Source: an uncultured virus (IMG/VR IMGVR_UViG_3300030707_000002)
Lineage: Duplodnaviria > Heunggongvirae > Uroviricota > Caudoviricetes
Virus record (IMG/VR): IMGVR_UViG_3300030707_000002
Reading direction: 5' to 3' (one strand)
Length of the DNA: 64,000 nucleotides
A program made the position numbers and the translations under genes. This document shows positions 1 to 64,000 of the stretch, in pieces. The notes below the pieces were generated by a model. That model did no database searches and was not told where the DNA came from. It saw only the letters and a list, made by a program, of their open reading frames with translations. Each line of letters begins with the position of its first letter. Positions within the stretch are counted from its first letter, which is position 1.

Positions 1-223
1 TTGTCCCGGACGAATGCTCGCCTGGATGCCACTGCCTGGATGATGGTGATTTCTTCCACGACGCGATCTGCGCTGGCAGACTCGCGAAACGCGAGCGCGC
101 GCGGCCAGGACCCGTCCACCACTGGGACGAGTGGTGGCGCGCGTTCCTTGAGCACGTATCCAAACACGGCACCGGCTACGGCGGATCTTATTGATTTGTG
201 CCGGACAAATCTCAAGAGGTACC

Positions 224-886
224 ATGAAGGTCAAAGCACTGATCGAGAAGCTCCAGAAACTTGAATCCGCCGAAGACTGCGAGGTGTTCGTGATCATCCG
301 CAACGGCGTGAACCTCGACCCCCTATTCATCACGACCGACCGCAGCGACGTGTACGTCTCTGCCATCGACCTCGTCGGCCGCTGCGTCGTGTTCGACACC
401 GCGAACGAGGTGATTGAGGCAGCCCGCATTCCACCGTGCGACCTATGCGGACGAGTACAGGTCGTGAGCGGTGCTGTACTCTGGAGCGCACCGAACACGA
501 TGGGTCTGTGCGCGAAGTCTCACGTGTGCATCTTGTGCTACTCACGCATCATCATGTTTGGGCCCGCATCCTCCGCGTTCTGCGGGACGGGAGGTCTCGG
601 TACGCCCTGGAAGCCTGGCGAGCCTGACGGATGCGGGGAGCCGGTGTTTTTCGATCGGCTATTCCCAGATGTTCGCCACACGGCAATTCGATGTGTCGAT
701 TGCTTTGCTGTTTTCTGCGTGGAGTGTGCAAAGTTGCACTTCAGTACGGGACAAGGGGCCGTCGTCATGGCGGCCCGAGCCATGACCGACAGGTGGAAGC
801 GTGGAAGACTTGGAGGTGAGAGGGCTGATGTACTAGAGCGAAAGCTGGAGCAAGCGGTGGACGGAATATGCGGGAGACCTCGGTAA
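224..886 (+). CDS. hypothetical phage protein with Cys-rich (CxxC) motifs
   Basis: ATG preceded by AAGAGG; several CxxC pairs (CDLC, CILC, CVDC, CVEC). Confidence 0.55.
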   Translation: MKVKALIEKLQKLESAEDCEVFVIIRNGVNLDPLFITTDRSDVYVSAIDLVGRCVVFDTANEVIEAARIPPCDLCGRVQVVSGAVLWSAPNTMGLCAKSHVCILCYSRIIMFGPASSAFCGTGGLGTPWKPGEPDGCGEPVFFDRLFPDVRHTAIRCVDCFAVFCVECAKLHFSTGQGAVVMAARAMTDRWKRGRLGGERADVLERKLEQAVDGICGRPR

Positions 887-1037
887 ACATTTTGCGAGCG
901 CGCTCGACTTTTTGAACCTGTCTCGTGGAAGTCTTGGGTGCCCGACGTGGCCACGGAAGTAAGGGTCGACGGAAACGTGGCAGGTTCAAACGGTCGATCG
1001 GCGGAGACTCGGTAAATTGCGCGCGAAGGGAGACGAG

Positions 1038-1271
1038 ATGGCCGAGATTGATGTGGAGGGGAGTCCGTGGTCGGCCTTGTGCCGACTCCTCTGGTGCTGG
1101 CTACGTCGCCACCCACGACGGTACATCTCGTGGTGGCTGGTGAAGCCCACGCGCGAAGGCGGCTGCCTCACCAGCTCCGGCCCCACGTCGGGTCACGACG
1201 TAGCCCCATTCGTGGCGGTGACCTGGACATGCCCAACTTGTGGGCGGCTTCGACTCGATCAGGTGACGTAA
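1038..1271 (+). CDS. small hypothetical protein with C-terminal CPTCG zinc-ribbon half
   Basis: ATG after GAAGGGAG RBS within the repeated TGCGCGCGAAGG motif. Confidence 0.5.
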   Translation: MAEIDVEGSPWSALCRLLWCWLRRHPRRYISWWLVKPTREGGCLTSSGPTSGHDVAPFVAVTWTCPTCGRLRLDQVT

Positions 1272-1294
1272 CGGTGCGCGCGAAGGAGGCTTAG

Positions 1295-1813
1295 ATGATG
1301 AACACGTGGATTCTATTAGGTGGAATGATCATCACGTGGGCTCTCTCCTATGTTGCCGGTCACATGCGCGGCTTACGCATAGGCGAAGACCGAGGCCGAC
1401 AGGCAGGACGAGACTACGAACGAAAGGAACGAGAGTCGTATTGGCCAAAAGACCCTCCGGAGACTCTTCGTTGGGGATCCGGCGGACCGCATCTTGAATA
1501 CGACTGCGGGCCGTGCGTGAAGTACGTCCGCGAAGATGTAGTATGTGCGCAGCCGGCTGCGTCTCTCGCGGTTGGCTTGCCACCTGTACGCGGACGTGGT
1601 TCGAGCGCGTTCCGTGGATTCCCGAACGCATGCGCGGTGCGTGAGCGTACGGCGGATGGGACGCCCGTTGGCCGCTGTTACTTCCACACGGAAAACGGCG
1701 TGTGCCCTCGACATGGTAACGTGAGTATGGTGCAGGAGGAGTACGTGCGAACCGGACGTCTGACTGACGAGGGCGACCTGGACAAAATGAGGAAGGACCA
1801 GGCGAAGAGGTGA
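1295..1813 (+). CDS. hypothetical protein with N-terminal TM helix
   Basis: GAAGGAGG RBS; hydrophobic N-terminus. Confidence 0.55.
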   Translation: MMNTWILLGGMIITWALSYVAGHMRGLRIGEDRGRQAGRDYERKERESYWPKDPPETLRWGSGGPHLEYDCGPCVKYVREDVVCAQPAASLAVGLPPVRGRGSSAFRGFPNACAVRERTADGTPVGRCYFHTENGVCPRHGNVSMVQEEYVRTGRLTDEGDLDKMRKDQAKR

Positions 1814-1948
1814 TGCCGTACCGAATCAAAACCGTGGGCGGTTGGTGGGTCTGGGTTCCTGCACCAGGACGCAGCGGCTTCCCGACGATGGGGCACGGTC
1901 ACTACGTGTACGAACAGGGCGACGGTTGCGTGGTAGCCTAGGCTCTCG

Positions 1949-2236
1949 ATGGCTCCGTCGCCCCAGGTTCTCCAAGCACTGCTCGCGGACGCTCGGCGCG
2001 AGGTGGCGCAGAAGTCGCGCACCCAGATCGAAGAGGAGACGGCCTACCGGTGGGCGGCCCGCGCGGTGGGGACCTACCAGCTCTGGAATGAGCGAGGGGA
2101 TCCGAGAATGCTTCGGGACAGCGAAACCTATTTCAACGAAGCCGTCGAGCATGCGGCGCTCGCTGACCACTCCGGCACCGTGTTGCAAGCCGTGCGGGCG
2201 TGGATGCGCCAGACCATCCCACCTGGCCAGCTCTAG
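1949..2236 (+). CDS. hypothetical helical protein
   Basis: 95 aa ORF with protein-like composition and GC3 bias. Confidence 0.55.
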   Translation: MAPSPQVLQALLADARREVAQKSRTQIEEETAYRWAARAVGTYQLWNERGDPRMLRDSETYFNEAVEHAALADHSGTVLQAVRAWMRQTIPPGQL

Positions 2237-2420
2237 TCGACGTCTCCGTCGCCGAACACGCCGCTGCAGCGCGGGTGCTCTAGCTCGGCAACGCGCTTCA
2301 GGGCCATTTCGAGCTGCTTTACCAGATCCACGATACGCGCTTCGAGCACAGAGCGGCTAATGCCGTGGAAGTCAAGCAACTCGTCGCGGTTCAAGAGACC
2401 TTCTACGATGGGCGATCCAC

Positions 2421-2639
2421 TCATCTTCGGTGCTCCTTGTGCCACGCCTCCATCGCGTCGGCGATGTCGCGTGCTTCAGCGATCTTCTCTGGGTTCCCGT
2501 GCTCCTGCCACTTCTGCGCGGCCCACATCCGCACGAGCACGGGGGCCATCGGGTCGCGCGCGAGCAGCGTGAACATCGGTTCGTCGGGATCTGCTTTAGA
2601 GTACGCGTCAAACTTACTTGGCCTGTCCTTGGATCCCAT
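2421..2639 (-). CDS. small conserved phage-type protein (DEPxFxLLARDP motif)
   Basis: motif DPDEPMFTLLARDPMAP recalled from phage hypothetical proteins; last gene of the leftward chain. Confidence 0.6.
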   Translation of the reverse strand: MGSKDRPSKFDAYSKADPDEPMFTLLARDPMAPVLVRMWAAQKWQEHGNPEKIAEARDIADAMEAWHKEHRR

Positions 2640-3231
2640 TCCGTTTATCCATTCGTTGTATGCGGGTACGATCTCTATTGCACGCCCTACAAACGCGGCG
2701 ATTGCCTTTTCGGAGCGTATTTTCTTCTGAGTACGGATGTCCAGCAGGACAGTTCGTCTTGATGCGGTTGTATTCTCCTTGGCGTGACTTAGGCGGTAGG
2801 TCGATTTTATTCAGTTTTCCGTGGTGACCGGAAATGAAGCGGACCTCAATATGCTGTTTGTTGAATCGCCACAAGCCGGTGCCGCATCCGCAAGCGCACC
2901 TGATCTGCTCGTTGGGTTGATCTGGCTGTTGTCGTTTAGTTGCCAGCTTTCTGTGCTCTGCGCGGTGGTGCCAATTAGACGGCATGAGCTTCAGGTTTTG
3001 GTCGATGTTGTCTGATTTGTTTTCATTCTTGTGGTGAACAAGCTCCCCACGAGTCTCTCCACGTTTCCCACGTATCAGTTGTCGACCAAGCGTCTTCTCC
3101 ATCACCAAGCGATGCTCGTAGGCGTACCCACGCACATCAGCTAGATGATGTCCTTTTCCGACAAACACGAGAATGTACCCGTCTTTGGTGGTCGTCTTTC
3201 GACCGATTCGAGATGGGTCAGGTTTTCGCAT
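2614..3231 (-). CDS. HNH homing endonuclease with C-terminal Zn-binding DNA-binding modules
   Basis: YAYEHRLVME...VHHKNENKSDN..NL HNH motif; CACGCG and KTNCPAGHPY...CRAC modules; visibly lower GC than flanks; overlaps both neighbours. Confidence 0.85.
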   Translation of the reverse strand: MRKPDPSRIGRKTTTKDGYILVFVGKGHHLADVRGYAYEHRLVMEKTLGRQLIRGKRGETRGELVHHKNENKSDNIDQNLKLMPSNWHHRAEHRKLATKRQQPDQPNEQIRCACGCGTGLWRFNKQHIEVRFISGHHGKLNKIDLPPKSRQGEYNRIKTNCPAGHPYSEENTLRKGNRRVCRACNRDRTRIQRMDKRNGIQGQAK

Positions 3232-3982
3232 CGATCAGTGGCTCGAAGCGAATGTTATCGCCAAACGTCCGCGCCTGCGCGTCCATCCGTTGCGCGCAGT
3301 CGGCGCACGCTGGCGTCTTGGGGTCGTCCTTGTTCCACACGATCCGACCAACAGCGGTGGCCCCGCAAGCCTTACCCTCGGGGGGCACGGTGATCTGGCA
3401 CCGGACGGCCCCTTTTGGTGCAGGCTGCTGGGTCGGGGCAGTCGGCGTCTCCTGTTCCTCTTCGGCGCGCGTCAGTCCAATGGGATTCACTGGACGGTTC
3501 CGTTCTTGCTGTTGCAGTCGGCGCAGAGCCCCTGCTCGTGGACGTAGTCGTTGAGTAGGTCCGACGCCGCGAGCAGCACGCGGCCTTCGACTTGATTGGC
3601 TGCCTCTTCGTCTAGGACGGTCTCGGTACGCTGCTCGTCGGTGGGATTGATGATCGAGCCGATGTGGAAGCGTTCGCCGCCCCGATAGAGCACCACAGTG
3701 ACGACAGCCTCGACGGAGTTGCCGTCGGTCGTGAGCTGCTTCATCAGGGTCTCGGCGGACGTGTTCACGATCGCGTTTTCTTCGTCGGTAGTCATTCGTT
3801 CTCCTGGGATGGTTTGCTCGGCAGAGCACGTACAAGTTCGGCGACGAAGTGCGGTTGCGCCCACCCCAGTCTCGGAGCAAACATCGCCCCGCAATGGGGG
3901 CATCGCTTCACGTCGTACTCGTACGCAATCGCGGTGCCGTGGGTGCAGTCGCGGAGTTTGGTGGCAGCCTCTTCGAGGTGGC

Positions 3983-4291
3983 TCATGGTGGTGGAAACCC
4001 AAACGAGAGGAGCTCGATCGACTCTTGAAGCTTGAGTGTTTTGCCCTCGGCGCGTGCGACGTATCCGATTGCGGCGTCGGCCGCGCGGTGCCATTCCTTG
4101 CTGGGTCGCTTGTCGTCGCATTGGCCTGGCCGGTACGCAGCCCACACGGCTCGCTGGATGACGCGCGGGACCATTCGCCAGTGATTTGGGCAGAACAGCA
4201 GCTCAAGCTTGACGGGCTTGCCGCAGTCGCGGGCGTGGCATGTATGCGGCAGCTCGGCAGGGACAGGCGGCGGGAAGAGCGGGATCGTCAC
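3983..4291 (-). CDS. phage zinc-finger-like protein
   Basis: HTCHARDC...LLFCPNHWRMVP..IQRAVW pattern; GTG overlapping upstream stop. Confidence 0.6.
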   Translation of the reverse strand: MTIPLFPPPVPAELPHTCHARDCGKPVKLELLFCPNHWRMVPRVIQRAVWAAYRPGQCDDKRPSKEWHRAADAAIGYVARAEGKTLKLQESIELLSFGFPPP

Positions 4292-5981
4292 GGAGCCGGC
4301 TCCAAGCTCTCCGCCGACACGGGATGCAGCACGTTGATCCCGTCCCACGCCACCGTGACGAGCGGCAAGCAGCCGTACACGTTCGTTCGCTGGATGCGGC
4401 CGAACGTCCCCTCGGGCACCTCTTCCCCGGTGCCGTAGACAATGGTCTCGGAGGCGCGGATGCGTTCGCCGGGGTGGAATGTTCGGAGCAATCGGGCGAT
4501 TCGTTCGTCCATCGTCGTCATATTCCCTCTTCGATTTCGATTTCGTTGAAGGTTCGGCCGCATCCGAAGCAACGCTGCCGTTCCTTCAGTTTTCCGTGCC
4601 GATGCGGTGTGCATGGATCGATGTCGTTGGTCCGATCGGGCAGGAGTGCGTCGTCGCGGTTGGTGTGCACCCCCGCACCGATCACCCGCACGAGGTCGCC
4701 GCGCGGCGAGGAGGAGCCGAGCAGCGTGTCGACGGCGTCGGGGATGCGGAACCGGCTCATCGGTCTTCCGGCGGCAGTTGGTGGAGCGGCACCCGGTCGA
4801 CGGCGGGGAAGGCGTGACGGAGGCAGAACCGGCCGGCCCGGAATCGGGAGTGACCGTAGGGGGCCAGTTGCCGGACCCGGTAGCCCGCCGAGTCGGGGCA
4901 CCGGCGGGCATCTTCACGATGGTCGCAACGCGGATTCGACTTCATGTGGGTAGGCCCCGCTCTCGATCTTCTTGCTCCAAACAGTGTGTGATGTACCGGG
5001 ACACCGCGATCGACACGTCGAGCACTCGTTCGCGAGCTTGCTGAGCAGTTTGCACAACATCTCGAAGTAACTCAGTTTCGTGATTGCTCGACAATTCCAT
5101 TTCGGCAATACACTCGTTCGAGATAGTTTCAAGCGTACGTCGAATGTCTTCGAGTGTGCGTGAACTCGATTTCATGGTTCACCTCGAAGCAGGGCGGCGG
5201 CGAGGATACCAAGGACGGCTCCCAAGAGCACGATGCCGAGGATGGTGTTCTGCATCGCTCACCATCCCCGCTCGAACAACCGTCCGGTCAGCCAGTCGAA
5301 TGCTCGAGCGAGTAATGGGTATCCCGGCGCGTCGAACCGGAACGCTAGCGCGCGAGCGATATCGCTCAGCTTTCTCATGCTGGCTCCTGGACAATCGGTT
5401 CCGGCTTCGATTTTGTGGTCACCCATTCGGTCATCACTCTCGTAAAACAATACTCGAAGCACGTGTCCCACCCGCCGCCGTGCGACGCCGTACTGACGCC
5501 CGTCTCCTTCCAGCGAAAGGCTTGCGAGATGACGCGCTCGGTCTCCCAGATGGCGATCCACGACAGCGCCTTCACAAGTGTCGGTTCCCCGCAGGCACGG
5601 GCGACGGCCTCGTCGATGTTCATCGTGATCCCCTCGTCGTGACTGGGCGATCGGTGTGGGCCGCATACGTGGCCGCTTTGATGAAGACCCGTACAAATAG
5701 ATCGCGCCAGCGGTCCGGTACCGAGACGTTGCCGAACCGATCGATCCCGTGCATCGAGTCGACGGCCGCGTGGAATGCCTCTCCTTGGGTGATCGGCGTA
5801 CCAGCTCGCGAGAGGACGCCGACGAGGAGGCCGCGCCGGTTCGCCTCGCGCGCGATCACGTGACGGGTCGACAGTCTCGAGCGCTTCAAGAAGACCGTCG
5901 TCTGGTTGACGCTCGGGTACAGCACGACACTGGCAGCCCCCTTGATGGGGATGTCGGGGGCGTCCGATCGTACGGTGAACT

Positions 5982-6407
5982 TCATGTCGTCTCCATCGGC
6001 GGATCTCTCCACACCCAGTGGGTAACTTGGGGACTCGCTCCGTGCGGACCGAACATGCGGATCGGTTGGCGGCCGGCTCGGTCTTCCTCGGGCACGCCGA
6101 GCGCTACGACGAGCTCGTCCAGTCGCGCTCGTCCCTCGTCGGTCGGGTAGCCGCCGCGCCAGCTCGCCGACAGATGCAAGACTCCTTGCTGCACGGCGCG
6201 GGAGAGGGCGTCCTTGGTTGGGTCGAACGTCTCGCCAAGAAGTTGCTCGGCGGTCGTTCGTGCGAACTGCACGTGCTCCTGGTCGAGAGCGTCCTCGTAC
6301 GGCCCGTGGGTGAGGCTCAGCCGCCAGCCGGCCCAGTACCGAACGGCGGCACGCTGACGGGAGTCGCGCCGGAGCCGGCGAGCGATTTCAGCGGCGGGCT
6401 CGATCAT
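5982..6407 (-). CDS. hypothetical protein
   Basis: ATGA coupling at both ends. Confidence 0.55.
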   Translation of the reverse strand: MIEPAAEIARRLRRDSRQRAAVRYWAGWRLSLTHGPYEDALDQEHVQFARTTAEQLLGETFDPTKDALSRAVQQGVLHLSASWRGGYPTDEGRARLDELVVALGVPEEDRAGRQPIRMFGPHGASPQVTHWVWRDPPMETT

Positions 6408-6680
6408 CGCAGGTCCTTCGATCGGGCGCGAATGACGTTCACGCACTCGAACGCGACGCTCTGGCGTTCGCGGTCGGGCGAGTGGCGGCCGACGGTCTCG
6501 ACCCACTCAGCGGCGTCTTTCAGCGCCACCGCACGCTCTTTTTGCGCGACCTGTTCGAACGCTGCCGCGAGGTCGTCCATCGCCTCGGTCGTCGTCAGGT
6601 GACGATGGAGCCGGCAGAACTCGGCCGCCCGCCGCTCGTTCTCCTCGCTGACCACCAGCACGATTGTCGTCATGCGCGAT

Positions 6681-6863
6681 TCACAGATGAACTGCCTTCA
6701 GGGACTGATCGAGGAGCGCGCGGACGGTCTCCGAGAAGTTGACCTTGGCCCCGGTGTCTTCGCGCAACTTCTCCTGGTACCTGCGGATGCGGCTCTTGAG
6801 CTCCTCGGTCATCCGGATTTGATTTTGCTTCGTCGTCTGCTTGCTCTTGCCCGTCCGCTTCAT
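6681..6863 (-). CDS. ribbon-helix-helix transcriptional regulator
   Basis: QIRMTEELKSRI...NFSETVRALL RHH pattern; heads the leftward operon. Confidence 0.65.
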   Translation of the reverse strand: MKRTGKSKQTTKQNQIRMTEELKSRIRRYQEKLREDTGAKVNFSETVRALLDQSLKAVHL

Positions 6864-6904
6864 ACTTCGGAAGGATAGCCCAAGGAGCACGCGGTATCAA
6901 GTGA

Positions 6905-6934
6905 TTGACATCGAGTGACACCGGGTGTACCTAT
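6905..6934 (+). promoter_or_regulatory. sigma70-like promoter of the rightward operon
   Basis: TTGACA at 6905-6910, 17 nt spacer, TG-TACCTAT (imperfect -10). Confidence 0.45.
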
Positions 6935-6958
6935 GAACCACGAAAGGAAGACACAAGA

Positions 6959-7516
6959 ATGCTCACCGAATCCATTCAGGGTCTCATCGACACGTTCGTC
7001 GAAGGACTTCTCGCCACCGTCCGCAGCGCATCGCTCGAAGAACTGACGGCGGGTTCCTCACGCAAGGAACGTCCGCCTCCGCCCGGCGCGGCAGACCTCG
7101 GCCGAAATCTCGACCCTGCTTTCGTTCGTTCGAAGGCCAAGCCGGGCCGGTTGCAGCGTCGCTCGGCCGAGCAGATCCAGGAGATCCTCGGTTCCATCGT
7201 GAGCCTCTTGCGGCGGCACAAGGACGGGCTGCGCTCGGAACAGATCCGATCCGAGCTGGGTCTTTCCGCGCGCGAGATGCCCCGCGTGATCCAGCAGGGG
7301 CTCTCGGACAAGACCGTCCAGATCCTCAGCGGCGAGAAGCGAGCCACCACGTACGGGGTTGTCGGCAGCCACAAGACGAAGAAGGCGCCGAAGAAGGTGA
7401 AGGCCGCGCCGAAGGCCAAGTCCACCAAGCCGAAGGCCAAGAAGGTGAAGGCGGTCAAGAAGGCGCCTTCCAAGTCGGTGAGCAAGAAGACGGTGCCTGC
7501 GGCGGCTGCAGCGTAA
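6959..7516 (+). CDS. DNA-binding protein: winged-helix-like core plus histone H1-like Lys/Ala/Pro tail
   Basis: AAAGGAAG RBS; RRSAEQI...GLRSEQIRSELG...GEKRATTY core (recalled from Polyangiaceae proteins); KKAPKKVKAAPK tail. Confidence 0.75.
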   Translation: MLTESIQGLIDTFVEGLLATVRSASLEELTAGSSRKERPPPPGAADLGRNLDPAFVRSKAKPGRLQRRSAEQIQEILGSIVSLLRRHKDGLRSEQIRSELGLSAREMPRVIQQGLSDKTVQILSGEKRATTYGVVGSHKTKKAPKKVKAAPKAKSTKPKAKKVKAVKKAPSKSVSKKTVPAAAAA

Positions 7517-7526
7517 GCTTGTCTGG

Positions 7527-7817
7527 ATGAACTGCGACGGCAAGGATCTGATCCGTTCCGTGTGCTCGTTCCCGAACGGACTCACGCTCGTTTCGCGGCA
7601 TCGTCCCGATCACTCGGTGGAACCGTCCGTCGTCCGTCGTGCACCGGTCGGCACGCCGATGATGCCCGGGGAGGAATACGTGACGACGAAGCCGCGCGAG
7701 GACGGTTCTTTCGAGATCGTCGACTCGTACGTGCACGCCGGTCCGGCGCAGGTGGCGACCGAAGGGTACCGAACCGGGTGGGAGCGAACGTTCAACGCGC
7801 CAGGAGGCAGTGCGTGA
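7527..7817 (+). CDS. hypothetical protein
   Basis: 96 aa ORF, coupled to the next gene by GTGA. Confidence 0.55.
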   Translation: MNCDGKDLIRSVCSFPNGLTLVSRHRPDHSVEPSVVRRAPVGTPMMPGEEYVTTKPREDGSFEIVDSYVHAGPAQVATEGYRTGWERTFNAPGGSA

Positions 7818-8143
7818 AATTGCACAACGGCTTTCCAGAAAAAGGTTTCGAGCAGATCACGCCGTTCGATTCAACCGAACGTCGCGCGCTTTGGATGCGA
7901 TGTGATCCTCCCGCGGAAGACAGCATGGCAGCGGTGGATCTCAAATCCATTGAGCTGCGCGCCGGTCGTGAAGGGGATGATACCCAGGTCATCCTTCGCG
8001 TCGGCGAGACAATCACAGAAAAGCTCCTGTGCGAGCTCGCAGAGGCGATGCACCGAGGAAAGGACGCAAGCGAAGATTTCGTCGAGTACGTCACGAAGAA
8101 GCTAGCTGGCGCGACCTTTCCACTTTCATCCGATCAAAGGTGA
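7814..8143 (+). CDS. hypothetical protein
   Basis: GTG with GGAGG RBS overlapping upstream stop. Confidence 0.5.
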   Translation: MKLHNGFPEKGFEQITPFDSTERRALWMRCDPPAEDSMAAVDLKSIELRAGREGDDTQVILRVGETITEKLLCELAEAMHRGKDASEDFVEYVTKKLAGATFPLSSDQR

Positions 8144-8259
8144 CGCGTGATTGGGAATAAAATCGCCGAGTACTACTACGGCCTGGACGCCTCGGCGACG
8201 GTCATCGCGAAGCGGATAGCTAAAGGCAACAGCGTGTAACGCAAGGAGACGGGTTGAAA

Positions 8260-8646
8260 ATGGGGAAATGGGCGATGACTGTGGTGGTTGCTGCAAGCTT
8301 GCTGCTTGCCAAGACGCTGAGGGGGGACACGCCGGAGCTGCCGACGTACACGTACGCGATCTCGACTCCGTCGTACAAGGACGCCGGCGTCTTTCTGGGC
8401 GCCATCCGCATGCGGATCCCGGACACCGTCTGGCTCTGCGACATCACGTACGGACGCGCGGGGCTGCTCGCGCGCTGTTCGACGCCGCGCCTGGAAGGTG
8501 GACTCTTGCCCGAGGTGATTACGCGCGTATCCTGCGCGACGGCGGACAACGACGCCGAGACGGTGCATCTGAGCACGCTAAACGAGAGCACGTACGCGAG
8601 CTTGAACATCGCGTGCAAACGCAACCTGTACGACGACGGCTTCTAA
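8260..8646 (+). CDS. putative secreted hypothetical protein
   Basis: AAGGAG upstream; signal-peptide-like N-terminus. Confidence 0.5.
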   Translation: MGKWAMTVVVAASLLLAKTLRGDTPELPTYTYAISTPSYKDAGVFLGAIRMRIPDTVWLCDITYGRAGLLARCSTPRLEGGLLPEVITRVSCATADNDAETVHLSTLNESTYASLNIACKRNLYDDGF

Positions 8647-8660
8647 AAAGGAGGAACCCC

Positions 8661-9005
8661 ATGACGATCCTCGACTGGATCAAGAACAGGCTCAGCCCCG
8701 ACCCCTCCCTCAGCTTCCAGCAGACGGAGCCGCCGGAAGGGGAGGAGGAGCCGCCCGAACCCGTGGTGGTAGCGGCTCGCTTCAGGGTGACGACGGTGGA
8801 CGAGTTGGGAAAAGACGGCAAGGTCCTCTTCGTCTACGGTCGCGATCAGGCCGAGGCGTGCGGGCGGATTCCGTCGCCGCTCCTCGTGAACGCGCGCATT
8901 GAGCTTGCCGGTCACGTCGAGAACGGCGTCGTTCACTTCCCACCCGACGAGCTGCGCGAGGCGATGGCGTCCATGCAGGACGGTCGCCGAGCGCCGGGAG
9001 CGTAG
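8661..9005 (+). CDS. hypothetical protein
   Basis: AAGGAGG RBS before ATG (MTILDWIKNRL). Confidence 0.6.
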   Translation: MTILDWIKNRLSPDPSLSFQQTEPPEGEEEPPEPVVVAARFRVTTVDELGKDGKVLFVYGRDQAEACGRIPSPLLVNARIELAGHVENGVVHFPPDELREAMASMQDGRRAPGA

Positions 9006-9064
9006 AGAGTCGGGCCTGGACCGCTGGGCGGTCATCGCGGAGCCATCCCGGAGCGAGAGACCAA

Positions 9065-9421
9065 GTGAAGAATCTGCGCGCGCTCCCACGAATCGACCTC
9101 TCCACGCCGGTCAAGCGGCGACAGGCGACGACAGTGCTAGACGCGCTCATCGAGCAACGGGATCAGTTGCGCAAGATGGCGGAGCGATACCCACTTTTCA
9201 TCATGGTTGCCGATAGACAGCACGTGTCTGAGTCACCTGACGATGTGGATGCGCTCATCGTCGGCGTAGAGTTGGGGTTGGCTGAGCACCGAGGACTGAA
9301 ATCGATGATTCTGCGCGCGGCGGGACGATTATTGTGCTGGCTCGGGATGCACCGTTGGCGTAACCCGGGCCTATGGGACTGCGCACGATGCTTCCGATGT
9401 GGCTTGCATGACACCTACTAA
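9065..9421 (+). CDS. hypothetical protein with C-terminal CWLGxHxW...CxRC motif
   Basis: LLCWLGMHRW...CFRCG, a DUF1660-like prophage motif. Confidence 0.5.
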   Translation: MKNLRALPRIDLSTPVKRRQATTVLDALIEQRDQLRKMAERYPLFIMVADRQHVSESPDDVDALIVGVELGLAEHRGLKSMILRAAGRLLCWLGMHRWRNPGLWDCARCFRCGLHDTY

Positions 9422-9695
9422 TCTGCGCGCAGCCGACTGGCGGGACCACGCTTGGATCGCATGGGACAAGACCGTGCCGGCGGTCATGCAGAAGGGCCCG
9501 ATTGGAACGGAGGACGAGGTGCGCGAGTGGGTGAGGATGAGAGAGAACGAGCGCCGGAACGACTCGTCATGCAAGTGGGAAGTCGCAATACCGGATGCGT
9601 TCGAGGAGCGCCTGCAGGCTCGGGCGGTCGAACGCGGCATCCTCGTTTGGTCCACCAAAGGCAAGTACGGGGTACGTGTACAGCGCAAGTTGTAA
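9408..9695 (+). CDS. hypothetical protein
   Basis: ORF overlapping upstream gene; TAA stop. Confidence 0.5.
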   Translation: MTPTNLRAADWRDHAWIAWDKTVPAVMQKGPIGTEDEVREWVRMRENERRNDSSCKWEVAIPDAFEERLQARAVERGILVWSTKGKYGVRVQRKL

Positions 9696-9735
9696 CGACA
9701 GACGACGCGACCGCGTGCGCACGAAGGAGGATGAG

Positions 9736-9957
9736 ATGGTAGACGGATGTTCTTGCATCGGACGATGCGCGATTAGTAGCGCCGACGCTCAGGAAATATC
9801 AGACTCGATCGCCGAGTCCATCGCAGAGCCGAAGCGCCCGCCATGCAGGTATTGTGGTAAGACCTGGTGGGAGCACTCCAGCGTAGCCGGCATCGGGTAC
9901 GTCTGTCCGGTCGCGGTATTCACGTATGAGCCCGTGTCATCAGAATCAACTCGATAA
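9736..9957 (+). CDS. small Cys-rich hypothetical protein
   Basis: GAAGGAGG RBS within the repeated motif; CRYC. Confidence 0.5.
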   Translation: MVDGCSCIGRCAISSADAQEISDSIAESIAEPKRPPCRYCGKTWWEHSSVAGIGYVCPVAVFTYEPVSSESTR

Positions 9958-9978
9958 CATGCGCGCAAAGGAGGGCCA

Positions 9979-10152
9979 GTGAGCTACGACCAGCAGCCAG
10001 CAGATGCAGAGTCAGAGGTTCGACGACTTCGTGCCGAATCCGAAGAGCGCGGGTCAATCCTCAGAGCGCTCCTCGACGAGGTGTCGTACGTCTCGAAGGG
10101 CCCAGCACATCGTGCGGCGCTGGAGTGGCGTGAACGAAACCGCGGGAAGTAA
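9979..10152 (+). CDS. 57 aa hypothetical protein (absent from ORF track)
   Basis: GTG after AAAGGAGG; open to TAA at 10152. Confidence 0.45.
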   Translation: MSYDQQPADAESEVRRLRAESEERGSILRALLDEVSYVSKGPAHRAALEWRERNRGK

Positions 10153-10196
10153 CCGCGCGCCCGCATGCGCGCGAGTCGAGAAAGAACGAGGGAAAC

Positions 10197-10502
10197 ATGA
10201 CGGCAGCTCAGGAAGCTCAGCGGACCTGCTCACGATGTGGCTGCGAGGGGCCACTCCACCGCGAAGGTGAGGTTGAGGTGGGATGCCAGCTCGCCGAGCT
10301 TCGCACACGCCTTGCGGCGGCCGAGGCTGGTCTCTGGGCTGTCGTGAACGGAATCTCCGCTGGCTGGCCAATAGAGCAGCGTTACCGAATCTACGACGCT
10401 GTCGCGAGGGGGCTTGGTGGTACCCACGAGTGGGAACGTGGGTCGCTCAGTGGACAATTCGTAGGTTTGCGTGCGCCCGTGTCACCAGAAACGGCGCAGT
10501 AA
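10197..10502 (+). CDS. hypothetical protein
   Basis: GAGGG RBS; CSRCGC motif. Confidence 0.5.
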   Translation: MTAAQEAQRTCSRCGCEGPLHREGEVEVGCQLAELRTRLAAAEAGLWAVVNGISAGWPIEQRYRIYDAVARGLGGTHEWERGSLSGQFVGLRAPVSPETAQ

Positions 10503-10524
10503 CGTGCGCGCGAAGGAGACCAAC

Positions 10525-10812
10525 TTGAAGATCACGCAGGCAATCTCAATAGCGTTGGCCACTATCGCATGCGGCGGTCCGCCCGCTCAGGCACCGCCGT
10601 GCACCGAAGGCTGGGGCGGACACACGTGCGCGTACGTCGACGCGGGCGAGAGTTGCCAGCAGGCACTCGAGGAACGCAACGTCGCCATTCAGACGCAGGT
10701 TACGGTGTGCGGCGACCTCGGAACGAACGACCCGACGGGCGCATGCCAGAAGCTGATCGACGCCGCGCGTGAAGCCCAATTGCGGTCGGCGCGGGTGTGT
10801 GGTGGTACGTGA
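10525..10812 (+). CDS. putative lipoprotein
   Basis: TTG after GAAGGAG; hydrophobic stretch ending TIAC-GG. Confidence 0.5.
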   Translation: MKITQAISIALATIACGGPPAQAPPCTEGWGGHTCAYVDAGESCQQALEERNVAIQTQVTVCGDLGTNDPTGACQKLIDAAREAQLRSARVCGGT

Positions 10813-10861
10813 GCGCGCCTATAGCCATCGCGGCAATGCAGGACGATTCGCTCACGCTGAA

Positions 10862-11131
10862 TTACTGACCGCCGTCCCCGCAGGGGACCCCGCACGCCCG
10901 CGGAGTGCCACCGTCGACGAGGCATCGAAACCAGGCAGGGGCCGCGTCGCTCTGCTCGTCGATCTGGATGGACGCCGTCAGTGTGGCCGACGGGACGATG
11001 CAACCGGCGTCGACGAGCTCCGCCGCAAGGGTGGATGCGGTCGGTGGAGAGGTCGGTGGAGGCGTTGTGCGACATCCCGAGCAAGCTGCCAGCGCGCCGG
11101 CGAGCCCCGCGAGGACGAGCCGACGAATCAC
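10862..11131 (-). CDS. putative lipoprotein
   Basis: GTG overlapping peptidase stop; IRRLVLAGLAGALAAC lipobox. Confidence 0.6.
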   Translation of the reverse strand: MIRRLVLAGLAGALAACSGCRTTPPPTSPPTASTLAAELVDAGCIVPSATLTASIQIDEQSDAAPAWFRCLVDGGTPRACGVPCGDGGQ

Positions 11132-12381
11132 GAGGACGCCACCGGCCCGAGTGCCGCCACCGCAGCGGCGAGCTGGGGCGCGACCTGAACCTTCTCCATC
11201 AACGCGAGCTGCTTCGCGAGCACGCCGGACACCGCGGTCTGCACGGCAGCGACCTGGACGGCCGTTAGCACGCCGGCATTCGGCGGTGCGGGGGTCGGAG
11301 TCGGAGCGGGGGGTGCACTCCCCGCGAAGATCGCCGCGACTTTTGCGCCGATCGGCGTTCCGATGCCGCTGCACGCGTCCGGGCCCTGGGCGGCGTCGTA
11401 GTAGCCGTTCGTACCCTGGGTGATGTCGTTGAACGCCCCCTGGTTCTTCCAGAACGCGTGAAGAGCCCCTTTGCCGCCGATCGCTGCGCAGAAGCCGGAG
11501 ATCAGCGGCGCGACCGCCGACGTTCCGCCGACGACCTGCGCGCTGCCGCCTTGGACGATTTCGTACCCCGTGTTGGGGTCTGCGTTGCCAGAGACGTCCG
11601 GGACCATTCGACCGAGCTTCGCCGGCGGAGCGGGCGCGCCAACCTGGAAGCTCTGTACCGGGAAGTACGCGCTGAACCCGCCGCCCGTCCCTTCGCCGTT
11701 CGGATCGTTGGCGGGGGAGTTGTTCCAGACGGACTCGCTCGTCGTGGTCTTCGTCGTTCCGCCGCATCCGACGATGCTGGGGCAGCTCGACGGGCAGTCG
11801 ACCGAGATCGATCCCGACCCGTCGTCCGCATCGTTGTCGCCCGAGGCAGCGAAGACGTCGTTGCTGGCGGCGAGGGCTGCCGAAGCAGCGTTTTCCATAT
11901 CCTGGGCGCTCGAGATCCCCCATGCGGACTCGTTGGCGCCCCACGAGATCGACGTCACGCAGCAGCCGTCCTTGGTCGCCTGCCGAACTCCGCTCGCGAT
12001 GTCCGAGGATCCGTAGACTCGAATCTCGCTCGGCAACTTTCCGGTGCAGTAGAAGTAGGCAGCGGCCTGCACCTCGATGTCGAGCGCGACCTCCACGTCG
12101 GCGTCGCCGCCCGGAGTGTTGCCGACGTCGACCGTCACCCAGGTCACGGTCGGCATCGGTTGGCCGATGCTTGCGAAGAACGCTTGCAAGTCCGACAGCG
12201 CGAACCCTCCGCCGCACTCAACGATGCCGAGCGGCTTCGTGGTGCCTGGTGCCGTGCCCTTCGGGAAGCCGTAGGCCGCGCAGAGCAGCGGCACCGTCCA
12301 CGGACCGCCTCCGGTCGCGTGCGCCGCGAGGTGCTCGCGGAAAGAGCGACGGGAACGCTTGAAGTAGGGGCGCGGGGTCAT
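11128..12381 (-). CDS. S53 family (sedolisin/kumamolisin-like) serine-carboxyl peptidase lacking the N-terminal prodomain
   Basis: ECGGGF, EVALDIEV (catalytic Glu/Asp), SISWG, ASGDN, GGTSAVAP (catalytic Ser), D-A-C-S-G-I-G-T-P tail; ATG at 12381 coupled to upstream stop. Confidence 0.9.
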   Translation of the reverse strand: MTPRPYFKRSRRSFREHLAAHATGGGPWTVPLLCAAYGFPKGTAPGTTKPLGIVECGGGFALSDLQAFFASIGQPMPTVTWVTVDVGNTPGGDADVEVALDIEVQAAAYFYCTGKLPSEIRVYGSSDIASGVRQATKDGCCVTSISWGANESAWGISSAQDMENAASAALAASNDVFAASGDNDADDGSGSISVDCPSSCPSIVGCGGTTKTTTSESVWNNSPANDPNGEGTGGGFSAYFPVQSFQVGAPAPPAKLGRMVPDVSGNADPNTGYEIVQGGSAQVVGGTSAVAPLISGFCAAIGGKGALHAFWKNQGAFNDITQGTNGYYDAAQGPDACSGIGTPIGAKVAAIFAGSAPPAPTPTPAPPNAGVLTAVQVAAVQTAVSGVLAKQLALMEKVQVAPQLAAAVAALGPVASS

Positions 12382-12716
12382 TTGGTCACCTTCGCTGCGA
12401 TCTTCGCCTGCGCTTGCGCTTTGAGGCTGTCCGCGTACGCCACCGACAGCGTCGGAATCGTCCCCGTGTCTTCGAGGTACTGGATAACGTCCATGATGAG
12501 TTTGTCCACGGCGGCAACGTCCCCCGCGATGGCGGGATCCAGCGCCTCGACGGCGGATTCGATCGCGCTGAACACCACGCCGTTCTCGATGTCCTTCAGG
12601 ACGGTCTGCGCGATGGTCGACCACATGGCCGACTGCGCTGGAGAGCAGCCGCTGACCGTGAAGGATGCGGGGATGGCGACAGCAAGGGAAAACGCGAACG
12701 GGATGGCACGACGCAT
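12378..12716 (-). CDS. putative helical lipoprotein
   Basis: signal peptide ending VSGC; leaderless start (TACCAT-N7-ATG). Confidence 0.65.
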   Translation of the reverse strand: MRRAIPFAFSLAVAIPASFTVSGCSPAQSAMWSTIAQTVLKDIENGVVFSAIESAVEALDPAIAGDVAAVDKLIMDVIQYLEDTGTIPTLSVAYADSLKAQAQAKIAAKVTK

Positions 12717-12780
12717 GCTGACGATGGTAGAGTAGCTGCTGGTCGGTGGCTAGAGACAAATCAGCGACAAGGATTGCGTT

Positions 12781-13311
12781 ATGCCGCCCGTCCGGGACGA
12801 CGATCCGCCTGAACTGCGTCACCACCTGTTCGGGAGTCCGATCGTGGTAGCTGAGAACGCCGTGCGGCTGGCGTGGGAGACCAGACAGGACGTGGATCTG
12901 CTCGACGGACAGGTGAAGAGCACGTCCGGTCGGTTGGCGGATCTGGAAGGACGGATCGTAAGGAGCCTGGGGCGGATCGAGCAGCGGCTCGGCATCATCG
13001 AAAGAAAGCCAAGCAAGCCAGAGATAGCCGCCATCACGCCGAGCGATCGGCCCATCAGCTATCACGACCTGCCGAATGCCCTCGCTGCGGTTGAGCGTCG
13101 CCAAGCGGTGGCGTGGTGGATGGGGCTCATCGACGGGCTCAAGAGCGTATTTCGCGAGGGGCTGCGCAAGGGGGCAGCGACGGCGGTGGCTGCGCTTATT
13201 GCTGCCGGCGCGTTGCTCGCGGCCGGATACTTTCTTCGCGACTGCGCGCACGCGATCATCAAGACCGGCACCTCCAACGCGGTGCCGAAGATTCACGGAG
13301 TCGAACCATGA
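12781..13311 (+). CDS. coiled-coil protein with C-terminal TM segment
   Basis: heptad-like LADLEGRIVRSLGRIEQRL; AATAVAALIAAGALLAAGYF. Confidence 0.6.
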   Translation: MPPVRDDDPPELRHHLFGSPIVVAENAVRLAWETRQDVDLLDGQVKSTSGRLADLEGRIVRSLGRIEQRLGIIERKPSKPEIAAITPSDRPISYHDLPNALAAVERRQAVAWWMGLIDGLKSVFREGLRKGAATAVAALIAAGALLAAGYFLRDCAHAIIKTGTSNAVPKIHGVEP

Positions 13312-13619
13312 GCCACAAGTTCACCGTTCTCGCGATCGTGCTTCTCGGCGTCATCGGATGCCCCCCGACGTCGCCGGTGCAGCCGCCCGTCACGTGCGGC
13401 TTCGACAAAGCGGGGGTGTGCGGCGGAACCTGCCCCTCGAACCAGCAGTGCTCGTCGCCAAGCCCAACAGTCTGCGCCTGCGTGACGGCCGACGGGGGAT
13501 CGCCGTTCTGCGGGTTCAACGCGGCCAAAGTTTGCGGCGGCCCGTGTCCGTCCGGTCAGGCATGCACGCCGCGCGGCGCGACTGTGTGCGTGTGCTTCCC
13601 GGTGGACGGTGGAGGCTGA
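13308..13619 (+). CDS. Cys-rich lipoprotein with two ~33 aa repeats
   Basis: VIGC lipobox; CGFxxAxVCGGxCPSxQxC...TVCxC twice. Confidence 0.7.
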   Translation: MSHKFTVLAIVLLGVIGCPPTSPVQPPVTCGFDKAGVCGGTCPSNQQCSSPSPTVCACVTADGGSPFCGFNAAKVCGGPCPSGQACTPRGATVCVCFPVDGGG

Positions 13620-13698
13620 TTCCAGCCCCTGGAGGTAGTAGCTATCTACTGATTGACAATGAGTGACGATGGGCTACCATTGGATCATGAGCGTCCGA

Positions 13699-14190
13699 AT
13701 GAGCACAAAGTGGGTCGCGATGGTGGTCATGTTGGCAGGCTGCGGTGGAGCACCGTACACGCTCGGCGCCGGTGAGACCGGCGATGGCGGTGCCCAGCCA
13801 GTGGCTCGTGGTGACGAGGAAAGTGGCAGCCAGCCGGTGGACCACGGTGCCGGGGATGCGACCCCGGTTACTCCGGCGGTCACTCCGGATGCTGGAGTGG
13901 ATGCGGAGGCGGGAGTGGATGCGGGTCAAGCGTCCGGATCGTCGTCGGGCGGTTCAGACTCGGGTGAGGTGGACAGCCCGTTTTCGAGCCTCGATTCGTC
14001 CTCGGGCGCCGATTCCGGTGGTGACGACGCCGGGACGAGTCTCTGTTGCTTTCAATCGAACTCCGTGCTCCCGAATAAGTGCGGCAACCCGGGCGTGACG
14101 TGCCGCGGGATCGGGTCTGCCTGTGAAGTCGTCTCTTCCCAGGCGCCGTTCGTGTTGGAGTACTACGGCACTACCAAGGTGTGTATGTGA
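13699..14190 (+). CDS. lipoprotein with DAG/DSG low-complexity linker and Cys-rich C-terminus
   Basis: LAGC lipobox; DAG repeats typical of myxobacterial lipoproteins; start uncertain. Confidence 0.7.
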   Translation: MSTKWVAMVVMLAGCGGAPYTLGAGETGDGGAQPVARGDEESGSQPVDHGAGDATPVTPAVTPDAGVDAEAGVDAGQASGSSSGGSDSGEVDSPFSSLDSSSGADSGGDDAGTSLCCFQSNSVLPNKCGNPGVTCRGIGSACEVVSSQAPFVLEYYGTTKVCM

Positions 14191-14206
14191 CCTTGGCGAG
14201 CCTTTT

Positions 14207-15952
14207 TTACACCAGCGTAATCGGTTGCGAAACAACCGGCGCCCCCAAGACAAGCGACAGCGTGCGCGCGTAGAGGCCGGAGAGCTTGGTTGGTAGCGGA
14301 TTCGACGCCAGCGTGCGGGGCACGACCACCGTGGCGGTCGCACCAGACGTCTGTCCGGTCACGGTCTCTCCCTTGACGAAGCCCTTCTGGACCGAGCCGG
14401 AATTGAAAGCGAGCATTCCCGACTCGTCGACACCTGGATCATCGTAAAGCACTGTGGCCGACCCGGTGCTCTTCTGTCCCTTCACGGTCTCGCCCGGCGT
14501 GAACGGTCCACCTGCGACGTCGACGTACGTCAGCGCCGGCGCCGTCGTTTGCGGCAACGTGAACTCCGCGAGCAGCGTCATGAGGTGCGCGTTGTCCGGT
14601 GGCGCCGCCTGCGTGGGGCCGCCGCCTGCTGCGGCGGGAGACACGAGGACCGCCGAGGTTGTGACCGCATCGGCCTCCTCGTTCACCGACTGCGCGTAGC
14701 GGTGCTTCTCCGCTGCGGGGGCGATCTCCGGGCGCGTGAGGCCGGTATACGGCGTCGTAAGCTCGACGAACGTCTCGCTGACCGCTGCGATTTCATAGAT
14801 CGTTCCCAGTTGCGCGGCGAATTCGACGGTATTGGTCGATGCGATGATACCGATCTGGCTCACCGTCGTCAGCACAACCGAAGAGTCCTTCTTGACCCAG
14901 AAGTCCCCGGCGAGCTGGGGAGCGCTGTTCTGCTGCTGCGAGAGCGCGAAATAGCTCGGCGGCAGGTAGATGAGGGGCCTCGTGATCGTCATCTGCGCGG
15001 CGTCGGTGAGCGCCGGGAAGTCCGCGGGCGTGGCGCGGGAGGGGATAGGCGGCAGGACGGCCTCGAGCGCGGCGAGCGTGATCTGACCGACGGAGTTCTC
15101 GAAGGCTCCGGTCTGTTCGATGAAGCACACGACGATCTCGGCGATGTCGATGCTGCCGCCGGCGAGCGTGACCTGAGCCGGGTACTTGCCCATCAGCTTC
15201 GTGTGGACCGTAAATGGACCGGCTCCGGTCGAGTCGCGGTAGGTGAGCGTCATGATCTGCGCGCCGCTGCCGGCTGGAATCGCGGGGGTCGTCGCGACGC
15301 CATCGGTGTCGAGATCGCTGGTCGAGTAGAACGCTGCGATTGCGGCGGGCGCCGGGCTCGTGACGGGCAAGCGCGTGTACCGGTCGATGGTGGTCTCGGT
15401 CAACGTGTACGGCAGGACGGGTTGACCGGCTGGTGGCGGCGTCAGGGGGCCGGTCGGCCGACACAGAAACGGCGGCGGGGCGGTGGGGGCTCCCAGCACG
15501 CTCGTCATGGTGAGAACGAGCACGCGTGTGGCTCCCGGAGTCGTGGGGGTGGGGCCGCCGCCAGCCGCCGCGTTGTTGACGGTCGCCGTCGCGCCCGACG
15601 TGCCGCCGGTGATTGTGTCGCCGTGCGCGAATAGGCCGACGACGGTTCCTTCGACGAAGTAGAGCGTCCCGTTCTCTTCGTCGACGGCAACCGTGGCGGT
15701 TCCACCACCCGGTGCGTCTGTGACGGTCTCGCCGGGCACAAAATGGCCCGCCTCCCCCGTGACCGTCACGCCGCCGATCGAGACGACGTCGCTCCCGACG
15801 GTGAGCCCGAACGCTTGCCCGAGCACTTGGTCTGTCCCGTCGGACGAGTAGAGCGGAACCGCGGCGAGCTTCGCGGCGGCCTGCGTGGGCGTGTAGATGG
15901 TGTTGGTCGTCGCGACGGAGAAGGCGAGGGTGATCTGGTTCGGGGCCGCCAT
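14207..15952 (-). CDS. putative virion structural protein (fibre/baseplate-like repeats)
   Basis: Thr/Gly/Ala-rich; two pairs of F-x-x-G-[ED]-T-[VI]-x-G-x-x-S-G-A-T-A-T-V-like repeats; leaderless TACGCT-N7-ATG. Confidence 0.6.
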   Translation of the reverse strand: MAAPNQITLAFSVATTNTIYTPTQAAAKLAAVPLYSSDGTDQVLGQAFGLTVGSDVVSIGGVTVTGEAGHFVPGETVTDAPGGGTATVAVDEENGTLYFVEGTVVGLFAHGDTITGGTSGATATVNNAAAGGGPTPTTPGATRVLVLTMTSVLGAPTAPPPFLCRPTGPLTPPPAGQPVLPYTLTETTIDRYTRLPVTSPAPAAIAAFYSTSDLDTDGVATTPAIPAGSGAQIMTLTYRDSTGAGPFTVHTKLMGKYPAQVTLAGGSIDIAEIVVCFIEQTGAFENSVGQITLAALEAVLPPIPSRATPADFPALTDAAQMTITRPLIYLPPSYFALSQQQNSAPQLAGDFWVKKDSSVVLTTVSQIGIIASTNTVEFAAQLGTIYEIAAVSETFVELTTPYTGLTRPEIAPAAEKHRYAQSVNEEADAVTTSAVLVSPAAAGGGPTQAAPPDNAHLMTLLAEFTLPQTTAPALTYVDVAGGPFTPGETVKGQKSTGSATVLYDDPGVDESGMLAFNSGSVQKGFVKGETVTGQTSGATATVVVPRTLASNPLPTKLSGLYARTLSLVLGAPVVSQPITLV

Positions 15953-16007
15953 GCCCGGCAGCGTAGCCGGTTTCGGTGCGGGATGGGCAAATGCAACTTG
16001 ACACAAG

Positions 16008-16487
16008 TTGCAGCAAGCTGTAGCTTCCTGTTCGACCCTCGTAGCTCAGTGGATCGAGGAACCCAAGCTCCCTGACCACTGCGAGCACTGCGGCGTCATC
16101 GGCGAGATGTCGATGGTCACCGTCGATACCGAGTCCACGGTCGCCGCCATGCACGCCAAGGGGATGCGAGCGCTGCGCAACTCGCGGTGGACGCCGAAGC
16201 TGAAGCCCAAGCCACCGCCCCTGCTCGTCGAGAAGCAGCGGGAGCATGACGGCGACGTGGTGGTGCTTCGCCTCCGCGACTTGCGCGGGGGTCAGGACGT
16301 GTTCACCGTCGTGCCGCGCGCCGAGGTGACGGACGGTCTCTTCGACGACGTGCCGTGTGTTCGCCCGGAGACGATCGCGATGCTCTACCGCCCGCCGGCG
16401 CAAGGCGCGACCTGGGTGCTGTCGTTCGAGAATAACGAACGGATGCGGGTGCGGCTGAACCAGGTGGTGTTCGACGTCGCGGCGTGA
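16008..16487 (+). CDS. hypothetical protein (start uncertain)
   Basis: protein-like C-terminal half; its 3' end is imperfectly duplicated at 17020-17104. Confidence 0.4.
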   Translation: MQQAVASCSTLVAQWIEEPKLPDHCEHCGVIGEMSMVTVDTESTVAAMHAKGMRALRNSRWTPKLKPKPPPLLVEKQREHDGDVVVLRLRDLRGGQDVFTVVPRAEVTDGLFDDVPCVRPETIAMLYRPPAQGATWVLSFENNERMRVRLNQVVFDVAA

Positions 16488-16568
16488 GCCAGTCGCAGGA
16501 TCCGGCGAGTACGATGATTGACAACGTAACCCGTTGAAGTACGCGCGCTGGGCGCTATGATTTCGTGC

Positions 16569-16754
16569 ATGGGACCGCGTCCGAAGCCTCATCCCACGCC
16601 GCAACGCGACGCTAGCGGGCGCCCCGTGCTGCCGCCGGAAGAGGCCGAGGGCGCACACGAGGTTCTCGACGATGTGGACGTCGAGGGCCACCTCCGATGG
16701 CTTGAGACCGGCGAAGGTGAACCGTTCCCTCGCCGTCGCGAGCAGTGCGACTGA
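16569..16754 (+). CDS. putative small acidic antitoxin
   Basis: leaderless TATGAT-N7-ATG; overlaps the downstream RelE-like gene. Confidence 0.45.
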   Translation: MGPRPKPHPTPQRDASGRPVLPPEEAEGAHEVLDDVDVEGHLRWLETGEGEPFPRRREQCD

Positions 16755-17011
16755 TCCGGTTGACCCGAGGGTACGCGCGCTGCGTCGCGCGCCTTGTTCC
16801 CGGCGGCAGCACGACGAGCCAGAAGCTGAACGCCACGATCCGTGAGCTGGCGCGTGCGCCAAGGCTACCGCTGCCCGGGGACATTGAGGGGCTCATCCCG
16901 CCGTCACTGCCGGCGTGCGTGCGACGTGTTCCGGGAGCGGCGCTCTGGCTCTGGTACACCGCCAGCGATACCGAGCTGACGTTGCGCGCGCTCACGGCGG
17001 CGCCGCCGTAG
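16745..17011 (+). CDS. RelE/ParE-fold-like putative toxin
   Basis: 88 aa; IRLTRGY...RRVPGAALWLWY...LTLRAL matches RelE/ParE topology. Confidence 0.5.
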   Translation: MRLIRLTRGYARCVARLVPGGSTTSQKLNATIRELARAPRLPLPGDIEGLIPPSLPACVRRVPGAALWLWYTASDTELTLRALTAAPP

Positions 17012-17643
17012 CTACGGACCAGCCCGCCGCCCAGGCGGCGATGTCGGTGCCGTCGTTCGAGCGCCGCGAACGCATGCGGGTGCGGCTGGAGCAGGTCGTG
17101 TCGATGGCGCTTGGGCGTTCAGAATTGGATGGGCTTCCACGGACTGGCGCCTTCGGGCAGGCAGTCGCCTGCCTTGTCCAATGGGGCGCGCCGCAGCGAC
17201 TTCTTCTCGAGTAGCCCAACTTCGGCCCGGAGCATCTTGCGCATCTTCGGACCGACCCTGCGCCGTTTCCCGGGCACGAGCCGTTTCTGCTTCGTGTGGA
17301 TGGTCTTCATCTTGGCCATGCGCGCCCGGTTCAGCGTAGCTACTCGCACTGGAGTGTGCAAAACCGCGCAGGTCGGGGTCGGGGGGCTCGTGGGCCTTGG
17401 TCCGAGCGGCCCTCGCTGCCGAGGCGGCCGAGCGGGCCGCGGCTGCGTAGCGAGGGGGGGGGGCCCGGCTGGCCTCCGCGCTCCGCTACGCTTCGCGACG
17501 GTTCCCATGAGAGGCGCCCGGCCGGGAGACGGGACAAGAGCCCATTTCACGGAATTGATCGCCTGAGCCCGATCCGTACTATGACGCGAGGCGCACGTGC
17601 TTTCCTTCGAGCTGTACGTTCGTCTAGTGCGAGGAGATCTCTC

Positions 17644-18339
17644 ATGAGCGAGTTCGAGGATCGCGCGCAGGCACACTTCGTTCCACGGGCCCAGTTCGAC
17701 GAGACCCTAGGGCAGGCGAAGGAGCTGCTTGATGCGAAGGCACTCTGGTGGCGTCTTTCGTCGACCGGCGTGGAGCCCCGGCTGGACCGGCAGATGGTCC
17801 AGGAGCGCATCAAGGACGACAAGAAGCGCCGCGTTTTCGAACGGGTGCTCAACCGCGAGATCGTTTGGGCGTTAGACATAATCGCGCTCGACTACGAGCT
17901 GTCCCAGGCGTTTACTAACGTTGAGCCGCGCGTGAAGATGAGTGCCATGCCTCCGGCGTTCGTCGAGGACGTCCGCAGTCGAGTTGCGAAGGTGCATGAG
18001 GTCTTTGCGACGCGCGAGTTCCGGGAGCGCGCGATCCTCCGAAGAACGTGCAAGGGCTCGGCGCTTGAGAACCTCACCTGGGACATCAGCGTGAAGAAGC
18101 ATGATCTGATCGAGGGTCCGGTCGCTGACGTTGCGTACGCCAAGATCGAGCTGACCTTCTCGGCAGCCCTCCCCGCGGGGTTTCCCCCGCTACAGTTGCG
18201 CCGGATGTTCAGCCCGCCCCCGGACGCCATCTCGTTCGACTTCCACGTTGAGGATCTTGAGGCGCTCATCCGCGAACTTGGCATCCTTCGGGACAACCTT
18301 CGCCGCCTAGGTGCTCCCGCGGGAGGGGGGACGACGTAA
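17644..18339 (+). CDS. putative prokaryotic COMM-domain (COMMD-like) protein
   Basis: GAGGAGA RBS; helical N-terminus; C-terminal LENLTWDISVK...YAKIELTF...ISFDFHVEDLEALIRELGILRDNL resembles the COMM domain. Confidence 0.55.
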   Translation: MSEFEDRAQAHFVPRAQFDETLGQAKELLDAKALWWRLSSTGVEPRLDRQMVQERIKDDKKRRVFERVLNREIVWALDIIALDYELSQAFTNVEPRVKMSAMPPAFVEDVRSRVAKVHEVFATREFRERAILRRTCKGSALENLTWDISVKKHDLIEGPVADVAYAKIELTFSAALPAGFPPLQLRRMFSPPPDAISFDFHVEDLEALIRELGILRDNLRRLGAPAGGGTT

Positions 18340-19116
18340 ATGGCTGGCGACACCAAACCGCCGGCCTCGCGCAAGGCTGCGTTGCCGGAGCGGCAGCCTG
18401 CTCCGCTTGAGCCGCTCTCCACGGGGCCCAAAGAGCGTCCCAGCCTGGCTCCCGTCCTCGACCACCAATGGACGACGTTGCTCTGGCACGTTGTTGGGGT
18501 CACACGGTTCGAACACCGACAGGTCGACGAGGACACCCTACGGGTCCTTGAAGAATCGCTGCTGGATGAGATGGACGTGACGGCCTTTCGGATTGAAGAG
18601 TCCGTCGGCAAGTCGCTGCGGGGACAGCAGAAGCAGATCGACGAGCTACGGGCGATGTTTGGTACGCGGATGGCATCGAATCCCTATGTGAATCCTCATC
18701 TGCTGCTCGATCAGCCACCAGTGGCGGAGCTGGCGTCCGAGAATCTGCGCCAGAAGGTCCGGGACCTCTCCGAAGCCGCGGGCGATGTCGTGGACCGCCA
18801 CGCCTGCTACGCGAGTCTCCGGACGTCCGTGGCCAAGGAGCGGGACCGCGTGCACGCCGCCGCGACAGATCGCATGCGCGAGTTTGCTCTTGGTCTGATC
18901 TACGACGCGATGGGTTGGACGGAGGCACTCGAGATCAACGCGACAGCCCTCCATGAGCTCGCGCGCGCCGTCGATCTCGCCTCCGCGCCGACGGTGTCGG
19001 ACGAAGACTTCATGAACGTGCGTGAGATCCTCGAAGCCGGTGGGTTCGAAGTCGCACCTCCTCCCCTGCCGGACGAGGAGGAGCGTGATGACGAGGTGGA
19101 GGCCGAGCCGGTCTGA
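18340..19116 (+). CDS. helical hypothetical protein with acidic tail
   Basis: abuts upstream stop (TAA ATG) and overlaps downstream start (TGATG). Confidence 0.7.
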   Translation: MAGDTKPPASRKAALPERQPAPLEPLSTGPKERPSLAPVLDHQWTTLLWHVVGVTRFEHRQVDEDTLRVLEESLLDEMDVTAFRIEESVGKSLRGQQKQIDELRAMFGTRMASNPYVNPHLLLDQPPVAELASENLRQKVRDLSEAAGDVVDRHACYASLRTSVAKERDRVHAAATDRMREFALGLIYDAMGWTEALEINATALHELARAVDLASAPTVSDEDFMNVREILEAGGFEVAPPPLPDEEERDDEVEAEPV

Positions 19117-19937
19117 TGGCAGCAAGTCCCATCCATTTGGATACGCCCGTGTTCGTCGAGCGAGTGTTCGGAAGGGCCGAGATGCGTCGCCTCGCGGACG
19201 CCCTGGTCAAGCAGCCCGGAGCGACTTCGTCGAGCTACGTTCGGCAGCAATTCAAGGCGACGTTTCTCTCCGCGGCGGTATTGGCGCACAACAAGCTCAA
19301 AGAGACCGGCGACATCCCCGATGCGCTTGAAGCGCTTGACACATACCCTGTTCAAGAAAAACAAGGTCAGAAAGCTCGCAAAGTCATGATCGCCTTGATG
19401 CGTCGTAACGAGCCGGTGAACGCGATGATCGCGACGCTGGCGCGTTGGATCGAGGTCGAGATCCTCAAAAAGTTTGATCGTGGTCTCCTGCTCACCGACG
19501 CTACGAAGTGCTGCTGGGCAAGCGCGACCCCCCAGCGAGACAGCAACGGCTTCTATCGCTTTCGGGCGAAGTGCACGCTCGAAGAGCGTCAGCCGTGTGC
19601 GATCGACGAATTCTGGACGGACCGGAAACACCACCTTCAAGTGATTGCAACGACTGCTGGCAAGGGTGTGCCCAAGCACGTCAACGCTGCGAGCAAGGCG
19701 GCCAAAGAGGTTGTCAGCGAGGACAAGCCCCCGAGGGGGAAGCGATGCTGGTACGCGCTGAGCGACGCCGTGATCGTTTGTGAGTCAGCCGTGGGGAGCC
19801 AGCTTGCCACCACCAACGTCAAAGACTTCGTACCCCTCGCCGCTGCGGCGAACGAGGACCGCACCGTCGTCCATCCGTTCAAAGTCGGCGGCGGTAAGGC
19901 GCCCGCGGCGCCGGCCCCCGCACAATCGACGTCGTGA
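19116..19937 (+). CDS. divergent PIN-domain-like protein with Cys-rich insertion
   Basis: N-terminal HLDTPVF; C-terminal SDAVIV and LATTNVKDF PIN-type motifs. Confidence 0.55.
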   Translation: MAASPIHLDTPVFVERVFGRAEMRRLADALVKQPGATSSSYVRQQFKATFLSAAVLAHNKLKETGDIPDALEALDTYPVQEKQGQKARKVMIALMRRNEPVNAMIATLARWIEVEILKKFDRGLLLTDATKCCWASATPQRDSNGFYRFRAKCTLEERQPCAIDEFWTDRKHHLQVIATTAGKGVPKHVNAASKAAKEVVSEDKPPRGKRCWYALSDAVIVCESAVGSQLATTNVKDFVPLAAAANEDRTVVHPFKVGGGKAPAAPAPAQSTS

Positions 19938-20403
19938 CGATCCGCACCGACCCACTCGTCCCGAAAATACACTACCGGGCCAGGCCCGCTGCCGGCGTAG
20001 GCCGGCCGTCGATTCCCGTTCGCTCTACGCAAGGCGCGAGGGCGCTACTCGCCATCGCGGCCGAGGCATTCGGCCGCCGCTTCAGTCTCTGCTGCGGGCC
20101 GCGAGGGGTGCCGGCGTCGGGCAATGCCCCCGTCGGTTCGGTTCCTCGGCCGCCGCGTGTACGTCGGCGCGGTGGTGGCCGTGGCGAGCGCGATCGCACT
20201 CACGACGATGGCCACGATCGCTGTCGTCCGAGCGACGGGCGTCGCACGACGCGCCGGTGGGCGCGCTGGTGGCGCGATCGAGGGACCAAAGGGGCTTTGC
20301 ACAATAAAGAGCGCCCGCACAACGATTCGGGAGGCTGCACAATAATTGCGCGACGCGTTAGGAAACTTGGCCCTGGCGTACCCACGCGCGAGCATCGGGT
20401 GGC

Positions 20404-21255
20404 GTGCCAAAGCCGTTCCCGATCATCGAGGCGTTCGGCTACGCGGCTGACGCCGCCACCCCTGAGGCGTTGGACGCGCGGGCGCGGCGCTGGTGTCGCT
20501 TCACGGGGACACCGTGCGAGAAGTACCGCCAATACGGGTACGGCAACTGCTCCGTGACCTACGCGGCGGCGGGCGACATGGGCGCCCAGCGCACCTACGC
20601 CGTGTGCGACCATCGGCTCGACGGCGAACCGATCGGGCTGGCCCAACGCGACCACTTCGGCGCGACGGAGAGCCGGCTCGTCCCCGAGATCGTGCTTACG
20701 AGCCCGCGCACCTCGTTCGATTATGTGGCGTTCGAGGTGGGCTGCATCGAGAACATCATCGCCATCGAGACGCAGGCCATCGACATGCGGGGCGGCGGTG
20801 TCGGCCCGGCGTGGAAGGCGTGGGAGGACAGCAAGGTCGACGAATGGCGCTCGTACTTCACTGCGGCGTCGCTCGCTGAGAACCGGAGGGACACCGTGGC
20901 CTACGGGGTCAACATGGCGAACATCTACAAGCGCCTCGGTTTGCAGGTCGCCACGAAGGGCACCTATCTCAAAAACGTCGGTGACGTTCCCTTCTACGTC
21001 CTGATGCAGGATCGGCCGTTCGAGTACCTCCACACGCGGATCCCATTCGAGACCGTGACCGGACCGTGGGAGATCACGTTCATGACGTTCGATTACGGCG
21101 CTCGCCAGCCGGACGGAAGCTACGAGTTCCCCGTGCGTCAGGTCGTACGGACGACGCTGGACAAGTACGTCGCGGCAATGTCCGCCACCCTTGAGGTGTC
21201 GGAAACGGCTAGAGCCGACTTCTTGGACCGCGTTCGTCGCAAGGCTGGGCTGTAG
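20404..21255 (+). CDS. NotI-family type II restriction endonuclease
   Basis: EAFG...WCRF...PCEK...GNCSV...VCDHRL Cys4 metal site; FDYV...AIETQAID PD-(D/E)xK-like core. Confidence 0.75.
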   Translation: MPKPFPIIEAFGYAADAATPEALDARARRWCRFTGTPCEKYRQYGYGNCSVTYAAAGDMGAQRTYAVCDHRLDGEPIGLAQRDHFGATESRLVPEIVLTSPRTSFDYVAFEVGCIENIIAIETQAIDMRGGGVGPAWKAWEDSKVDEWRSYFTAASLAENRRDTVAYGVNMANIYKRLGLQVATKGTYLKNVGDVPFYVLMQDRPFEYLHTRIPFETVTGPWEITFMTFDYGARQPDGSYEFPVRQVVRTTLDKYVAAMSATLEVSETARADFLDRVRRKAGL

Positions 21256-21260
21256 CTCGC

Positions 21261-22205
21261 TCACGCGCCCTCTTGGATCGCCTCGCTGGCGCACTGAGCA
21301 AACTCCGGCGACAAGTCAAAACCGATTGCATTGCGCCCCGACTCGACCGCCACCTTGAGGGCACTTCCGGTGCCGCAGAACGGATCGAGCACGGTGCCGC
21401 CTGAGGGGCACGAGCTGAGGATGCGGGGACGTATGAGATCCTCTGGGAACGTGGCCGAGTGTCCATCGCGCCCGGCCCGCACGTTGTAGGTCACGACGTC
21501 GAGCGCACCTGGCTCGACGGCCTGCATATTGTAGAAGTAGCTCGCGCGACCCTCCTTTGGGCGAAGCGCGAAGTGGTAGAAGTGTTCGTGAGCAAGCCGG
21601 AGCCGATCTGTCTCGGGCCGGGGTGGGACGTTCGGCTTGAACCAGATCAGGTCGTTGCGAAGGATCCATCGATCGTCCTGCATGCCGATGGCAAAGCGCG
21701 CCGGGACCTGCAAAAGCTGTTTCTCCTGACGGTAGCCGCCCATCGGAGTGCGACGACGGACGCGAGGATTGTTCCCGAGGCCCTGACGCCCGTTCTCTCG
21801 GATGCTGGCCCAGCGCGCGAAATACGTGTCGCCGATGTTGACCCACACGCTCGCGCGCGGCTTCAAGGCGTGGCGGATCCGCCCGAGGATTTCAACGAGG
21901 TGAGCTACGTACCATTCGGGTACCGGCTCCAAGCCAAGAAGCCCGCCGTGTTCTCGATACCAGGCATACGGAGGCGGACTCTCGACCGAGCCGCCTGCCG
22001 CCTTCCACGTGTCAAGGATCTTCCAATCGTGCTCGCCGCCGTAGGCTCGATGCCCCCAGTACGGTGGGCTGGTGATCACAAGGTCAACGCTCTTCGGGAC
22101 AAGTGCGGCGCCGAGATCGTAGGCATCGCCATGCAACACCGACCCGCTGGCGTCACCTCGATGTCGCTCAACATCGAGCACCAGCTTTAGCTTCGTCTGA
22201 TGCAC
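21261..22205 (-). CDS. N4/N6 amino-DNA methyltransferase (beta class); start uncertain
   Basis: VITSPPY (motif IV) N-terminal to HSATFP and VLDPFCGTG (motif I). Confidence 0.9.
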   Translation of the reverse strand: MHQTKLKLVLDVERHRGDASGSVLHGDAYDLGAALVPKSVDLVITSPPYWGHRAYGGEHDWKILDTWKAAGGSVESPPPYAWYREHGGLLGLEPVPEWYVAHLVEILGRIRHALKPRASVWVNIGDTYFARWASIRENGRQGLGNNPRVRRRTPMGGYRQEKQLLQVPARFAIGMQDDRWILRNDLIWFKPNVPPRPETDRLRLAHEHFYHFALRPKEGRASYFYNMQAVEPGALDVVTYNVRAGRDGHSATFPEDLIRPRILSSCPSGGTVLDPFCGTGSALKVAVESGRNAIGFDLSPEFAQCASEAIQEGA

Positions 22206-22330
22206 CGTGCCGACGACTCTGCGGCCAGAACGGCTCTCCACAGGCGCCTTTTTCTGGCGCACTGAGCGCGCGTTCCCACAGTCTGCCCCCACCTGAACAC
22301 ACACGGCTTTTCCACTGGCCTTATCCACAG

Positions 22331-22501
22331 CTAGCCCGACTTCCTGGCCGCTTCGTTGGCCAAGTGGCGTAGCCATCCGCTCAGGCCACCGCGATCGTCC
22401 TTCTCAGCCGCCCGCGTCCACGCCTCTTTTTCTTCCGCCGTCACGCGGATGAGTACCTGCTCACCTTTGGCTGACCTCGCCTTCTTACGCTTCGCACCCA
22501 T
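22331..22501 (-). CDS. ribbon-helix-helix regulator
   Basis: VLIRVTAEEKEAW...LSGWLRHLA; leaderless divergent promoter. Confidence 0.75.
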   Translation of the reverse strand: MGAKRKKARSAKGEQVLIRVTAEEKEAWTRAAEKDDRGGLSGWLRHLANEAARKSG

Positions 22502-22508
22502 GCGAGAC

Positions 22509-22570
22509 ACTGTATAGACGCTGTATGTCCATGTCAAGCGCTTGACGAGCGGAGCAAACGTAGTTACAGT
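22509..22570. promoter_or_regulatory. back-to-back leaderless sigma70 promoters
   Basis: palindrome GTCAAGCGCTTGAC (22533-22546) supplies both -35 boxes; each has a 17 nt spacer and TACAGT -10 (22565-22570 plus; 22514-22509 minus) 6-7 nt before an ATG. Confidence 0.8.
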
Positions 22571-22576
22571 GTATAT

Positions 22577-23806
22577 ATGAACGCAAGAGAGGAACGCGGC
22601 AAGACACTGGCCCAGGACAAGCGGATAAAGCGGGTCGAGAGCGCTCTCTGGTTCGTCCCGTCGCAGACGAAGAACGCGGGCGGCTACCTCGTGAACGTCC
22701 TGGCCTCGACGTGCTCGTGCCCGGACCACGAAGAGCGCATGGTCAAGTGCAAGCACATGTGGGCCGTCGAGCTTTCGCAGACGGTCACCGTGGAAGAGGG
22801 CGCGGACGGATCGCGCACGGTCACGCAGACCACGACCATCCGAAAGACGTACGGCCAAGACTGGACGCACTACAACGCCGCGCAGTGCGCCGAGAAGGAG
22901 ACCGTCCAGACGCTCCTTCGCTCGCTCTGCGACGGCATCGTGACGCCTCCGCACCCCGGACGGGGCCCCAAGCCCATCCCGCTCTCCGACGCGGTTTACG
23001 GCATGGTGATGAAGTCGTGGACGGGCCTTTCCGCCCGACGCGCGACGAGCGACATACGAGCCTGCGCGGATGCGGGCCACATGACGAAGGCGCCGCACTT
23101 CAACTCGATCCTCAACTACTTCGAGAAGCCCGAGATGACGCTGCTCCTCTCCGCGCTCATCCAGGACTGCGCCACGCCGCTCACGAGCATCGACACGCGC
23201 TTCGCCGTGGACTCCACCGGCTTTGGCACCGTGACGTATCACCGATGGTACGACCAGAAGTACGGGCGCGAGATGAAGCGGGCCACATGGCTCAAGGCTC
23301 ACGCGATCGTAGGCTGTACGAGCAACGTAATCGCTGCCGTGCACGTGACCGACTCGGACGCCAACGACTGCCCCGAGCTTCCTGCGCTCGTCGAGTCGGT
23401 CGCCGCCAACGGCTTCGACATGCGCGCCGTCTCGGCCGACAAGGCGTACCTCTCGCACGCGAACCTTGCGAAGATCGAAAGCGTCGGCGCTGTGCCCTAC
23501 ATCCCGTTCAAGTCGAACAGCGGATCGACGGGCTCGGAAGCGTGGCGCCGCATGTGGGGCCTCTTCATGTACCGGCAAGCCGACTTCGCGGCCGAGTACC
23601 ACAAGCGCTCGCTCTCCGAGTCCGCGTTCAGCGCGATCAAGCGGAAGTTTGGGCCATCCGTGCGCAGCAAGGGCTTCGTCGCGCAAGTGAACGAAGTGCT
23701 CTGCAAGGTACTCGCGTATGACCTGTCCTGCCTCGTTCATGCGATGCACCAACTTGGCGTCGAGCCGACGTTCTCAGGCACGCGCACGCTGGCGGTGGCG
23801 TCGTGA
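22577..23806 (+). CDS. DDE transposase (IS5/IS4-like) with N-terminal SWIM zinc finger
   Basis: CSCPD...CKH SWIM; FAVDSTG, ADKAY, YHKRSLSESAFSAIK DDE motifs. Confidence 0.9.
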   Translation: MNAREERGKTLAQDKRIKRVESALWFVPSQTKNAGGYLVNVLASTCSCPDHEERMVKCKHMWAVELSQTVTVEEGADGSRTVTQTTTIRKTYGQDWTHYNAAQCAEKETVQTLLRSLCDGIVTPPHPGRGPKPIPLSDAVYGMVMKSWTGLSARRATSDIRACADAGHMTKAPHFNSILNYFEKPEMTLLLSALIQDCATPLTSIDTRFAVDSTGFGTVTYHRWYDQKYGREMKRATWLKAHAIVGCTSNVIAAVHVTDSDANDCPELPALVESVAANGFDMRAVSADKAYLSHANLAKIESVGAVPYIPFKSNSGSTGSEAWRRMWGLFMYRQADFAAEYHKRSLSESAFSAIKRKFGPSVRSKGFVAQVNEVLCKVLAYDLSCLVHAMHQLGVEPTFSGTRTLAVAS

Positions 23807-24072
23807 ACTTCACCCTGAGCCCGAAGGAAGCGGTGAACGTGCGGACGGCTGCGCGGTTCCTGCGAGCCAGCATGGGCGGTTGGCTCAACGTCGCCAAAGC
23901 GCTGCACGTCGACGTCTCGACGGCCAAGAGGGCGCCCACGCCCATCCTGGCCTTCCGGCTGGCGCGGCTTGTGGGCGTCGGCGTGGACGACGTTCTCACC
24001 GGGAAGTACCCGCCCGCTGGGGTCTGCGCCCACTGTGGGCATGCCGCCACCATTGACGCGGCTGCACAATGA
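23803..24072 (+). CDS. small HTH protein with C-terminal CxxC
   Basis: GTGA-coupled to transposase; VAKALHVDVST HTH; CAHCG. Confidence 0.7.
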   Translation: MNFTLSPKEAVNVRTAARFLRASMGGWLNVAKALHVDVSTAKRAPTPILAFRLARLVGVGVDDVLTGKYPPAGVCAHCGHAATIDAAAQ

Positions 24073-24185
24073 TTCGCGCCGCTGCACAACGAACGGGTCG
24101 GGAAGGGCAATCATTGTGCAAAGCCGACCAAAGGAATCGAGCGACTGAGCAGATTGAGTCGGCAAGACGTTGGGGATCACGTCAG

Positions 24186-24614
24186 CTAGGCGACGCCGAC
24201 GAGGTGCTTCACGACGCGCAGCGAGAGGTCCTGGACGGATGCGAACAGTCCCGCGAACTGCGTCATGTCCTTGACCGGTGGGCGCCAGACTTCACGGCGG
24301 CCTTCGACGCCGTGCCCGTAGAAGTCGATGAGGATCGAATCGTCCTGAAGCATGCAGGTGCAGACGACTTGGCGCCCGGGCGCATCAACTTGCAGCGTCG
24401 GTCCGTAGAGCTGCAGGGTGCAGTCTCTCCCGGATTCGCGCATCCGCGTGGCGGCGTTGGCGAGCAACCCGTGCAGCAGTGCGAATGCTAGATGCGCGAC
24501 CACGACTCCTTGCTCGCTTGCGGTCAGGTTGGCGCTCCACTCGCGGAGGGCTTGATCCTCCTGACGCTTGGCGGCGCTGAGGAGGTCCCGCACGGCGTCG
24601 TCGAATCCGCCCAC
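24186..24614 (-). CDS. hypothetical protein
   Basis: leaderless TACGTT-N6-GTG; protein-like composition. Confidence 0.5.
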   Translation of the reverse strand: MGGFDDAVRDLLSAAKRQEDQALREWSANLTASEQGVVVAHLAFALLHGLLANAATRMRESGRDCTLQLYGPTLQVDAPGRQVVCTCMLQDDSILIDFYGHGVEGRREVWRPPVKDMTQFAGLFASVQDLSLRVVKHLVGVA

Positions 24615-24846
24615 GGGGGCAACGTAAGGGCGTGGCCGGTGGTGTCAACGCCCGTCCTCGGCCTCGACGAGCTTTGGCGTCGTTATGCACCGCGGGAGCT
24701 GCCGTCGTCCCAAAAAGACCGATACTTCGGGACGGAGCCCACGAAGCACCGCCCGCCACCTACCCACGACGCGACAGGGTTCGGCGGTGGTTCGGCTGGG
24801 CAGGTGAGGCTTTTGGCCCGGAGGGTTGGGTGGTACCTTCCGGGCC

Positions 24847-25254
24847 ATGCCTGTTTCCGCCATCGTTGCTGCTTTTCGAGAAGCGATCCGGTCGAAGAAG
24901 ACCGCTCGCAAAGATGACGTCGATCTCAGTGTTGTTTCGCACTGCGTTGCGCAGGCACTCGCATTGACGCCCGCCGAACTCACGCGGGTGACCGCTGAAG
25001 TCCGCGCCGGGATCGCGGAGGGTACCTTCAAAGTCTCGGTGCCACACGACGGGGCCGGCAGCATCGACGAGACCCAGTTGCCGCCCATGCCCAGTCTGCC
25101 GCCGGCGACGGTTCACGCGCAGCGGCCCGGGTCGGCGGTGAGCGATCGGCTGGTCACCCGGCTCATCAAAACGTGTGCGACGTTGACCCCGAAGGAACTG
25201 ACGCTCGTGACCCAGGGGGTGCGGGCGGGGGTGGCGGCGCGGTCGCGCCCATGA
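24847..25254 (+). CDS. hypothetical protein with duplicated LTPxELTxVT motif
   Basis: ALTPAELTRVT..VRAG and TLTPKELTLVT..VRAG. Confidence 0.5.
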   Translation: MPVSAIVAAFREAIRSKKTARKDDVDLSVVSHCVAQALALTPAELTRVTAEVRAGIAEGTFKVSVPHDGAGSIDETQLPPMPSLPPATVHAQRPGSAVSDRLVTRLIKTCATLTPKELTLVTQGVRAGVAARSRP

Positions 25255-25282
25255 GCGACTGGTGTGATACCCTCGGCGACGA

Positions 25283-26077
25283 ATGTACGAGGTCAAGCAG
25301 GCGCACCTCGCCCGTGCCATCGACATCCTTCGTGCCGGCCCTCTGACGGCGGCTCAATTCGCGGCTCGGATGTGGCCAGACCGTCGAAACGACGAGGGCG
25401 GCGAGCGTTCGCACAGCCAGCAGTCCCACGCCGGTCACGCCTTTCTGCGCCGACTCCTTACCCTTGCGTACGTGGATCGCGTGGGCGATCTCTGGACGAT
25501 CCGCCAATTCTCCGCGAACGGATCTGCCAGTCATTCTGCGAACGGTTTCGCGGATCCGTACACGAATGGTCTGCCGAATGGTCTGCCGGGTGGCCCCACC
25601 AACGGACCAACGAATCATCTCCCGCGGCATTCGCCGGACGCGTTGCAGGATTCACAGGCGGAACGATTGCGGCTCGGGCGGCTTGTTCATCAAGCGGCCG
25701 AATCGGTGCCGACCGTCACGCACGACGCCGCGTTCGGCGACATCCGGATCCGATCGATCGCGCTCGACGGTGCGCTTGTTGAAGCCTGCGGACTCGTTGT
25801 GCTTTCAGGCGAGAGCATGAACGTTTACCTCCCCTGCGGTGCACAGATGCTCGTCGGCCTCTCGCCGGCGGAGGGGGCGCGAGCACTCTTTTTGAAGTGG
25901 ACCCAATCGGGTCAACCCCCCGATGTGCCGCGCGCGGGAGCCTGGATTCGCATCGAGGACGGGTTCGTCGCGACGCCGGGCTTTTGGCGCCCCGCAGGAG
26001 CGCCGGCGGGTTGGGTCGACCCGGAGGACATCCGCGCACGGATTCATCGTCAGCGGGTCAATGCGGGGCTCGCGTGA
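25283..26077 (+). CDS. hypothetical protein with N-terminal winged-helix-like region and NG-rich linker
   Basis: LRAGPLTAAQFAARMW...LRRL...YV; SANG/TNG/PNG repeats. Confidence 0.55.
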   Translation: MYEVKQAHLARAIDILRAGPLTAAQFAARMWPDRRNDEGGERSHSQQSHAGHAFLRRLLTLAYVDRVGDLWTIRQFSANGSASHSANGFADPYTNGLPNGLPGGPTNGPTNHLPRHSPDALQDSQAERLRLGRLVHQAAESVPTVTHDAAFGDIRIRSIALDGALVEACGLVVLSGESMNVYLPCGAQMLVGLSPAEGARALFLKWTQSGQPPDVPRAGAWIRIEDGFVATPGFWRPAGAPAGWVDPEDIRARIHRQRVNAGLA

Positions 26078-26361
26078 CCCCTTCTAGGAAGCCCCGGTGG
26101 CCGTGCTGGTGGTGTGCGTTGGCCGCTGGCCTCTGCGCGGAGCTCGCCTGCCGGATCTGCCTGCCTTTCTGGCGTCCGGGCGTGTTCTTCGACCCGTGGT
26201 GGTGGACCCTCTACGCCGCATTTCGCGTTCTCTTCGAGCGCGTCCACCACCGCGACGATGACGACGACCGGAGGCGGCGCCGCCGCCGGCGCGCGGCGGG
26301 GGCTATCGCACCGCCGCTGGTCGCGCCGGCCATAACACACGGGTCGGGCGCTGGACTGCGA

Positions 26362-26748
26362 TCAGGTGTTCGGTTTTGACGGGCTTTCAGGCACAACCCG
26401 CATCGGGCGCGGAGGCCGCGGACCGAGGTCTGCGCGGTAAAGGTGCTCGCGGACCAGTGCGTCCTCACCCGCGGGGTAGACGGTGCCATCGTTGGCGACG
26501 ACGTCCTTGAAGACGGCGATTCCGCTTCGAAGATCCACCATCCGAACGTGGAGCTCGATGATGCTGACGAGGTAGTCGAAGGCTTCGTCTTTGCGGCCTT
26601 CTTTGTAGAGCACACGCGCCTGCTCGAGATCGCTCAGCGCGTCAGCGACCGTGGCGACGCGCATCTTGATGTCGTTGGTGATGCGCTCGATCTCCTCGAC
26701 CGCCGTTTTCTTCCGCTCTTCTCCAGGTCCACTTCGCGGGTTTCTCAT
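26362..26748 (-). CDS. hypothetical protein
   Basis: leaderless TAGCAT-N6-ATG; helical composition. Confidence 0.55.
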   Translation of the reverse strand: MRNPRSGPGEERKKTAVEEIERITNDIKMRVATVADALSDLEQARVLYKEGRKDEAFDYLVSIIELHVRMVDLRSGIAVFKDVVANDGTVYPAGEDALVREHLYRADLGPRPPRPMRVVPESPSKPNT

Positions 26749-26877
26749 GCGGTCATGCTAACCGATCGCGGCGGCTCATCTGAGTCGGGTGTTTTTGGGT
26801 GCCGGCGGCGTTGCGGAGCACGAAAAGGGGCATTATCGTGGCGCACCTTGTACTACATGATGACGGACTGGCGGTTT

Positions 26878-26902
26878 TTCCGATAACAGACCATTATCGG
26901 AA
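26878..26902. promoter_or_regulatory. putative tyrosine-recombinase core site (lox/dif-like)
   Basis: perfect inverted repeat TTCCGATAA-N7-TTATCGGAA, 3 nt upstream of the recombinase start. Confidence 0.7.
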
Positions 26903-26905
26903 GCA

Positions 26906-27805
26906 ATGGTCGACAAGGTGAATGCGCTTGTTTCCACACACTCTTTCCCATCCCTCCTCGCCCTCGCCGCCGAAGTGGCGGAGGACAGGACCGCTCGCGC
27001 CACTCGCCGGGGCTATGCGGCCGACTGGCGGGCCTTCGAGGCGTGGGCGGCCACACATGGCCTTGAGCCTCTTCCGGCCCGTCCGGAGACGATTGTGGCG
27101 TACCTTGCCCACCTGAGCCTGGGCCACAAGATGGCGACCATCGATCGAGCGGTCGCCGCTCTCCGCCGGGCGCACAAGGACGCGGCTGTGGAATGGCCGG
27201 ATCACCTCGCGATCCGCGAGACGCTCAAAGGGCTCCGCCGGCGGCTCCGTACGGCGCAGCGCAAGGCCACGCCGCTGCAGGACACCGACCTCGCGGCGAT
27301 GCTTGCTGGGGCCAGCGAGCGCGATCGAGCGCTCGTACTCTTGGGCTGGGCCGCCGCCCTTCGTCGGTCCGAACTCGTCGCCCTGGTCGTCAGCGACGTC
27401 GCGTTCAGCCCGAGCGGTCTGATGGTCACGCTGCGGAACTCGAAGACGGACCAGGAGGGGGAGGGGAGGACTCGCGGCGTCCCGATGGGGCGCGGACCGC
27501 TCTGCCCGGTCCGTGCGCTCTGGAAGTACCTTGCCGAGACAGGGATCACCGAGGGTCGGATCTTCCCGATCTCGGATCGGACCGCCTCGGAGATCGTCAA
27601 GCGTTTGGCGAAAGGCGCCGGCCTCGATGCCGACCGCGTGTCTGGTCACTCGCTCCGATCGGGCTTCGCGACGACTGCGGCGATCAAGGGCAAGTCCCTC
27701 GCGAGCATTATGAAGCAGACCGGACACAAGTCCGAGCGCGTCGCCCTCGGGTACATCCGGACGGCCACGGTCTGGCAAGACAACGCGGCGGACGGACTGT
27801 TGTGA
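26906..27805 (+). CDS. tyrosine recombinase (Cre-like integrase/resolvase)
   Basis: TRRGYAADW core-binding domain; LRRSEL, SKTDQ, HSLRSG, TGH and catalytic Tyr (GYIR). Confidence 0.92.
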   Translation: MVDKVNALVSTHSFPSLLALAAEVAEDRTARATRRGYAADWRAFEAWAATHGLEPLPARPETIVAYLAHLSLGHKMATIDRAVAALRRAHKDAAVEWPDHLAIRETLKGLRRRLRTAQRKATPLQDTDLAAMLAGASERDRALVLLGWAAALRRSELVALVVSDVAFSPSGLMVTLRNSKTDQEGEGRTRGVPMGRGPLCPVRALWKYLAETGITEGRIFPISDRTASEIVKRLAKGAGLDADRVSGHSLRSGFATTAAIKGKSLASIMKQTGHKSERVALGYIRTATVWQDNAADGLL

Positions 27806-28047
27806 GCGCTCGCCTGAACCGAGAAGAGGTACGGATGTTGACTTTGGCGCTAGGTCCAGGGACGTCGTGGGTCGTCGTCCATCGAGTGGGTGAGAGGACG
27901 ATCGACGATCAGCGAACGATCCGTATCGTCGACGACCTGCACGCTCGCGGGTACCTGTACTTGACCCGTTGCGGCCCAGACGGTGAGGATAACCGGTACC
28001 GCATCACCGACGCGGGTTTGCAGGCTCTGCTAAAGTCGACCGCATGA
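27802..28047 (+). CDS. small winged-helix-like protein
   Basis: GTGA-coupled; LHARGYL...YRITDAG. Confidence 0.5.
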   Translation: MSARLNREEVRMLTLALGPGTSWVVVHRVGERTIDDQRTIRIVDDLHARGYLYLTRCGPDGEDNRYRITDAGLQALLKSTA

Positions 28048-28472
28048 ACCGTCGGTCCCTCCTCGCCTCGCTGCTGTTCGCCCCGCTCGCCCGACTGCGC
28101 ACCAGGTACGCTCCGGTCTCGCCGATCCAGCGGCACCCGGCGCTTGCGAACAGCCACAAGACGGGACAGCTTCCAGAAGTTCAGTGGGATTCGCTTGACG
28201 CCGCGCAGCAGCATGTCCTCTTGCGAGCAGCAGGCAGCTACGACGGCAGTGCTGGCGCCGTTTTCCCGTGGGACTTCCCGACCGACCCACGATGGACCGC
28301 GGAGGCGTCGATCTACAACGCGGAGCGGTTGTCCGCGTGCGACAGCCTGTTCCGGCTCGGCTTGCTAACGTTCACGTCCAAGATGCCAGAGCACAATGGC
28401 GATTTATGCGGTTGGTACACGATTTCGCAGTACGGTCGTGAGATCATGCAATCGTCTTCGGTAGTCGCCTGA
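28044..28472 (+). CDS. hypothetical protein with twin-arginine-like N-terminus
   Basis: MNRRSLL; ATGA coupling. Confidence 0.5.
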   Translation: MNRRSLLASLLFAPLARLRTRYAPVSPIQRHPALANSHKTGQLPEVQWDSLDAAQQHVLLRAAGSYDGSAGAVFPWDFPTDPRWTAEASIYNAERLSACDSLFRLGLLTFTSKMPEHNGDLCGWYTISQYGREIMQSSSVVA

Positions 28473-28484
28473 AGCGCGGCTGCC

Positions 28485-28841
28485 GTGACCATCACCATCC
28501 GCCGCACGACGCTCGCCGCCCTCGAGACCGACCTCCCCGCCGTGCTCGAGGAGCTCCGCACGATGGAGCTCCGGCGCCGGCCGTTCGTCATCGTCGACGA
28601 GCCGCTCTCGAAGCGCTTCGTGCAGTTCGGCCGGATCATCAAGTCGCACCCCGGCGATGCCGAGCGAGGGGTCGCCCCGCTCGGCGAGATGGGGTTCGAC
28701 GTTCCTCTCGCCAACATCTACCTGCAGGGGTTCGGCAACGACCCGGTTGAGGGAGCGCGGCGGGCTGCGGAAGTCCTGCGTCGATGGCTGCCCGAGGAGG
28801 CGGAGCTCACGATCACGCTCGACGGCGAGCCGCTCGACTGA
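28485..28841 (+). CDS. hypothetical protein
   Basis: 118 aa ORF with strong GC3 bias. Confidence 0.6.
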   Translation: MTITIRRTTLAALETDLPAVLEELRTMELRRRPFVIVDEPLSKRFVQFGRIIKSHPGDAERGVAPLGEMGFDVPLANIYLQGFGNDPVEGARRAAEVLRRWLPEEAELTITLDGEPLD

Positions 28842-28847
28842 GGTACC

Positions 28848-28903
28848 GAGGTGATTGCCTCGTCGCAGGGCAGCTACGTGCTCGTTGACGAGGCACGGCA
28901 AGC
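28848..28903 (+). pseudogene. frameshifted remnant of a Phd/YefM antitoxin
   Basis: reads EVIASSQGSYVLV(+1)TRHGK versus EAVDSSQGSYVLVTRHGR in the intact gene at 54459-54659. Confidence 0.6.
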
Positions 28904-28916
28904 AGTGGCGCCACCC

Positions 28917-29324
28917 TCACCGACGGCTTCGTGATCGACGTCCACGTAATGTCGATCTCGACGCGAGATCTTCGCTGACTTCATCGTCGCTCGGCACCGC
29001 ACGCAATTGCCTCACAAGCGCTGGGACGTCTTCCGTAGCGGCTTCCCACACCACGTCGAGATCCACGTCCCAGTACTGGTGGATCACGATGTGTCTCATC
29101 CCGATGATCTGATTCCAGGGGATCGTCGGGTACTTCGCGCGGAAGGACGGCGACAACTGCGATGCAGCCTCACCCACGATGCCGACCTGACGGATGACCG
29201 CGTCCTGGATCATCGCGTCCCGTTTGCTGAGAAAATCGTCCTTGGCTACGCCGCGAGTGTATTCGCGGATACTGTCCGCCGCGATCAAGATGTCGTCGAC
29301 GAACGCCTCATCGGTTCGTTTCAC
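28917..29324 (-). CDS. hepT: HEPN (DUF86) ribonuclease toxin
   Basis: DAVIRQVGIVGEAA, IPWNQIIGMRHIVIHQY (Rx4HxY). Confidence 0.9.
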   Translation of the reverse strand: MKRTDEAFVDDILIAADSIREYTRGVAKDDFLSKRDAMIQDAVIRQVGIVGEAASQLSPSFRAKYPTIPWNQIIGMRHIVIHQYWDVDLDVVWEAATEDVPALVRQLRAVPSDDEVSEDLASRSTLRGRRSRSRR

Positions 29325-29818
29325 GCGAGCACCCCGGCGAGTCTCGCGCGACCATTTTCGTAAATCACGCGCTCGTCTTCGAGGATGGACTGCTTCCGGT
29401 GCGGATTCTTGCTGTTCTCGATCAGGGAACGCTTGATGAAGTCTACGCGGTGCCCGAACAGGTCCGCGAAAGCGTCGTTCGCTTCCGTGAAGCTTTTTAG
29501 CGTTTCGTGATGCCCTGGTTCGCGTTCGTACAGGATGTCTACGTCGCTCTGCGGCCCGAAGTCGTCGCGCACGACGGACCCGAAGAGCGACAGCCGCTTG
29601 ATGTGGTGCTTCTTGCAGATGCGCGCGAGGCGTCGCGGGTCGACGCGTGGCTTCGGTGTCTGGCCCTTCTTCGGAGACGCGGTCGGTGTCGACAGGACCG
29701 CGACGACGCGACCGTTGCGCAGAACCTCGATCGGGCCGTCCGCGTCGAGGGTGCGCAGGACGGTGAACAGTTCGCGGCGCAGTGAGCTCGCGTCTACCTG
29801 GGGCAGTGATCGGGCCAT
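29321..29818 (-). CDS. mntA: minimal nucleotidyltransferase antitoxin with N-terminal Phd/YefM-like domain
   Basis: LFGSVVRDDFGPQSDVD (GSx10DxD); N-terminus ASSLRRELFTVL...PIEVLRNGRVVAVL is Phd-like. Confidence 0.85.
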   Translation of the reverse strand: MARSLPQVDASSLRRELFTVLRTLDADGPIEVLRNGRVVAVLSTPTASPKKGQTPKPRVDPRRLARICKKHHIKRLSLFGSVVRDDFGPQSDVDILYEREPGHHETLKSFTEANDAFADLFGHRVDFIKRSLIENSKNPHRKQSILEDERVIYENGRARLAGVLA

Positions 29819-29824
29819 GCCAAA

Positions 29825-29866
29825 GTGTACATCGTTGGATGGTCCGTGCAAGCTATTGTGTACATC
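29825..29866. promoter_or_regulatory. Phd/YefM-type operator: two GTGTACATC boxes
   Basis: TGTACA palindromes at 29826-29831 and 29859-29864; the first overlaps the minus-strand TACACT -10. Confidence 0.65.
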
Positions 29867-29894
29867 TAGCGCGTCGTACGGCTGCTGCCTTCCT

Positions 29895-31397
29895 TCAGAG
29901 CACGGCTGCCGGCGCCGTTCCTGACCCCGGCGCGAGCGCGCTCAAGGCCGCGTTGAGCGCCGCCTCGGTCTCGCGCGTGTACTTGCCGCTGGTGTCGATC
30001 TGCGTGTCGGCGCTCGCCGCGTTCCACGCCTGCGCGAAGTTCTTCACGGACCGCGTCGCGTACTGCGGTGCCCCCGTGCGCCGCAAGGATCCGAGAAGAT
30101 CGAGCGCCATCGCCCGGAGCACATCGTCGTCCGAGTTGCCGACTCCGAGCATTCCGACGCACGGTCGCACCGTGACGAGGTTGCTGATAGGCCCGCCGAT
30201 CGGCATCGCTCGCTCGAGATTGAGCAGGTACAGGCCCCCGTCGGCGCCGCGAATCGCAACCGGGCCGCCACCGGATTGGCTGAGGGTGGCCTGCGCCGCT
30301 GCTCGGAGCTGCGCTGGGAAACTGATCGGATCTCCCCAGCTCGCGCACGCGACCTCGCTTGGTGCCACGACGATATAGGGCCACCACGGACCGCCCCAGC
30401 CTCGCCCTCCGCCCCAGCCGCGGAAGGGTCGACCGCCGCCGTGCCAGCCCCCTCGTCCTCCACCACGACCTCCGCCCCCGTGACCGCCCCCACCGTGACC
30501 GCCGTGATCGAGGTCGCCGACGCCCGCGGTCGTTCCGGCGGGCTGCGGGTAGGGTCCGTATCCACTGGTCGGTGATGTGGGCATGGGTGCCTCGGAGGGT
30601 GTCGCTGTTTGCGATTTCTGGAGATTCAAACTGTCCAGCGATGGGGGGGTGCGCGTTTCGACATGGGGGACACCACTGGTGTTGGTGCCAGGTAGGCGGG
30701 ATTCAATTCTTTTGGCAGCCGCTCCGGCGCCAAATAAATTCAGCCACCCGACCAAGATGACGTTTCGGATGGGGATGATCGACCCCTCCAAGACGGCCTG
30801 AAACGCGTGGACCCAGTGCGGTCCAATCTCGGTCCTGTCCTTGAACCCGTCCGTGCGCGATGACCACAACGTCTTCGTCCCTTGGACGACGACGAGATTC
30901 CCGTCGTCCTGGAGCACGAGTCGGGCACCGGGGTGACCGCTCGTGCTCGTAGACCACAACGCTCTCAATTTTTTCCCGGCCAGTACCTGTCTCGACGAGA
31001 GCTTGTTGCCTGGGGCCACGTCGTCCGTGGCGTACGCGGGGTCCTCGTAGACGACGAAGTTTCCGTCCGGCTGCATCGTGGCGCGCGTCGCAAACCCCTT
31101 CCAGAGGGTGTACGCCGACCAGATTGGCTTGATGTTGCTCGGGTTGCGTATGTCGTAAAGGACCGGGTTCGAATCCGCCGCCTGAACGATGAAAACGGCC
31201 GTCCTCGACGGGTTGGCCAGCGGTTGTCCGATCGTCAGCGATTGGCCGGAGTCGAGCGTTCCGCCGAGGACAGGGGATACGTCCGGGGGCGCGCCGAGCC
31301 GACCCGGATCGGGGTCCCACCACTCGCACTGGCCTGGAGGGCAGACGCGCTCGCCCATGCCGAACGCGATGGGGCGGCCATGCCTGGCGATGTTCAT
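29895..31397 (-). CDS. putative virion protein with bulb-type (GNA) lectin domain and C-terminal peptidoglycan-binding-like helices
   Basis: MQPDGNFVVY and LQDDGNLVVV (QxDxNxVxY); N-terminal HGRPIAFGMG; VKNFAQAWN...SGKYTRETEAAL; ATGA-coupled. Confidence 0.75.
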   Translation of the reverse strand: MNIARHGRPIAFGMGERVCPPGQCEWWDPDPGRLGAPPDVSPVLGGTLDSGQSLTIGQPLANPSRTAVFIVQAADSNPVLYDIRNPSNIKPIWSAYTLWKGFATRATMQPDGNFVVYEDPAYATDDVAPGNKLSSRQVLAGKKLRALWSTSTSGHPGARLVLQDDGNLVVVQGTKTLWSSRTDGFKDRTEIGPHWVHAFQAVLEGSIIPIRNVILVGWLNLFGAGAAAKRIESRLPGTNTSGVPHVETRTPPSLDSLNLQKSQTATPSEAPMPTSPTSGYGPYPQPAGTTAGVGDLDHGGHGGGGHGGGGRGGGRGGWHGGGRPFRGWGGGRGWGGPWWPYIVVAPSEVACASWGDPISFPAQLRAAAQATLSQSGGGPVAIRGADGGLYLLNLERAMPIGGPISNLVTVRPCVGMLGVGNSDDDVLRAMALDLLGSLRRTGAPQYATRSVKNFAQAWNAASADTQIDTSGKYTRETEAALNAALSALAPGSGTAPAAVL

Positions 31398-31801
31398 TGC
31401 AGCCCCCATCCAGGAACCGATCGGCCGCTCCGTCGAATCGCGCCGCCAACGCCGAAGAGACTGCCGCTCCCGCCGCCGAAGAGGCTGCTGATCTCCGAGG
31501 CGGTGGTGGCGACGTTCGAGGCGAGTTTGACAGCGTTCGAGGCGGTGTTGACCACGTTGGGGGCGGGCGCCGGGGCAGGCGCTGCGGTCACCGGCTTGGG
31601 TGTCGGCGCCGGCGCCGGCGCCGGTGCGGCAGTCGCAGGGTGGGGTGCCGGTGCGGTCGCTGCGGGTGCCGGTGCGGGAGGTAGCAATCCCGCAGGCGCA
31701 GGAGACGAGCTGCCTGTGGGTCGGGTGGCCATCCAGTAGATCCCCCCTCCGACCGCAGCGATTCCCAGCACGGCCACCGCAATGACGGCACCCTCGCTCA
31801 T
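31394..31801 (-). CDS. small membrane protein with Pro/Ala linker
   Basis: N-terminal TM AVIAVAVLGIAAVGGGIYW; ATGA coupling on both sides. Confidence 0.65.
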   Translation of the reverse strand: MSEGAVIAVAVLGIAAVGGGIYWMATRPTGSSSPAPAGLLPPAPAPAATAPAPHPATAAPAPAPAPTPKPVTAAPAPAPAPNVVNTASNAVKLASNVATTASEISSLFGGGSGSLFGVGGAIRRSGRSVPGWGLQ

Positions 31802-33192
31802 GGCGACGTTCCTGCCGCCGGCGAGGACTTCTTTTTCTTTCCGCCGTTCGCCGAGATCGCTGCGACCGTCCCCCCGACCACCGCCACCACCGCGACGCCG
31901 ATGCCGACCTTCGCGAGGGTGGATAGACCGCCCGAGGGGGCTGTCGTTGTGGGCGACTGAGAACCGTCCGCCGGAGCGGAACCGTCCGTCGGAGCGGGAG
32001 AACCATCGGACGAAGCGGGCGAACCGTCCGACGGAGTGGTGGAATCGTCCGGTTGGGGCGTGTCCATCACGGTCTGATGCGCTGCCCACCACGCGGGCTG
32101 AAATCCCCACTCGCGTCTCCATCGACGGGCCCCGAACCACACGGGTCGAGCGCCCCACTCGGGCCGCCATTGGGTGGCGCCGAACCCTGCGGGCCGGGTG
32201 CCCCACTCGGGCCGCCACGCGTGCGCGAGGACCGCTTCGTGGGCGGCGGCGCGGATGGCGGTGGAGACTACAGGGTGACGAGGGTGAGCAAACCGGGAGC
32301 CGGCGCGAAGCACGGAGGCTTCGGCGCCGAGCCGCGCGAGTCTGTGCACTTGAGCGGGGGGCGTTCCGGGGGGTGCGACGACGCGCGCGGCACCGGTCGC
32401 GGCGGCTTGGATCGAGCCCTGCACGGCGGGATGCGGCGCCTGCGGGCGCCCTTTGACGGCCGCCTGCGCCGCATTGTGGATCTGCGCCACGTTCGTGGGG
32501 GCTGGGGGAGCGACGTCGCCGACCCCGCTGAGGGTTTGGCCCGGATCGGGCTCCCATTGCCGCGGGCAGCATCCGCTGACGCCCACGTCGCGGTCGCCGG
32601 TGCCGAGGCGATCCGCGATCGAGGCGCGCGGGCCCGGATCCGGTCCCCACGGGCGAGGCGGACACACGTACGGAAGGGTTGGGCAAAAGTTCTCACCCAC
32701 GCCGAACGAGACGGGACGGCCGTTTAGGAAGACTGTGTCCATTGAATACTCCTTGGTGGGGTGCGGCGCAGATTCGTCGGGAAGGTCGGTGCAGAGAGGA
32801 TCTCCCGGCGCGCATGGGGTTGCGGGTTTCCCGTTGGACCCCACGCCGGCCACGGACGGTGATTCCTCCCCCCACCCGTCCGGTGGATCGGCGACGGGGA
32901 TCTTCTTGCCGGTCGCGTTGACCGTGGTCGGAACAAATACGCTGGTCCCCTTGTGAGGCGTCGAGGGCCAGTCGGGGTGGGCGCCGTACCAAGAGTGTGT
33001 TTGAATTTGTGCGATGACGGGATGACCGTCGACGACGTCGGTGATGATGGTCCCGAGCGGGTAGTGGAGCATGTCGATGCTCCATTTCGTGAGCGCGGCC
33101 GATCCGGGCCACGGCCAGGAAGCAACGGGGCCGGGGATGGGGGGCAGGGAGTCGCCGAACTTGTACGTTTTCTGCGGCTGTTTGGCGATCAT
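31798..33192 (-). CDS. multi-module low-complexity membrane protein (putative virion)
   Basis: internal NGRPVSFGVG motif; three WRxEWG repeats; DGS repeats; C-terminal TM followed by KKKK. Confidence 0.65.
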   Translation of the reverse strand: MIAKQPQKTYKFGDSLPPIPGPVASWPWPGSAALTKWSIDMLHYPLGTIITDVVDGHPVIAQIQTHSWYGAHPDWPSTPHKGTSVFVPTTVNATGKKIPVADPPDGWGEESPSVAGVGSNGKPATPCAPGDPLCTDLPDESAPHPTKEYSMDTVFLNGRPVSFGVGENFCPTLPYVCPPRPWGPDPGPRASIADRLGTGDRDVGVSGCCPRQWEPDPGQTLSGVGDVAPPAPTNVAQIHNAAQAAVKGRPQAPHPAVQGSIQAAATGAARVVAPPGTPPAQVHRLARLGAEASVLRAGSRFAHPRHPVVSTAIRAAAHEAVLAHAWRPEWGTRPAGFGATQWRPEWGARPVWFGARRWRREWGFQPAWWAAHQTVMDTPQPDDSTTPSDGSPASSDGSPAPTDGSAPADGSQSPTTTAPSGGLSTLAKVGIGVAVVAVVGGTVAAISANGGKKKKSSPAAGTSP

Positions 33193-33268
33193 GGCGTTCT
33201 TTATGGTACCTTTTTGCTACAGTGAAGGTCAGCGGTTTTTTGCGGGCAGTCTCCCGCGATGCAAAACC

Positions 33269-33583
33269 TTATGAGCGATCCTCGGCGTTGTTGCCGAGGC
33301 CCCGTTGAAGCCACGCAGCCCAACCGAGGACAAACGCCTCGATCGCGAGTGAGCCAGCAACCGCGTTTCTGATTACGTGCTCGCGTTCGCCGGCGATGAG
33401 CAGTCCCGTTCCGACAAGCGCCGCACGGACGAGCGTGTGTCCGACGGCGATCGGCAACGCGCTGAGGTCGCCGCCGACCAGGGCAGCGGCACTCGAGCCG
33501 GACGGCAGCGCGGCAGGGCATTCGGGAGGCTGGCCAAGAGCGAAGCCGGCGACGGGTCGGCCACCGCGCGAGATGGTGTTCAT
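33269..33583 (-). CDS. small membrane protein
   Basis: N-terminal GGRPVAGFALG; two hydrophobic helices; ATGA-coupled. Confidence 0.65.
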   Translation of the reverse strand: MNTISRGGRPVAGFALGQPPECPAALPSGSSAAALVGGDLSALPIAVGHTLVRAALVGTGLLIAGEREHVIRNAVAGSLAIEAFVLGWAAWLQRGLGNNAEDRS

Positions 33584-34458
33584 GATCGAAAGACCTCTAC
33601 GGAATCGTTTGGCTTGAAGTGCCACGTCCCCTGGCTTTGAACTTGAACCTCAACGGATCGCGCTCCTTCAACGCGTCTCACCGAAAGGATACGGTAACGA
33701 CGAGATCCCTTCTCGCCTCGAACGAGATCGCCTGGCTTCAGATCTTTGGCGCTAACAGTTTTGCCTTCCCCTTCTCGGACCGCCGACAGGCGCTGCGGTG
33801 CGCGTCTCATCGTGGCGATCCAGTAGATCGATCCGCCGAGTGCGAGGATCCCCAACGCGGCAGCCGCCGCAACCGCCGGCCGCTGGAGCGTCTCGAGCAC
33901 ACTGCTCACAGGGGTCGTCGGGGCGATCGGCGGCTTGCTCGCGATCTCGGAGAGCACGGCCGCTCTCCACCGCGCGAACTCACTCGCGGTCGGGTGGATC
34001 CCGTCGCGGAGCTGCAGGTTGAGCGTGCGCGAGTCGAAGTACCGATCGCCTAGCACGGACTGGAGATGGGCCGGTGCTGCGCCGTCCTTCCCGCGAATCG
34101 ACGGCGGTCCCACCCAGAGGGTCGACGCACCGGCGGCCTCGATGGCTTTCACGATCGCGGTCGGGTCGGGCTTGCTGTCGTAGTCGTTCGAGCCGAGGAA
34201 GACGATCACAGTATCGCCTCTCGAAATGCCGAGCGTCGGCACGATGGCCGCGAACTCGGACGTGTGTGCCCCGACCTTGCAGTGGACGCGCGCGGGCGTG
34301 CCGTTGAGATCGATGGTTTTGGTGGTCAGGTTCGGGGCACCGGTGGCGCCGCATGCCTGCGAGTCGCCGATGACAAAGAGATGCGGCGTCACTTCATCAA
34401 GACCGAAGCCGACGGTTCGGTTTCCGGCGAACGAGATGGATTCTGCGAGGTGCATCAC
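33580..34458 (-). CDS. SGNH/GDSL hydrolase-like membrane protein
   Basis: IGDSQ, LGSND and DGIHP blocks; TM; C-terminal small beta domain (DLKPGDLV). Confidence 0.75.
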   Translation of the reverse strand: MMHLAESISFAGNRTVGFGLDEVTPHLFVIGDSQACGATGAPNLTTKTIDLNGTPARVHCKVGAHTSEFAAIVPTLGISRGDTVIVFLGSNDYDSKPDPTAIVKAIEAAGASTLWVGPPSIRGKDGAAPAHLQSVLGDRYFDSRTLNLQLRDGIHPTASEFARWRAAVLSEIASKPPIAPTTPVSSVLETLQRPAVAAAAALGILALGGSIYWIATMRRAPQRLSAVREGEGKTVSAKDLKPGDLVRGEKGSRRYRILSVRRVEGARSVEVQVQSQGTWHFKPNDSVEVFRS

Positions 34459-34465
34459 GTTCCTC

Positions 34466-35263
34466 TTACGTCGCCGCCGCAGGTACGCGTTGCAGTGCCG
34501 GCACGCGTCGCGCGGGTCGGCTAGTCAGGGTGACCGCTCCCCAGGCCACGACTCCGGCAGCGGCCACGATCGCGATCCCCGTCAGGATCGGTCGCAGCTT
34601 GATCGGTCGACGGACGAGCGGGATCCCGGTCGCGACCCGTTCCTTCGTGCCGTCGAGCATGGCGTTGATTTTGCCGGTGATGTCCGCCTTCGTGATGTAG
34701 CCCTTGTGCGTGCTGTCGAATCCGGCGTTTTGCGTGTAGATGGCGCTTCCTGTCCGGCCCATCACTGCGTCGTCGGACGCTCCGATGAACGCGGGGTAGA
34801 GGACGGCCAGGTAAGCGTCCGAAAGGCTCTTCATCTTGCCCGCGTGGGGCGCGAAGTAGCGCTCGACCAGCTTCATCTGCTGGGGGAAGCTCATCGCTTC
34901 GAGCTGCCGGATCGCCTCTTCCGGCGTGGACGTGCCGAGGAGGTTCTGGGCCGTCTTTGGCATGAACTGAATGAGGCCCGTTGCTCCCGACCCGGCCGCG
35001 TTCTTCTGGGTCGGGGAGAACGTTCCGCCGGTCTCGAAGTTGATGATGGTGGCGAGCCAGTCCGGTTCAATGCCGATAGTGTTGGCCGTCTCGGTGATGG
35101 ACTGCAGTTCGCTTACGGAGAGCTTCTTGATGCCTGGGAAGGCGGGGAGCGTTTCTTCGCCACCTTTGCTGCCGCTCCACCAGTTCCCGAGGCCCGGGGG
35201 CGGGACGACGCAACTGATGAGCGTCCGCGGCGGGGCGACGTCTTCCCACGAGCTGACGTGCAT
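34466..35263 (-). CDS. lytic transglycosylase (SLT-like) with C-terminal TM anchor
   Basis: INFETGGTFSP..KN..GSGATGLIQFMPKTA; YxQNAGFD; C-terminal hydrophobic helix. Confidence 0.88.
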   Translation of the reverse strand: MHVSSWEDVAPPRTLISCVVPPPGLGNWWSGSKGGEETLPAFPGIKKLSVSELQSITETANTIGIEPDWLATIINFETGGTFSPTQKNAAGSGATGLIQFMPKTAQNLLGTSTPEEAIRQLEAMSFPQQMKLVERYFAPHAGKMKSLSDAYLAVLYPAFIGASDDAVMGRTGSAIYTQNAGFDSTHKGYITKADITGKINAMLDGTKERVATGIPLVRRPIKLRPILTGIAIVAAAGVVAWGAVTLTSRPARRVPALQRVPAAAT

Positions 35264-35277
35264 CCGTCAACCCCTTT

Positions 35278-36276
35278 TCAGCCCCTCACGGGTCTGATTT
35301 CGACGCGCTTGTTCCAGCCGCGTCGGTCGGCTTGCTTCTCGTAGTGATCCTTGAGCCTCTCTGCTTCCGCTTGGGTGTTCGCGGGCGCGACCACTTCTGG
35401 ATGCGAAGACCCCTGGTTGAAGACGAGTACTTGGTACCCGATTACGCGTCGCGCCTCGCTGGCCGCAGGCAGTGCGGTTCGCGGCTTCTTCTTGCCGTAC
35501 GCCCCCGCGATCGCCGCCACGGTCCCACCGACCACCGCCGCTGCCGCGACGCCGATGCCGATCTTCATGGGCATGGGCAGGGTCGACAGAGCCGACAAGC
35601 AAAATACGGTGCCGGGGTACGGCGTCGGGAAGTCGGTCGCGTGCTGCCTTGTGACGGTCAGGAGCGCGCAGAGCGTGTCGCGGTCGAGCATCCCGTCGGT
35701 GCGCAGGCCCGGGTTCACGTTCGTGTTGAACCAGCCTTGGAAGCACGCGACCGCCGCGGGCTGCGCCTTGGTCGGGTCCGATGGCCAGGTTGCGCAGGGC
35801 TTGCTCCCGGCCTTGAGGATAAGCGCGTTGAGCTGCGTGAGGGTGGACAGCACCCACTGCGCCTCGGCGTCGGAGAGCTTGATTCCTGGTCCTGCGGCGG
35901 CTGCCGGTGCCTGCCCGAGCGTGCCGCTACGACGGACCGTCTCGCCGATGCCGCCAATGCCGGAGCTCATGAACCGGTTGCCGATGCAGAGCGAGTTCTG
36001 CGTCCACTGCGGCACGATGCGCCCTGCGTTGTCAGTGGCCTTATCGAGGACGTTGTCTTTCCACCAGCAGTCGGCCTTGCGAATGTCGCGGTCGGTCGGT
36101 CCTTGGATGGGGACATCGTCGATCCAATCGCCGTAGGTGCCGTCGTCGTGCATGATCTGAGCGGCTTGCCGGGGCGTTGGCGATCCCGGTTCGAGGACGC
36201 AGGCCTTGGGGACCAGGATCCGCGGAAACTCGCTGCATCCGCCTCCGCACCCGCCGACTCCGGTTGTCTTCGTCAT
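35278..36276 (-). CDS. membrane protein with peptidoglycan-binding-like motif
   Basis: FQGWFN...LRTDGMLDRDTLCAL; TM KIGIGVAAAAVVGGTVAAI followed by KKK; TGATG-coupled. Confidence 0.65.
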   Translation of the reverse strand: MTKTTGVGGCGGGCSEFPRILVPKACVLEPGSPTPRQAAQIMHDDGTYGDWIDDVPIQGPTDRDIRKADCWWKDNVLDKATDNAGRIVPQWTQNSLCIGNRFMSSGIGGIGETVRRSGTLGQAPAAAAGPGIKLSDAEAQWVLSTLTQLNALILKAGSKPCATWPSDPTKAQPAAVACFQGWFNTNVNPGLRTDGMLDRDTLCALLTVTRQHATDFPTPYPGTVFCLSALSTLPMPMKIGIGVAAAAVVGGTVAAIAGAYGKKKPRTALPAASEARRVIGYQVLVFNQGSSHPEVVAPANTQAEAERLKDHYEKQADRRGWNKRVEIRPVRG

Positions 36277-37262
36277 CAGGGCACGTCCTCTCCCAGATTC
36301 TCGTCGAAGACGAGCGACCCCGCAATCCGGCCGTACTGCGCGGTCGTGTTGAAGGCGGTCAGAAACTGGTCTTCGGACCCTGTGCCGAGCGCCGTAAACT
36401 GATTGGCCGACAGGTCGCTCGCGGCCGGGTTGGTCGACGGGTCGTTCTGCCGGACGCTCGCGAAGAACGCGATGTCGCACGGCAGCGGCACCGGGATGTC
36501 GAGCATCTGTTCGAGGTAGCCGGTACGCCAGCGGTACCGCATGTCGTGCATGTTGCCGAGGCTCACGCTCCCAAGCGGCTTGCCCCACGGCCGGCCGGCG
36601 TTCGGGGGCTTGTACGCGGTCGGCGCGAACTGCGGGCCTGCGATCGTTTCGTAGAGCATGCACGGCCCGTAGGCGTCGCGGAACTTCAGACTGTCCGCGT
36701 TCTGGACGTTGCGAGTCAGCATCCAGGTCTTCGGGATCATCACGATGTGCCAGGAGATGTTCCCGTCGGGCGGATGCCAGAGTGGACTCATGATCTCCTT
36801 ACGGAAGGTCCCGACATCCGAAACGGTTGCGGTGAGCTCCGCGTACATCCGGATGCCTGTCAGTCGCACCCCCTGCTCGCCGGAATTGAACTGCTCGCGA
36901 GCGAGCAAGAAGAGGTACCGGTACTGCGACGGGGGTGCTCCGGTCGGAACGAGCGTGGCCGTTGGCGTGGAGGGGACGAGGACGCCGGTACCGACGGGCG
37001 ATCCCCACGGGTCGCTGCCGAGCAGCGAGACAAACGGATCGATCGTCGCGGGGACGATCTCGTGGCGACCGGACCAGAGGCGCGTGCGGACTCCATAGCC
37101 GACCCCGTTCGGGTCGCGCTGCAGGTCGAGTAGCCTCACCTCCAAGTCGCCGCGCCGCCCCCTCGACGGCGGCACGATGGCTTTGGGGTCTGTCCCGTGC
37201 TGACCGACCCCGATGGGTTCGGCCTGCAGATCGGTTAGCTCCGCCGCCTGGTCGTCGCGCAT
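36276..37262 (-). CDS. beta-rich putative virion structural protein
   Basis: 328 aa, alternating hydrophobic strands; adjacent to capsid candidates. Confidence 0.6.
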   Translation of the reverse strand: MRDDQAAELTDLQAEPIGVGQHGTDPKAIVPPSRGRRGDLEVRLLDLQRDPNGVGYGVRTRLWSGRHEIVPATIDPFVSLLGSDPWGSPVGTGVLVPSTPTATLVPTGAPPSQYRYLFLLAREQFNSGEQGVRLTGIRMYAELTATVSDVGTFRKEIMSPLWHPPDGNISWHIVMIPKTWMLTRNVQNADSLKFRDAYGPCMLYETIAGPQFAPTAYKPPNAGRPWGKPLGSVSLGNMHDMRYRWRTGYLEQMLDIPVPLPCDIAFFASVRQNDPSTNPAASDLSANQFTALGTGSEDQFLTAFNTTAQYGRIAGSLVFDENLGEDVP

Positions 37263-37274
37263 CCGCTCATCCCC

Positions 37275-37871
37275 TTACGGTTTGAGCAGCTCGGCCAGAT
37301 CGGGGGACTCGATGCCGAGCTTTCTCAGCCGGCAGCGTGCGTCGGTATCGCTCATGTCGTCCATCACCTTGTCGAGGAATTGGAACCCGTTGAACAAAAT
37401 GTGTACGTCGTACGGTACGCTCACCGGCGTCTGGAAAAGGACCGCGGCGATTTTGATGTTACTTTGTTTGAAAATCACCCAGCCAGACGGCCACGTGAGC
37501 TTGATCACGTCAAACAGGTTTGCGAGCTCGACGGGTCCGTCGCTGATGGCGTACTTCGGCCCCCCGTAAACGTCGAGCTTGATGCCGACGCCGGTCTGGG
37601 CCTTGAGGTACGCGAAGTACAGGCTCTGGAACGGGCTCCCAGGGAACGAGTTCTGCTGGAACAGCGTAAACGACACGTTGTCGATGACGGTGTCCGAGAC
37701 GAGGTTGTTGTCGAAGCTCGTGATGATCGCGGGAGCATCGACTACGCTCGACGTGAACTGGATCGGGAGGTCCGCGACGAACGGCACCCGAGGAACGCCC
37801 GCGACCATCCCATACGCGATCCGTGGGGCATAGAGGGCAAGGTTGCGGATGTCGTGGTCTCGCGGCTGCAT
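37275..37871 (-). CDS. putative single jelly-roll structural protein (small capsid/penton-like)
   Basis: 198 aa; strand-like pattern throughout ending YDVHILFNGFQF; GGAGG RBS. Confidence 0.5.
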   Translation of the reverse strand: MQPRDHDIRNLALYAPRIAYGMVAGVPRVPFVADLPIQFTSSVVDAPAIITSFDNNLVSDTVIDNVSFTLFQQNSFPGSPFQSLYFAYLKAQTGVGIKLDVYGGPKYAISDGPVELANLFDVIKLTWPSGWVIFKQSNIKIAAVLFQTPVSVPYDVHILFNGFQFLDKVMDDMSDTDARCRLRKLGIESPDLAELLKP

Positions 37872-37906
37872 GAGCTTCCTCCGGAATCAACGTACCTCAA
37901 AATTGA

Positions 37907-37945
37907 AACGAGAGGCGCGGCGCTCTCGCGACCACGCCTCTCGTT
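37907..37945 (-). terminator. stem-loop downstream of the capsid candidate
   Basis: AACGAGAGGCG...CGCCTCTCGTT hairpin followed on the minus strand by TCAATTTT. Confidence 0.6.
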
Positions 37946-37968
37946 GATCCACTACGCGGTGATCGAGA

Positions 37969-39285
37969 TCAGGCCGCGTGGGCTCGCATCATGCTCGGGT
38001 ACTTTTCCGAGCAGTACGACTTCCATCCGCCAGGCATCTCCCAGCCCTTGATCTTGATGCCGAGCTTGAGGATGCCGCCCTTGAAGATTTGGCGGCTGTC
38101 GTTGACGACCTGCGACGCGTAAAGCGCCGTCCCGTCGAGTGTCTGCTCCATCATCGGCAGGGCCAGCGTAGGCAGGAGAGCGAGCACGGCGGCCGAGCTG
38201 AGGCTGGTGCTGCCTCCAGAGGTGACGGCGGCCAGGTTGACGTCCGGAAGGACGTTGATCCCGAACGGCTCGTTGTCGATCGTGAGCGCCTCGATCATCT
38301 GCGCCTGGTGCACGGCGTCCTGCGCGATGAAGATCATCCCGATGGGGATTCCGCGCTCGAGAAAGCACGGGCTCTCGACCGGTCGGTACATCTGTCCGCG
38401 GCAGCCGTACCCCTGCCACCGCAGGCCTCCCCAGGTGACCGGCGCGAGGTCGAAGTCGCGCGTCGGGTGGAAGATGCCGATGTTGACGCCGGTCGATGCT
38501 CCCGACGGGGTGAAGCTGCCGACCCGCCGGAAGTTGACCGGCAGGAAGATCGTGTCGGAACCCTGCGCGCGGTACTGCGCGTTGACGAGCGCGACGTAGT
38601 CGATGACCGGTAGCTCGCTCGTGCCGCTCGCTTCGGCGTCAGCGAACGATCCGAAGTACGAGATGTCGGCCGCAAGCTCGTTGAGCACGAGCTCACGCTG
38701 CGACGTCTTCCACTGGAACTGGTAGGCGTTGATGAAGTTCCAGCCTGCGCGCCAGGTTGCCGCGCCGAACTCGAAAACCGCGGGGGTCACCTGATCGGGA
38801 CCAGTCACGTAGGACCCGAAGGCGCCGTTTGCGTAGTCGTTGGCCGTCCAGACGTCCGGGCTCGGAGGGGAGCCGGTGGCGAGCTGCTGGGTCGGGGCGA
38901 TGAACGCGTTGCCGATCGTGGAGAACGACATCGGCTCGCAGAAGACGTGCACGCCGATGCCCTGGGCGAGGATATCCGTCTGCAGGATACCGTTGATGAG
39001 GAACGTGCTGTCGATGCTCGCGACGCCGGGCACCGCGGACGACCCGCTGAGCGGGTTGACCGTGTCGCCGAACGTCGTCTGCGCCTGCTCCGCGGTCAGC
39101 GGCAAGGGGATCGTCCAGACCACCTCCTCGACGACGGGCACGTTGCCGAACCCGCATCGCAGGCACTTCTCTGCGGCCTTCTCGTCGCCGGGCGGAGCGC
39201 CCAGGCCGAACGGCACGCGCATCACCTTCTCGCGGCTCTCGCCGCCGTACTTGATCGACTTCTTCTGCAGCAGGTTCCTTGCCAT
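37969..39285 (-). CDS. candidate major capsid protein (jelly-roll type suspected)
   Basis: 438 aa, beta-rich, very high GC3; follows the core-like protein and precedes a hairpin; no HK97 features recognised. Confidence 0.5.
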   Translation of the reverse strand: MARNLLQKKSIKYGGESREKVMRVPFGLGAPPGDEKAAEKCLRCGFGNVPVVEEVVWTIPLPLTAEQAQTTFGDTVNPLSGSSAVPGVASIDSTFLINGILQTDILAQGIGVHVFCEPMSFSTIGNAFIAPTQQLATGSPPSPDVWTANDYANGAFGSYVTGPDQVTPAVFEFGAATWRAGWNFINAYQFQWKTSQRELVLNELAADISYFGSFADAEASGTSELPVIDYVALVNAQYRAQGSDTIFLPVNFRRVGSFTPSGASTGVNIGIFHPTRDFDLAPVTWGGLRWQGYGCRGQMYRPVESPCFLERGIPIGMIFIAQDAVHQAQMIEALTIDNEPFGINVLPDVNLAAVTSGGSTSLSSAAVLALLPTLALPMMEQTLDGTALYASQVVNDSRQIFKGGILKLGIKIKGWEMPGGWKSYCSEKYPSMMRAHAA

Positions 39286-39380
39286 GATCGCGCTCTCTTT
39301 CGATCCCCGCCGTTTCCCTGGTCCGCCGCGGGGGGTTGTGTGTGGCTAAAACGTTCTCTCGTGGTTGGTTTCTCTCGGCC

Positions 39381-42300
39381 TTACTCGGCCGCGTTCCAGA
39401 GCAGGTCTTGCTCGACTTCGTCCCCGATGAAGCCGAGGTACGGGCTGTCGTCCAGGCAACCGCACTCCGACTGCAGCGGTTGCGGTCCCGGATGCGGCAG
39501 CTTGGGGGGGCCGACGGGGAGGTTCCTGGGTGGGTTCCCGACGCCCGAGGTGCCTGCGTGCGGTGCGGCGGCGTGGGCCGCCGCCGCCGCCGGTGCGGCT
39601 GCCACGACGGCCGCTTGAACGGCAGGGTGGTCAGCCACGGGACCGTGTGCGTCCGCGGCGGCTTGCGCCCCTTCCTTGGCGATCTGATGCACGACCGGAG
39701 TGGGCGTGCCGGGCGGAGCGGCGGATGCGGCGGTCGCCGCTCCGGTTGCTGCAGCCTGGACGGCAGCGGCCACGGCAGGCTTCTTGGCGTCCGCATGCGG
39801 AGCAGCCGCCTCTTTTGCGGCGTGCGTGGCGGCGGCCTCCACGGCCGGCGTGGCTTTGCCGTGTGTGCGATCCCAGTCTTGGCGTTCTTGCGTGTGCCAT
39901 TCCGCTTCACCGCGTGTCCAGCTCGGGGGCGGTGGAGACGGCACGAACTCGATGACGGACAGAGGTGGTGCCGGTACGGGCGGAGTGGGCACCGCTGCGG
40001 TGGTCACCGGAACCCCCGTCTGCGCGTGCAGTTGCTGGATGTACGGACTCATGTTCTCGGCGCAGTAGCGTGCGAGCTCACTCCGGATGAGCGGCATCGC
40101 GCGTTCGATCGCCCGCGTGCAGTTGAACGGTTCGGCCGCTGCGTACGCGGTCGTGGTGACGGCGTTCTCGAGCGGTATGCCCGGGATCGAAGCTCCTGCA
40201 GCCTGCACGGCGTTCGAAAACACTTCGCCGAGTCCAGGCTGCCCTGGATTGCCGCCCGTTGCGGGCCCCCCGGCGCCGATCCCCATCACCTGCTGAACGG
40301 TCGGGTACCGGTCGTAGGCGATCTCTCGTTCGTAATTCGGGTGCCATTCGTGGCGCTCGCGCAAGTGCGCGGGCGTCGACGCCGGCAGATCGGGCGGTGG
40401 GGGAGCGTACGGCAATCCGGCGGACGCCCGCTTGCCATGCCACTCGCGCCACTCGCTCTCGGGCGCGTCGTGTTCGGGCGCCGGCAACCCTTCGGCTGCC
40501 CGCGCGCCGGTCCACTCTTCGTGCTCGCGCGGATACCTGGCGTGCGCGTGCATTCGGACCACGTGCGGATGCACGTGCCGCGCGCACTCGATGAGGAGCT
40601 CGCGACGCAGGTGCGGCAGCGCGCGCTGCAACGCCTGCGTGAGGTCGTGCGGTTCGGCCACCGCGTGCATCGCCGCGTTGACGGCGTGCGCCGGGTGCAC
40701 GCCGGTCTTCGCCGCGATGGTGTGCGCCATGTCCTGCACCGCGTCGCCGACGCCGCGCAGGCCCCAGCGGTGCCAATGACCCCAGCGGGGCGGCCATGCC
40801 GACTGAACGGGGGGAGCGGGTTGATCGTCGTCGTCGACAATCATCTCCGTCGGACCCGGATCGTTGTACCCCGGAACGCCAGGGATGGCGGGCGGCGTCC
40901 ACGAAGAGGGCGTGACCCACTCGCGGTGGCGGCCGAAGCGGTCGGCGAGCGCGAATGGGCCGGCGTCCTTTCCGACGCCGGTTTGCTCGGATCCGTCCGA
41001 GAGCGTGCCGGCCTTGCTGGCGGCGCCGCCGCTCGAGACAGCAGCGGTTCCGCTCTTCATGTTGAGGGCCGCCGAGACCTCGGCAGGGTACAGGCGCGCG
41101 ATCCAGCTCTTCTGCAGCGCCGGTGTGCTCGTGTCCTTGCCGATGAGCAGCGGCATCAGCACGCTCGACCAGAGCGTCGCGGCGAACTTGATTCCGGCTC
41201 CGACCCCCATCCCCTCGACCGACGATCGAATTGCAGCCTTCTTGATGAAGAGCGAGCCGATGAGCGGTCCGAAGGTCAGGACTCCTAGGCTGCCGTAGCG
41301 CCACAGGTCGGGCGCCGACGCGACGTTGAGCGCATTGGCGAGCGTACCGACCCCGTCCGAAGTGAACTTGTTCGCCGGCTTGTTCGCGGCCGATGGATCG
41401 TAGCCCGCGAGGAACCGATCGATGGCGTCCGCGGCCAGGAAGGCGGCGGCGGCGGTCCCCACTTCGAGGGCCATGTTGCCCGCCGTGCGGGCCATACTGC
41501 CGAAGCTCGGCGCGCGGACCTTGTGCGCGCGGTAGGATCGAACGACTTTCGTCTCGCGGGCGCGCCGATGCTTCGGACGGCGACGGGCCTGGACGACCTT
41601 CGTCTCGCGAGCATGACGACGCGGACGCCGACGCGCCTGAACGGTCGTCGTCTCTCGGGTGTACTTGCGCGGGCGCCGACGGGCCTGGACGACTTTCGTC
41701 TCACGAGCGCGCCGATGCTTCGGACGGCGACGGGCCTGCACGGTCATCGGCTCGTGGACACGACGACGCGGGCGCCGACGGGCCTGAACGGTCGTCGTCT
41801 CGCGAGCGTGCCGACGCGGGCGACGCCGCGACTCGGCGGCCTTCCTGGTCGTCTTGCCGCCCTTGCGCGTTCGCCACCCCTTCTTCGCAGCCTTGCTGTG
41901 GCCTGCGCTGTCGCCACGCCACGCCGACACCTTGCGGTGGTGGTGCGGACGACGTTTCGCCATCACGTAGCTCGACGGCCGCTTGCGGTGGGTCGATTTG
42001 CGATGGGTGGGCTTGCGGTGGGTGGGCTTGCGGTGCTTCGGACGGCGGCGCGCCTCGGCAACCACGGGAGTCTCCCGCATGCGGCGCGGACGGCGCCGCG
42101 ACTCGGTCGCGGTTCGTCTCACTTCTCGCGCATGGCGCGGACGCCGGCGCGCGGTGACGACGCTCGTTTTGGACTTCGGCGCCGCTCGGCGCTTCGGCGC
42201 GGTTCGGCGCTTCGGAGAGGCTCGATGGGCCGCCTTGGGCTTGGCCGCGGACTTGCGAGCAGGACGACGGGTCGTCTTCGTCTTCTTTTTCATGGTCTCC

Positions 42301-42767
42301 TCACGAGCGACTACTGCGCGAATGCCCTTGCCGAACGGAACCGTTCGTTTGACTGCGAACCCCTTCGGGTCTTGCTGCCGCAGGCGAACGTACCGGTCGG
42401 TAACGTCCACCTTGCCGGATTTGTAGCCGTGACTTTTGGCCCACTGCTTCGCTTTCTCGACGGTCCAACCGGCGCTGCGATCGAAAAGCAGCGACTGCGC
42501 CTGCATGGCCTTGCGCTTGGCTTCAACGAACGAGTCCGGATCCGGAGGAGGAGGGGGAGGGGGAGAGTAGGGCGGCGGAACGTACGTGCTTGGGATGACC
42601 GTGCCGATGCGGACCTCACGGCGGCCGGGCGGCGCCGGGCGGAGCGATTGCCGATAGGGAGGCCGGGAAGGTCGACGTCCTGCGCCAAGCCGTTGACCGC
42701 GTTCGTGCGCGGCGGAGAGCTCGGCGAGACGGGAGTGGTACACGCCCATGTCTTCAACGTTTTTCAA
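39381..42767 (-). CDS. large polyprotein-like core/membrane protein with protamine-like Arg-rich repeats
   Basis: (A)RET..VQARRRP repeats; central hydrophobic helices; repeated G-[VL]-G motifs; strong internal RBS GAGGAG before in-frame ATG 42293; true start uncertain. Confidence 0.65.
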   Translation of the reverse strand: MKNVEDMGVYHSRLAELSAAHERGQRLGAGRRPSRPPYRQSLRPAPPGRREVRIGTVIPSTYVPPPYSPPPPPPPDPDSFVEAKRKAMQAQSLLFDRSAGWTVEKAKQWAKSHGYKSGKVDVTDRYVRLRQQDPKGFAVKRTVPFGKGIRAVVAREETMKKKTKTTRRPARKSAAKPKAAHRASPKRRTAPKRRAAPKSKTSVVTARRRPRHAREVRRTATESRRRPRRMRETPVVAEARRRPKHRKPTHRKPTHRKSTHRKRPSSYVMAKRRPHHHRKVSAWRGDSAGHSKAAKKGWRTRKGGKTTRKAAESRRRPRRHARETTTVQARRRPRRRVHEPMTVQARRRPKHRRARETKVVQARRRPRKYTRETTTVQARRRPRRHARETKVVQARRRPKHRRARETKVVRSYRAHKVRAPSFGSMARTAGNMALEVGTAAAAFLAADAIDRFLAGYDPSAANKPANKFTSDGVGTLANALNVASAPDLWRYGSLGVLTFGPLIGSLFIKKAAIRSSVEGMGVGAGIKFAATLWSSVLMPLLIGKDTSTPALQKSWIARLYPAEVSAALNMKSGTAAVSSGGAASKAGTLSDGSEQTGVGKDAGPFALADRFGRHREWVTPSSWTPPAIPGVPGYNDPGPTEMIVDDDDQPAPPVQSAWPPRWGHWHRWGLRGVGDAVQDMAHTIAAKTGVHPAHAVNAAMHAVAEPHDLTQALQRALPHLRRELLIECARHVHPHVVRMHAHARYPREHEEWTGARAAEGLPAPEHDAPESEWREWHGKRASAGLPYAPPPPDLPASTPAHLRERHEWHPNYEREIAYDRYPTVQQVMGIGAGGPATGGNPGQPGLGEVFSNAVQAAGASIPGIPLENAVTTTAYAAAEPFNCTRAIERAMPLIRSELARYCAENMSPYIQQLHAQTGVPVTTAAVPTPPVPAPPLSVIEFVPSPPPPSWTRGEAEWHTQERQDWDRTHGKATPAVEAAATHAAKEAAAPHADAKKPAVAAAVQAAATGAATAASAAPPGTPTPVVHQIAKEGAQAAADAHGPVADHPAVQAAVVAAAPAAAAAHAAAPHAGTSGVGNPPRNLPVGPPKLPHPGPQPLQSECGCLDDSPYLGFIGDEVEQDLLWNAAE

Positions 42768-43217
42768 GATTCACAATGCGCTCTTGCAGCGTCAACAAGT
42801 GATTTCTGGCACGCGTGATTCGGACTCCAATCCGCGTGTGCGCACCGGGGGAGCCGAGGGGGAGTTGGCCGATCGGGAGGGCGTGCCGGCGATTGAACTA
42901 AACCCGCATCAAGTCAATGACTTGCGCTGCGCGCCCGAGCGCGACGAACGAACCGTATTGCACGTCGAGAACAGTGCGCCGTTCGGCTCATCCGATTTCG
43001 ATCACGCACCCGATCCGCATCTCGTAAACGGCATACTCAGGTATGTCTCGGGTATTCCCTATTTGGATGAGAGACATCGCCGGTTGCATGGTGCTCTCGA
43101 TGCAACGGCGTTGCATGCTGCATCCGATGCAACGGTTGCATCGGGGTTGCATTCGCGCACGCGCGCCCGATGCTTCTCCATGCAGCGGCGCCACGCGCCA
43201 GCGTGCAATCCGAGAAC

Positions 43218-43892
43218 TTACCGGATCGACGGGTAGAGCAGATCGAGCACGCTCGCCAGCCCACGGACGCTTCCGCTGACACCGACCTCGCTGCCGCCCG
43301 ACATCCCGACGAAGTCTCCTTCGCCGCGGTTCTTCGCTTCCGCGCCCGGCTCGAACCACCACTCGCGCTTGTGCGGCGCGACGCGACCGACCGGATGCTT
43401 CGTAGTGCCGTCCATGCGGACCCAGTCGTCCTGCTCGTCCTGGAAGGCCATGAAGACGTGCGTCGGCACGTCGTGCGGGTGCTTGTGCGACGAGCCGATG
43501 ATCATCGCGGGGATGCCGATCGACATCATCGCGGCGGCGAGCGAGATGCTTGCACCGTCGCAGTCCGTGCCGATGAAGCAAAGACCTCCCTCGTCCAAGC
43601 AGAGCGTCTGTTCCGGAGTTTCCATGAACTCGCCAAGAACTGGGTCAGCAACATACGGCACCTTCTTGCGGAACGCGTCGAGAACTGCTTGCCCCTTCTG
43701 CCGGCGCGACCCCGTCGATACGCCCACCTCGGCGAGTTTCTGCGTTGTCCACGCGCGCAGGCGCGGAGACATACGACTCTTCCACGCGCGCTCGGCAACC
43801 TCCTTGAGTGAGAGAAGCGACCCATCACGACCGGCTGGGTGCGAACGTACGTCCGTCTTCACACCTTCTACGGGCTTGTCGATGATGATCAT
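43218..43892 (-). CDS. transglutaminase-like cysteine protease
   Basis: YVADP...TPEQTL; DCD (Cys), THVF (His), WVRMDGT (Asp). Confidence 0.85.
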   Translation of the reverse strand: MIIIDKPVEGVKTDVRSHPAGRDGSLLSLKEVAERAWKSRMSPRLRAWTTQKLAEVGVSTGSRRQKGQAVLDAFRKKVPYVADPVLGEFMETPEQTLCLDEGGLCFIGTDCDGASISLAAAMMSIGIPAMIIGSSHKHPHDVPTHVFMAFQDEQDDWVRMDGTTKHPVGRVAPHKREWWFEPGAEAKNRGEGDFVGMSGGSEVGVSGSVRGLASVLDLLYPSIR

Positions 43893-45088
43893 TGGCAAGC
43901 TCCAAGAGTGGCCATAAACTCCGGCCCTACCGTTGTAACGGCTTCGGTCAACGACGCCATAAACTCCGGCCCTACCGTTGTAACGGCTTCGGTCAACGAC
44001 CCCGCGCGCAAGCCGCGCGCCAAAACGTTCCGCGCAGCGTTCTCATCTCGATGGAGAATGAGTCCGCATTGCGGGCATCGGTGCTCACGTTGCGACAAGT
44101 CCTTCGGGACTGGTTCACCGCAGCCTGAGCAGTCGATACTGCTACGCCGCGGATCCGTCGCCACCACCCACTTGCCGGCACCCTCCGCCTTGCAGTTGAG
44201 TGCTTTGATGGCGACGCCCCACGCGGCGTCACGAATGGATTTTGATAAATGTCCGCGCATCATGCGGGCGATTTCTAGATTCTCGTGCGCTACGAGGTCG
44301 AACCGGTTGAAGATCGCACACGCGAACTTGCGGGCAAAATCCAGACGCTGATTGCGAATGTGCTCGTAGGTACGAGCAACCAGTGTACGAGCTTGACGTC
44401 GACTGTTCGATCCACGTTGCTTGCGAGCGAGCAACTGCTGGCGCCGCGCTAGCGTCTTCTCCGACGCGCGGAAGAAGCGCGGATTTTCGACACGCTCACC
44501 GTTAGAGAGCGTAGCGAACGCTTCCAGGCCGACATCAATGCCGATAGCCGATCGGACCGCGATTTTCGTTGGCGCTTCGCCGAGGTCGCAGACGAACGAT
44601 ACGTACCAGCCGCGCGTACTGCTGCGACCCACCGTGACCTGCTTCATCCGGCCACGCATCTCGCGGTACTGGTGAAACTTCACCAGGCCTAGTTTTGGTA
44701 AGCGTACATGGTCGCCTTCAGCGCGCACCCCGAAAAGCGGAGGCAGAGTAAATGAGTCATAACGGTCGCGCGACCGAAAGCGCGGGTATCCTTTTTTTTC
44801 ACCGCGCTTTACGTGTCGGAAGAACGCCAGAAACGCTCGGTCAAGACGTCGTAGTGCACTGCGCTGAACCAAGAGTGGGATCATCTCCCATTCTGGATCC
44901 GTGGCCCGAAGTTCAGTTAGTTCCTTCTGCTGATCGAAGCGACTGATTCGCACATGCTGTTTGCTCCACGCATCTCGTCGTTCTTGCAGAGCAGCGTTGT
45001 AAAGTGTGCAACTCGCCGTAAGCCATGCTTCAAGCGTCGCTTCCTGCGCTTTCGTTGGACGAAGTGGGTAACGAAATGCCCGGATCAT
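43889..45088 (-). CDS. tnpB: TnpB RNA-guided endonuclease (IS200/IS605/IS607 type)
   Basis: AFRYPLRPT N-terminus; RuvC GIDVG, HENL and RDENAA intact; CSGC/CPQC zinc finger. Confidence 0.92.
   Translation of the reverse strand: MIRAFRYPLRPTKAQEATLEAWLTASCTLYNAALQERRDAWSKQHVRISRFDQQKELTELRATDPEWEMIPLLVQRSALRRLDRAFLAFFRHVKRGEKKGYPRFRSRDRYDSFTLPPLFGVRAEGDHVRLPKLGLVKFHQYREMRGRMKQVTVGRSSTRGWYVSFVCDLGEAPTKIAVRSAIGIDVGLEAFATLSNGERVENPRFFRASEKTLARRQQLLARKQRGSNSRRQARTLVARTYEHIRNQRLDFARKFACAIFNRFDLVAHENLEIARMMRGHLSKSIRDAAWGVAIKALNCKAEGAGKWVVATDPRRSSIDCSGCGEPVPKDLSQREHRCPQCGLILHRDENAARNVLARGLRAGSLTEAVTTVGPEFMASLTEAVTTVGPEFMATLGACQ
43911..44000. repeat. perfect 45 bp tandem duplication at the 3' end of tnpB
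   Basis: GCCATAAACTCCGGCCCTACCGTTGTAACGGCTTCGGTCAACGAC twice. Confidence 0.95.
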
Positions 45089-46173
45089 GCGGGCTCCGGC
45101 GCGAAACTCGATCGGCGTGCGGGCTTGCTCGGTCTCGTCGCCACGTACGCGACACCGCCTACGGCCACCACTCCGAGCACCGTGGCTGCAGCAATCGTCC
45201 AAGAGGACCAGCCGCCGCTCTCATCGCTCGGCGGCGTGATCGCTTCCTGCTTCGGCGACGGGATCGGTGGGGGTGGTTTCGGTGCGGGCATCGGGCGTTG
45301 ACCCGCACCGCACGCCGACGGGGCCTGGCCGACCACCTGCGCGAGCGCCACCGTCGTGGCCACTTCGTAGGTGCCCGTACCGACGGGGACCTTCGGAGAC
45401 TGCGAAGCGTTCCACGCCAACTTGAAGCGGTGCACCGCGGCATTGACCGGAGTCCCGGGATGGGTGACCGAAGTGCAATAATTCGGGTCGGCCGAGAGGG
45501 CGGCCACCGCGGCTTTCGCGGCCGCTTGCAAACTGCTCGGCACAGGAGACGCAGACGGGGCATGCGCCTGGATCGCCAGGTGCGCGTTGCCGAGTGCGGT
45601 CGAGAGGGCGTTCTGGATGTCGAGTCGCGCGCGGGTGACGGTGGCTCTGTCGTTCGCTGCGACGGCGGCTGCGAGGTCGCGATTGCGTTGCCAGGCCCAC
45701 TGCGTCGCGTCCTGGACGGCCTTCGCCTTGGCGGCGGCATCCGCCGACGTCGAACCGACTGCTTCCTTCACCGCTGCGTCGATCTTCGCGCCCGCGTCGC
45801 CCACGGCTTGAGTGAACGCGGTGTCACCGAGCGCCGCGAGCTGGGCGACCGCGGGCACGGCCACGTCGAGCTCGGGGGATCCGTCGAGCATACCACTGAG
45901 CGACCCCCGCGTGACTCCGTCGTGGTGGGGGAGGATCTTGTAGTAGGTCGGCGGCAGGCTCTCGCGAGCCGGGTGGAACCACTCGTCGGGCAACAGCAAA
46001 GTCTCGCCGACGCGGAGCTCTTTGAAAGTGACGTAACCGTTTGGATGAACAATCGTTGGCTTGTGGACGTTCACGCGTCCAAGCTCGATCGAGCACTTCG
46101 GGCACCCGGCCATAAAATCCTTCGCCGCGATGCTCGCCGGTGAGTCGCCATGTTGTACGACGTACGTCCTCAC
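45085..46173 (-). CDS. LysM-domain membrane protein
   Basis: TYVVQHGDSPASIA...N...LRVGETLLLP; PG-binding-like VHRFKLAWN...GTYEVATTVAL; C-terminal TM. Confidence 0.8.
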   Translation of the reverse strand: MRTYVVQHGDSPASIAAKDFMAGCPKCSIELGRVNVHKPTIVHPNGYVTFKELRVGETLLLPDEWFHPARESLPPTYYKILPHHDGVTRGSLSGMLDGSPELDVAVPAVAQLAALGDTAFTQAVGDAGAKIDAAVKEAVGSTSADAAAKAKAVQDATQWAWQRNRDLAAAVAANDRATVTRARLDIQNALSTALGNAHLAIQAHAPSASPVPSSLQAAAKAAVAALSADPNYCTSVTHPGTPVNAAVHRFKLAWNASQSPKVPVGTGTYEVATTVALAQVVGQAPSACGAGQRPMPAPKPPPPIPSPKQEAITPPSDESGGWSSWTIAAATVLGVVAVGGVAYVATRPSKPARRSSFAPEPA

Positions 46174-46279
46174 AGCTCGTAGCCTACGCGCGACCCATCG
46201 GAGCGTCTAGCCTTCGTCCATCCTGCGCTCGTCGCGCCCTCGCTGCGTACGGCGGACGACGGTGGTTCATGGGAAGGAG

Positions 46280-46459
46280 CTACTCCGGCTTCGGTTGCAG
46301 CGCCACCGGGTCGCCGACCATCTTGATGCCCTCGGCCACGATCGCCGTCTTCGCCATCGGATCCTTGAGGAGCTTCTCGAGCCTCTTTGCCCAGTCGACC
46401 GCCTGCTGCGAGCCAGTCGCGTCGACGGAGACCTTCATAAAGATCGTGAACCGCATCAC
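46280..46459 (-). CDS. small hypothetical protein
   Basis: GTG/ATG overlapping upstream stop; 59 aa. Confidence 0.5.
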   Translation of the reverse strand: MMRFTIFMKVSVDATGSQQAVDWAKRLEKLLKDPMAKTAIVAEGIKMVGDPVALQPKPE

Positions 46460-47124
46460 GCCCCCTCGTTGGGAGGTGGCGATCCACCCATCCCAGGCCC
46501 TGGCGTGCGAATCGGCGGCGGTGTGACGATCGGCGGCTGCTCTCTCTCGTGACAGAGCGTGTGCCCGCAGTACCGGCAGACGGTGCGCTGCAACCCATTG
46601 AACGTCGCGCACTGGCAGCAACCGACCCCCTCCTCGGTCTGCCGAGTCCCCTCGATGGGGAAGCATCGCTCGATTCCATTGGTGCCACCGGAGCGGATGC
46701 CCTGCACGTTGCCTGGACTGGCCGGACCGTTCGCGCCAGGAGTCCCGTACGGCACTGCCCCAGGCCCGTAGGGACCTGGGGGTGCCCCAGGCCCGTAGGG
46801 ACCTGGGGGTGCCCCAGGCCCGTAGGGACCTGGGGGTGGGTACCCAAACCCAATGGGTGCCATCCCCGGACCGAATCCCGGTCCGTACCCAGGCGGGTGC
46901 GTGGGAACCGGACCGCGCTTGCGTTGCTGCTGCTGCTGCATCACCACCCGGCTGCCAGCCTGCATGCCTTGCTGGAACAGGTTCATCGCGAACGCGGCGG
47001 CCTGCGGGTCGGTAAGCGCGCCCTCCATGCTACGCCACGCGGCACCGAGTACTTTCAGGAGCACGTCGGCCGCGTACTCCTTCAGCTCGTCGTCGGTCAC
47101 CTCCATATTTACGCTGAACTTCAC
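46456..47124 (-). CDS. Pro/Gly-rich protein with C-terminal RanBP2-like zinc finger
   Basis: 27 bp repeats encoding PPGPYGPGA; CCQCATFN...CRYCG; GTGA-coupled. Confidence 0.65.
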   Translation of the reverse strand: MKFSVNMEVTDDELKEYAADVLLKVLGAAWRSMEGALTDPQAAAFAMNLFQQGMQAGSRVVMQQQQQRKRGPVPTHPPGYGPGFGPGMAPIGFGYPPPGPYGPGAPPGPYGPGAPPGPYGPGAVPYGTPGANGPASPGNVQGIRSGGTNGIERCFPIEGTRQTEEGVGCCQCATFNGLQRTVCRYCGHTLCHEREQPPIVTPPPIRTPGPGMGGSPPPNEGA

Positions 47125-48974
47125 CGCGGCATCCCCCACGCCCGCTTCGGCGGTGCGGCTGCGGGCGGCGGTTCTGCGATCGGTGGCGGCATCTCGGCCG
47201 GCGGTTCGGGCAACGCCTCCTGCGCAGACGATGGGATCTGGTCGACCGGGACCGCGACGAAGCCCTCCGGCGGTTCGTAGCCGGGTCCTACCCTGACGTA
47301 GCCGGGCGGCAACTGCTGCTGCTCTTGCCGTTTCTCGTTGGCCTTGCGGATCTCCGCCCGCTGCTCGCCGACCCACTTGAGGATGTCGGGCAGATTGGCC
47401 ATGAACGTCTCGACGCCGCGCAGGCTTCCGTCCTCCCGGTTGATGACCCCCTTGGCCGGCCCCATGTCGATGACGCGGACGGGGCTGTCGTCGTCCTCGG
47501 GCGGTGGCGGTTCGGCGGCTGCGCCACCGAACCCGAATTCGCGCGCGACTTCGATCGTGTCGCGGAAGACACTGGCCGCTTCGCGGAGCTGCTGGGATGG
47601 CGTCTGCGGGCGCGCGGGCGGTGAATAGGGCGATCGGGGATCGTACGGCGGCGCATTCGGGTCGCGCGGATCGGACGGACCCGGGTAGCGCGGCCGGTAG
47701 TACGGTCCGCCCGCGGGCGATGCGCCGGCTCCGCGCTGGGCCGTCTGCATCATCGTCAGCATCATCTCGAACATCTGCTTCTGCATCGTCAGCATCGCCG
47801 TGGTCGGGTCCGTCGCTGGCGGTGGAGCGACGAACACCGGCGGCGTCGCGGGATGCGCCGGTCGCGCGTGCCCGGCCGCTGTCGCCTGCATCGCTTGCAT
47901 CATCTCGAACAGTTGCTTCTGCATCGCGAGCATCGCCGCCGCCGGGTCGGGCGGGGCGGTCGCCGGTGGCGGCGGAGCCATCGGTTGGGGCGGCGGCGGT
48001 GGCGGCGGCGCGTGCCCGGCGGCCGTCGCCTGCATTGCTTGCATCATCTCGAACAGTTGCTTCTGCATCGCGAGCAGCGGGGTCGCCTGATCGACCGGTG
48101 CCTGGGGAGGAGCTGCAGGCGGCATGGGCGGCGGAGCGGTCACGGGCTTCGGAGCCATCGCCTGCATCATCTCGAAGAGCTGGCGCTGCATGGTGAGCAG
48201 CGTGTTCGCGTCGAACGGCGCGCCGGCTATAGGAGCGGCAGGAGGCATCGGGGGCGCCGCGTACGCCGTGGGCATCTGCGCGTACGGCGGCGCGTACGGC
48301 GGTGGATAGGGCTGGGGCACAGCAGGAGCGCCGGGCGGCAAGGGGTCGCCCAGCGTGCTCGGCATCGAGACTTGCCCCCCGTTGCCGTGGCCGGCCCCGT
48401 CGCGGAAGGTGACCTCGTAGGTGGTCTCTCCCGCTCGGCCGTGCAAGAGTTTGATCGCGTCGTACAGCTCGTTGGCCGTGCGCGGGCGGCTGGTGATCAT
48501 CCACTGCGCCGGCGTGCCGGTCTTTCTCTCGACGGCAATGGTCTGCGCTGCTGCCGGGAAGAGCCGGATCGTCTCTTCGAACGCGAGCAGGATGTTGCCG
48601 TCGGCGGCGTGCGACGCGGGCGGGATAGCCAGAGCGGGCGGCGGACCGGCAGCGGGCGGAGCGGGTGTGTTCATGGGGAGGATCGGGTCGGGAGAGGGTG
48701 GCGGCGCGGGGGGCGGTGCACGACGACGGCGAGGCGGTGGAGCGGCGTTGTTGGGGGCGTCGAGGCGGCGGCGAGGTCGCCGATCGGGAGGTGCTGGAGG
48801 TCGGTTGGCGGGCTCGCCGGAGTCGTTCGTCGGCGGATCGGGTCGGCGACGAGGAAGTCGCACCAGCCTCTGATCGGTCGTGGACGTGACGGCGTCATCT
48901 TCCGTCTCGTCCGGGTCCTCTTCCTCCTCCTCTTCTTCAGGATTGTCTTCGTCGCGATCGTCCGGCGGCGGCAT
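47121..48974 (-). CDS. Pro-rich protein with four L[AT]MQ[KR]Q[LM]FEMM repeats
   Basis: 617 aa; acidic N-terminus; repeated amphipathic helix. Confidence 0.65.
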   Translation of the reverse strand: MPPPDDRDEDNPEEEEEEEDPDETEDDAVTSTTDQRLVRLPRRRPDPPTNDSGEPANRPPAPPDRRPRRRLDAPNNAAPPPRRRRAPPPAPPPSPDPILPMNTPAPPAAGPPPALAIPPASHAADGNILLAFEETIRLFPAAAQTIAVERKTGTPAQWMITSRPRTANELYDAIKLLHGRAGETTYEVTFRDGAGHGNGGQVSMPSTLGDPLPPGAPAVPQPYPPPYAPPYAQMPTAYAAPPMPPAAPIAGAPFDANTLLTMQRQLFEMMQAMAPKPVTAPPPMPPAAPPQAPVDQATPLLAMQKQLFEMMQAMQATAAGHAPPPPPPPQPMAPPPPATAPPDPAAAMLAMQKQLFEMMQAMQATAAGHARPAHPATPPVFVAPPPATDPTTAMLTMQKQMFEMMLTMMQTAQRGAGASPAGGPYYRPRYPGPSDPRDPNAPPYDPRSPYSPPARPQTPSQQLREAASVFRDTIEVAREFGFGGAAAEPPPPEDDDSPVRVIDMGPAKGVINREDGSLRGVETFMANLPDILKWVGEQRAEIRKANEKRQEQQQLPPGYVRVGPGYEPPEGFVAVPVDQIPSSAQEALPEPPAEMPPPIAEPPPAAAPPKRAWGMPR

Positions 48975-48983
48975 GGTGGGCCC

Positions 48984-49427
48984 CTACGTCGTTGCGCTCG
49001 GACCGTTGGTGCCTGGGGTCGGTGCGGGCTCCGGCTCCGGCTCCGGCTCCGGTTCCTCCGGTTCCGGCTCATCTTCGTCTTCCTCGGCGATCGTAATGAA
49101 CTCGACGAAGGTGTCCTCGCTCATGGCCTCGTCGAAGAATCGAATGCAGCGTTCCGGAATGACCGTGCGCACGAACATCTTGCCGTCGCTCGAGTACACC
49201 TCAATCCCGCCGTCTTCGCGGGAGTACATCCGCACGATCTTGGCCTCGGTCGCGAGCGGGTGCGGATGGTTCAGGATCCACACCGTGAGCTCTTTGTCTC
49301 CATCCGCGGTGAGCGAAGCGGTGACCAACCGGACCAGCGCCGTCGCGTCCGGGCTCGGTTGCGGCAAGAGACGTTCGACCGGGAGGATGGACGGACCGAC
49401 ATCGCGGGGGAGGTTGCTAGGCGGCAT
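48984..49427 (-). CDS. hypothetical protein with acidic EP tail
   Basis: 147 aa; GGAG RBS. Confidence 0.6.
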   Translation of the reverse strand: MPPSNLPRDVGPSILPVERLLPQPSPDATALVRLVTASLTADGDKELTVWILNHPHPLATEAKIVRMYSREDGGIEVYSSDGKMFVRTVIPERCIRFFDEAMSEDTFVEFITIAEEDEDEPEPEEPEPEPEPEPAPTPGTNGPSATT

Positions 49428-49466
49428 GGAAAGTTTGGCTCCGTGGGAAATGGGTGCAGACGAACT

Positions 49467-50177
49467 TCACAAATCCTCGGGTGGTTGCAGAAGACCCGCC
49501 TCAACAAAACTGAAGTACGACGGTTTCTCTACAGTCCCACCCACGATGATGTGGTCCATCAGGTGGACGTTGATGACCTCGCACGCGTCTGCGAACGCCT
49601 CGGTCGTCTCCTTGTCCGCGTCGCTCGGCTCGGCCGGCACCCCAGAGGGGTGGCAGTGGCAGAGGATGATGGCGTGCGCACCGTCAATAAGTGCTGCCTG
49701 CAGCGTCGGCACCATTGGCGCCATCACGGCGGACGGTTCCCCTCGACCGGTCTCGGCGATGCTCTTCATCCTCAGATGCAGATCGAGGGTGACGATCCCG
49801 AAGACCTCGTTGACCTCGTCACCGATGGCCTCGCGGATTAGCTTGAACGCTTTTTTCGGATCATCGAGCGGTCCGATCGAGTCGGCGAGTGCGTTGCAGG
49901 CCGCGAACCGCTCTTGGTCCTTCTGGACCGTCAGAAACGGGCGGCACTTCGATCCGTTGCCGGCTCCAAGGACCACCGGGTCGGCTCCCGCGTCCGCGAG
50001 TGCAACCTCGTGGGCGTCGTCCTTCATCCGGGGACGCCGGCCAGTTCGTTGACTGGATCGCACCGCGCGCTCGGCGAGGGTTCGCGCCAACGCCGGCTCG
50101 TGGCAGGCGCACCCGCGCCGCAGGCGGCTGATCGCCGACGGGTCGTACGCGCTCCGGGTAATCATGGGTCCCCTCAC
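49467..50177 (-). CDS. RadC-like JAB/MPN domain protein
   Basis: EVFGIVTLD; IILCHCHPSG..EPSDAD..TT; LMDHIIVG. Confidence 0.85.
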   Translation of the reverse strand: MRGPMITRSAYDPSAISRLRRGCACHEPALARTLAERAVRSSQRTGRRPRMKDDAHEVALADAGADPVVLGAGNGSKCRPFLTVQKDQERFAACNALADSIGPLDDPKKAFKLIREAIGDEVNEVFGIVTLDLHLRMKSIAETGRGEPSAVMAPMVPTLQAALIDGAHAIILCHCHPSGVPAEPSDADKETTEAFADACEVINVHLMDHIIVGGTVEKPSYFSFVEAGLLQPPEDL

Positions 50178-50557
50178 GCCGCCGCTGCCGCGCGCTCGAC
50201 GACAATTCCGAGCGACGGCGCCGCCCGCGGGTCGTCGAACGGCACGTACGCCTTGCCGTTCTCGGTCTGCACGTAGAAATCGTCGAGGCTGGTCCAGTCT
50301 CGGACGATGAGCACAACGTCGTCCTCTTCGACGAACGGTCGAACCGAGGTTCCTCCGTCCATCTGGATGATGTGGATCTTCCTTGGCAGCACCACGTCGC
50401 CCGCCCGCAGCCCTCTCTCCTCAAAATCAGAACCGACGGCGTCGAGCAGCATGAATTTCGTCGTCTCCTTCGTCTCGTCCGTCCGCACGATGGACGAGGA
50501 GGGGGGCCGGACGACGATGCGGCCGATCGCCTGACCGCGTCGGGGTTCGAACTTCAT
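50174..50557 (-). CDS. GroES-like co-chaperonin
   Basis: MKFEP...SIV..DETKE...DAVG...LRAGDVVL...EEDDVVLIV matches the Cpn10 pattern. Confidence 0.6.
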   Translation of the reverse strand: MKFEPRRGQAIGRIVVRPPSSSIVRTDETKETTKFMLLDAVGSDFEERGLRAGDVVLPRKIHIIQMDGGTSVRPFVEEDDVVLIVRDWTSLDDFYVQTENGKAYVPFDDPRAAPSLGIVVERAAAAA

Positions 50558-51003
50558 GGGGCTTTCTCCTTGAGCTTTGGGGTGGGGTCGTCGAAAGGCG
50601 GCATCGTCACCGCGGCGCCGCGCAGGGTTTCGAGCTCCGCCTGGCATGCCGCGAGATCCGCGACGATGGCCGAGAAGGTTTCCCGGCTCGGCGCCGTGTA
50701 CGGCTGCGCGAGCTTGGAGGCGACGGGCGGTGCCAACTGGTGGGCGGCGCTGAGGATCACGAGCGCCGACATCCGGATCTCGCGATCGGGGCAGTCGGGC
50801 AGGCAGGACTCGGTCTCGACCGATTCGGCGGGGCAGCCCGTCATGTGCGCGCAGCGCGCGAGGATCTCGGCCGCTTGCTTGCCGGCAATCTCCAGGGCGA
50901 CCTTGCTCTTCCAGAGCGCGAGCTTCTGGCCGAACCAGACCCGATTGTCGACGGTGGTGCGCGGTTCAGGGCCGAACCCCATCATGTGCTGCGAACGGTT
51001 CAT
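50554..51003 (-). CDS. hypothetical protein with Cys cluster
   Basis: ATGA-coupled on both sides; C.H..GC...CLPDCPD. Confidence 0.6.
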   Translation of the reverse strand: MNRSQHMMGFGPEPRTTVDNRVWFGQKLALWKSKVALEIAGKQAAEILARCAHMTGCPAESVETESCLPDCPDREIRMSALVILSAAHQLAPPVASKLAQPYTAPSRETFSAIVADLAACQAELETLRGAAVTMPPFDDPTPKLKEKAP

Positions 51004-51209
51004 GTGGTCACTCCGTCCGGTTCGCGGATTCGAATGTAGCCATCGCTCGGCTGCCTGGCCGCGGACTGCGCCGCCTGCAGGAGCACCGATCGCATCCACA
51101 CGGAGACGCGCACGCCGCAGTGCTTCGCACGTTGGCTGATAAGCCGCCGCTGTTCGGGGGTCATTTTGATCGTCGCAACCTCGGTATAGATGATGGCTCG
51201 CGATGACAT
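51000..51209 (-). CDS. ribbon-helix-helix (MobC/DUF1778-like) regulator
   Basis: TIKMTPEQRRLISQRAKHCGVRVSVWMRSVLL. Confidence 0.7.
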   Translation of the reverse strand: MSSRAIIYTEVATIKMTPEQRRLISQRAKHCGVRVSVWMRSVLLQAAQSAARQPSDGYIRIREPDGVTT

Positions 51210-51342
51210 CCCTCGGACCTACGCCGGGAACTCTGCGGTAGTGCGTGTGACCTCGTCAATCGATCGACGAGCGTCCACGCACGATTCTTCGCATGGTGTA
51301 GACACCGTGATCGCATCGTGGAAACATGAACTCCAGAAACCG

Positions 51343-51543
51343 ATGCCCACCATCCCCGCCGCGACCCTCCGCCGCCTCTCCGCCACGCACGACGTCGACC
51401 CCCGATCGATCTTGCGCGAGCTGCGCGAACCCGGGAGCGTGCGTGGGATGGCCGGCGAGCGGGCGAGAAAGGCCGTGGGCGCGTACCAGGCAGCCAAGAA
51501 CGGATCCGAGACACAGACAGCAGCGGCAGCGCGAATACGGTGA
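51343..51543 (+). CDS. small HTH-like protein divergent from the structural operon
   Basis: LRRLSATHDVDPRSILRE. Confidence 0.5.
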   Translation: MPTIPAATLRRLSATHDVDPRSILRELREPGSVRGMAGERARKAVGAYQAAKNGSETQTAAAARIR

Positions 51544-51591
51544 TTTTCCGGCATTTGCGCTAGAATTATGCAGCCGCTACACTAGACGACC

Positions 51592-51771
51592 ATGACCCGC
51601 GAACTCGCCCGACTGATTCGAGAGTCGCGCCCGATGACCGAGGCGGAGCGCGAAGAGCAGTCGCGCAACTTCGTCGTCGGAAACATCGGCCTGGAGAATC
51701 CTCGGGTAACGCGTGAGATCGTCGACATCGCAGCGGAGAGGTTGCGCGAACGCCGCCGCATGTCCGGCTAG
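51592..51771 (+). CDS. VbhA-like Fic antitoxin (59 aa, absent from ORF track)
   Basis: MTRELARLIRESRPMTEAEREEQSRNFVVGNIGLENPRVT; inhibitory xxxxEN motif; overlaps the Fic start. Confidence 0.7.
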   Translation: MTRELARLIRESRPMTEAEREEQSRNFVVGNIGLENPRVTREIVDIAAERLRERRRMSG

Positions 51772-52397
51772 TGGGGTGGGGGTACGACGACGATTCGGAC
51801 GAACCCGAGATCCGTGAGGCCGAAGGCGGCCTTGAGCAACTGCGGATGGTACGACAGTGGATGCGTCAATCTCTACGGTCACCTGCGTACCGAACGCTGA
51901 CGCCGCGGATGATCCTCCGCCTTCATCAAGTTGCAATGCAGGATATTCTTCCGAACGCCGGTCGATGGAGAACAAGCGACGTCGAAATCTTCGGATCGCA
52001 CCATGAGCCTCCGCCGTATGTGGACGTCGACCGTCTTGTGCAAGACGTGTGCACCTTCGTCAACGAGTACGATGCCGAGGACGAGAGTGAAGCGATGTTT
52101 CTCGCTGCCTTCGTCATGTGGAAGATCGCGTGGATTCATCCGTTCGACGACGGCAACGGTCGAACCGCCAGGGCCGTATCCTACTTGATCATGTGCCAGA
52201 GACTCGGCAAGGAACTCGGTGGCGAAAGTCCCGTACCGCAGCGAATCAAGTACGCTCCCATTGCATACGTCCGAGCGCTGGAAGCCGCTGATCGCGCTTG
52301 GGCCTCCGGAGTCATCGACGTGTCACGCCTGCAGCATCTCATTGAGTTCTGCCTCACCGCGCAGCTCCGCAACGACCCTCCGACACTCCCGGACTAG
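51771..52397 (+). CDS. Fic/Doc family AMP-transferase
   Basis: canonical HPFDDGNGRTAR. Confidence 0.92.
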   Translation: MGWGYDDDSDEPEIREAEGGLEQLRMVRQWMRQSLRSPAYRTLTPRMILRLHQVAMQDILPNAGRWRTSDVEIFGSHHEPPPYVDVDRLVQDVCTFVNEYDAEDESEAMFLAAFVMWKIAWIHPFDDGNGRTARAVSYLIMCQRLGKELGGESPVPQRIKYAPIAYVRALEAADRAWASGVIDVSRLQHLIEFCLTAQLRNDPPTLPD

Positions 52398-52417
52398 CCC
52401 GTGGTACGTTGAACGGC

Positions 52418-52807
52418 GTGCAAGACGGCATCCACCGCAACGGGCGGCTGGTCATCGGGTTCGGCCTCGGATCGATGCCGCTGCCCGAGTGGGTCGCGAC
52501 GCGCAACAAGCTCCAGGACATGGATCGCCTCATCGCTTCTGGGCGAGGGGACGCGCTGGTCGACGGGGGCGGCTGCACCGAACCGGGCGGCGGGATCGTG
52601 CCCACGCAGCGCACCGCGCTCGAGATGGCGAATCTCTTGCGCGGACGGATGAGCACTGGAGTGGGGCACCTCGATGCGCCGGCGACGGCTGCGCCTCCCC
52701 ACCCGTCGCCGTGGAAGTACGCCCTGGTCATGAGCCTCGTCTCTACGGCGACCGGATGGGCCCTCGAAGAAATTGCTCGGCGGACGTTTCGGAGGAAGCG
52801 AAAATGA
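52418..52807 (+). CDS. motif-bearing small membrane protein
   Basis: leaderless TACGTT-N7-GTG; NGRLVIGFGLG; C-terminal hydrophobic helix and RRKRK. Confidence 0.65.
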   Translation: MQDGIHRNGRLVIGFGLGSMPLPEWVATRNKLQDMDRLIASGRGDALVDGGGCTEPGGGIVPTQRTALEMANLLRGRMSTGVGHLDAPATAAPPHPSPWKYALVMSLVSTATGWALEEIARRTFRRKRK

Positions 52808-53520
52808 TCACCGAATCGATTCGATTCCGCGGCCGTGCCGTTGCTGGCTTTCTCGGAGCCGCCGCGCCGCCGCAGTCCGCGGTCGTCGCCGCAGTCCTCG
52901 CGTACCGCGGCGCGTGGGATCCGTACGTCCTCGGAATGCTCCGAAACATGACGACCGTGGCCGACTCGTTCGACATGGTGGCGGCTCACCCACCGACCGG
53001 ATTCACCACCGACGAGCTGAAGAAGCTGGGCGCCGCGTACCGCAATCAGGCGCAGACCATGCTCGCGGCGTGGAACCAGTTCGCCGGGCTGACGCCGAAC
53101 CGGATCGAAGAACAATCCGGCATCATTCTCAAGTCCTGGGAAGACACGATTACGCGGATCAGCAACCTCGCCGCCGACGAAAAGGTCGACAAGTTCGCGC
53201 CCGGCATGAAATGGCCGGATCCACCGTCGCCGGACGTGCAACGCAAGGTGCTCACCGACCTGCAGTCTGTGGCCATCGATGCGGACTTTCTCGGGATCCT
53301 TGGCCTGGTCGGTTCACGGGGACTCCAGAAAATCGGGAACATCGCGACCGAAGCCCTCGAAGGGGCCGCAGCAGCGGCGGGGAAAGCTGCCAGCAACCTG
53401 ATCCCGTGGCAGCTCTGGGTCGTGGTCGGGGTGGTGGTGGTCGGCGGTGTCGTCGCGGCGGTCAAACTCGCTCCTGTCGCAGCCGCCGCGTACCTGCCGC
53501 CGCGTAGACCAGCCGCCTGA
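52804..53520 (+). CDS. motif-bearing helical protein with C-terminal TM
   Basis: IRFRGRAVAGFLG; WVVVGVVVVGGVV. Confidence 0.7.
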   Translation: MITESIRFRGRAVAGFLGAAAPPQSAVVAAVLAYRGAWDPYVLGMLRNMTTVADSFDMVAAHPPTGFTTDELKKLGAAYRNQAQTMLAAWNQFAGLTPNRIEEQSGIILKSWEDTITRISNLAADEKVDKFAPGMKWPDPPSPDVQRKVLTDLQSVAIDADFLGILGLVGSRGLQKIGNIATEALEGAAAAAGKAASNLIPWQLWVVVGVVVVGGVVAAVKLAPVAAAAYLPPRRPAA

Positions 53521-53540
53521 AGCGGCGTACGCTGGTCCGC

Positions 53541-54113
53541 ATGCTCCAGTTCAACGGCCGACCGGTGGCCTGGTTCGGCGTGGGCGCGCCCGATGTCATC
53601 GGTCCGGGCATCGCAGCGCTGCAGGCTGCGTTCGCGCAGTACCGCAGCCCGAGAATCACCAATCCGAACAAAGCAGTCGCCGACCTGCAGGCGGCGGGAA
53701 ACGCGGCGGTCAGTGTCGTGGGTCCCGCCATCGACGCGCTGTCCGGCGGCAGCCCCGACGTCATGAAGAGGACGCAGCTCGTGTGGCAGAAGAACGGAGA
53801 GCTCGCGAACATCACGGGGGCTACCGGTTCGGACGTGGAGATGGCGAAGGGGATCGTCCACGACATGATCGACGCCTACCAGCAGGCAGCGAGCCTTGCG
53901 GCGTCTCTCGCATCAAAGACGGTGCCGAGAGGATCCGCGCCGCCTCCGAGACTGCCGGGAGGGTCTCCCCCTGCATCCGATGCGCCCCAGCAGGGCGGCT
54001 TTCTCGATTGGTTCGCGGAGAACACGACCACCGTCCTGCTTGTGAGCGGTGCCGTCGTCGTCGTTGGAGGCGTGGCGCTGGCGGCGGCCGCCCGCACCCG
54101 CGCGACTGCGTAG
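53541..54113 (+). CDS. motif-bearing helical protein with C-terminal TM
   Basis: LQFNGRPVAWFGVG; leaderless TACGCT-N7-ATG. Confidence 0.7.
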   Translation: MLQFNGRPVAWFGVGAPDVIGPGIAALQAAFAQYRSPRITNPNKAVADLQAAGNAAVSVVGPAIDALSGGSPDVMKRTQLVWQKNGELANITGATGSDVEMAKGIVHDMIDAYQQAASLAASLASKTVPRGSAPPPRLPGGSPPASDAPQQGGFLDWFAENTTTVLLVSGAVVVVGGVALAAAARTRATA

Positions 54114-54146
54114 ACGCGCTCGCCGAACCGTCGTACGCTCGAGGGC

Positions 54147-54449
54147 ATGGAACGCATCCAGTTCGGCGGCCGACCGGCTCCCGGGTTCGGCGTGGGCCTC
54201 GCGCCGCAGAGCACTTTCGCCAAACCTGCGGCGGAATCGAGCATCCTCTCCGTGCCCGCTGGCAAGGTGGGGGCCTTCGTCGGCGGCGCCGCGATGTCCG
54301 CCGCCGCCGCCGCCTTTGCGACGACGTTCTTCGGGGAGGGGACCAACCTCGGCGGCGTCCGCGGCGTCGCCACGCGCCTGCAGCGCAACTGGAAAATCCT
54401 CGCTGCCACCGCGGTCGCGGGCGGCGTCGTCGGCGCCGTCGTAAAGTAG
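54147..54449 (+). CDS. motif-bearing small membrane protein
   Basis: IQFGGRPAPGFGVG; leaderless TACGCT-N7-ATG; two hydrophobic helices. Confidence 0.7.
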   Translation: MERIQFGGRPAPGFGVGLAPQSTFAKPAAESSILSVPAGKVGAFVGGAAMSAAAAAFATTFFGEGTNLGGVRGVATRLQRNWKILAATAVAGGVVGAVVK

Positions 54450-54458
54450 TCCCTTGTT

Positions 54459-54659
54459 TTACTTGACGGGGTAGAGAGAAGCCAGCGTGGCACCGAGCGT
54501 AGCCACCTCGGTCAGGTCAATCCCCTCGACGCCAACAAGGACCGCGACAGGTCGCCCGTGCCTGGTCACCAGCACGTAACTGCCTTGTGAAGAGTCGACC
54601 GCCTCGCTGAGACGAGTCTTCACCTCGCGCAGCGCCATTGTCCGAGGAACCGTCTTCAT
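54459..54659 (-). CDS. Phd/YefM family antitoxin-like protein
   Basis: LREVKTRLSEAVD...YVLVTRHGRPVAVLV. Confidence 0.8.
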   Translation of the reverse strand: MKTVPRTMALREVKTRLSEAVDSSQGSYVLVTRHGRPVAVLVGVEGIDLTEVATLGATLASLYPVK

Positions 54660-54940
54660 TTGCCGAACAGTTCCGCGTGCGACCCAAGGCGTTCGAGTAG
54701 CAGCGTGTTCTTGTCTGGCTTGTCGTAGACGAGCAGCAGGTCTGGCCGCACGTGACATTCACGGTGACCGGACCACTCGCCACTCAGCGCGTGGTCTCTG
54801 CAGGACTCAGGCAACAGCGCGTCGTTCGACAATGGGACCAAGATCGCTGCGAGTCGCTGATCGAGAGTTGGCCCATGCTGTCCCCGCATCTCTCGCTTGA
54901 AGTCACGCTTGAACGCGGTGGTTCGCTCAATCTTCCGCAT
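54656..54940 (-). CDS. yafQ: YafQ family mRNA interferase toxin
   Basis: FKRDFK; DHALSGEWSGHRECHVRPDLLLVY; RLGSHAELF. Confidence 0.9.
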   Translation of the reverse strand: MRKIERTTAFKRDFKREMRGQHGPTLDQRLAAILVPLSNDALLPESCRDHALSGEWSGHRECHVRPDLLLVYDKPDKNTLLLERLGSHAELFGK

Positions 54941-55274
54941 GCAGATCCGCCAGAAGCTCCTCGATGCTGGCGAAACGCGGCCCTCGACGCGGCTCGCGCA
55001 TCGCCGCGATCGTCTTGGCATTGGGTACGTTCGCCGCCTCGAAGAGGCGAGGTCTTCGACCGGGGAGACTGGCTGTACCGAAGAACAGTTCTTCGATGTC
55101 CTCCGTTCGCAGCGCCCCTCGCTCTACATCATCGGCAAGAATGCGCAGCGCCAACACGCGCACACGTGCGTCCGCCTCGGCCCGTGTGTGGCCATAGGCA
55201 TGGCAACCGGGCAATTCCCGCACGTCAGCGACGTACCGACCTCCCTCACGGTCGAACTCGATGGTCAACTGCAT
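54927..55274 (-). CDS. HicB-like domain fused to a DinJ-like C-terminal tail
   Basis: YVADVRELPGCHAYGHTRAEA (HicB); VPNAKTIAAMRE...FASIEELLADL (DinJ/RelB tail). Confidence 0.8.
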   Translation of the reverse strand: MQLTIEFDREGGRYVADVRELPGCHAYGHTRAEADARVRVLALRILADDVERGALRTEDIEELFFGTASLPGRRPRLFEAANVPNAKTIAAMREPRRGPRFASIEELLADLHAED

Positions 55275-55326
55275 GCCGCAAATGTAGTCGCGTTTGAGGT
55301 CTAGGTCAAGTCGAGACCGGTGAGGT

Positions 55327-55740
55327 TTAGCTCAGGATCATCGGCTCGCGCGCGTCGCGACCGGTCGCGTACGGAGCCGCGAAGAGGGCGATCATCACCG
55401 GCATGTCGTCGCGCAGGTTGATCACGAGCCAGAAGGCGTCCGCCTCCCACGGCAGGCTCGCGACCTTGTGGGCTGACTGGTGCGCGATCGTGAGGGCGTT
55501 GATAATTTTGGCGCCGTTGGGATCGCTCCGTTTGGTGTCGACGTAGCGTGCGCGCGGCATCGCCTTGAACCCGGACGGATCGTACTCCGCGGTCTCGAGG
55601 ACGATGTCACCGGTTCGAAACTGCTGACGCGCCGCGCGGTACGCGCCGAGCACCGCGCCGGGCTCTTGGAAGAGTCGCGTCACGAGGCGCTTGCAGTCGG
55701 GGGTCGTTCCGGGGGCGAACTCCAGGGCGGTTGCGAGCAT
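55327..55740 (-). CDS. hypothetical protein
   Basis: 137 aa; leaderless TACCGT-N6-ATG. Confidence 0.6.
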   Translation of the reverse strand: MLATALEFAPGTTPDCKRLVTRLFQEPGAVLGAYRAARQQFRTGDIVLETAEYDPSGFKAMPRARYVDTKRSDPNGAKIINALTIAHQSAHKVASLPWEADAFWLVINLRDDMPVMIALFAAPYATGRDAREPMILS

Positions 55741-55866
55741 TCCGTCACGGTAGCGCGGGACTCAGCGAATCGTCAACGGACATACCCAAGTATGTCCTGA
55801 GTATTCCCTAGTTCGGTGATTGTAGCGCGGTTGAGCCGCGTGGTACCGTAGACACGGACAAGAAGA

Positions 55867-56556
55867 TCAGTCATGCAGAGCGGACCGTTCACCGTCACGA
55901 GGGAAGTTGACGCGGGCGAACTCGCCGTGCAGTCGGCGCGCGGCCTCGTCGTACGCCAGCGCGGCGTCCTCTTCGGTGGTGAATCGTCCGAGGTGGATCG
56001 TTTTGTAGTCGGATCGGATCGATGCGCGCCAGTTTCGATCTCGAACCCACCACGACACACCCTTGAACTTCGACGAACCTCTACGACTCGGCGAGTTCAT
56101 CATGTTCTGCTGAGTGGTCGCCTTACGAAGGTTCTCTCTGCGGTTGTCCAGACCGTCTCGGTTGCAGTGGTCTACCTCTTCGGGTGGTTCGCCGAGAAGG
56201 TATCGGTGCAAGGAAACGGGAGCCTTCTTTCCGCCTGCGTCACTTGGTGCTCTACCGCGGATGGCGTACCAGGAGTAAAGACCGCCCGCTTTGCTGCGCG
56301 AACGAATGGCGCACCAGTTCCACCGAGACACGTCGGCAAAATCGGCTTCGTCGACCAAAGCGAACATGCTCTTCGTCAGTGCGATCCATCGAGCACCGGC
56401 AACCGATGGTGGTGGAGTTGCGGTGCGCGTAGCCCGAAGTCTGTTTCGGTAACTCTGCGCGCAACTCTTGTCGCAGAACTGTCTCGGGCTTCTGGTTCCT
56501 GCCCGTTTCCCAGCCAGCGACGCGTTGCATTCGAGACAAGCGTGGTACGTTCCCAT
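55867..56556 (-). CDS. HNH-AP2 domain endonuclease
   Basis: GAAGGAGG RBS; LHRYL...VDHCNRDGLDNRRENLR; SKFKGVSW...HLGRFTTEEDAALAYD...HGEFARVNF. Confidence 0.9.
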   Translation of the reverse strand: MGTYHACLECNASLAGKRAGTRSPRQFCDKSCAQSYRNRLRATRTATPPPSVAGARWIALTKSMFALVDEADFADVSRWNWCAIRSRSKAGGLYSWYAIRGRAPSDAGGKKAPVSLHRYLLGEPPEEVDHCNRDGLDNRRENLRKATTQQNMMNSPSRRGSSKFKGVSWWVRDRNWRASIRSDYKTIHLGRFTTEEDAALAYDEAARRLHGEFARVNFPRDGERSALHD

Positions 56557-56638
56557 CGTTCGCCTCCTTCCGTGAGGTCGAGCCAGGCCCCGGCCGGTTG
56601 CACGGCGCGGGGCTATTTCAATGCTGGAGGTCTGTATC

Positions 56639-56830
56639 ATGGAATCGAATAAGATTCACGAAGAAGAACTTTGTTGTGGGTATGCCCGATGCCCGACCGT
56701 GAAGCTCTTCGACGACGGCTCCGTCGAGCTGATAGATGCCGACACTGAGGCCGGTTCGGTCGGCACGATCAAGCTCCGACCCGAAGCCGCCGAGCGACTC
56801 GTCCGCCTCCTGACGACGCAGCGGCGATGA
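56639..56830 (+). CDS. small hypothetical protein
   Basis: GGAGG RBS; LCCGYARCP. Confidence 0.6.
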   Translation: MESNKIHEEELCCGYARCPTVKLFDDGSVELIDADTEAGSVGTIKLRPEAAERLVRLLTTQRR

Positions 56831-57129
56831 TCTTCGTCGCGCTCGTCGGCCTGACCCTCATTCTCGTGCGCGGCACGATCTTCCGGCCGTTGCAGCGGGT
56901 GTGGCCCGCGCTTTTCCGGTGCAGCCAGTGCATGGGGATGTGGATCGGTCTCGCGGCGGGCGCGAGCGGAATCGCATCGGTGGACCACGGCCACGGCGTG
57001 GATGCCGTCTTGGTCGGCCGCATCGTCGACGCCGTCCTGGTGGGGGCGGCGACCAGTGTTTTGTCGATAGGTACGGACGCCGTGCTCTTGAAGCTGCTCG
57101 GCGATCCGGACGAGGAGAAAGTCCCATGA
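56827..57129 (+). CDS. DUF1360-like membrane protein
   Basis: IFRPL...LFRCSQCMGMWIG; hydrophobic. Confidence 0.65.
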   Translation: MIFVALVGLTLILVRGTIFRPLQRVWPALFRCSQCMGMWIGLAAGASGIASVDHGHGVDAVLVGRIVDAVLVGAATSVLSIGTDAVLLKLLGDPDEEKVP

Positions 57130-57674
57130 GGCGACGGCTCACCACCCTCCGCGCGAAGCAGGGGCATTCGCAGAACGGCGCTCCAAGGGCCCTCATTGAC
57201 CTGGCGGTGTACCGGGAACACCGGGCCGTTCAGGATAGTTTCGCGGCACCTTGGGATCCAGCGTACAGCGGCTGGACCAACGCCAGGCGGCCGCGTGATT
57301 TCGCCATCAGCTTACGAAACATCAAGAACATCGGGAGCATGGGTCCCTCGGTGGCCGTTGCCCATGCGCTTCCCGCCGACCCGATGACGGAATGGACGGA
57401 GCTCGCAAAGAGGGTCCCGATCGACGCGCTCCGTCGGTACCAAGCGCAAACCGACGAAGCCGTCCAGAAGGGTGCCGTTCGCGGCCGCGGCTGCCTGTGG
57501 CCGGACCCGGCCATCCGACTCGCCAACCCCCAGACCCCGGCCGGAGCGCACTGGGTGCACATGGCCCTGCAGCTCACGGCCGAGGAGGCGGCGGCCGTGC
57601 GGGCCAGCATGAACAAGGTCGTCGAAGATCGAGAATCGGCAAAATTAGGAGAAGTCCCATGCGTAGAAAAATGA
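57126..57674 (+). CDS. paralog 1 of a novel ~70 aa domain, with C-terminal extension
   Basis: MRR...QNGAPR.LID.AVYREH...YSGW..ARRPRDFAISLR. Confidence 0.7.
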   Translation: MRRRLTTLRAKQGHSQNGAPRALIDLAVYREHRAVQDSFAAPWDPAYSGWTNARRPRDFAISLRNIKNIGSMGPSVAVAHALPADPMTEWTELAKRVPIDALRRYQAQTDEAVQKGAVRGRGCLWPDPAIRLANPQTPAGAHWVHMALQLTAEEAAAVRASMNKVVEDRESAKLGEVPCVEK

Positions 57675-57880
57675 CGACCTTGAAGTGCAAATCCGGTGGT
57701 GTGCAGAACAGCAACGGCGCCGGTCATCCTCGGTCGCTCATCGACGAGTCAACGTACCGCGAGCACCGCAACTTTGTCGCCGTCGACACCCACTGGCCGG
57801 CGCAGTTCAGCGGCTGGAGCAACGCGTCCCGCCCGCGCGATTTCGCCATCACGTTGCGGCACGTACGGCCGCTGTCATGA
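57659..57880 (+). CDS. paralog 2 of the novel ~70 aa domain
   Basis: GGAGAAGTCCC-ATG; PRSLIDESTYREH...FSGWSNASRPRDFAITLR. Confidence 0.7.
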   Translation: MRRKMTTLKCKSGGVQNSNGAGHPRSLIDESTYREHRNFVAVDTHWPAQFSGWSNASRPRDFAITLRHVRPLS

Positions 57881-57899
57881 GACGAAAAAAGGAGAACCG

Positions 57900-58130
57900 A
57901 TGCGCCGAAAATTGAAAAACCTGAAAAACAAGTCGGGTGCTACCCAGAACGGCGCACCCCGCCAGCTCCTCGACGAGGCGGTGTACCGCGAACATCTCGC
58001 GCACATCTCGGGCCTGATCGGACAGAAGGTCTACGACTCGGAGTACTCCGGCTGGAGCTGGGCTTCGCGTCCTCGTGATCAGGCCATCAGTCTGCGATCC
58101 CCCAACCAACACGAGTCTCCTCCGGGATAG
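57900..58130 (+). CDS. paralog 3 of the novel ~70 aa domain
   Basis: AAGGAG RBS; QNGAPRQLLDEAVYREH...YSGWSWASRPRDQAISLR. Confidence 0.7.
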   Translation: MRRKLKNLKNKSGATQNGAPRQLLDEAVYREHLAHISGLIGQKVYDSEYSGWSWASRPRDQAISLRSPNQHESPPG

Positions 58131-58193
58131 GTCTTACCTTTACGCGTCCTTTTTTTACCCCCTCAGTCACCGTCATCAAGGCAATCCATCACC

Positions 58194-59375
58194 ATGAGCT
58201 TCGTCATCGGCCGCGGACGGACCGCACGCGAGACGTACCCGACCGCACTGGGATCGGGCGGCGGAGGCGGCACGGGCCCGACCGGACCGAGCCAGGGGCC
58301 GTCGGGGGCAACAGGAACGACTGGAGCTACGGGAGCGACAGGATCCGGGCCCACCGGCGCGACGGGCCCCGCGTCCACCGTCACGGGGCCGACCGGCGCG
58401 ACGGGTCCCGCAGGAACCGCATCGGGCACGGGTGCCACCGGTCCGACGGGAGCCGCGTCCACGGGCGCTACGGGAGCGACGGGTGCCACCGGTGCCGGAT
58501 CGACGGGACCAACCGGCGCTGGTGGTCTCACGTTGCACGTGCTGAATTTTACGGGAGCCACCGGAGCGTGGGTGGTGCCCGCAGGAGTGACGGGGGCCAG
58601 CTACGAAATCTACGGCGGCGGAGGAGGCGGCGCCGGAGCTCAGGCTGGAGCCACGAGCGGAACCGGATCCAATGGGGGAGGGGGAGGCGGCGGATCGCTG
58701 CTCGCCACCGGGGTGATGACGGGGTTGACTCCCGCCGATTCGCTCACGATCGCCGTGGGTGCGGGGGGTGCGGGGGGTGCGGCCAACACCAACGGGTCGC
58801 CCGGCGGAGAGTCATCCATCGTTTCGCTGGCTCACGCCCTCACGTTAGTCGTCGCAGCGGGCGCGTCCGGCGGAACCGCCATCGGATCGGGCGACGCATC
58901 CGCAGCGCCCGGCGGAGGGCCTCCGGTGACCTCCCGCGCCACCACCGTCACGAACTTCCTGCCCATGAGCACTTCACCCGCTCAGGGTGGATCGGGAGGA
59001 GGGTCGGGCCTGCTGCTCGTGGGCAATACCGCCGCCCTCGACGGCAACGACAATCCCGACAGCACCGGGCAGCATGGCGGCCTCGGGGGCGCGACCGGCA
59101 CTGCATCCCCCGGATCCCCCGGCTTCGGCGGCGGCGGAGGTGGGTGCGGACCCAACATCTTCGGCGGTGCGGGCGACGGGGCCACCGGCGGGGCGGGGGG
59201 TAACGGAGGATCGACCACGGGGGTCAACGGCAGCCCAGGCAACAGCGCCGTCGCCAACAGCGGATCGGGTGGCGGGGGTGGCGGAGCCGGAGGCAACGGA
59301 ACGGTTACTCCAGGCACCGGAGGGGCGGGCGGCAACGGAGGCTCGGGAGGAGTGCGCATCGCGTGGCTCGCGTGA
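58194..59375 (+). CDS. collagen-like fibre protein with C-terminal glycine-rich domain
   Basis: GPT/GAT triplets; GGGGGG glycine-rich domain ending [10 protein letters not shown]. Confidence 0.8.
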
Positions 59376-59388
59376 GAGGGAGATCCGA

Positions 59389-62300
59389 ATGAGTTTCATC
59401 ATCGGCCGCGGACGGACCGCACGCGAGACGTACCCGACCGCACCGGGATCGGGCGGCGGTGGCACGGGGCCGACCGGACCGAGCCAAGGGCCGACCGGAA
59501 TGACCGGGGCGACTGGTTCGACGGGTGCAACCGGTCCGTCCACCACAGGCCCGACCGGTGCAACAGGGGCTGCATCCACCGTAACAGGACCGACGGGATC
59601 GACCGGTCCGTCCACCACCGGCCCGACCGGAGCGACAGGCGCCGCATCGACCGTCACGGGACCGACCGGCGCGTCGGGCGCCACGGGACCGGCGGGTAGC
59701 GCCACCAACACCGGCGCAACGGGAACCACGGGCCCGACCGGAAGCACGGGGGCGACGGGTGCCGCATCGACAGTGACAGGCCCGACAGGGGCGGCATCCA
59801 CCGGAGCCACCGGGAACACGGGACCGACCGGAGCAGCATCGATCATCACCGGTCCGACGGGAGCCACAGGAGCGCTCGGGACCGGTCCGACGGGAGCGTC
59901 TGGGCCGACGGGAGCCGCATCCACCGTCACGGGGCCCACGGGATCGACGGGATCGACCGGGCCCGCAGGCAGTGCAACCAACACAGGCGCGACAGGAACC
60001 AAAGGTCCGACCGGAAGCACGGGCCCAACCGGAGCCGCATCCACCGTCACCGGCGCGACCGGGGTGACGGGACCGCTCGGAACCGGACCGACAGGAACCA
60101 CGGGCGCCGCATCCACAGTCACGGGACCCACGGGCGCATCGGGCGCGACCGGCCCAGCAGGTAGCGCAACCAATACCGGTGCGACGGGACCGACCGGCAC
60201 GACGGGATCCACGGGTCCGGCAGGCACCGCGTCCAACACCGGCGCCACCGGCGCCACCGGACCGACGGGAGCGGGAGCAACGGGACCGGCAGGCACCGCG
60301 TCCAACACCGGCGCGACGGGAACCAAAGGTCCGACCGGAAGCACGGGACCGACGGGAGCGTCCGGCGCAGCGACCAACACCGGCGCGACGGGATCGACCG
60401 GCCCAACGGGTTCAGTGGGTCCGGCAGGCACCGCATCGAACACCGGCGCCACCGGGACGACCGGTCCAACGGGATCGACGGGATCGACGGGGCCTGCGGG
60501 CAGCGCGACCAACACAGGTGCGACGGGAACTTCGGGCCCGACCGGAAGTACGGGTCCAACCGGAGCGTCCGGTGCAGCGACCAACACGGGAGCGACCGGC
60601 CCGAGCGGGCCGACGGGATCCACCGGTCCGGCGGGCACTGCGTCGAATACAGGCGCCACGGGGGCCACCGGCCCGACGGGAGCGATGGGATCGACCGGGC
60701 CGACGGGATCCACCGGACCGATCTTCCCGGGAGCGAGTTTCGTCGCCACTTCTTCGCAACCGTTCGTCGTGCCGCCGGGCATCACGACCATGCGCGCGAC
60801 GATCGTCCCCGCCGGAGGTGGAGGCGCGGGCGGCAACGGCGGCAACGCCAGTGCGGACGGATCGAACGGAGGGGGAGGCGGCGGCGGAGCGCTCGAATCC
60901 ACGCAGGTGATGATCGCGGTCATCCCCGGCGACACACTCCAGCTCACCGTCGGACTCGGCGGCGCAGGCGGGGTGGGTGGTGCGGCCCTATTGCCCGGAT
61001 CGAACGGATCGCCGGGCGGCCTCTCGAGCGTCGCCTCGATCGCACACCTCACGGTCTACGCGCAGGCGGCCGGGGCCTCCGGCGGGTCGGCTGCCCAAGA
61101 TCTCGTCAGTGGCACCGGCCCTGGTGGCGGTCCTCCCGTCACAGCCGACGGGCTCACGGTCGTAAACATCGGTCCACTCGCGCAGCTCGCGCCCGCGCAG
61201 GGCGGGTACGGCGGGTCGGCCGCATTCACGAACACAGCGACAGCCTCGTTCGGCAACGACAACCCGGCGGGATACATCGGGGGTGCGGGCGGCGCGAACG
61301 GGTCGATCATCTCGGGTCAGGCGGGCGGGTTCGGCGGCGGCGGCGGCGGCGGCGGTCCGCTGGGGATCGGCGGCGCCGGAGGCGCTGGCGGCAACGGTGC
61401 GGCCGGAACCGGTGTCGCTGGGTCAGCAGGATCCAACGCGCCCGCCAACAGCGGCGCAGGAGGAGGAGGCGCTGGCGCGGGCGGCAACGGTTCCACGGGC
61501 GGCGTGGGCGGCACGGGCGGCAACGGCGGCAGCGCGGAGATCATCCTCGAGTGGGGTGCCGGCATTCAAGGAATGACCGGCCCCACCGGACCGTCCGGTG
61601 GCCCGATCGGGCCGACCGGTGCAACGTCGACCGTCACGGGACCGACCGGAGCATCGATCACGGGTCCGACCGGTGCCGCATCCACCGTCACCGGACCGAC
61701 GGGCGCCACCGGCCACGCGTCCACAGGCCCGACGGGAGCCACATCCACCGTCACCGGCCCAACGGGTGCAACAGGACCGCTTGGAACCGGCCCGACGGGA
61801 ACGTCAGGACCGACGGGTGCTGCATCCACAGTCACGGGACCGACAGGTGCGTCGGGGTCGACCGGACCTGCAGGCAGTGCATCGTCCACGGGTGCGACCG
61901 GACCGGCGGGCGCCACCGGCGCCATCGCCACGGGACCGACGGGAGCCGCTGGAGCCGCATCAACCGTCACCGGCCCGACCGGCGCGACGGGGGCTGCATC
62001 GACCGGAAGCACCGGCCCCACCGGAGCAGCGTCCATCGTCACGGGGCCAACAGGGGGTGCGTCCACCGTCACGGGTCCGACAGGAGCGGCGTCAACAATC
62101 ACCGGTCCAACGGGGGCATCGGGATCGACCGGATCCACGGGACCGGCGGGCGCGGCGTCCGCCACGGGAGCGACCGGACCGACAGGCGCCACCGGCGCGA
62201 CTTCGACCGGACCCACGGGAGCGGCGTCGACCGTCACCGGTCCAACGGGAGCGCTTGGAACCGGGCCGACGGGGGCTGCATCGTTCGTCACAGGCCCGAC

Positions 62301-63363
62301 AGGGGGCAAAGGATCGACAGGGCCGACGGGAGCCGCATCGACCGTCACCGGACCGACGGGCCCTTCAGGTCCGACGGGTGCCGCTTCGACTGTGACCGGA
62401 CCGACGGGGACGACCGGTCTGTCGGTCACCGGCCCGACCGGTGCGGCATCCACGGTCACTGGACCGACCGGATCGACGGGCACCAAAGGAACCACGGGTC
62501 CGACCGGAGCGGGAGCCTCGACGGCGACACTCAAGTCGCAGATATTCACCGCGGGAGGGACCTTCGCCGTCCCGGCCGGCGTTACGACGATGCAGGCGTG
62601 GGGCTACGGCGGTGGCGGCGGAGGGGCCTGCGGTGCGACGGGTCAAGTGGGGACCAGCCAGTCGTACGGGGGTGGCGGTGGTGGAACCGCCACTCCGCAG
62701 TATGAACCCATGATTTCGACCGTTCCTGGGGACGTGCTCACCGTCAGCATCGGTGCGGGCGGCGCTGGCGCCGGCGCCGCTTCCAATGCCAACGGAGGCC
62801 GTGGCAATGTGTCAACCGTTTTTTCTGTCGCGCACGCCACCACGTACGCCGAATTTCCTGGCGCTTCTGGCGGGACCAACAACCCGCTAAGCGTTGCGAC
62901 CTCCGCTCCTGGGGTGGCTGGCGGTGGACCCCCCATCACTTCCGGCGCAGCCACCGTAGAATACCTTTTTTACAGTGTTGCCCTCGGGCAAGGCGGTCCA
63001 GGCACGGGTGGCAGTGGTTCGCCTTTTGGTGCAGGACTCGATAGCGCGGTTGGTAGCTCAGGAGGAGCCGCAGGTGCTGCGGGAGCTACCTCCACGGGCC
63101 AGATGGGCGGTCTCGGTGGTGGTGGAGGCGGTGGCAGCAACCTCATCGGCGGCAGCGCGTCGCCCGGTGCGGCCGGAGGCAACGGAAACGCCGTCTCAGG
63201 CACCATAGGCGGTGACGGTGCCAATGCAACCAATGCGCTGGCGAACTCCGGCAGTGGTGGCGGCGGTGGTGGCGGCGGAGGATCGGGCAGCTCGGCGGGT
63301 GGTGAGGGTGGCGGGGGTGGAAATGGGGGTAGTGGTCTCGTCGTCCTGATGTGGGTGGGCTAA
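59389..63363 (+). CDS. large collagen-like fibre protein: two collagen plus glycine-rich modules
   Basis: 1324 aa; GxT triplets interrupted by AASTVT/ATNT; glycine-rich domains ending IILEW and VVLMW. Confidence 0.85.
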
Positions 63364-63367
63364 CTCG

Positions 63368-63775
63368 ATGAGCTTCGTCATCGGGCGAGGGCGACGCGCA
63401 AGCGAGACGTACCCGACCGCGCCTACGGGTGGAAGCGGTTCATCCGGACCGGTCCCGTGGACGAGGCCGAACGCCAACATCTACAACGCACCGAGCTCAC
63501 GGAATCAATGGATCCTGCTCACCTCGGAGAGCGCCGTCAACCTGCCCTCCGCCGCGAGCGTCCAAGAGGCCGACGTGGTCGTCATCAAAGTGCGCAGCCT
63601 GGACAACCCGTGCGTGGTTACCCCGAGCCCGCCGATCACGATCGAGAACCCGGCCGCTCCGGGCGACTTCAGCGCCACCAGCGTTTCCTTGTCCACGAGC
63701 GGCGAAGTGGCGCGGTGGAAGTACACCGCCAACTCGGGCCAAACCGGCGCCGAGCAAGCCTACATCCTCTGGTGA
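63368..63775 (+). CDS. small beta-rich protein sharing the fibre N-terminal motif
   Basis: [24 protein letters not shown]...DVVVIK fibre-adaptor-like pattern. Confidence 0.7.
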   Translation: MSFVIGRGRRASETYPTAPTGGSGSSGPVPWTRPNANIYNAPSSRNQWILLTSESAVNLPSAASVQEADVVVIKVRSLDNPCVVTPSPPITIENPAAPGDFSATSVSLSTSGEVARWKYTANSGQTGAEQAYILW

Positions 63776-63935
63776 TCGGGTGATTATCCACCTCTGGGGA
63801 ATCGGGTGAGTTTCATCGTCGGTCGCAGCTAAGTATCTCCCGATTGACGGTGGGTGACAGTCCGGTTTACGGTAGCCGGAATGCGCCGTTCGGACCTCGA
63901 GAGGATGGCCATGCAGCCGCCGTACGCGGCCGGCG

Positions 63936-64000
63936 ATGGGTAAAAGAGTGCATTCGTTCGTCATCGGCGGCGCCGGCTTCATCGGAAGCCACCTGGTGGA
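63936..64000 (+). CDS. NAD-dependent epimerase/dehydratase (5' fragment, runs off the window)
   Basis: MGKRVHSFVIGGAGFIGSHLV, a GxxGxxG extended-SDR motif. Confidence 0.75.
   Translation, partial: MGKRVHSFVIGGAGFIGSHLV

Follow-up and report, generated by a model that had tools for sequence, protein, structure and literature searches.

In the 64 kb window of an uncultured large soil virus (by window we mean the whole stretch of DNA that was analysed), eight open reading frames open with the pattern h-x-[FR]-x-G-R-P-V-x-(G)-F-G-[LV]-G, and a tag of 18 residues is thereby common to the N-termini of eight otherwise unrelated proteins. The tagged starts form two clusters, one on the minus strand at 31.3-34.5 kb (starts 31397, 32742, 33583 and 34455/34458) and one on the plus strand at 52.4-54.4 kb (starts 52418, 52804, 53541 and 54147), and the related records G004 and G005 likewise hold two tag clusters each, on opposite strands. 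The first-pass annotation had reported such a motif on unrelated frames at two loci of opposite strand, and all eight instances were found where it had put them. A literature search found no published description of the tag. The genes concerned are the following:

29895..31397, minus strand: t1, 500 aa, tag MNIARHGRPIAFGMGE, tag score 26.3 bits
31798..33192, minus strand: 464-aa ORF with a 150-aa N-domain, an internal Met at 32742 with tag MDTVFLNGRPVSFGVGE, and a body
33269..33583, minus strand: t3, 104 aa, tag MNTISRGGRPVAGFALGQ, two hydrophobic segments
33580..34458, minus strand: t4, 291-292 aa (GTG at 34458 or ATG at 34455), tag ESISFAGNRTVGFGLDE
34466..35263, minus strand: untagged lytic transglycosylase of the same operon, membrane segment at the C-terminus
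35278..36276, minus strand: core protein g7, 332 aa, with an N-domain, internal tag, C-domain, membrane segment and basic tail
36276..37262, minus strand: conserved core protein g8, untagged, 328 aa
37275..37871, minus strand: conserved core protein g9, untagged, 198 aa, with GVPRVPF at the N-terminus
37969..39285, minus strand: capsid candidate g10, 438 aa, jelly-roll-like model
39381..42767, minus strand: conserved 1128-aa protein, just upstream of the capsid gene
43218..43898, minus strand: g12, 226 aa, transglutaminase fold, candidate reader or protease
52418..52807, plus strand: t5, 129 aa, GTG start, tag QDGIHRNGRLVIGFGLGS, 32.2 bits
52804..53520, plus strand: t6, 238 aa, tag MITESIRFRGRAVAGFLGA, 26.0 bits, C-terminal membrane segment
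53541..54113, plus strand: t7, 190 aa, tag MLQFNGRPVAWFGVGAPD, 33.9 bits, C-terminal membrane segment
54147..54449, plus strand: t8, 100 aa, tag MERIQFGGRPAPGFGVGL, 32.9 bits

A regular expression for the tag, fitted post hoc to the eight known instances, matches exactly these eight in the six frames of the 64 kb. Seven of them have their nearest in-frame Met codon 5-10 codons upstream of the match; the eighth (52442) has no nearby in-frame Met codon and follows the GTG start at 52418. Shine-Dalgarno-like sequences stand upstream of starts 32742 (AAGGAG), 34455 and 52804, and a 10-mer, SGTACGYTSR, is common to starts 52418, 53541 and 54147, ending exactly 5 nt upstream of each. What is more, synonymous codons vary at conserved tag residues (GGC, GGA or GGG for Gly; CGA, CGT, CGC or CGG for Arg), and selection therefore acts on the peptide and not on the DNA.

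Outside the tag, the carriers are unrelated to each other: with the first 25 residues cut off, comparison of the 28 pairs of the eight carriers gave a best BLASTP E of 0.63. Behind its tag, t1 has a region weakly resembling bulb lectins, then a Gly-rich stretch and lastly a C-terminal domain (Pfam B_lectin E 0.0069, under that model's cut-off; phrog_19296 E 2.2e-14). The GDS, GSND and DGIHP blocks of t4 resemble an SGNH hydrolase by eye, but a Pfam search gave no SGNH match. The same annotation held that most carriers end in a transmembrane helix. By hydropathy threshold, a membrane segment is indeed present in five of the eight window carriers, and in 25 of 40 carriers over all loci, but only four of the eight have one within 40 residues of the C-terminus. 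Neither t1 nor t5 has a membrane segment by this threshold, the Ala/Gly-rich C-terminal stretch of t8 falls under it, and the segment of t4 (residues 194-212) is followed by a 78-aa tail; the 464-aa ORF ends in a membrane segment and a KKKK tail. In none of the window carriers does a hydrophobic segment come before residue 47. The neighbouring transglycosylase matches Pfam SLT (E 1.7e-4) and phrog_196, baseplate hub (E 2.5e-36).

Recurrence of the tag among related viruses

The tag is a conserved feature of a family of virus contigs from IMG/VR. A motif-profile search and a check of N-terminal enrichment had both been proposed with the first-pass annotation, and both came out in favour of the tag. 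Namely, a first-round profile built from the eight window tags, run against 8,653 stop-to-stop ORFs (1,067,412 aa) of the window and loci L001-L034, gave 34 matches of at least 10 bits, the best reversed sequence reaching 9.8 bits; in the independent loci L003-L034 (7,348 ORFs) there were 21 matches of at least 10 bits, with a shuffled-set best of 9.1 bits. The second-round profile, of 29 sequences, gave 44 matches of at least 9.7 bits, led by the tag of t3 at 41.2 bits, against a reversed control maximum of 6.7, and ten residue shuffles gave 0, 0, 0, 0, 0, 0, 1, 2, 0 and 0 matches at the same threshold. In the position test, which comprised 40 tag matches and from which L001 and L002 were excluded as belonging to the window's own virus, an in-frame ATG lay within an 11-codon window at the profile start in 29 of 40 matches, as compared with 10.5% of 20,000 random ORF positions (binomial p 2.6e-20); counting ATG, GTG or TTG, the figure was 34 of 40, with 32.7% expected. 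It is thus confirmed that the tag is real, far above chance, and N-terminal on unrelated proteins.

That said, the tag is not purely an N-terminal signal, and the comparison of homologues shows that it is a separable module, lacking in some carrier relatives and placed behind a fused domain in others. In the t7 family it is present in 23 of 27 members, and the four tagless relatives start where the conserved residues of the body begin, or close to that point. The internal Met with its tag in the 464-aa protein, noted at first pass, is found at 32742, with AAGGAG 7 nt upstream, so a 314-aa tagged form is also possible; among the homologues of this ORF, that of L003 keeps the N-domain and the tag fused in frame, and those of L004 and L006 begin at the tag. 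The same ORF carries tag-like repeats, G-x-R-P-x-x-F-G-A, at 32176-32202 and 32128-32154. Homologues of t3 occur in L003-L006, L023 and L025. In g7, the internal tag of the window is degenerate (IGNRFMSSGIGGIGE..., 35905-35985), but 18 of 27 family members have a clear one between two domains (G-V-G-E-x-I-S-F-G-G-x-G-x-x-G-F-A-L-x-x-x-G-D-P), and in 13 of these 18 there is no ATG, GTG or TTG in the preceding eight codons. These copies are truly internal, and the first-pass description of an N-terminal signal needs correcting to this extent.

The capsid candidate and a transglutaminase-fold enzyme

The capsid candidate g10, whose identity as a capsid protein is suggested by weak fold matches (Z 6.0 or less), has RVPFGLGAPPG at residues 23-33 (39187-39219), matching the second half of the tag; the stretch RVPFGLGA, which the first-pass annotation had pointed out near the start, is residues 23-30. 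This second half, R-x-V-x-FGLG-x-x-P, is the most conserved N-terminal feature of g10 and its wider superfamily. In 12 of 22 family members, this half of the profile can be aligned with residues ~21-33 of the capsid protein (7.7-12.3 bits, reversed sequences scoring at most 3.7 bits), and in an 81-sequence capsid alignment, reaching down to ~21% identity, G27 and G29 of the motif are among only 18 columns kept in at least 90% of sequences. Distant capsid relatives have [RK]-x-h-G-h-G-x-x-P, sometimes in two or three copies in the N-terminal region (P0136, P0144, P0160), which would be the behaviour of linear recognition or cut sites. The predicted structure is ordered at the capsid motif (pLDDT block means of 85-91 for residues 21-50). 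Among related viruses with 44-80% capsid identity the tag is kept and the carriers themselves vary. In more distant relatives, tags end in G-F-G-[DE] while the capsid proteins still have F-G-L-G, and the two motifs are therefore not strictly co-changing. As for seven other core families that were tested (g8, g9, g14, g15, g18, g20 and g21), a conserved h-G-h-G was found in none. The 1128-aa protein combines tandem arginine-rich repeats (..VQARRRPR..) with hydrophobic segments, and its sole conserved G-x-G-x-G stretch sits in a hydrophobic stretch, unlike a leader.

The first-pass annotation had also mentioned a protease, and g12, a conserved cysteine-protease-like enzyme, is a candidate for this role. 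In almost every relative its gene is two genes away from that of the capsid candidate, and a match to it was found in 26 of the 34 loci searched (L001-L034). The window protein matches Pfam Transglut_core (E 3.3e-4, 21.4 bits with a cut-off of 23) rather than a BTLCP model, and solved chains gave no match for it; Cys113, His147 and Asp163 show no variation across all 16 aligned sequences. There are 366 homologues in the database, many with PF01841 and many named transglutaminase-like cysteine protease. The subtilase-like ORF of the window (11131-13296) was found in none of five related records, family searches of the window proteins gave no match to the prohead-protease family, and no adenain-type protease was found here.

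A possible assembly leader and competing explanations

Our preferred explanation, which we put forward tentatively and to which we give somewhat less than even credence, is that the tag is a virion-assembly leader, or a processing site, read by a shared partner. As a short linear signal, the tag would serve a system for particle building that the virus itself encodes, and a single viral partner would recognise it in two settings: on accessory proteins, of which many are membrane-anchored, and on the N-terminal arm of the capsid protein. In particular, a protein with the 18-residue leader h-x-F-x-G-R-P-V-x-G-F-G-h-G-x-x-P would be recruited to the assembling particle because the leader, as we propose, copies the capsid arm R-x-V-x-F-G-L-G-x-x-P. 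The Cys-His-Asp enzyme g12 would then trim or separate proteins at the small-residue h-G-h-G site, removing leaders and cutting the two-domain g7 as well as the fused form of the 464-aa protein. This reading takes the carriers to be particle proteins and g12 to be a protease that reads the tag motif and cuts a bond, all of which we infer. It draws on a tag that is far above chance, N-terminal and kept as a peptide on unrelated carriers, on its likeness to the capsid N-terminus, on the interdomain and fused-domain copies of a separable leader, and on a widespread g12 with an intact triad, while the subtilase-like ORF was found in none of five related records. LapG offers a precedent for a protease of this fold, and T4 and adenovirus offer precedents for the logic. 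Several points speak against it: the predicted order of the capsid motif suits a packed structural arm more than a cut site that is exposed; the conserved stretch, of at least 15 residues, exceeds what proteases usually require; the window g12 falls under the Pfam cut-off, and transglutaminase-fold enzymes do other chemistry too; h-G-h-G is not conserved in seven other core families, and the G-x-G-x-G of the 1128-aa protein is unlike a leader; tag and capsid motif do not strictly change together, four of 27 t7 relatives are tagless, and the capsid identity of g10 comes from weak fold matches. The assembly, targeting or cleavage interpretation of the first-pass annotation is to this extent partly supported.

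Would docking without any cut account for the same data? An uncut, hairpin-like arm could plug into the shell at the site of the capsid protein's own N-terminal arm, so that accessory proteins, whether anchored in a membrane or soluble, would be tethered beneath it in the manner of minor proteins of internal-membrane phages, with another job for g12. We consider this alternative rather unlikely. The capsid arm is indeed ordered by prediction, and the tag, whose second half matches that arm, is long and conserved over ~18 residues; moreover, many carriers have their membrane segment at the far end (a segment being present in 25 of 40), and avidity could gain from the tag-like repeats that members of the 464-aa protein family have within the body. 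However, interdomain copies and copies behind a fused domain misfit a free arm, even if a looped-out hairpin could still bind, the distant capsid relatives place their two or three short-motif copies in a seemingly flexible region, and the constant presence of the g12 enzyme is left unexplained.

It is, in our opinion, improbable that the tag is a membrane or export signal by which a host or viral insertion or export machine sets the N-terminal side of tail-anchored proteins. Most carriers do have membrane segments with basic tails, and the extreme N-terminus is where export signals lie, but no hydrophobic core follows the tag, it has a single Arg where a twin-Arg signal would have two, the carriers of 500 and 129 aa lack a membrane segment, the same motif occurs on the capsid candidate and inside g7, and the tag is specific to one virus family. 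We give just as little weight to the notion that there is no shared reader at all, the tag being a mobile module that recombination has carried from one N-terminus to another in neighbouring genes, and that is kept because it folds back on each protein or helps expression. The clustering of the carriers, their variability among relatives and the gain and loss of the module are what one would expect in that case; yet the peptide is conserved with synonymous change at 44-80% capsid identity on bodies of no detectable likeness, and its resemblance to the capsid N-terminus would have to be a coincidence.

Comparison with known systems

In phage T4, the capsid targeting sequence (CTS) is removed by the prohead protease gp21 (head protease). 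According to PMC3012670, the internal proteins are diverse apart from the CTS, which alone is conserved and brings them into the particle, and the present tag is similarly a short N-terminal peptide and the sole conserved part of diverse proteins. In contrast to T4, with its HK97-fold head, scaffold core and serine protease, we find here a jelly-roll-like capsid candidate and a transglutaminase-fold candidate enzyme; the motif is also different, occurs between domains as well, and is shared with the capsid protein. Membrane-anchored minor proteins are known from the internal-membrane phages, such as P7/P16 of PRD1 and P3/P6 of PM2, and these are tailless jelly-roll viruses whose structural module likewise combines small membrane-anchored proteins with a membrane-anchored transglycosylase. 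We know of no common leader among those proteins, and in our case the particle membrane is only presumed. Double-glycine bacteriocin leaders are likewise N-terminal, 15-30 residues long, end in small residues and are read by papain-like C39 peptidase domains, but they have another consensus, are coupled to export and are not viral.

Adenovirus has a jelly-roll capsid, and Gly-based cut sites occur in many of its particle proteins (pVI, pVII and others), according to PMC4246237. The sites given there for its protease AVP, such as IVGL|G and QRGF|G, are matched in outline by [VIA]-x-[GW]-F-G in six of the eight window tags, and the same source reports a proposed seat of the pVI N-terminal peptide in the hexon cavity. 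Unlike the sites of AVP, an adenain-type enzyme, the tag, as a putative cut site, is much longer, and the host here is bacterial. Finally, LapG is a cellular enzyme of the periplasm whose one substrate is an adhesin, unlike the viral g12; that said, g12 shares the transglutaminase-like fold and C-H-D triad of LapG and the bacterial transglutaminase-like cysteine proteinases (BTLCP), and PMC3032545 describes LapG, a transglutaminase-like cysteine proteinase, as cutting an N-terminal piece beside small residues, with 108 residues of LapA removed and AGPSAAG as the new end.

The tag and its carriers

The eight N-terminal instances of the tag, an 18-residue leader of the form h-x-F-x-G-R-P-V-x-G-F-G-h-G-x-x-P, as well as the related RVPFGLG of the capsid candidate, all lie where the first-pass annotation had placed them. 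A motif profile made from these eight tags gives 34 matches at 10 bits or more in a set of 8,653 ORFs from the window and the related loci, with reversed sequences reaching 9.8 bits at most, and 21 of the matches come from L003-L034, the independent loci. With a second-round profile, 44 matches reach 9.7 bits or more, as compared with a reversed maximum of 6.7 bits and with 0-2 matches in each of ten shuffles. What is more, the proposal that the motif belongs at the N-terminus is borne out: an in-frame ATG lies no more than 11 codons from the profile start in 29 of 40 matches, while 10.5% would be expected by chance (p 2.6e-20), in a count that omits L001 and L002, which represent the window's own virus. 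Shine-Dalgarno-like sequences stand ahead of three tagged starts and, for the carrier t7 (53541..54113, plus), the database gene calls of 26 relatives start at the tag or directly ahead of it. Judged by such signals, the annotated starts of the tagged ORFs are credible. Synonymous codons vary at the conserved tag residues, and a DNA- or RNA-level element behind the conservation was rejected for this reason. Without their first 25 residues, the eight carriers show no mutual match (E 0.63 at best in 28 pairs). Exactly these eight tags are present in the 117.7 kb of G001, a near-identical IMG/VR record, and the layout first described for the window, namely two clusters on opposite strands, recurs in the related records G004 and G005.

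The tag is not exclusively N-terminal. In the family of g7, a two-domain membrane protein, a Cys-rich N-domain comes first, then the tag, and then a C-domain with a membrane segment and a basic tail at its end. A regular expression fitted after the fact finds an internal tag in 18 of the 27 ORFs of this family, 13 of these 18 having no ATG, GTG or TTG in the preceding 8 codons, and a small G-V-G or G-I-G stands directly ahead of the internal tags; the window's own g7 has a degenerate copy only. The tag is also modular. Namely, a 150-aa domain is fused in frame ahead of it in the 464-aa ORF (31798..33192, minus) and in the L003 homologue, and the L004 and L006 homologues begin at the tag. In the t7 family it is present in 23 of 27 members, the other four beginning at or near the first conserved body residues. 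An AAGGAG precedes the internal Met (32742) of the window's 464-aa ORF, and long and short products are therefore both possible. In addition, two repeats that resemble the tag, G-x-R-P-x-x-F-G-A, occur in the body of the proteins of the 464-aa family.

Membrane anchors on the tag carriers are common and not universal. The earlier statement that most carriers end in a TM helix fits 25 of 40 tagged ORFs over all loci (a count that includes ORFs cut by locus ends), which have a hydrophobic segment at most 40 residues from the C-terminus; in the window, only five of the eight have a hydrophobic segment at all and four of the eight have it near the end.

The 10-mer SGTACGYTSR, a pattern picked after seeing the sites, occurs 11 times in the window as against 1.76 expected, and 0 of 100 shuffles reach 11. 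A possible role is that of a promoter or translation signal common to several genes.

SGTACGYTSR ahead of gene starts
52403-52412, plus; ends exactly 5 nt ahead of the start codon of a tagged right-hand gene
53526-53535, plus; same position ahead of a second tagged right-hand gene
54132-54141, plus; same position ahead of a third
37887-37896, minus; 15 nt ahead of g9

The element and its gene content

Bases 9958-64000 of the window match one end of the 117,665-bp record G001 at 99.994% identity and, because the window extends 9,957 bases past the end of that record, the element must measure at least about 127 kb. The same DNA is also found in two shorter IMG/VR records of 53.6 and 55.0 kb (67-69% complete by CheckV). 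At a G+C content of approximately 65%, long spurious ORFs are common; gene calling in the window used third-position G+C. Between 29.9 and 54.5 kb lies a minus-strand operon, members of which recur in as many as 33 of 34 searched loci (a set of 31 IMG/VR virus contigs plus three Binatia and Polyangiaceae MAG contigs), and few of which are named by Pfam and PHROG.

Conserved operon members and other genes
Minus-strand operon: NikA-like protein; RadC; several proteins without family matches; and the following six
43218-43898, minus; g12, transglutaminase-fold enzyme
39381-42767, minus; 1128-aa arginine-repeat protein
37969-39285, minus; g10, capsid candidate
37275-37871, minus; g9
36276-37262, minus; g8
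35278-36276, minus; g7, two-domain membrane protein
43889-45088, minus; IS605-type OrfB/TnpB gene (Pfam OrfB_IS605, E 8.5e-23), between g12 and the next core gene
28917-29851, 51771-52397 and 54459-55274; toxin-antitoxin-type genes around the tagged clusters (HepT with nucleotidyltransferase, Fic, Phd/YafQ, HicB-like ORF)
21264-27802; DNA methylase, DDE transposase and tyrosine recombinase, directly left of the module
L048:15006-15995 (in G001); second transglutaminase-core protein, 330 aa (Pfam E 7e-10), distant from the structural module

The element may integrate, or it may bear insertion sequences. HigB also occurs in G001, where a second NikA-like gene lies near the 330-aa transglutaminase-core protein. 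In the 1128-aa protein, approximately nine tandem arginine-rich units (..VQARRRPR/KH..) are followed by hydrophobic segments, and it may serve to condense DNA while anchored to a membrane. G004 (locus L004), a 38.9-kb relative that is 49% complete, is classed by IMG/VR under inverted terminal repeats, which, if real, hint at a linear genome.

Scanning of approximately bases 1-64,300 of G001 gave a PD-(D/E)XK nuclease, a UvrD-type helicase, an exonuclease, sugar-modifying enzymes and a second transglutaminase-like protein, with no match for a terminase, a portal, an HK97 capsid or a recognisable packaging ATPase. Pfam and PHROG scans of the ORFs of the window and G001 likewise gave none of the prohead protease, portal, terminase and HK97 capsid families. 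An FtsK/HerA-type packaging ATPase had no Pfam match among the ORFs called in the window and in bases 1-64 kb of G001, a crude calling by which divergent forms would be missed.

The capsid candidate and the candidate reader

The second half of the tag, R-P-V-x-G-F-G-L-G-x-x-P, aligns to residues 21-33, approximately, of g10 in 12 out of 22 close relatives, where it scores 7.7-12.3 bits; with the g10 of the window the score is 7.7 bits, and reversed sequences score 3.7 or less. Just 18 columns of an 81-sequence superfamily alignment are conserved in at least 90% of sequences, and G27 and G29 belong to them; distant relatives have [RK]-x-h-G-h-G-x-x-P near the N-terminus, some of them in two or three copies. 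A profile search of 1.84 billion representatives gave 221 relatives of g10, forming 221 clusters at 50% identity. The match in locus L030 holds two stops, and this locus was excluded from the capsid alignments.

A first model of g10, made from a shallow 22-sequence alignment, had a pLDDT of 46.9 and was remade with 81 diverse sequences, giving a beta-sandwich with a pLDDT of 87.1 and a pTM of 0.85, whose N-terminal arm is predicted to be ordered (pLDDT 85-91). With this model, Foldseek found nothing at E ≤0.001 in PDB and BFVD, the weak rows being mostly jelly-roll coat proteins. VIA-align over 48,161 chains gave a top Z of 6.0, with 5.8 for a PBCV-1 capsid chain, 5.8 for SPV1, 5.5 for PRD1 P3, 5.5 for HHIV-2, 5.4 for HCIV-1 and 4.7 for P23-77 VP16, and with non-viral beta-sandwiches at the same level, while an Atlas feature search returned viral coat-protein clusters only, at 0.83-0.87, which is below the trusted level. 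Compared by sequence with solved structures, the capsid profile and g12 gave nothing below E 1. Since the fold matches by Foldseek, VIA-align and Atlas are weak, we call g10 a jelly-roll-like capsid candidate only, and not a proven capsid protein. The very conserved g9 has G-V-P-R-V-P-F at residues 26-32, of which R-V-P-F is common to the g10 arm.

Which protein might read the tag? The candidate, on sequence grounds, is g12. Of the 34 loci searched, 26 have a match to it (35-99% identity), and it has 366 database homologues, many of them labelled transglutaminase-like cysteine protease, with PF01841 annotated on many of the 120 homologues listed. C113, H147 and D163, invariant in 16 of 16 sequences, are the Cys-His-Asp triad in the transglutaminase core; the window's g12 itself scores 21.4 bits against Pfam Transglut_core, just under the cut-off of 23. 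A transglutaminase-type fold acting as a protease is described for LapG, which removes an N-terminal piece beside small residues (PMC3032545).

Near its C-terminus, at residues 192-199, g12 has an invariant G-x-G-D-F-V-G-M, loosely like the F-G-h-G of the tag, which could be a self-processing or self-blocking piece, and its last nine residues form a conserved ending, L-D-L-L-Y-P-x-I-R. One 364-aa homologue, P0051, is labelled a Hint-domain protein, which suggests that it carries an intein insertion. A subtilase-like ORF at 11131-13296 was rejected as the tag protease, being found in 0 of 5 related records, even if an empty search result of this kind proves little.

Readings of the tag and known systems

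The reading to which we give most weight, just short of an even chance, is that the tag is a combined address-and-processing leader. A shared reader is favoured because the tag is long and conserved, is copied on the capsid arm and is present on unrelated bodies, and processing is favoured because the tag has internal and repeated copies and the enzyme is constantly present. Docking alone, i.e., an address without such processing, we regard as rather unlikely, the points in its favour being the sheer length of the tag and the predicted order of the g10 arm. Unlike Sec, Tat, lipoprotein and type IV pilin signals, the tag has a single Arg and no twin Arg, and no hydrophobic segment stands ahead of residue 47 in any carrier of the window; for this reason we consider a role as membrane or export signal improbable. 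A type IV pilin-like G|F site was also rejected, given that no hydrophobic helix follows the tag and that the residue ahead of Phe is not always Gly. That the tag should have no shared reader is just as improbable, in view of the same features that favour one. The motif h-G-h-G, taken as a general mark of core proteins, is absent in 7 of 7 further families, and this absence counts against a simple protease code, as does the lack of strict co-variation between tag and capsid motif in distant relatives; the conserved G-x-G-x-G-type stretch of the 1128-aa protein sits within a hydrophobic stretch.

Going beyond the combined leader, we can sketch, tentatively and with more doubt than confidence, a lineage of large jelly-roll viruses, ~80-120 kb in size and not described so far, that infect soil bacteria and use a particle "zip code". 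In particular, the 18-residue leader would copy the N-terminal arm of the capsid protein, would bring a variable complement of enzymes and membrane proteins to the particle, and would then be processed by a transglutaminase-fold cysteine protease. If the tag is an address or a cut-site label, it offers a direct handle on particle building in an uncultured and apparently widespread virus family, as the 221 capsid-family clusters at 50% identity and the 366 enzyme homologues indicate. Accessory particle proteins could then be listed from sequence via the tag alone and, like the T4 CTS, the tag could serve to load proteins of foreign origin. It would also follow that bacterial jelly-roll viruses evolved maturation at Gly-rich sites by means of a protease whose fold differs from that of the adenovirus protease.

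The principle is already known from T4 and adenovirus, unlike the tag motif, the candidate enzyme's fold, the copies between domains and the lineage of viruses. Our search of the openly accessible literature, in which the peptide motif itself was not a query term, found neither a description of the tag nor a paper that connects these viruses with a transglutaminase-like enzyme. How a shared leader can be read during assembly is set out in the accounts of the T4 CTS (PMC3012670) and of the adenovirus protease and pVI (PMC4246237). As in the T4-type system, a short N-terminal peptide is common to otherwise unrelated proteins, here putative particle components encoded by eight ORFs of the window and at least 21 in independent loci. 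However, T4 has an HK97-fold head and a gp21-type serine prohead protease, neither of which appeared in the Pfam and PHROG scans of the window and G001, and the g10 model is a beta-sandwich. The adenovirus protease (AVP), in turn, is an adenain-type (C5) cysteine protease, for which there is no Pfam match here, whereas the conserved enzyme of the present viruses matches Transglut_core. The published AVP cut-site consensus is (M/I/L)-X-G-X|G or (M/I/L)-X-G-G|X (PMC4246237), and the [VI]-x-G-F-G of the tags resembles the outline of these sites, a likeness of sequence only. If the zip-code reading is true, bacterial viruses would have in this system a counterpart to the pVI/AVP logic of adenoviruses, made of unrelated parts.
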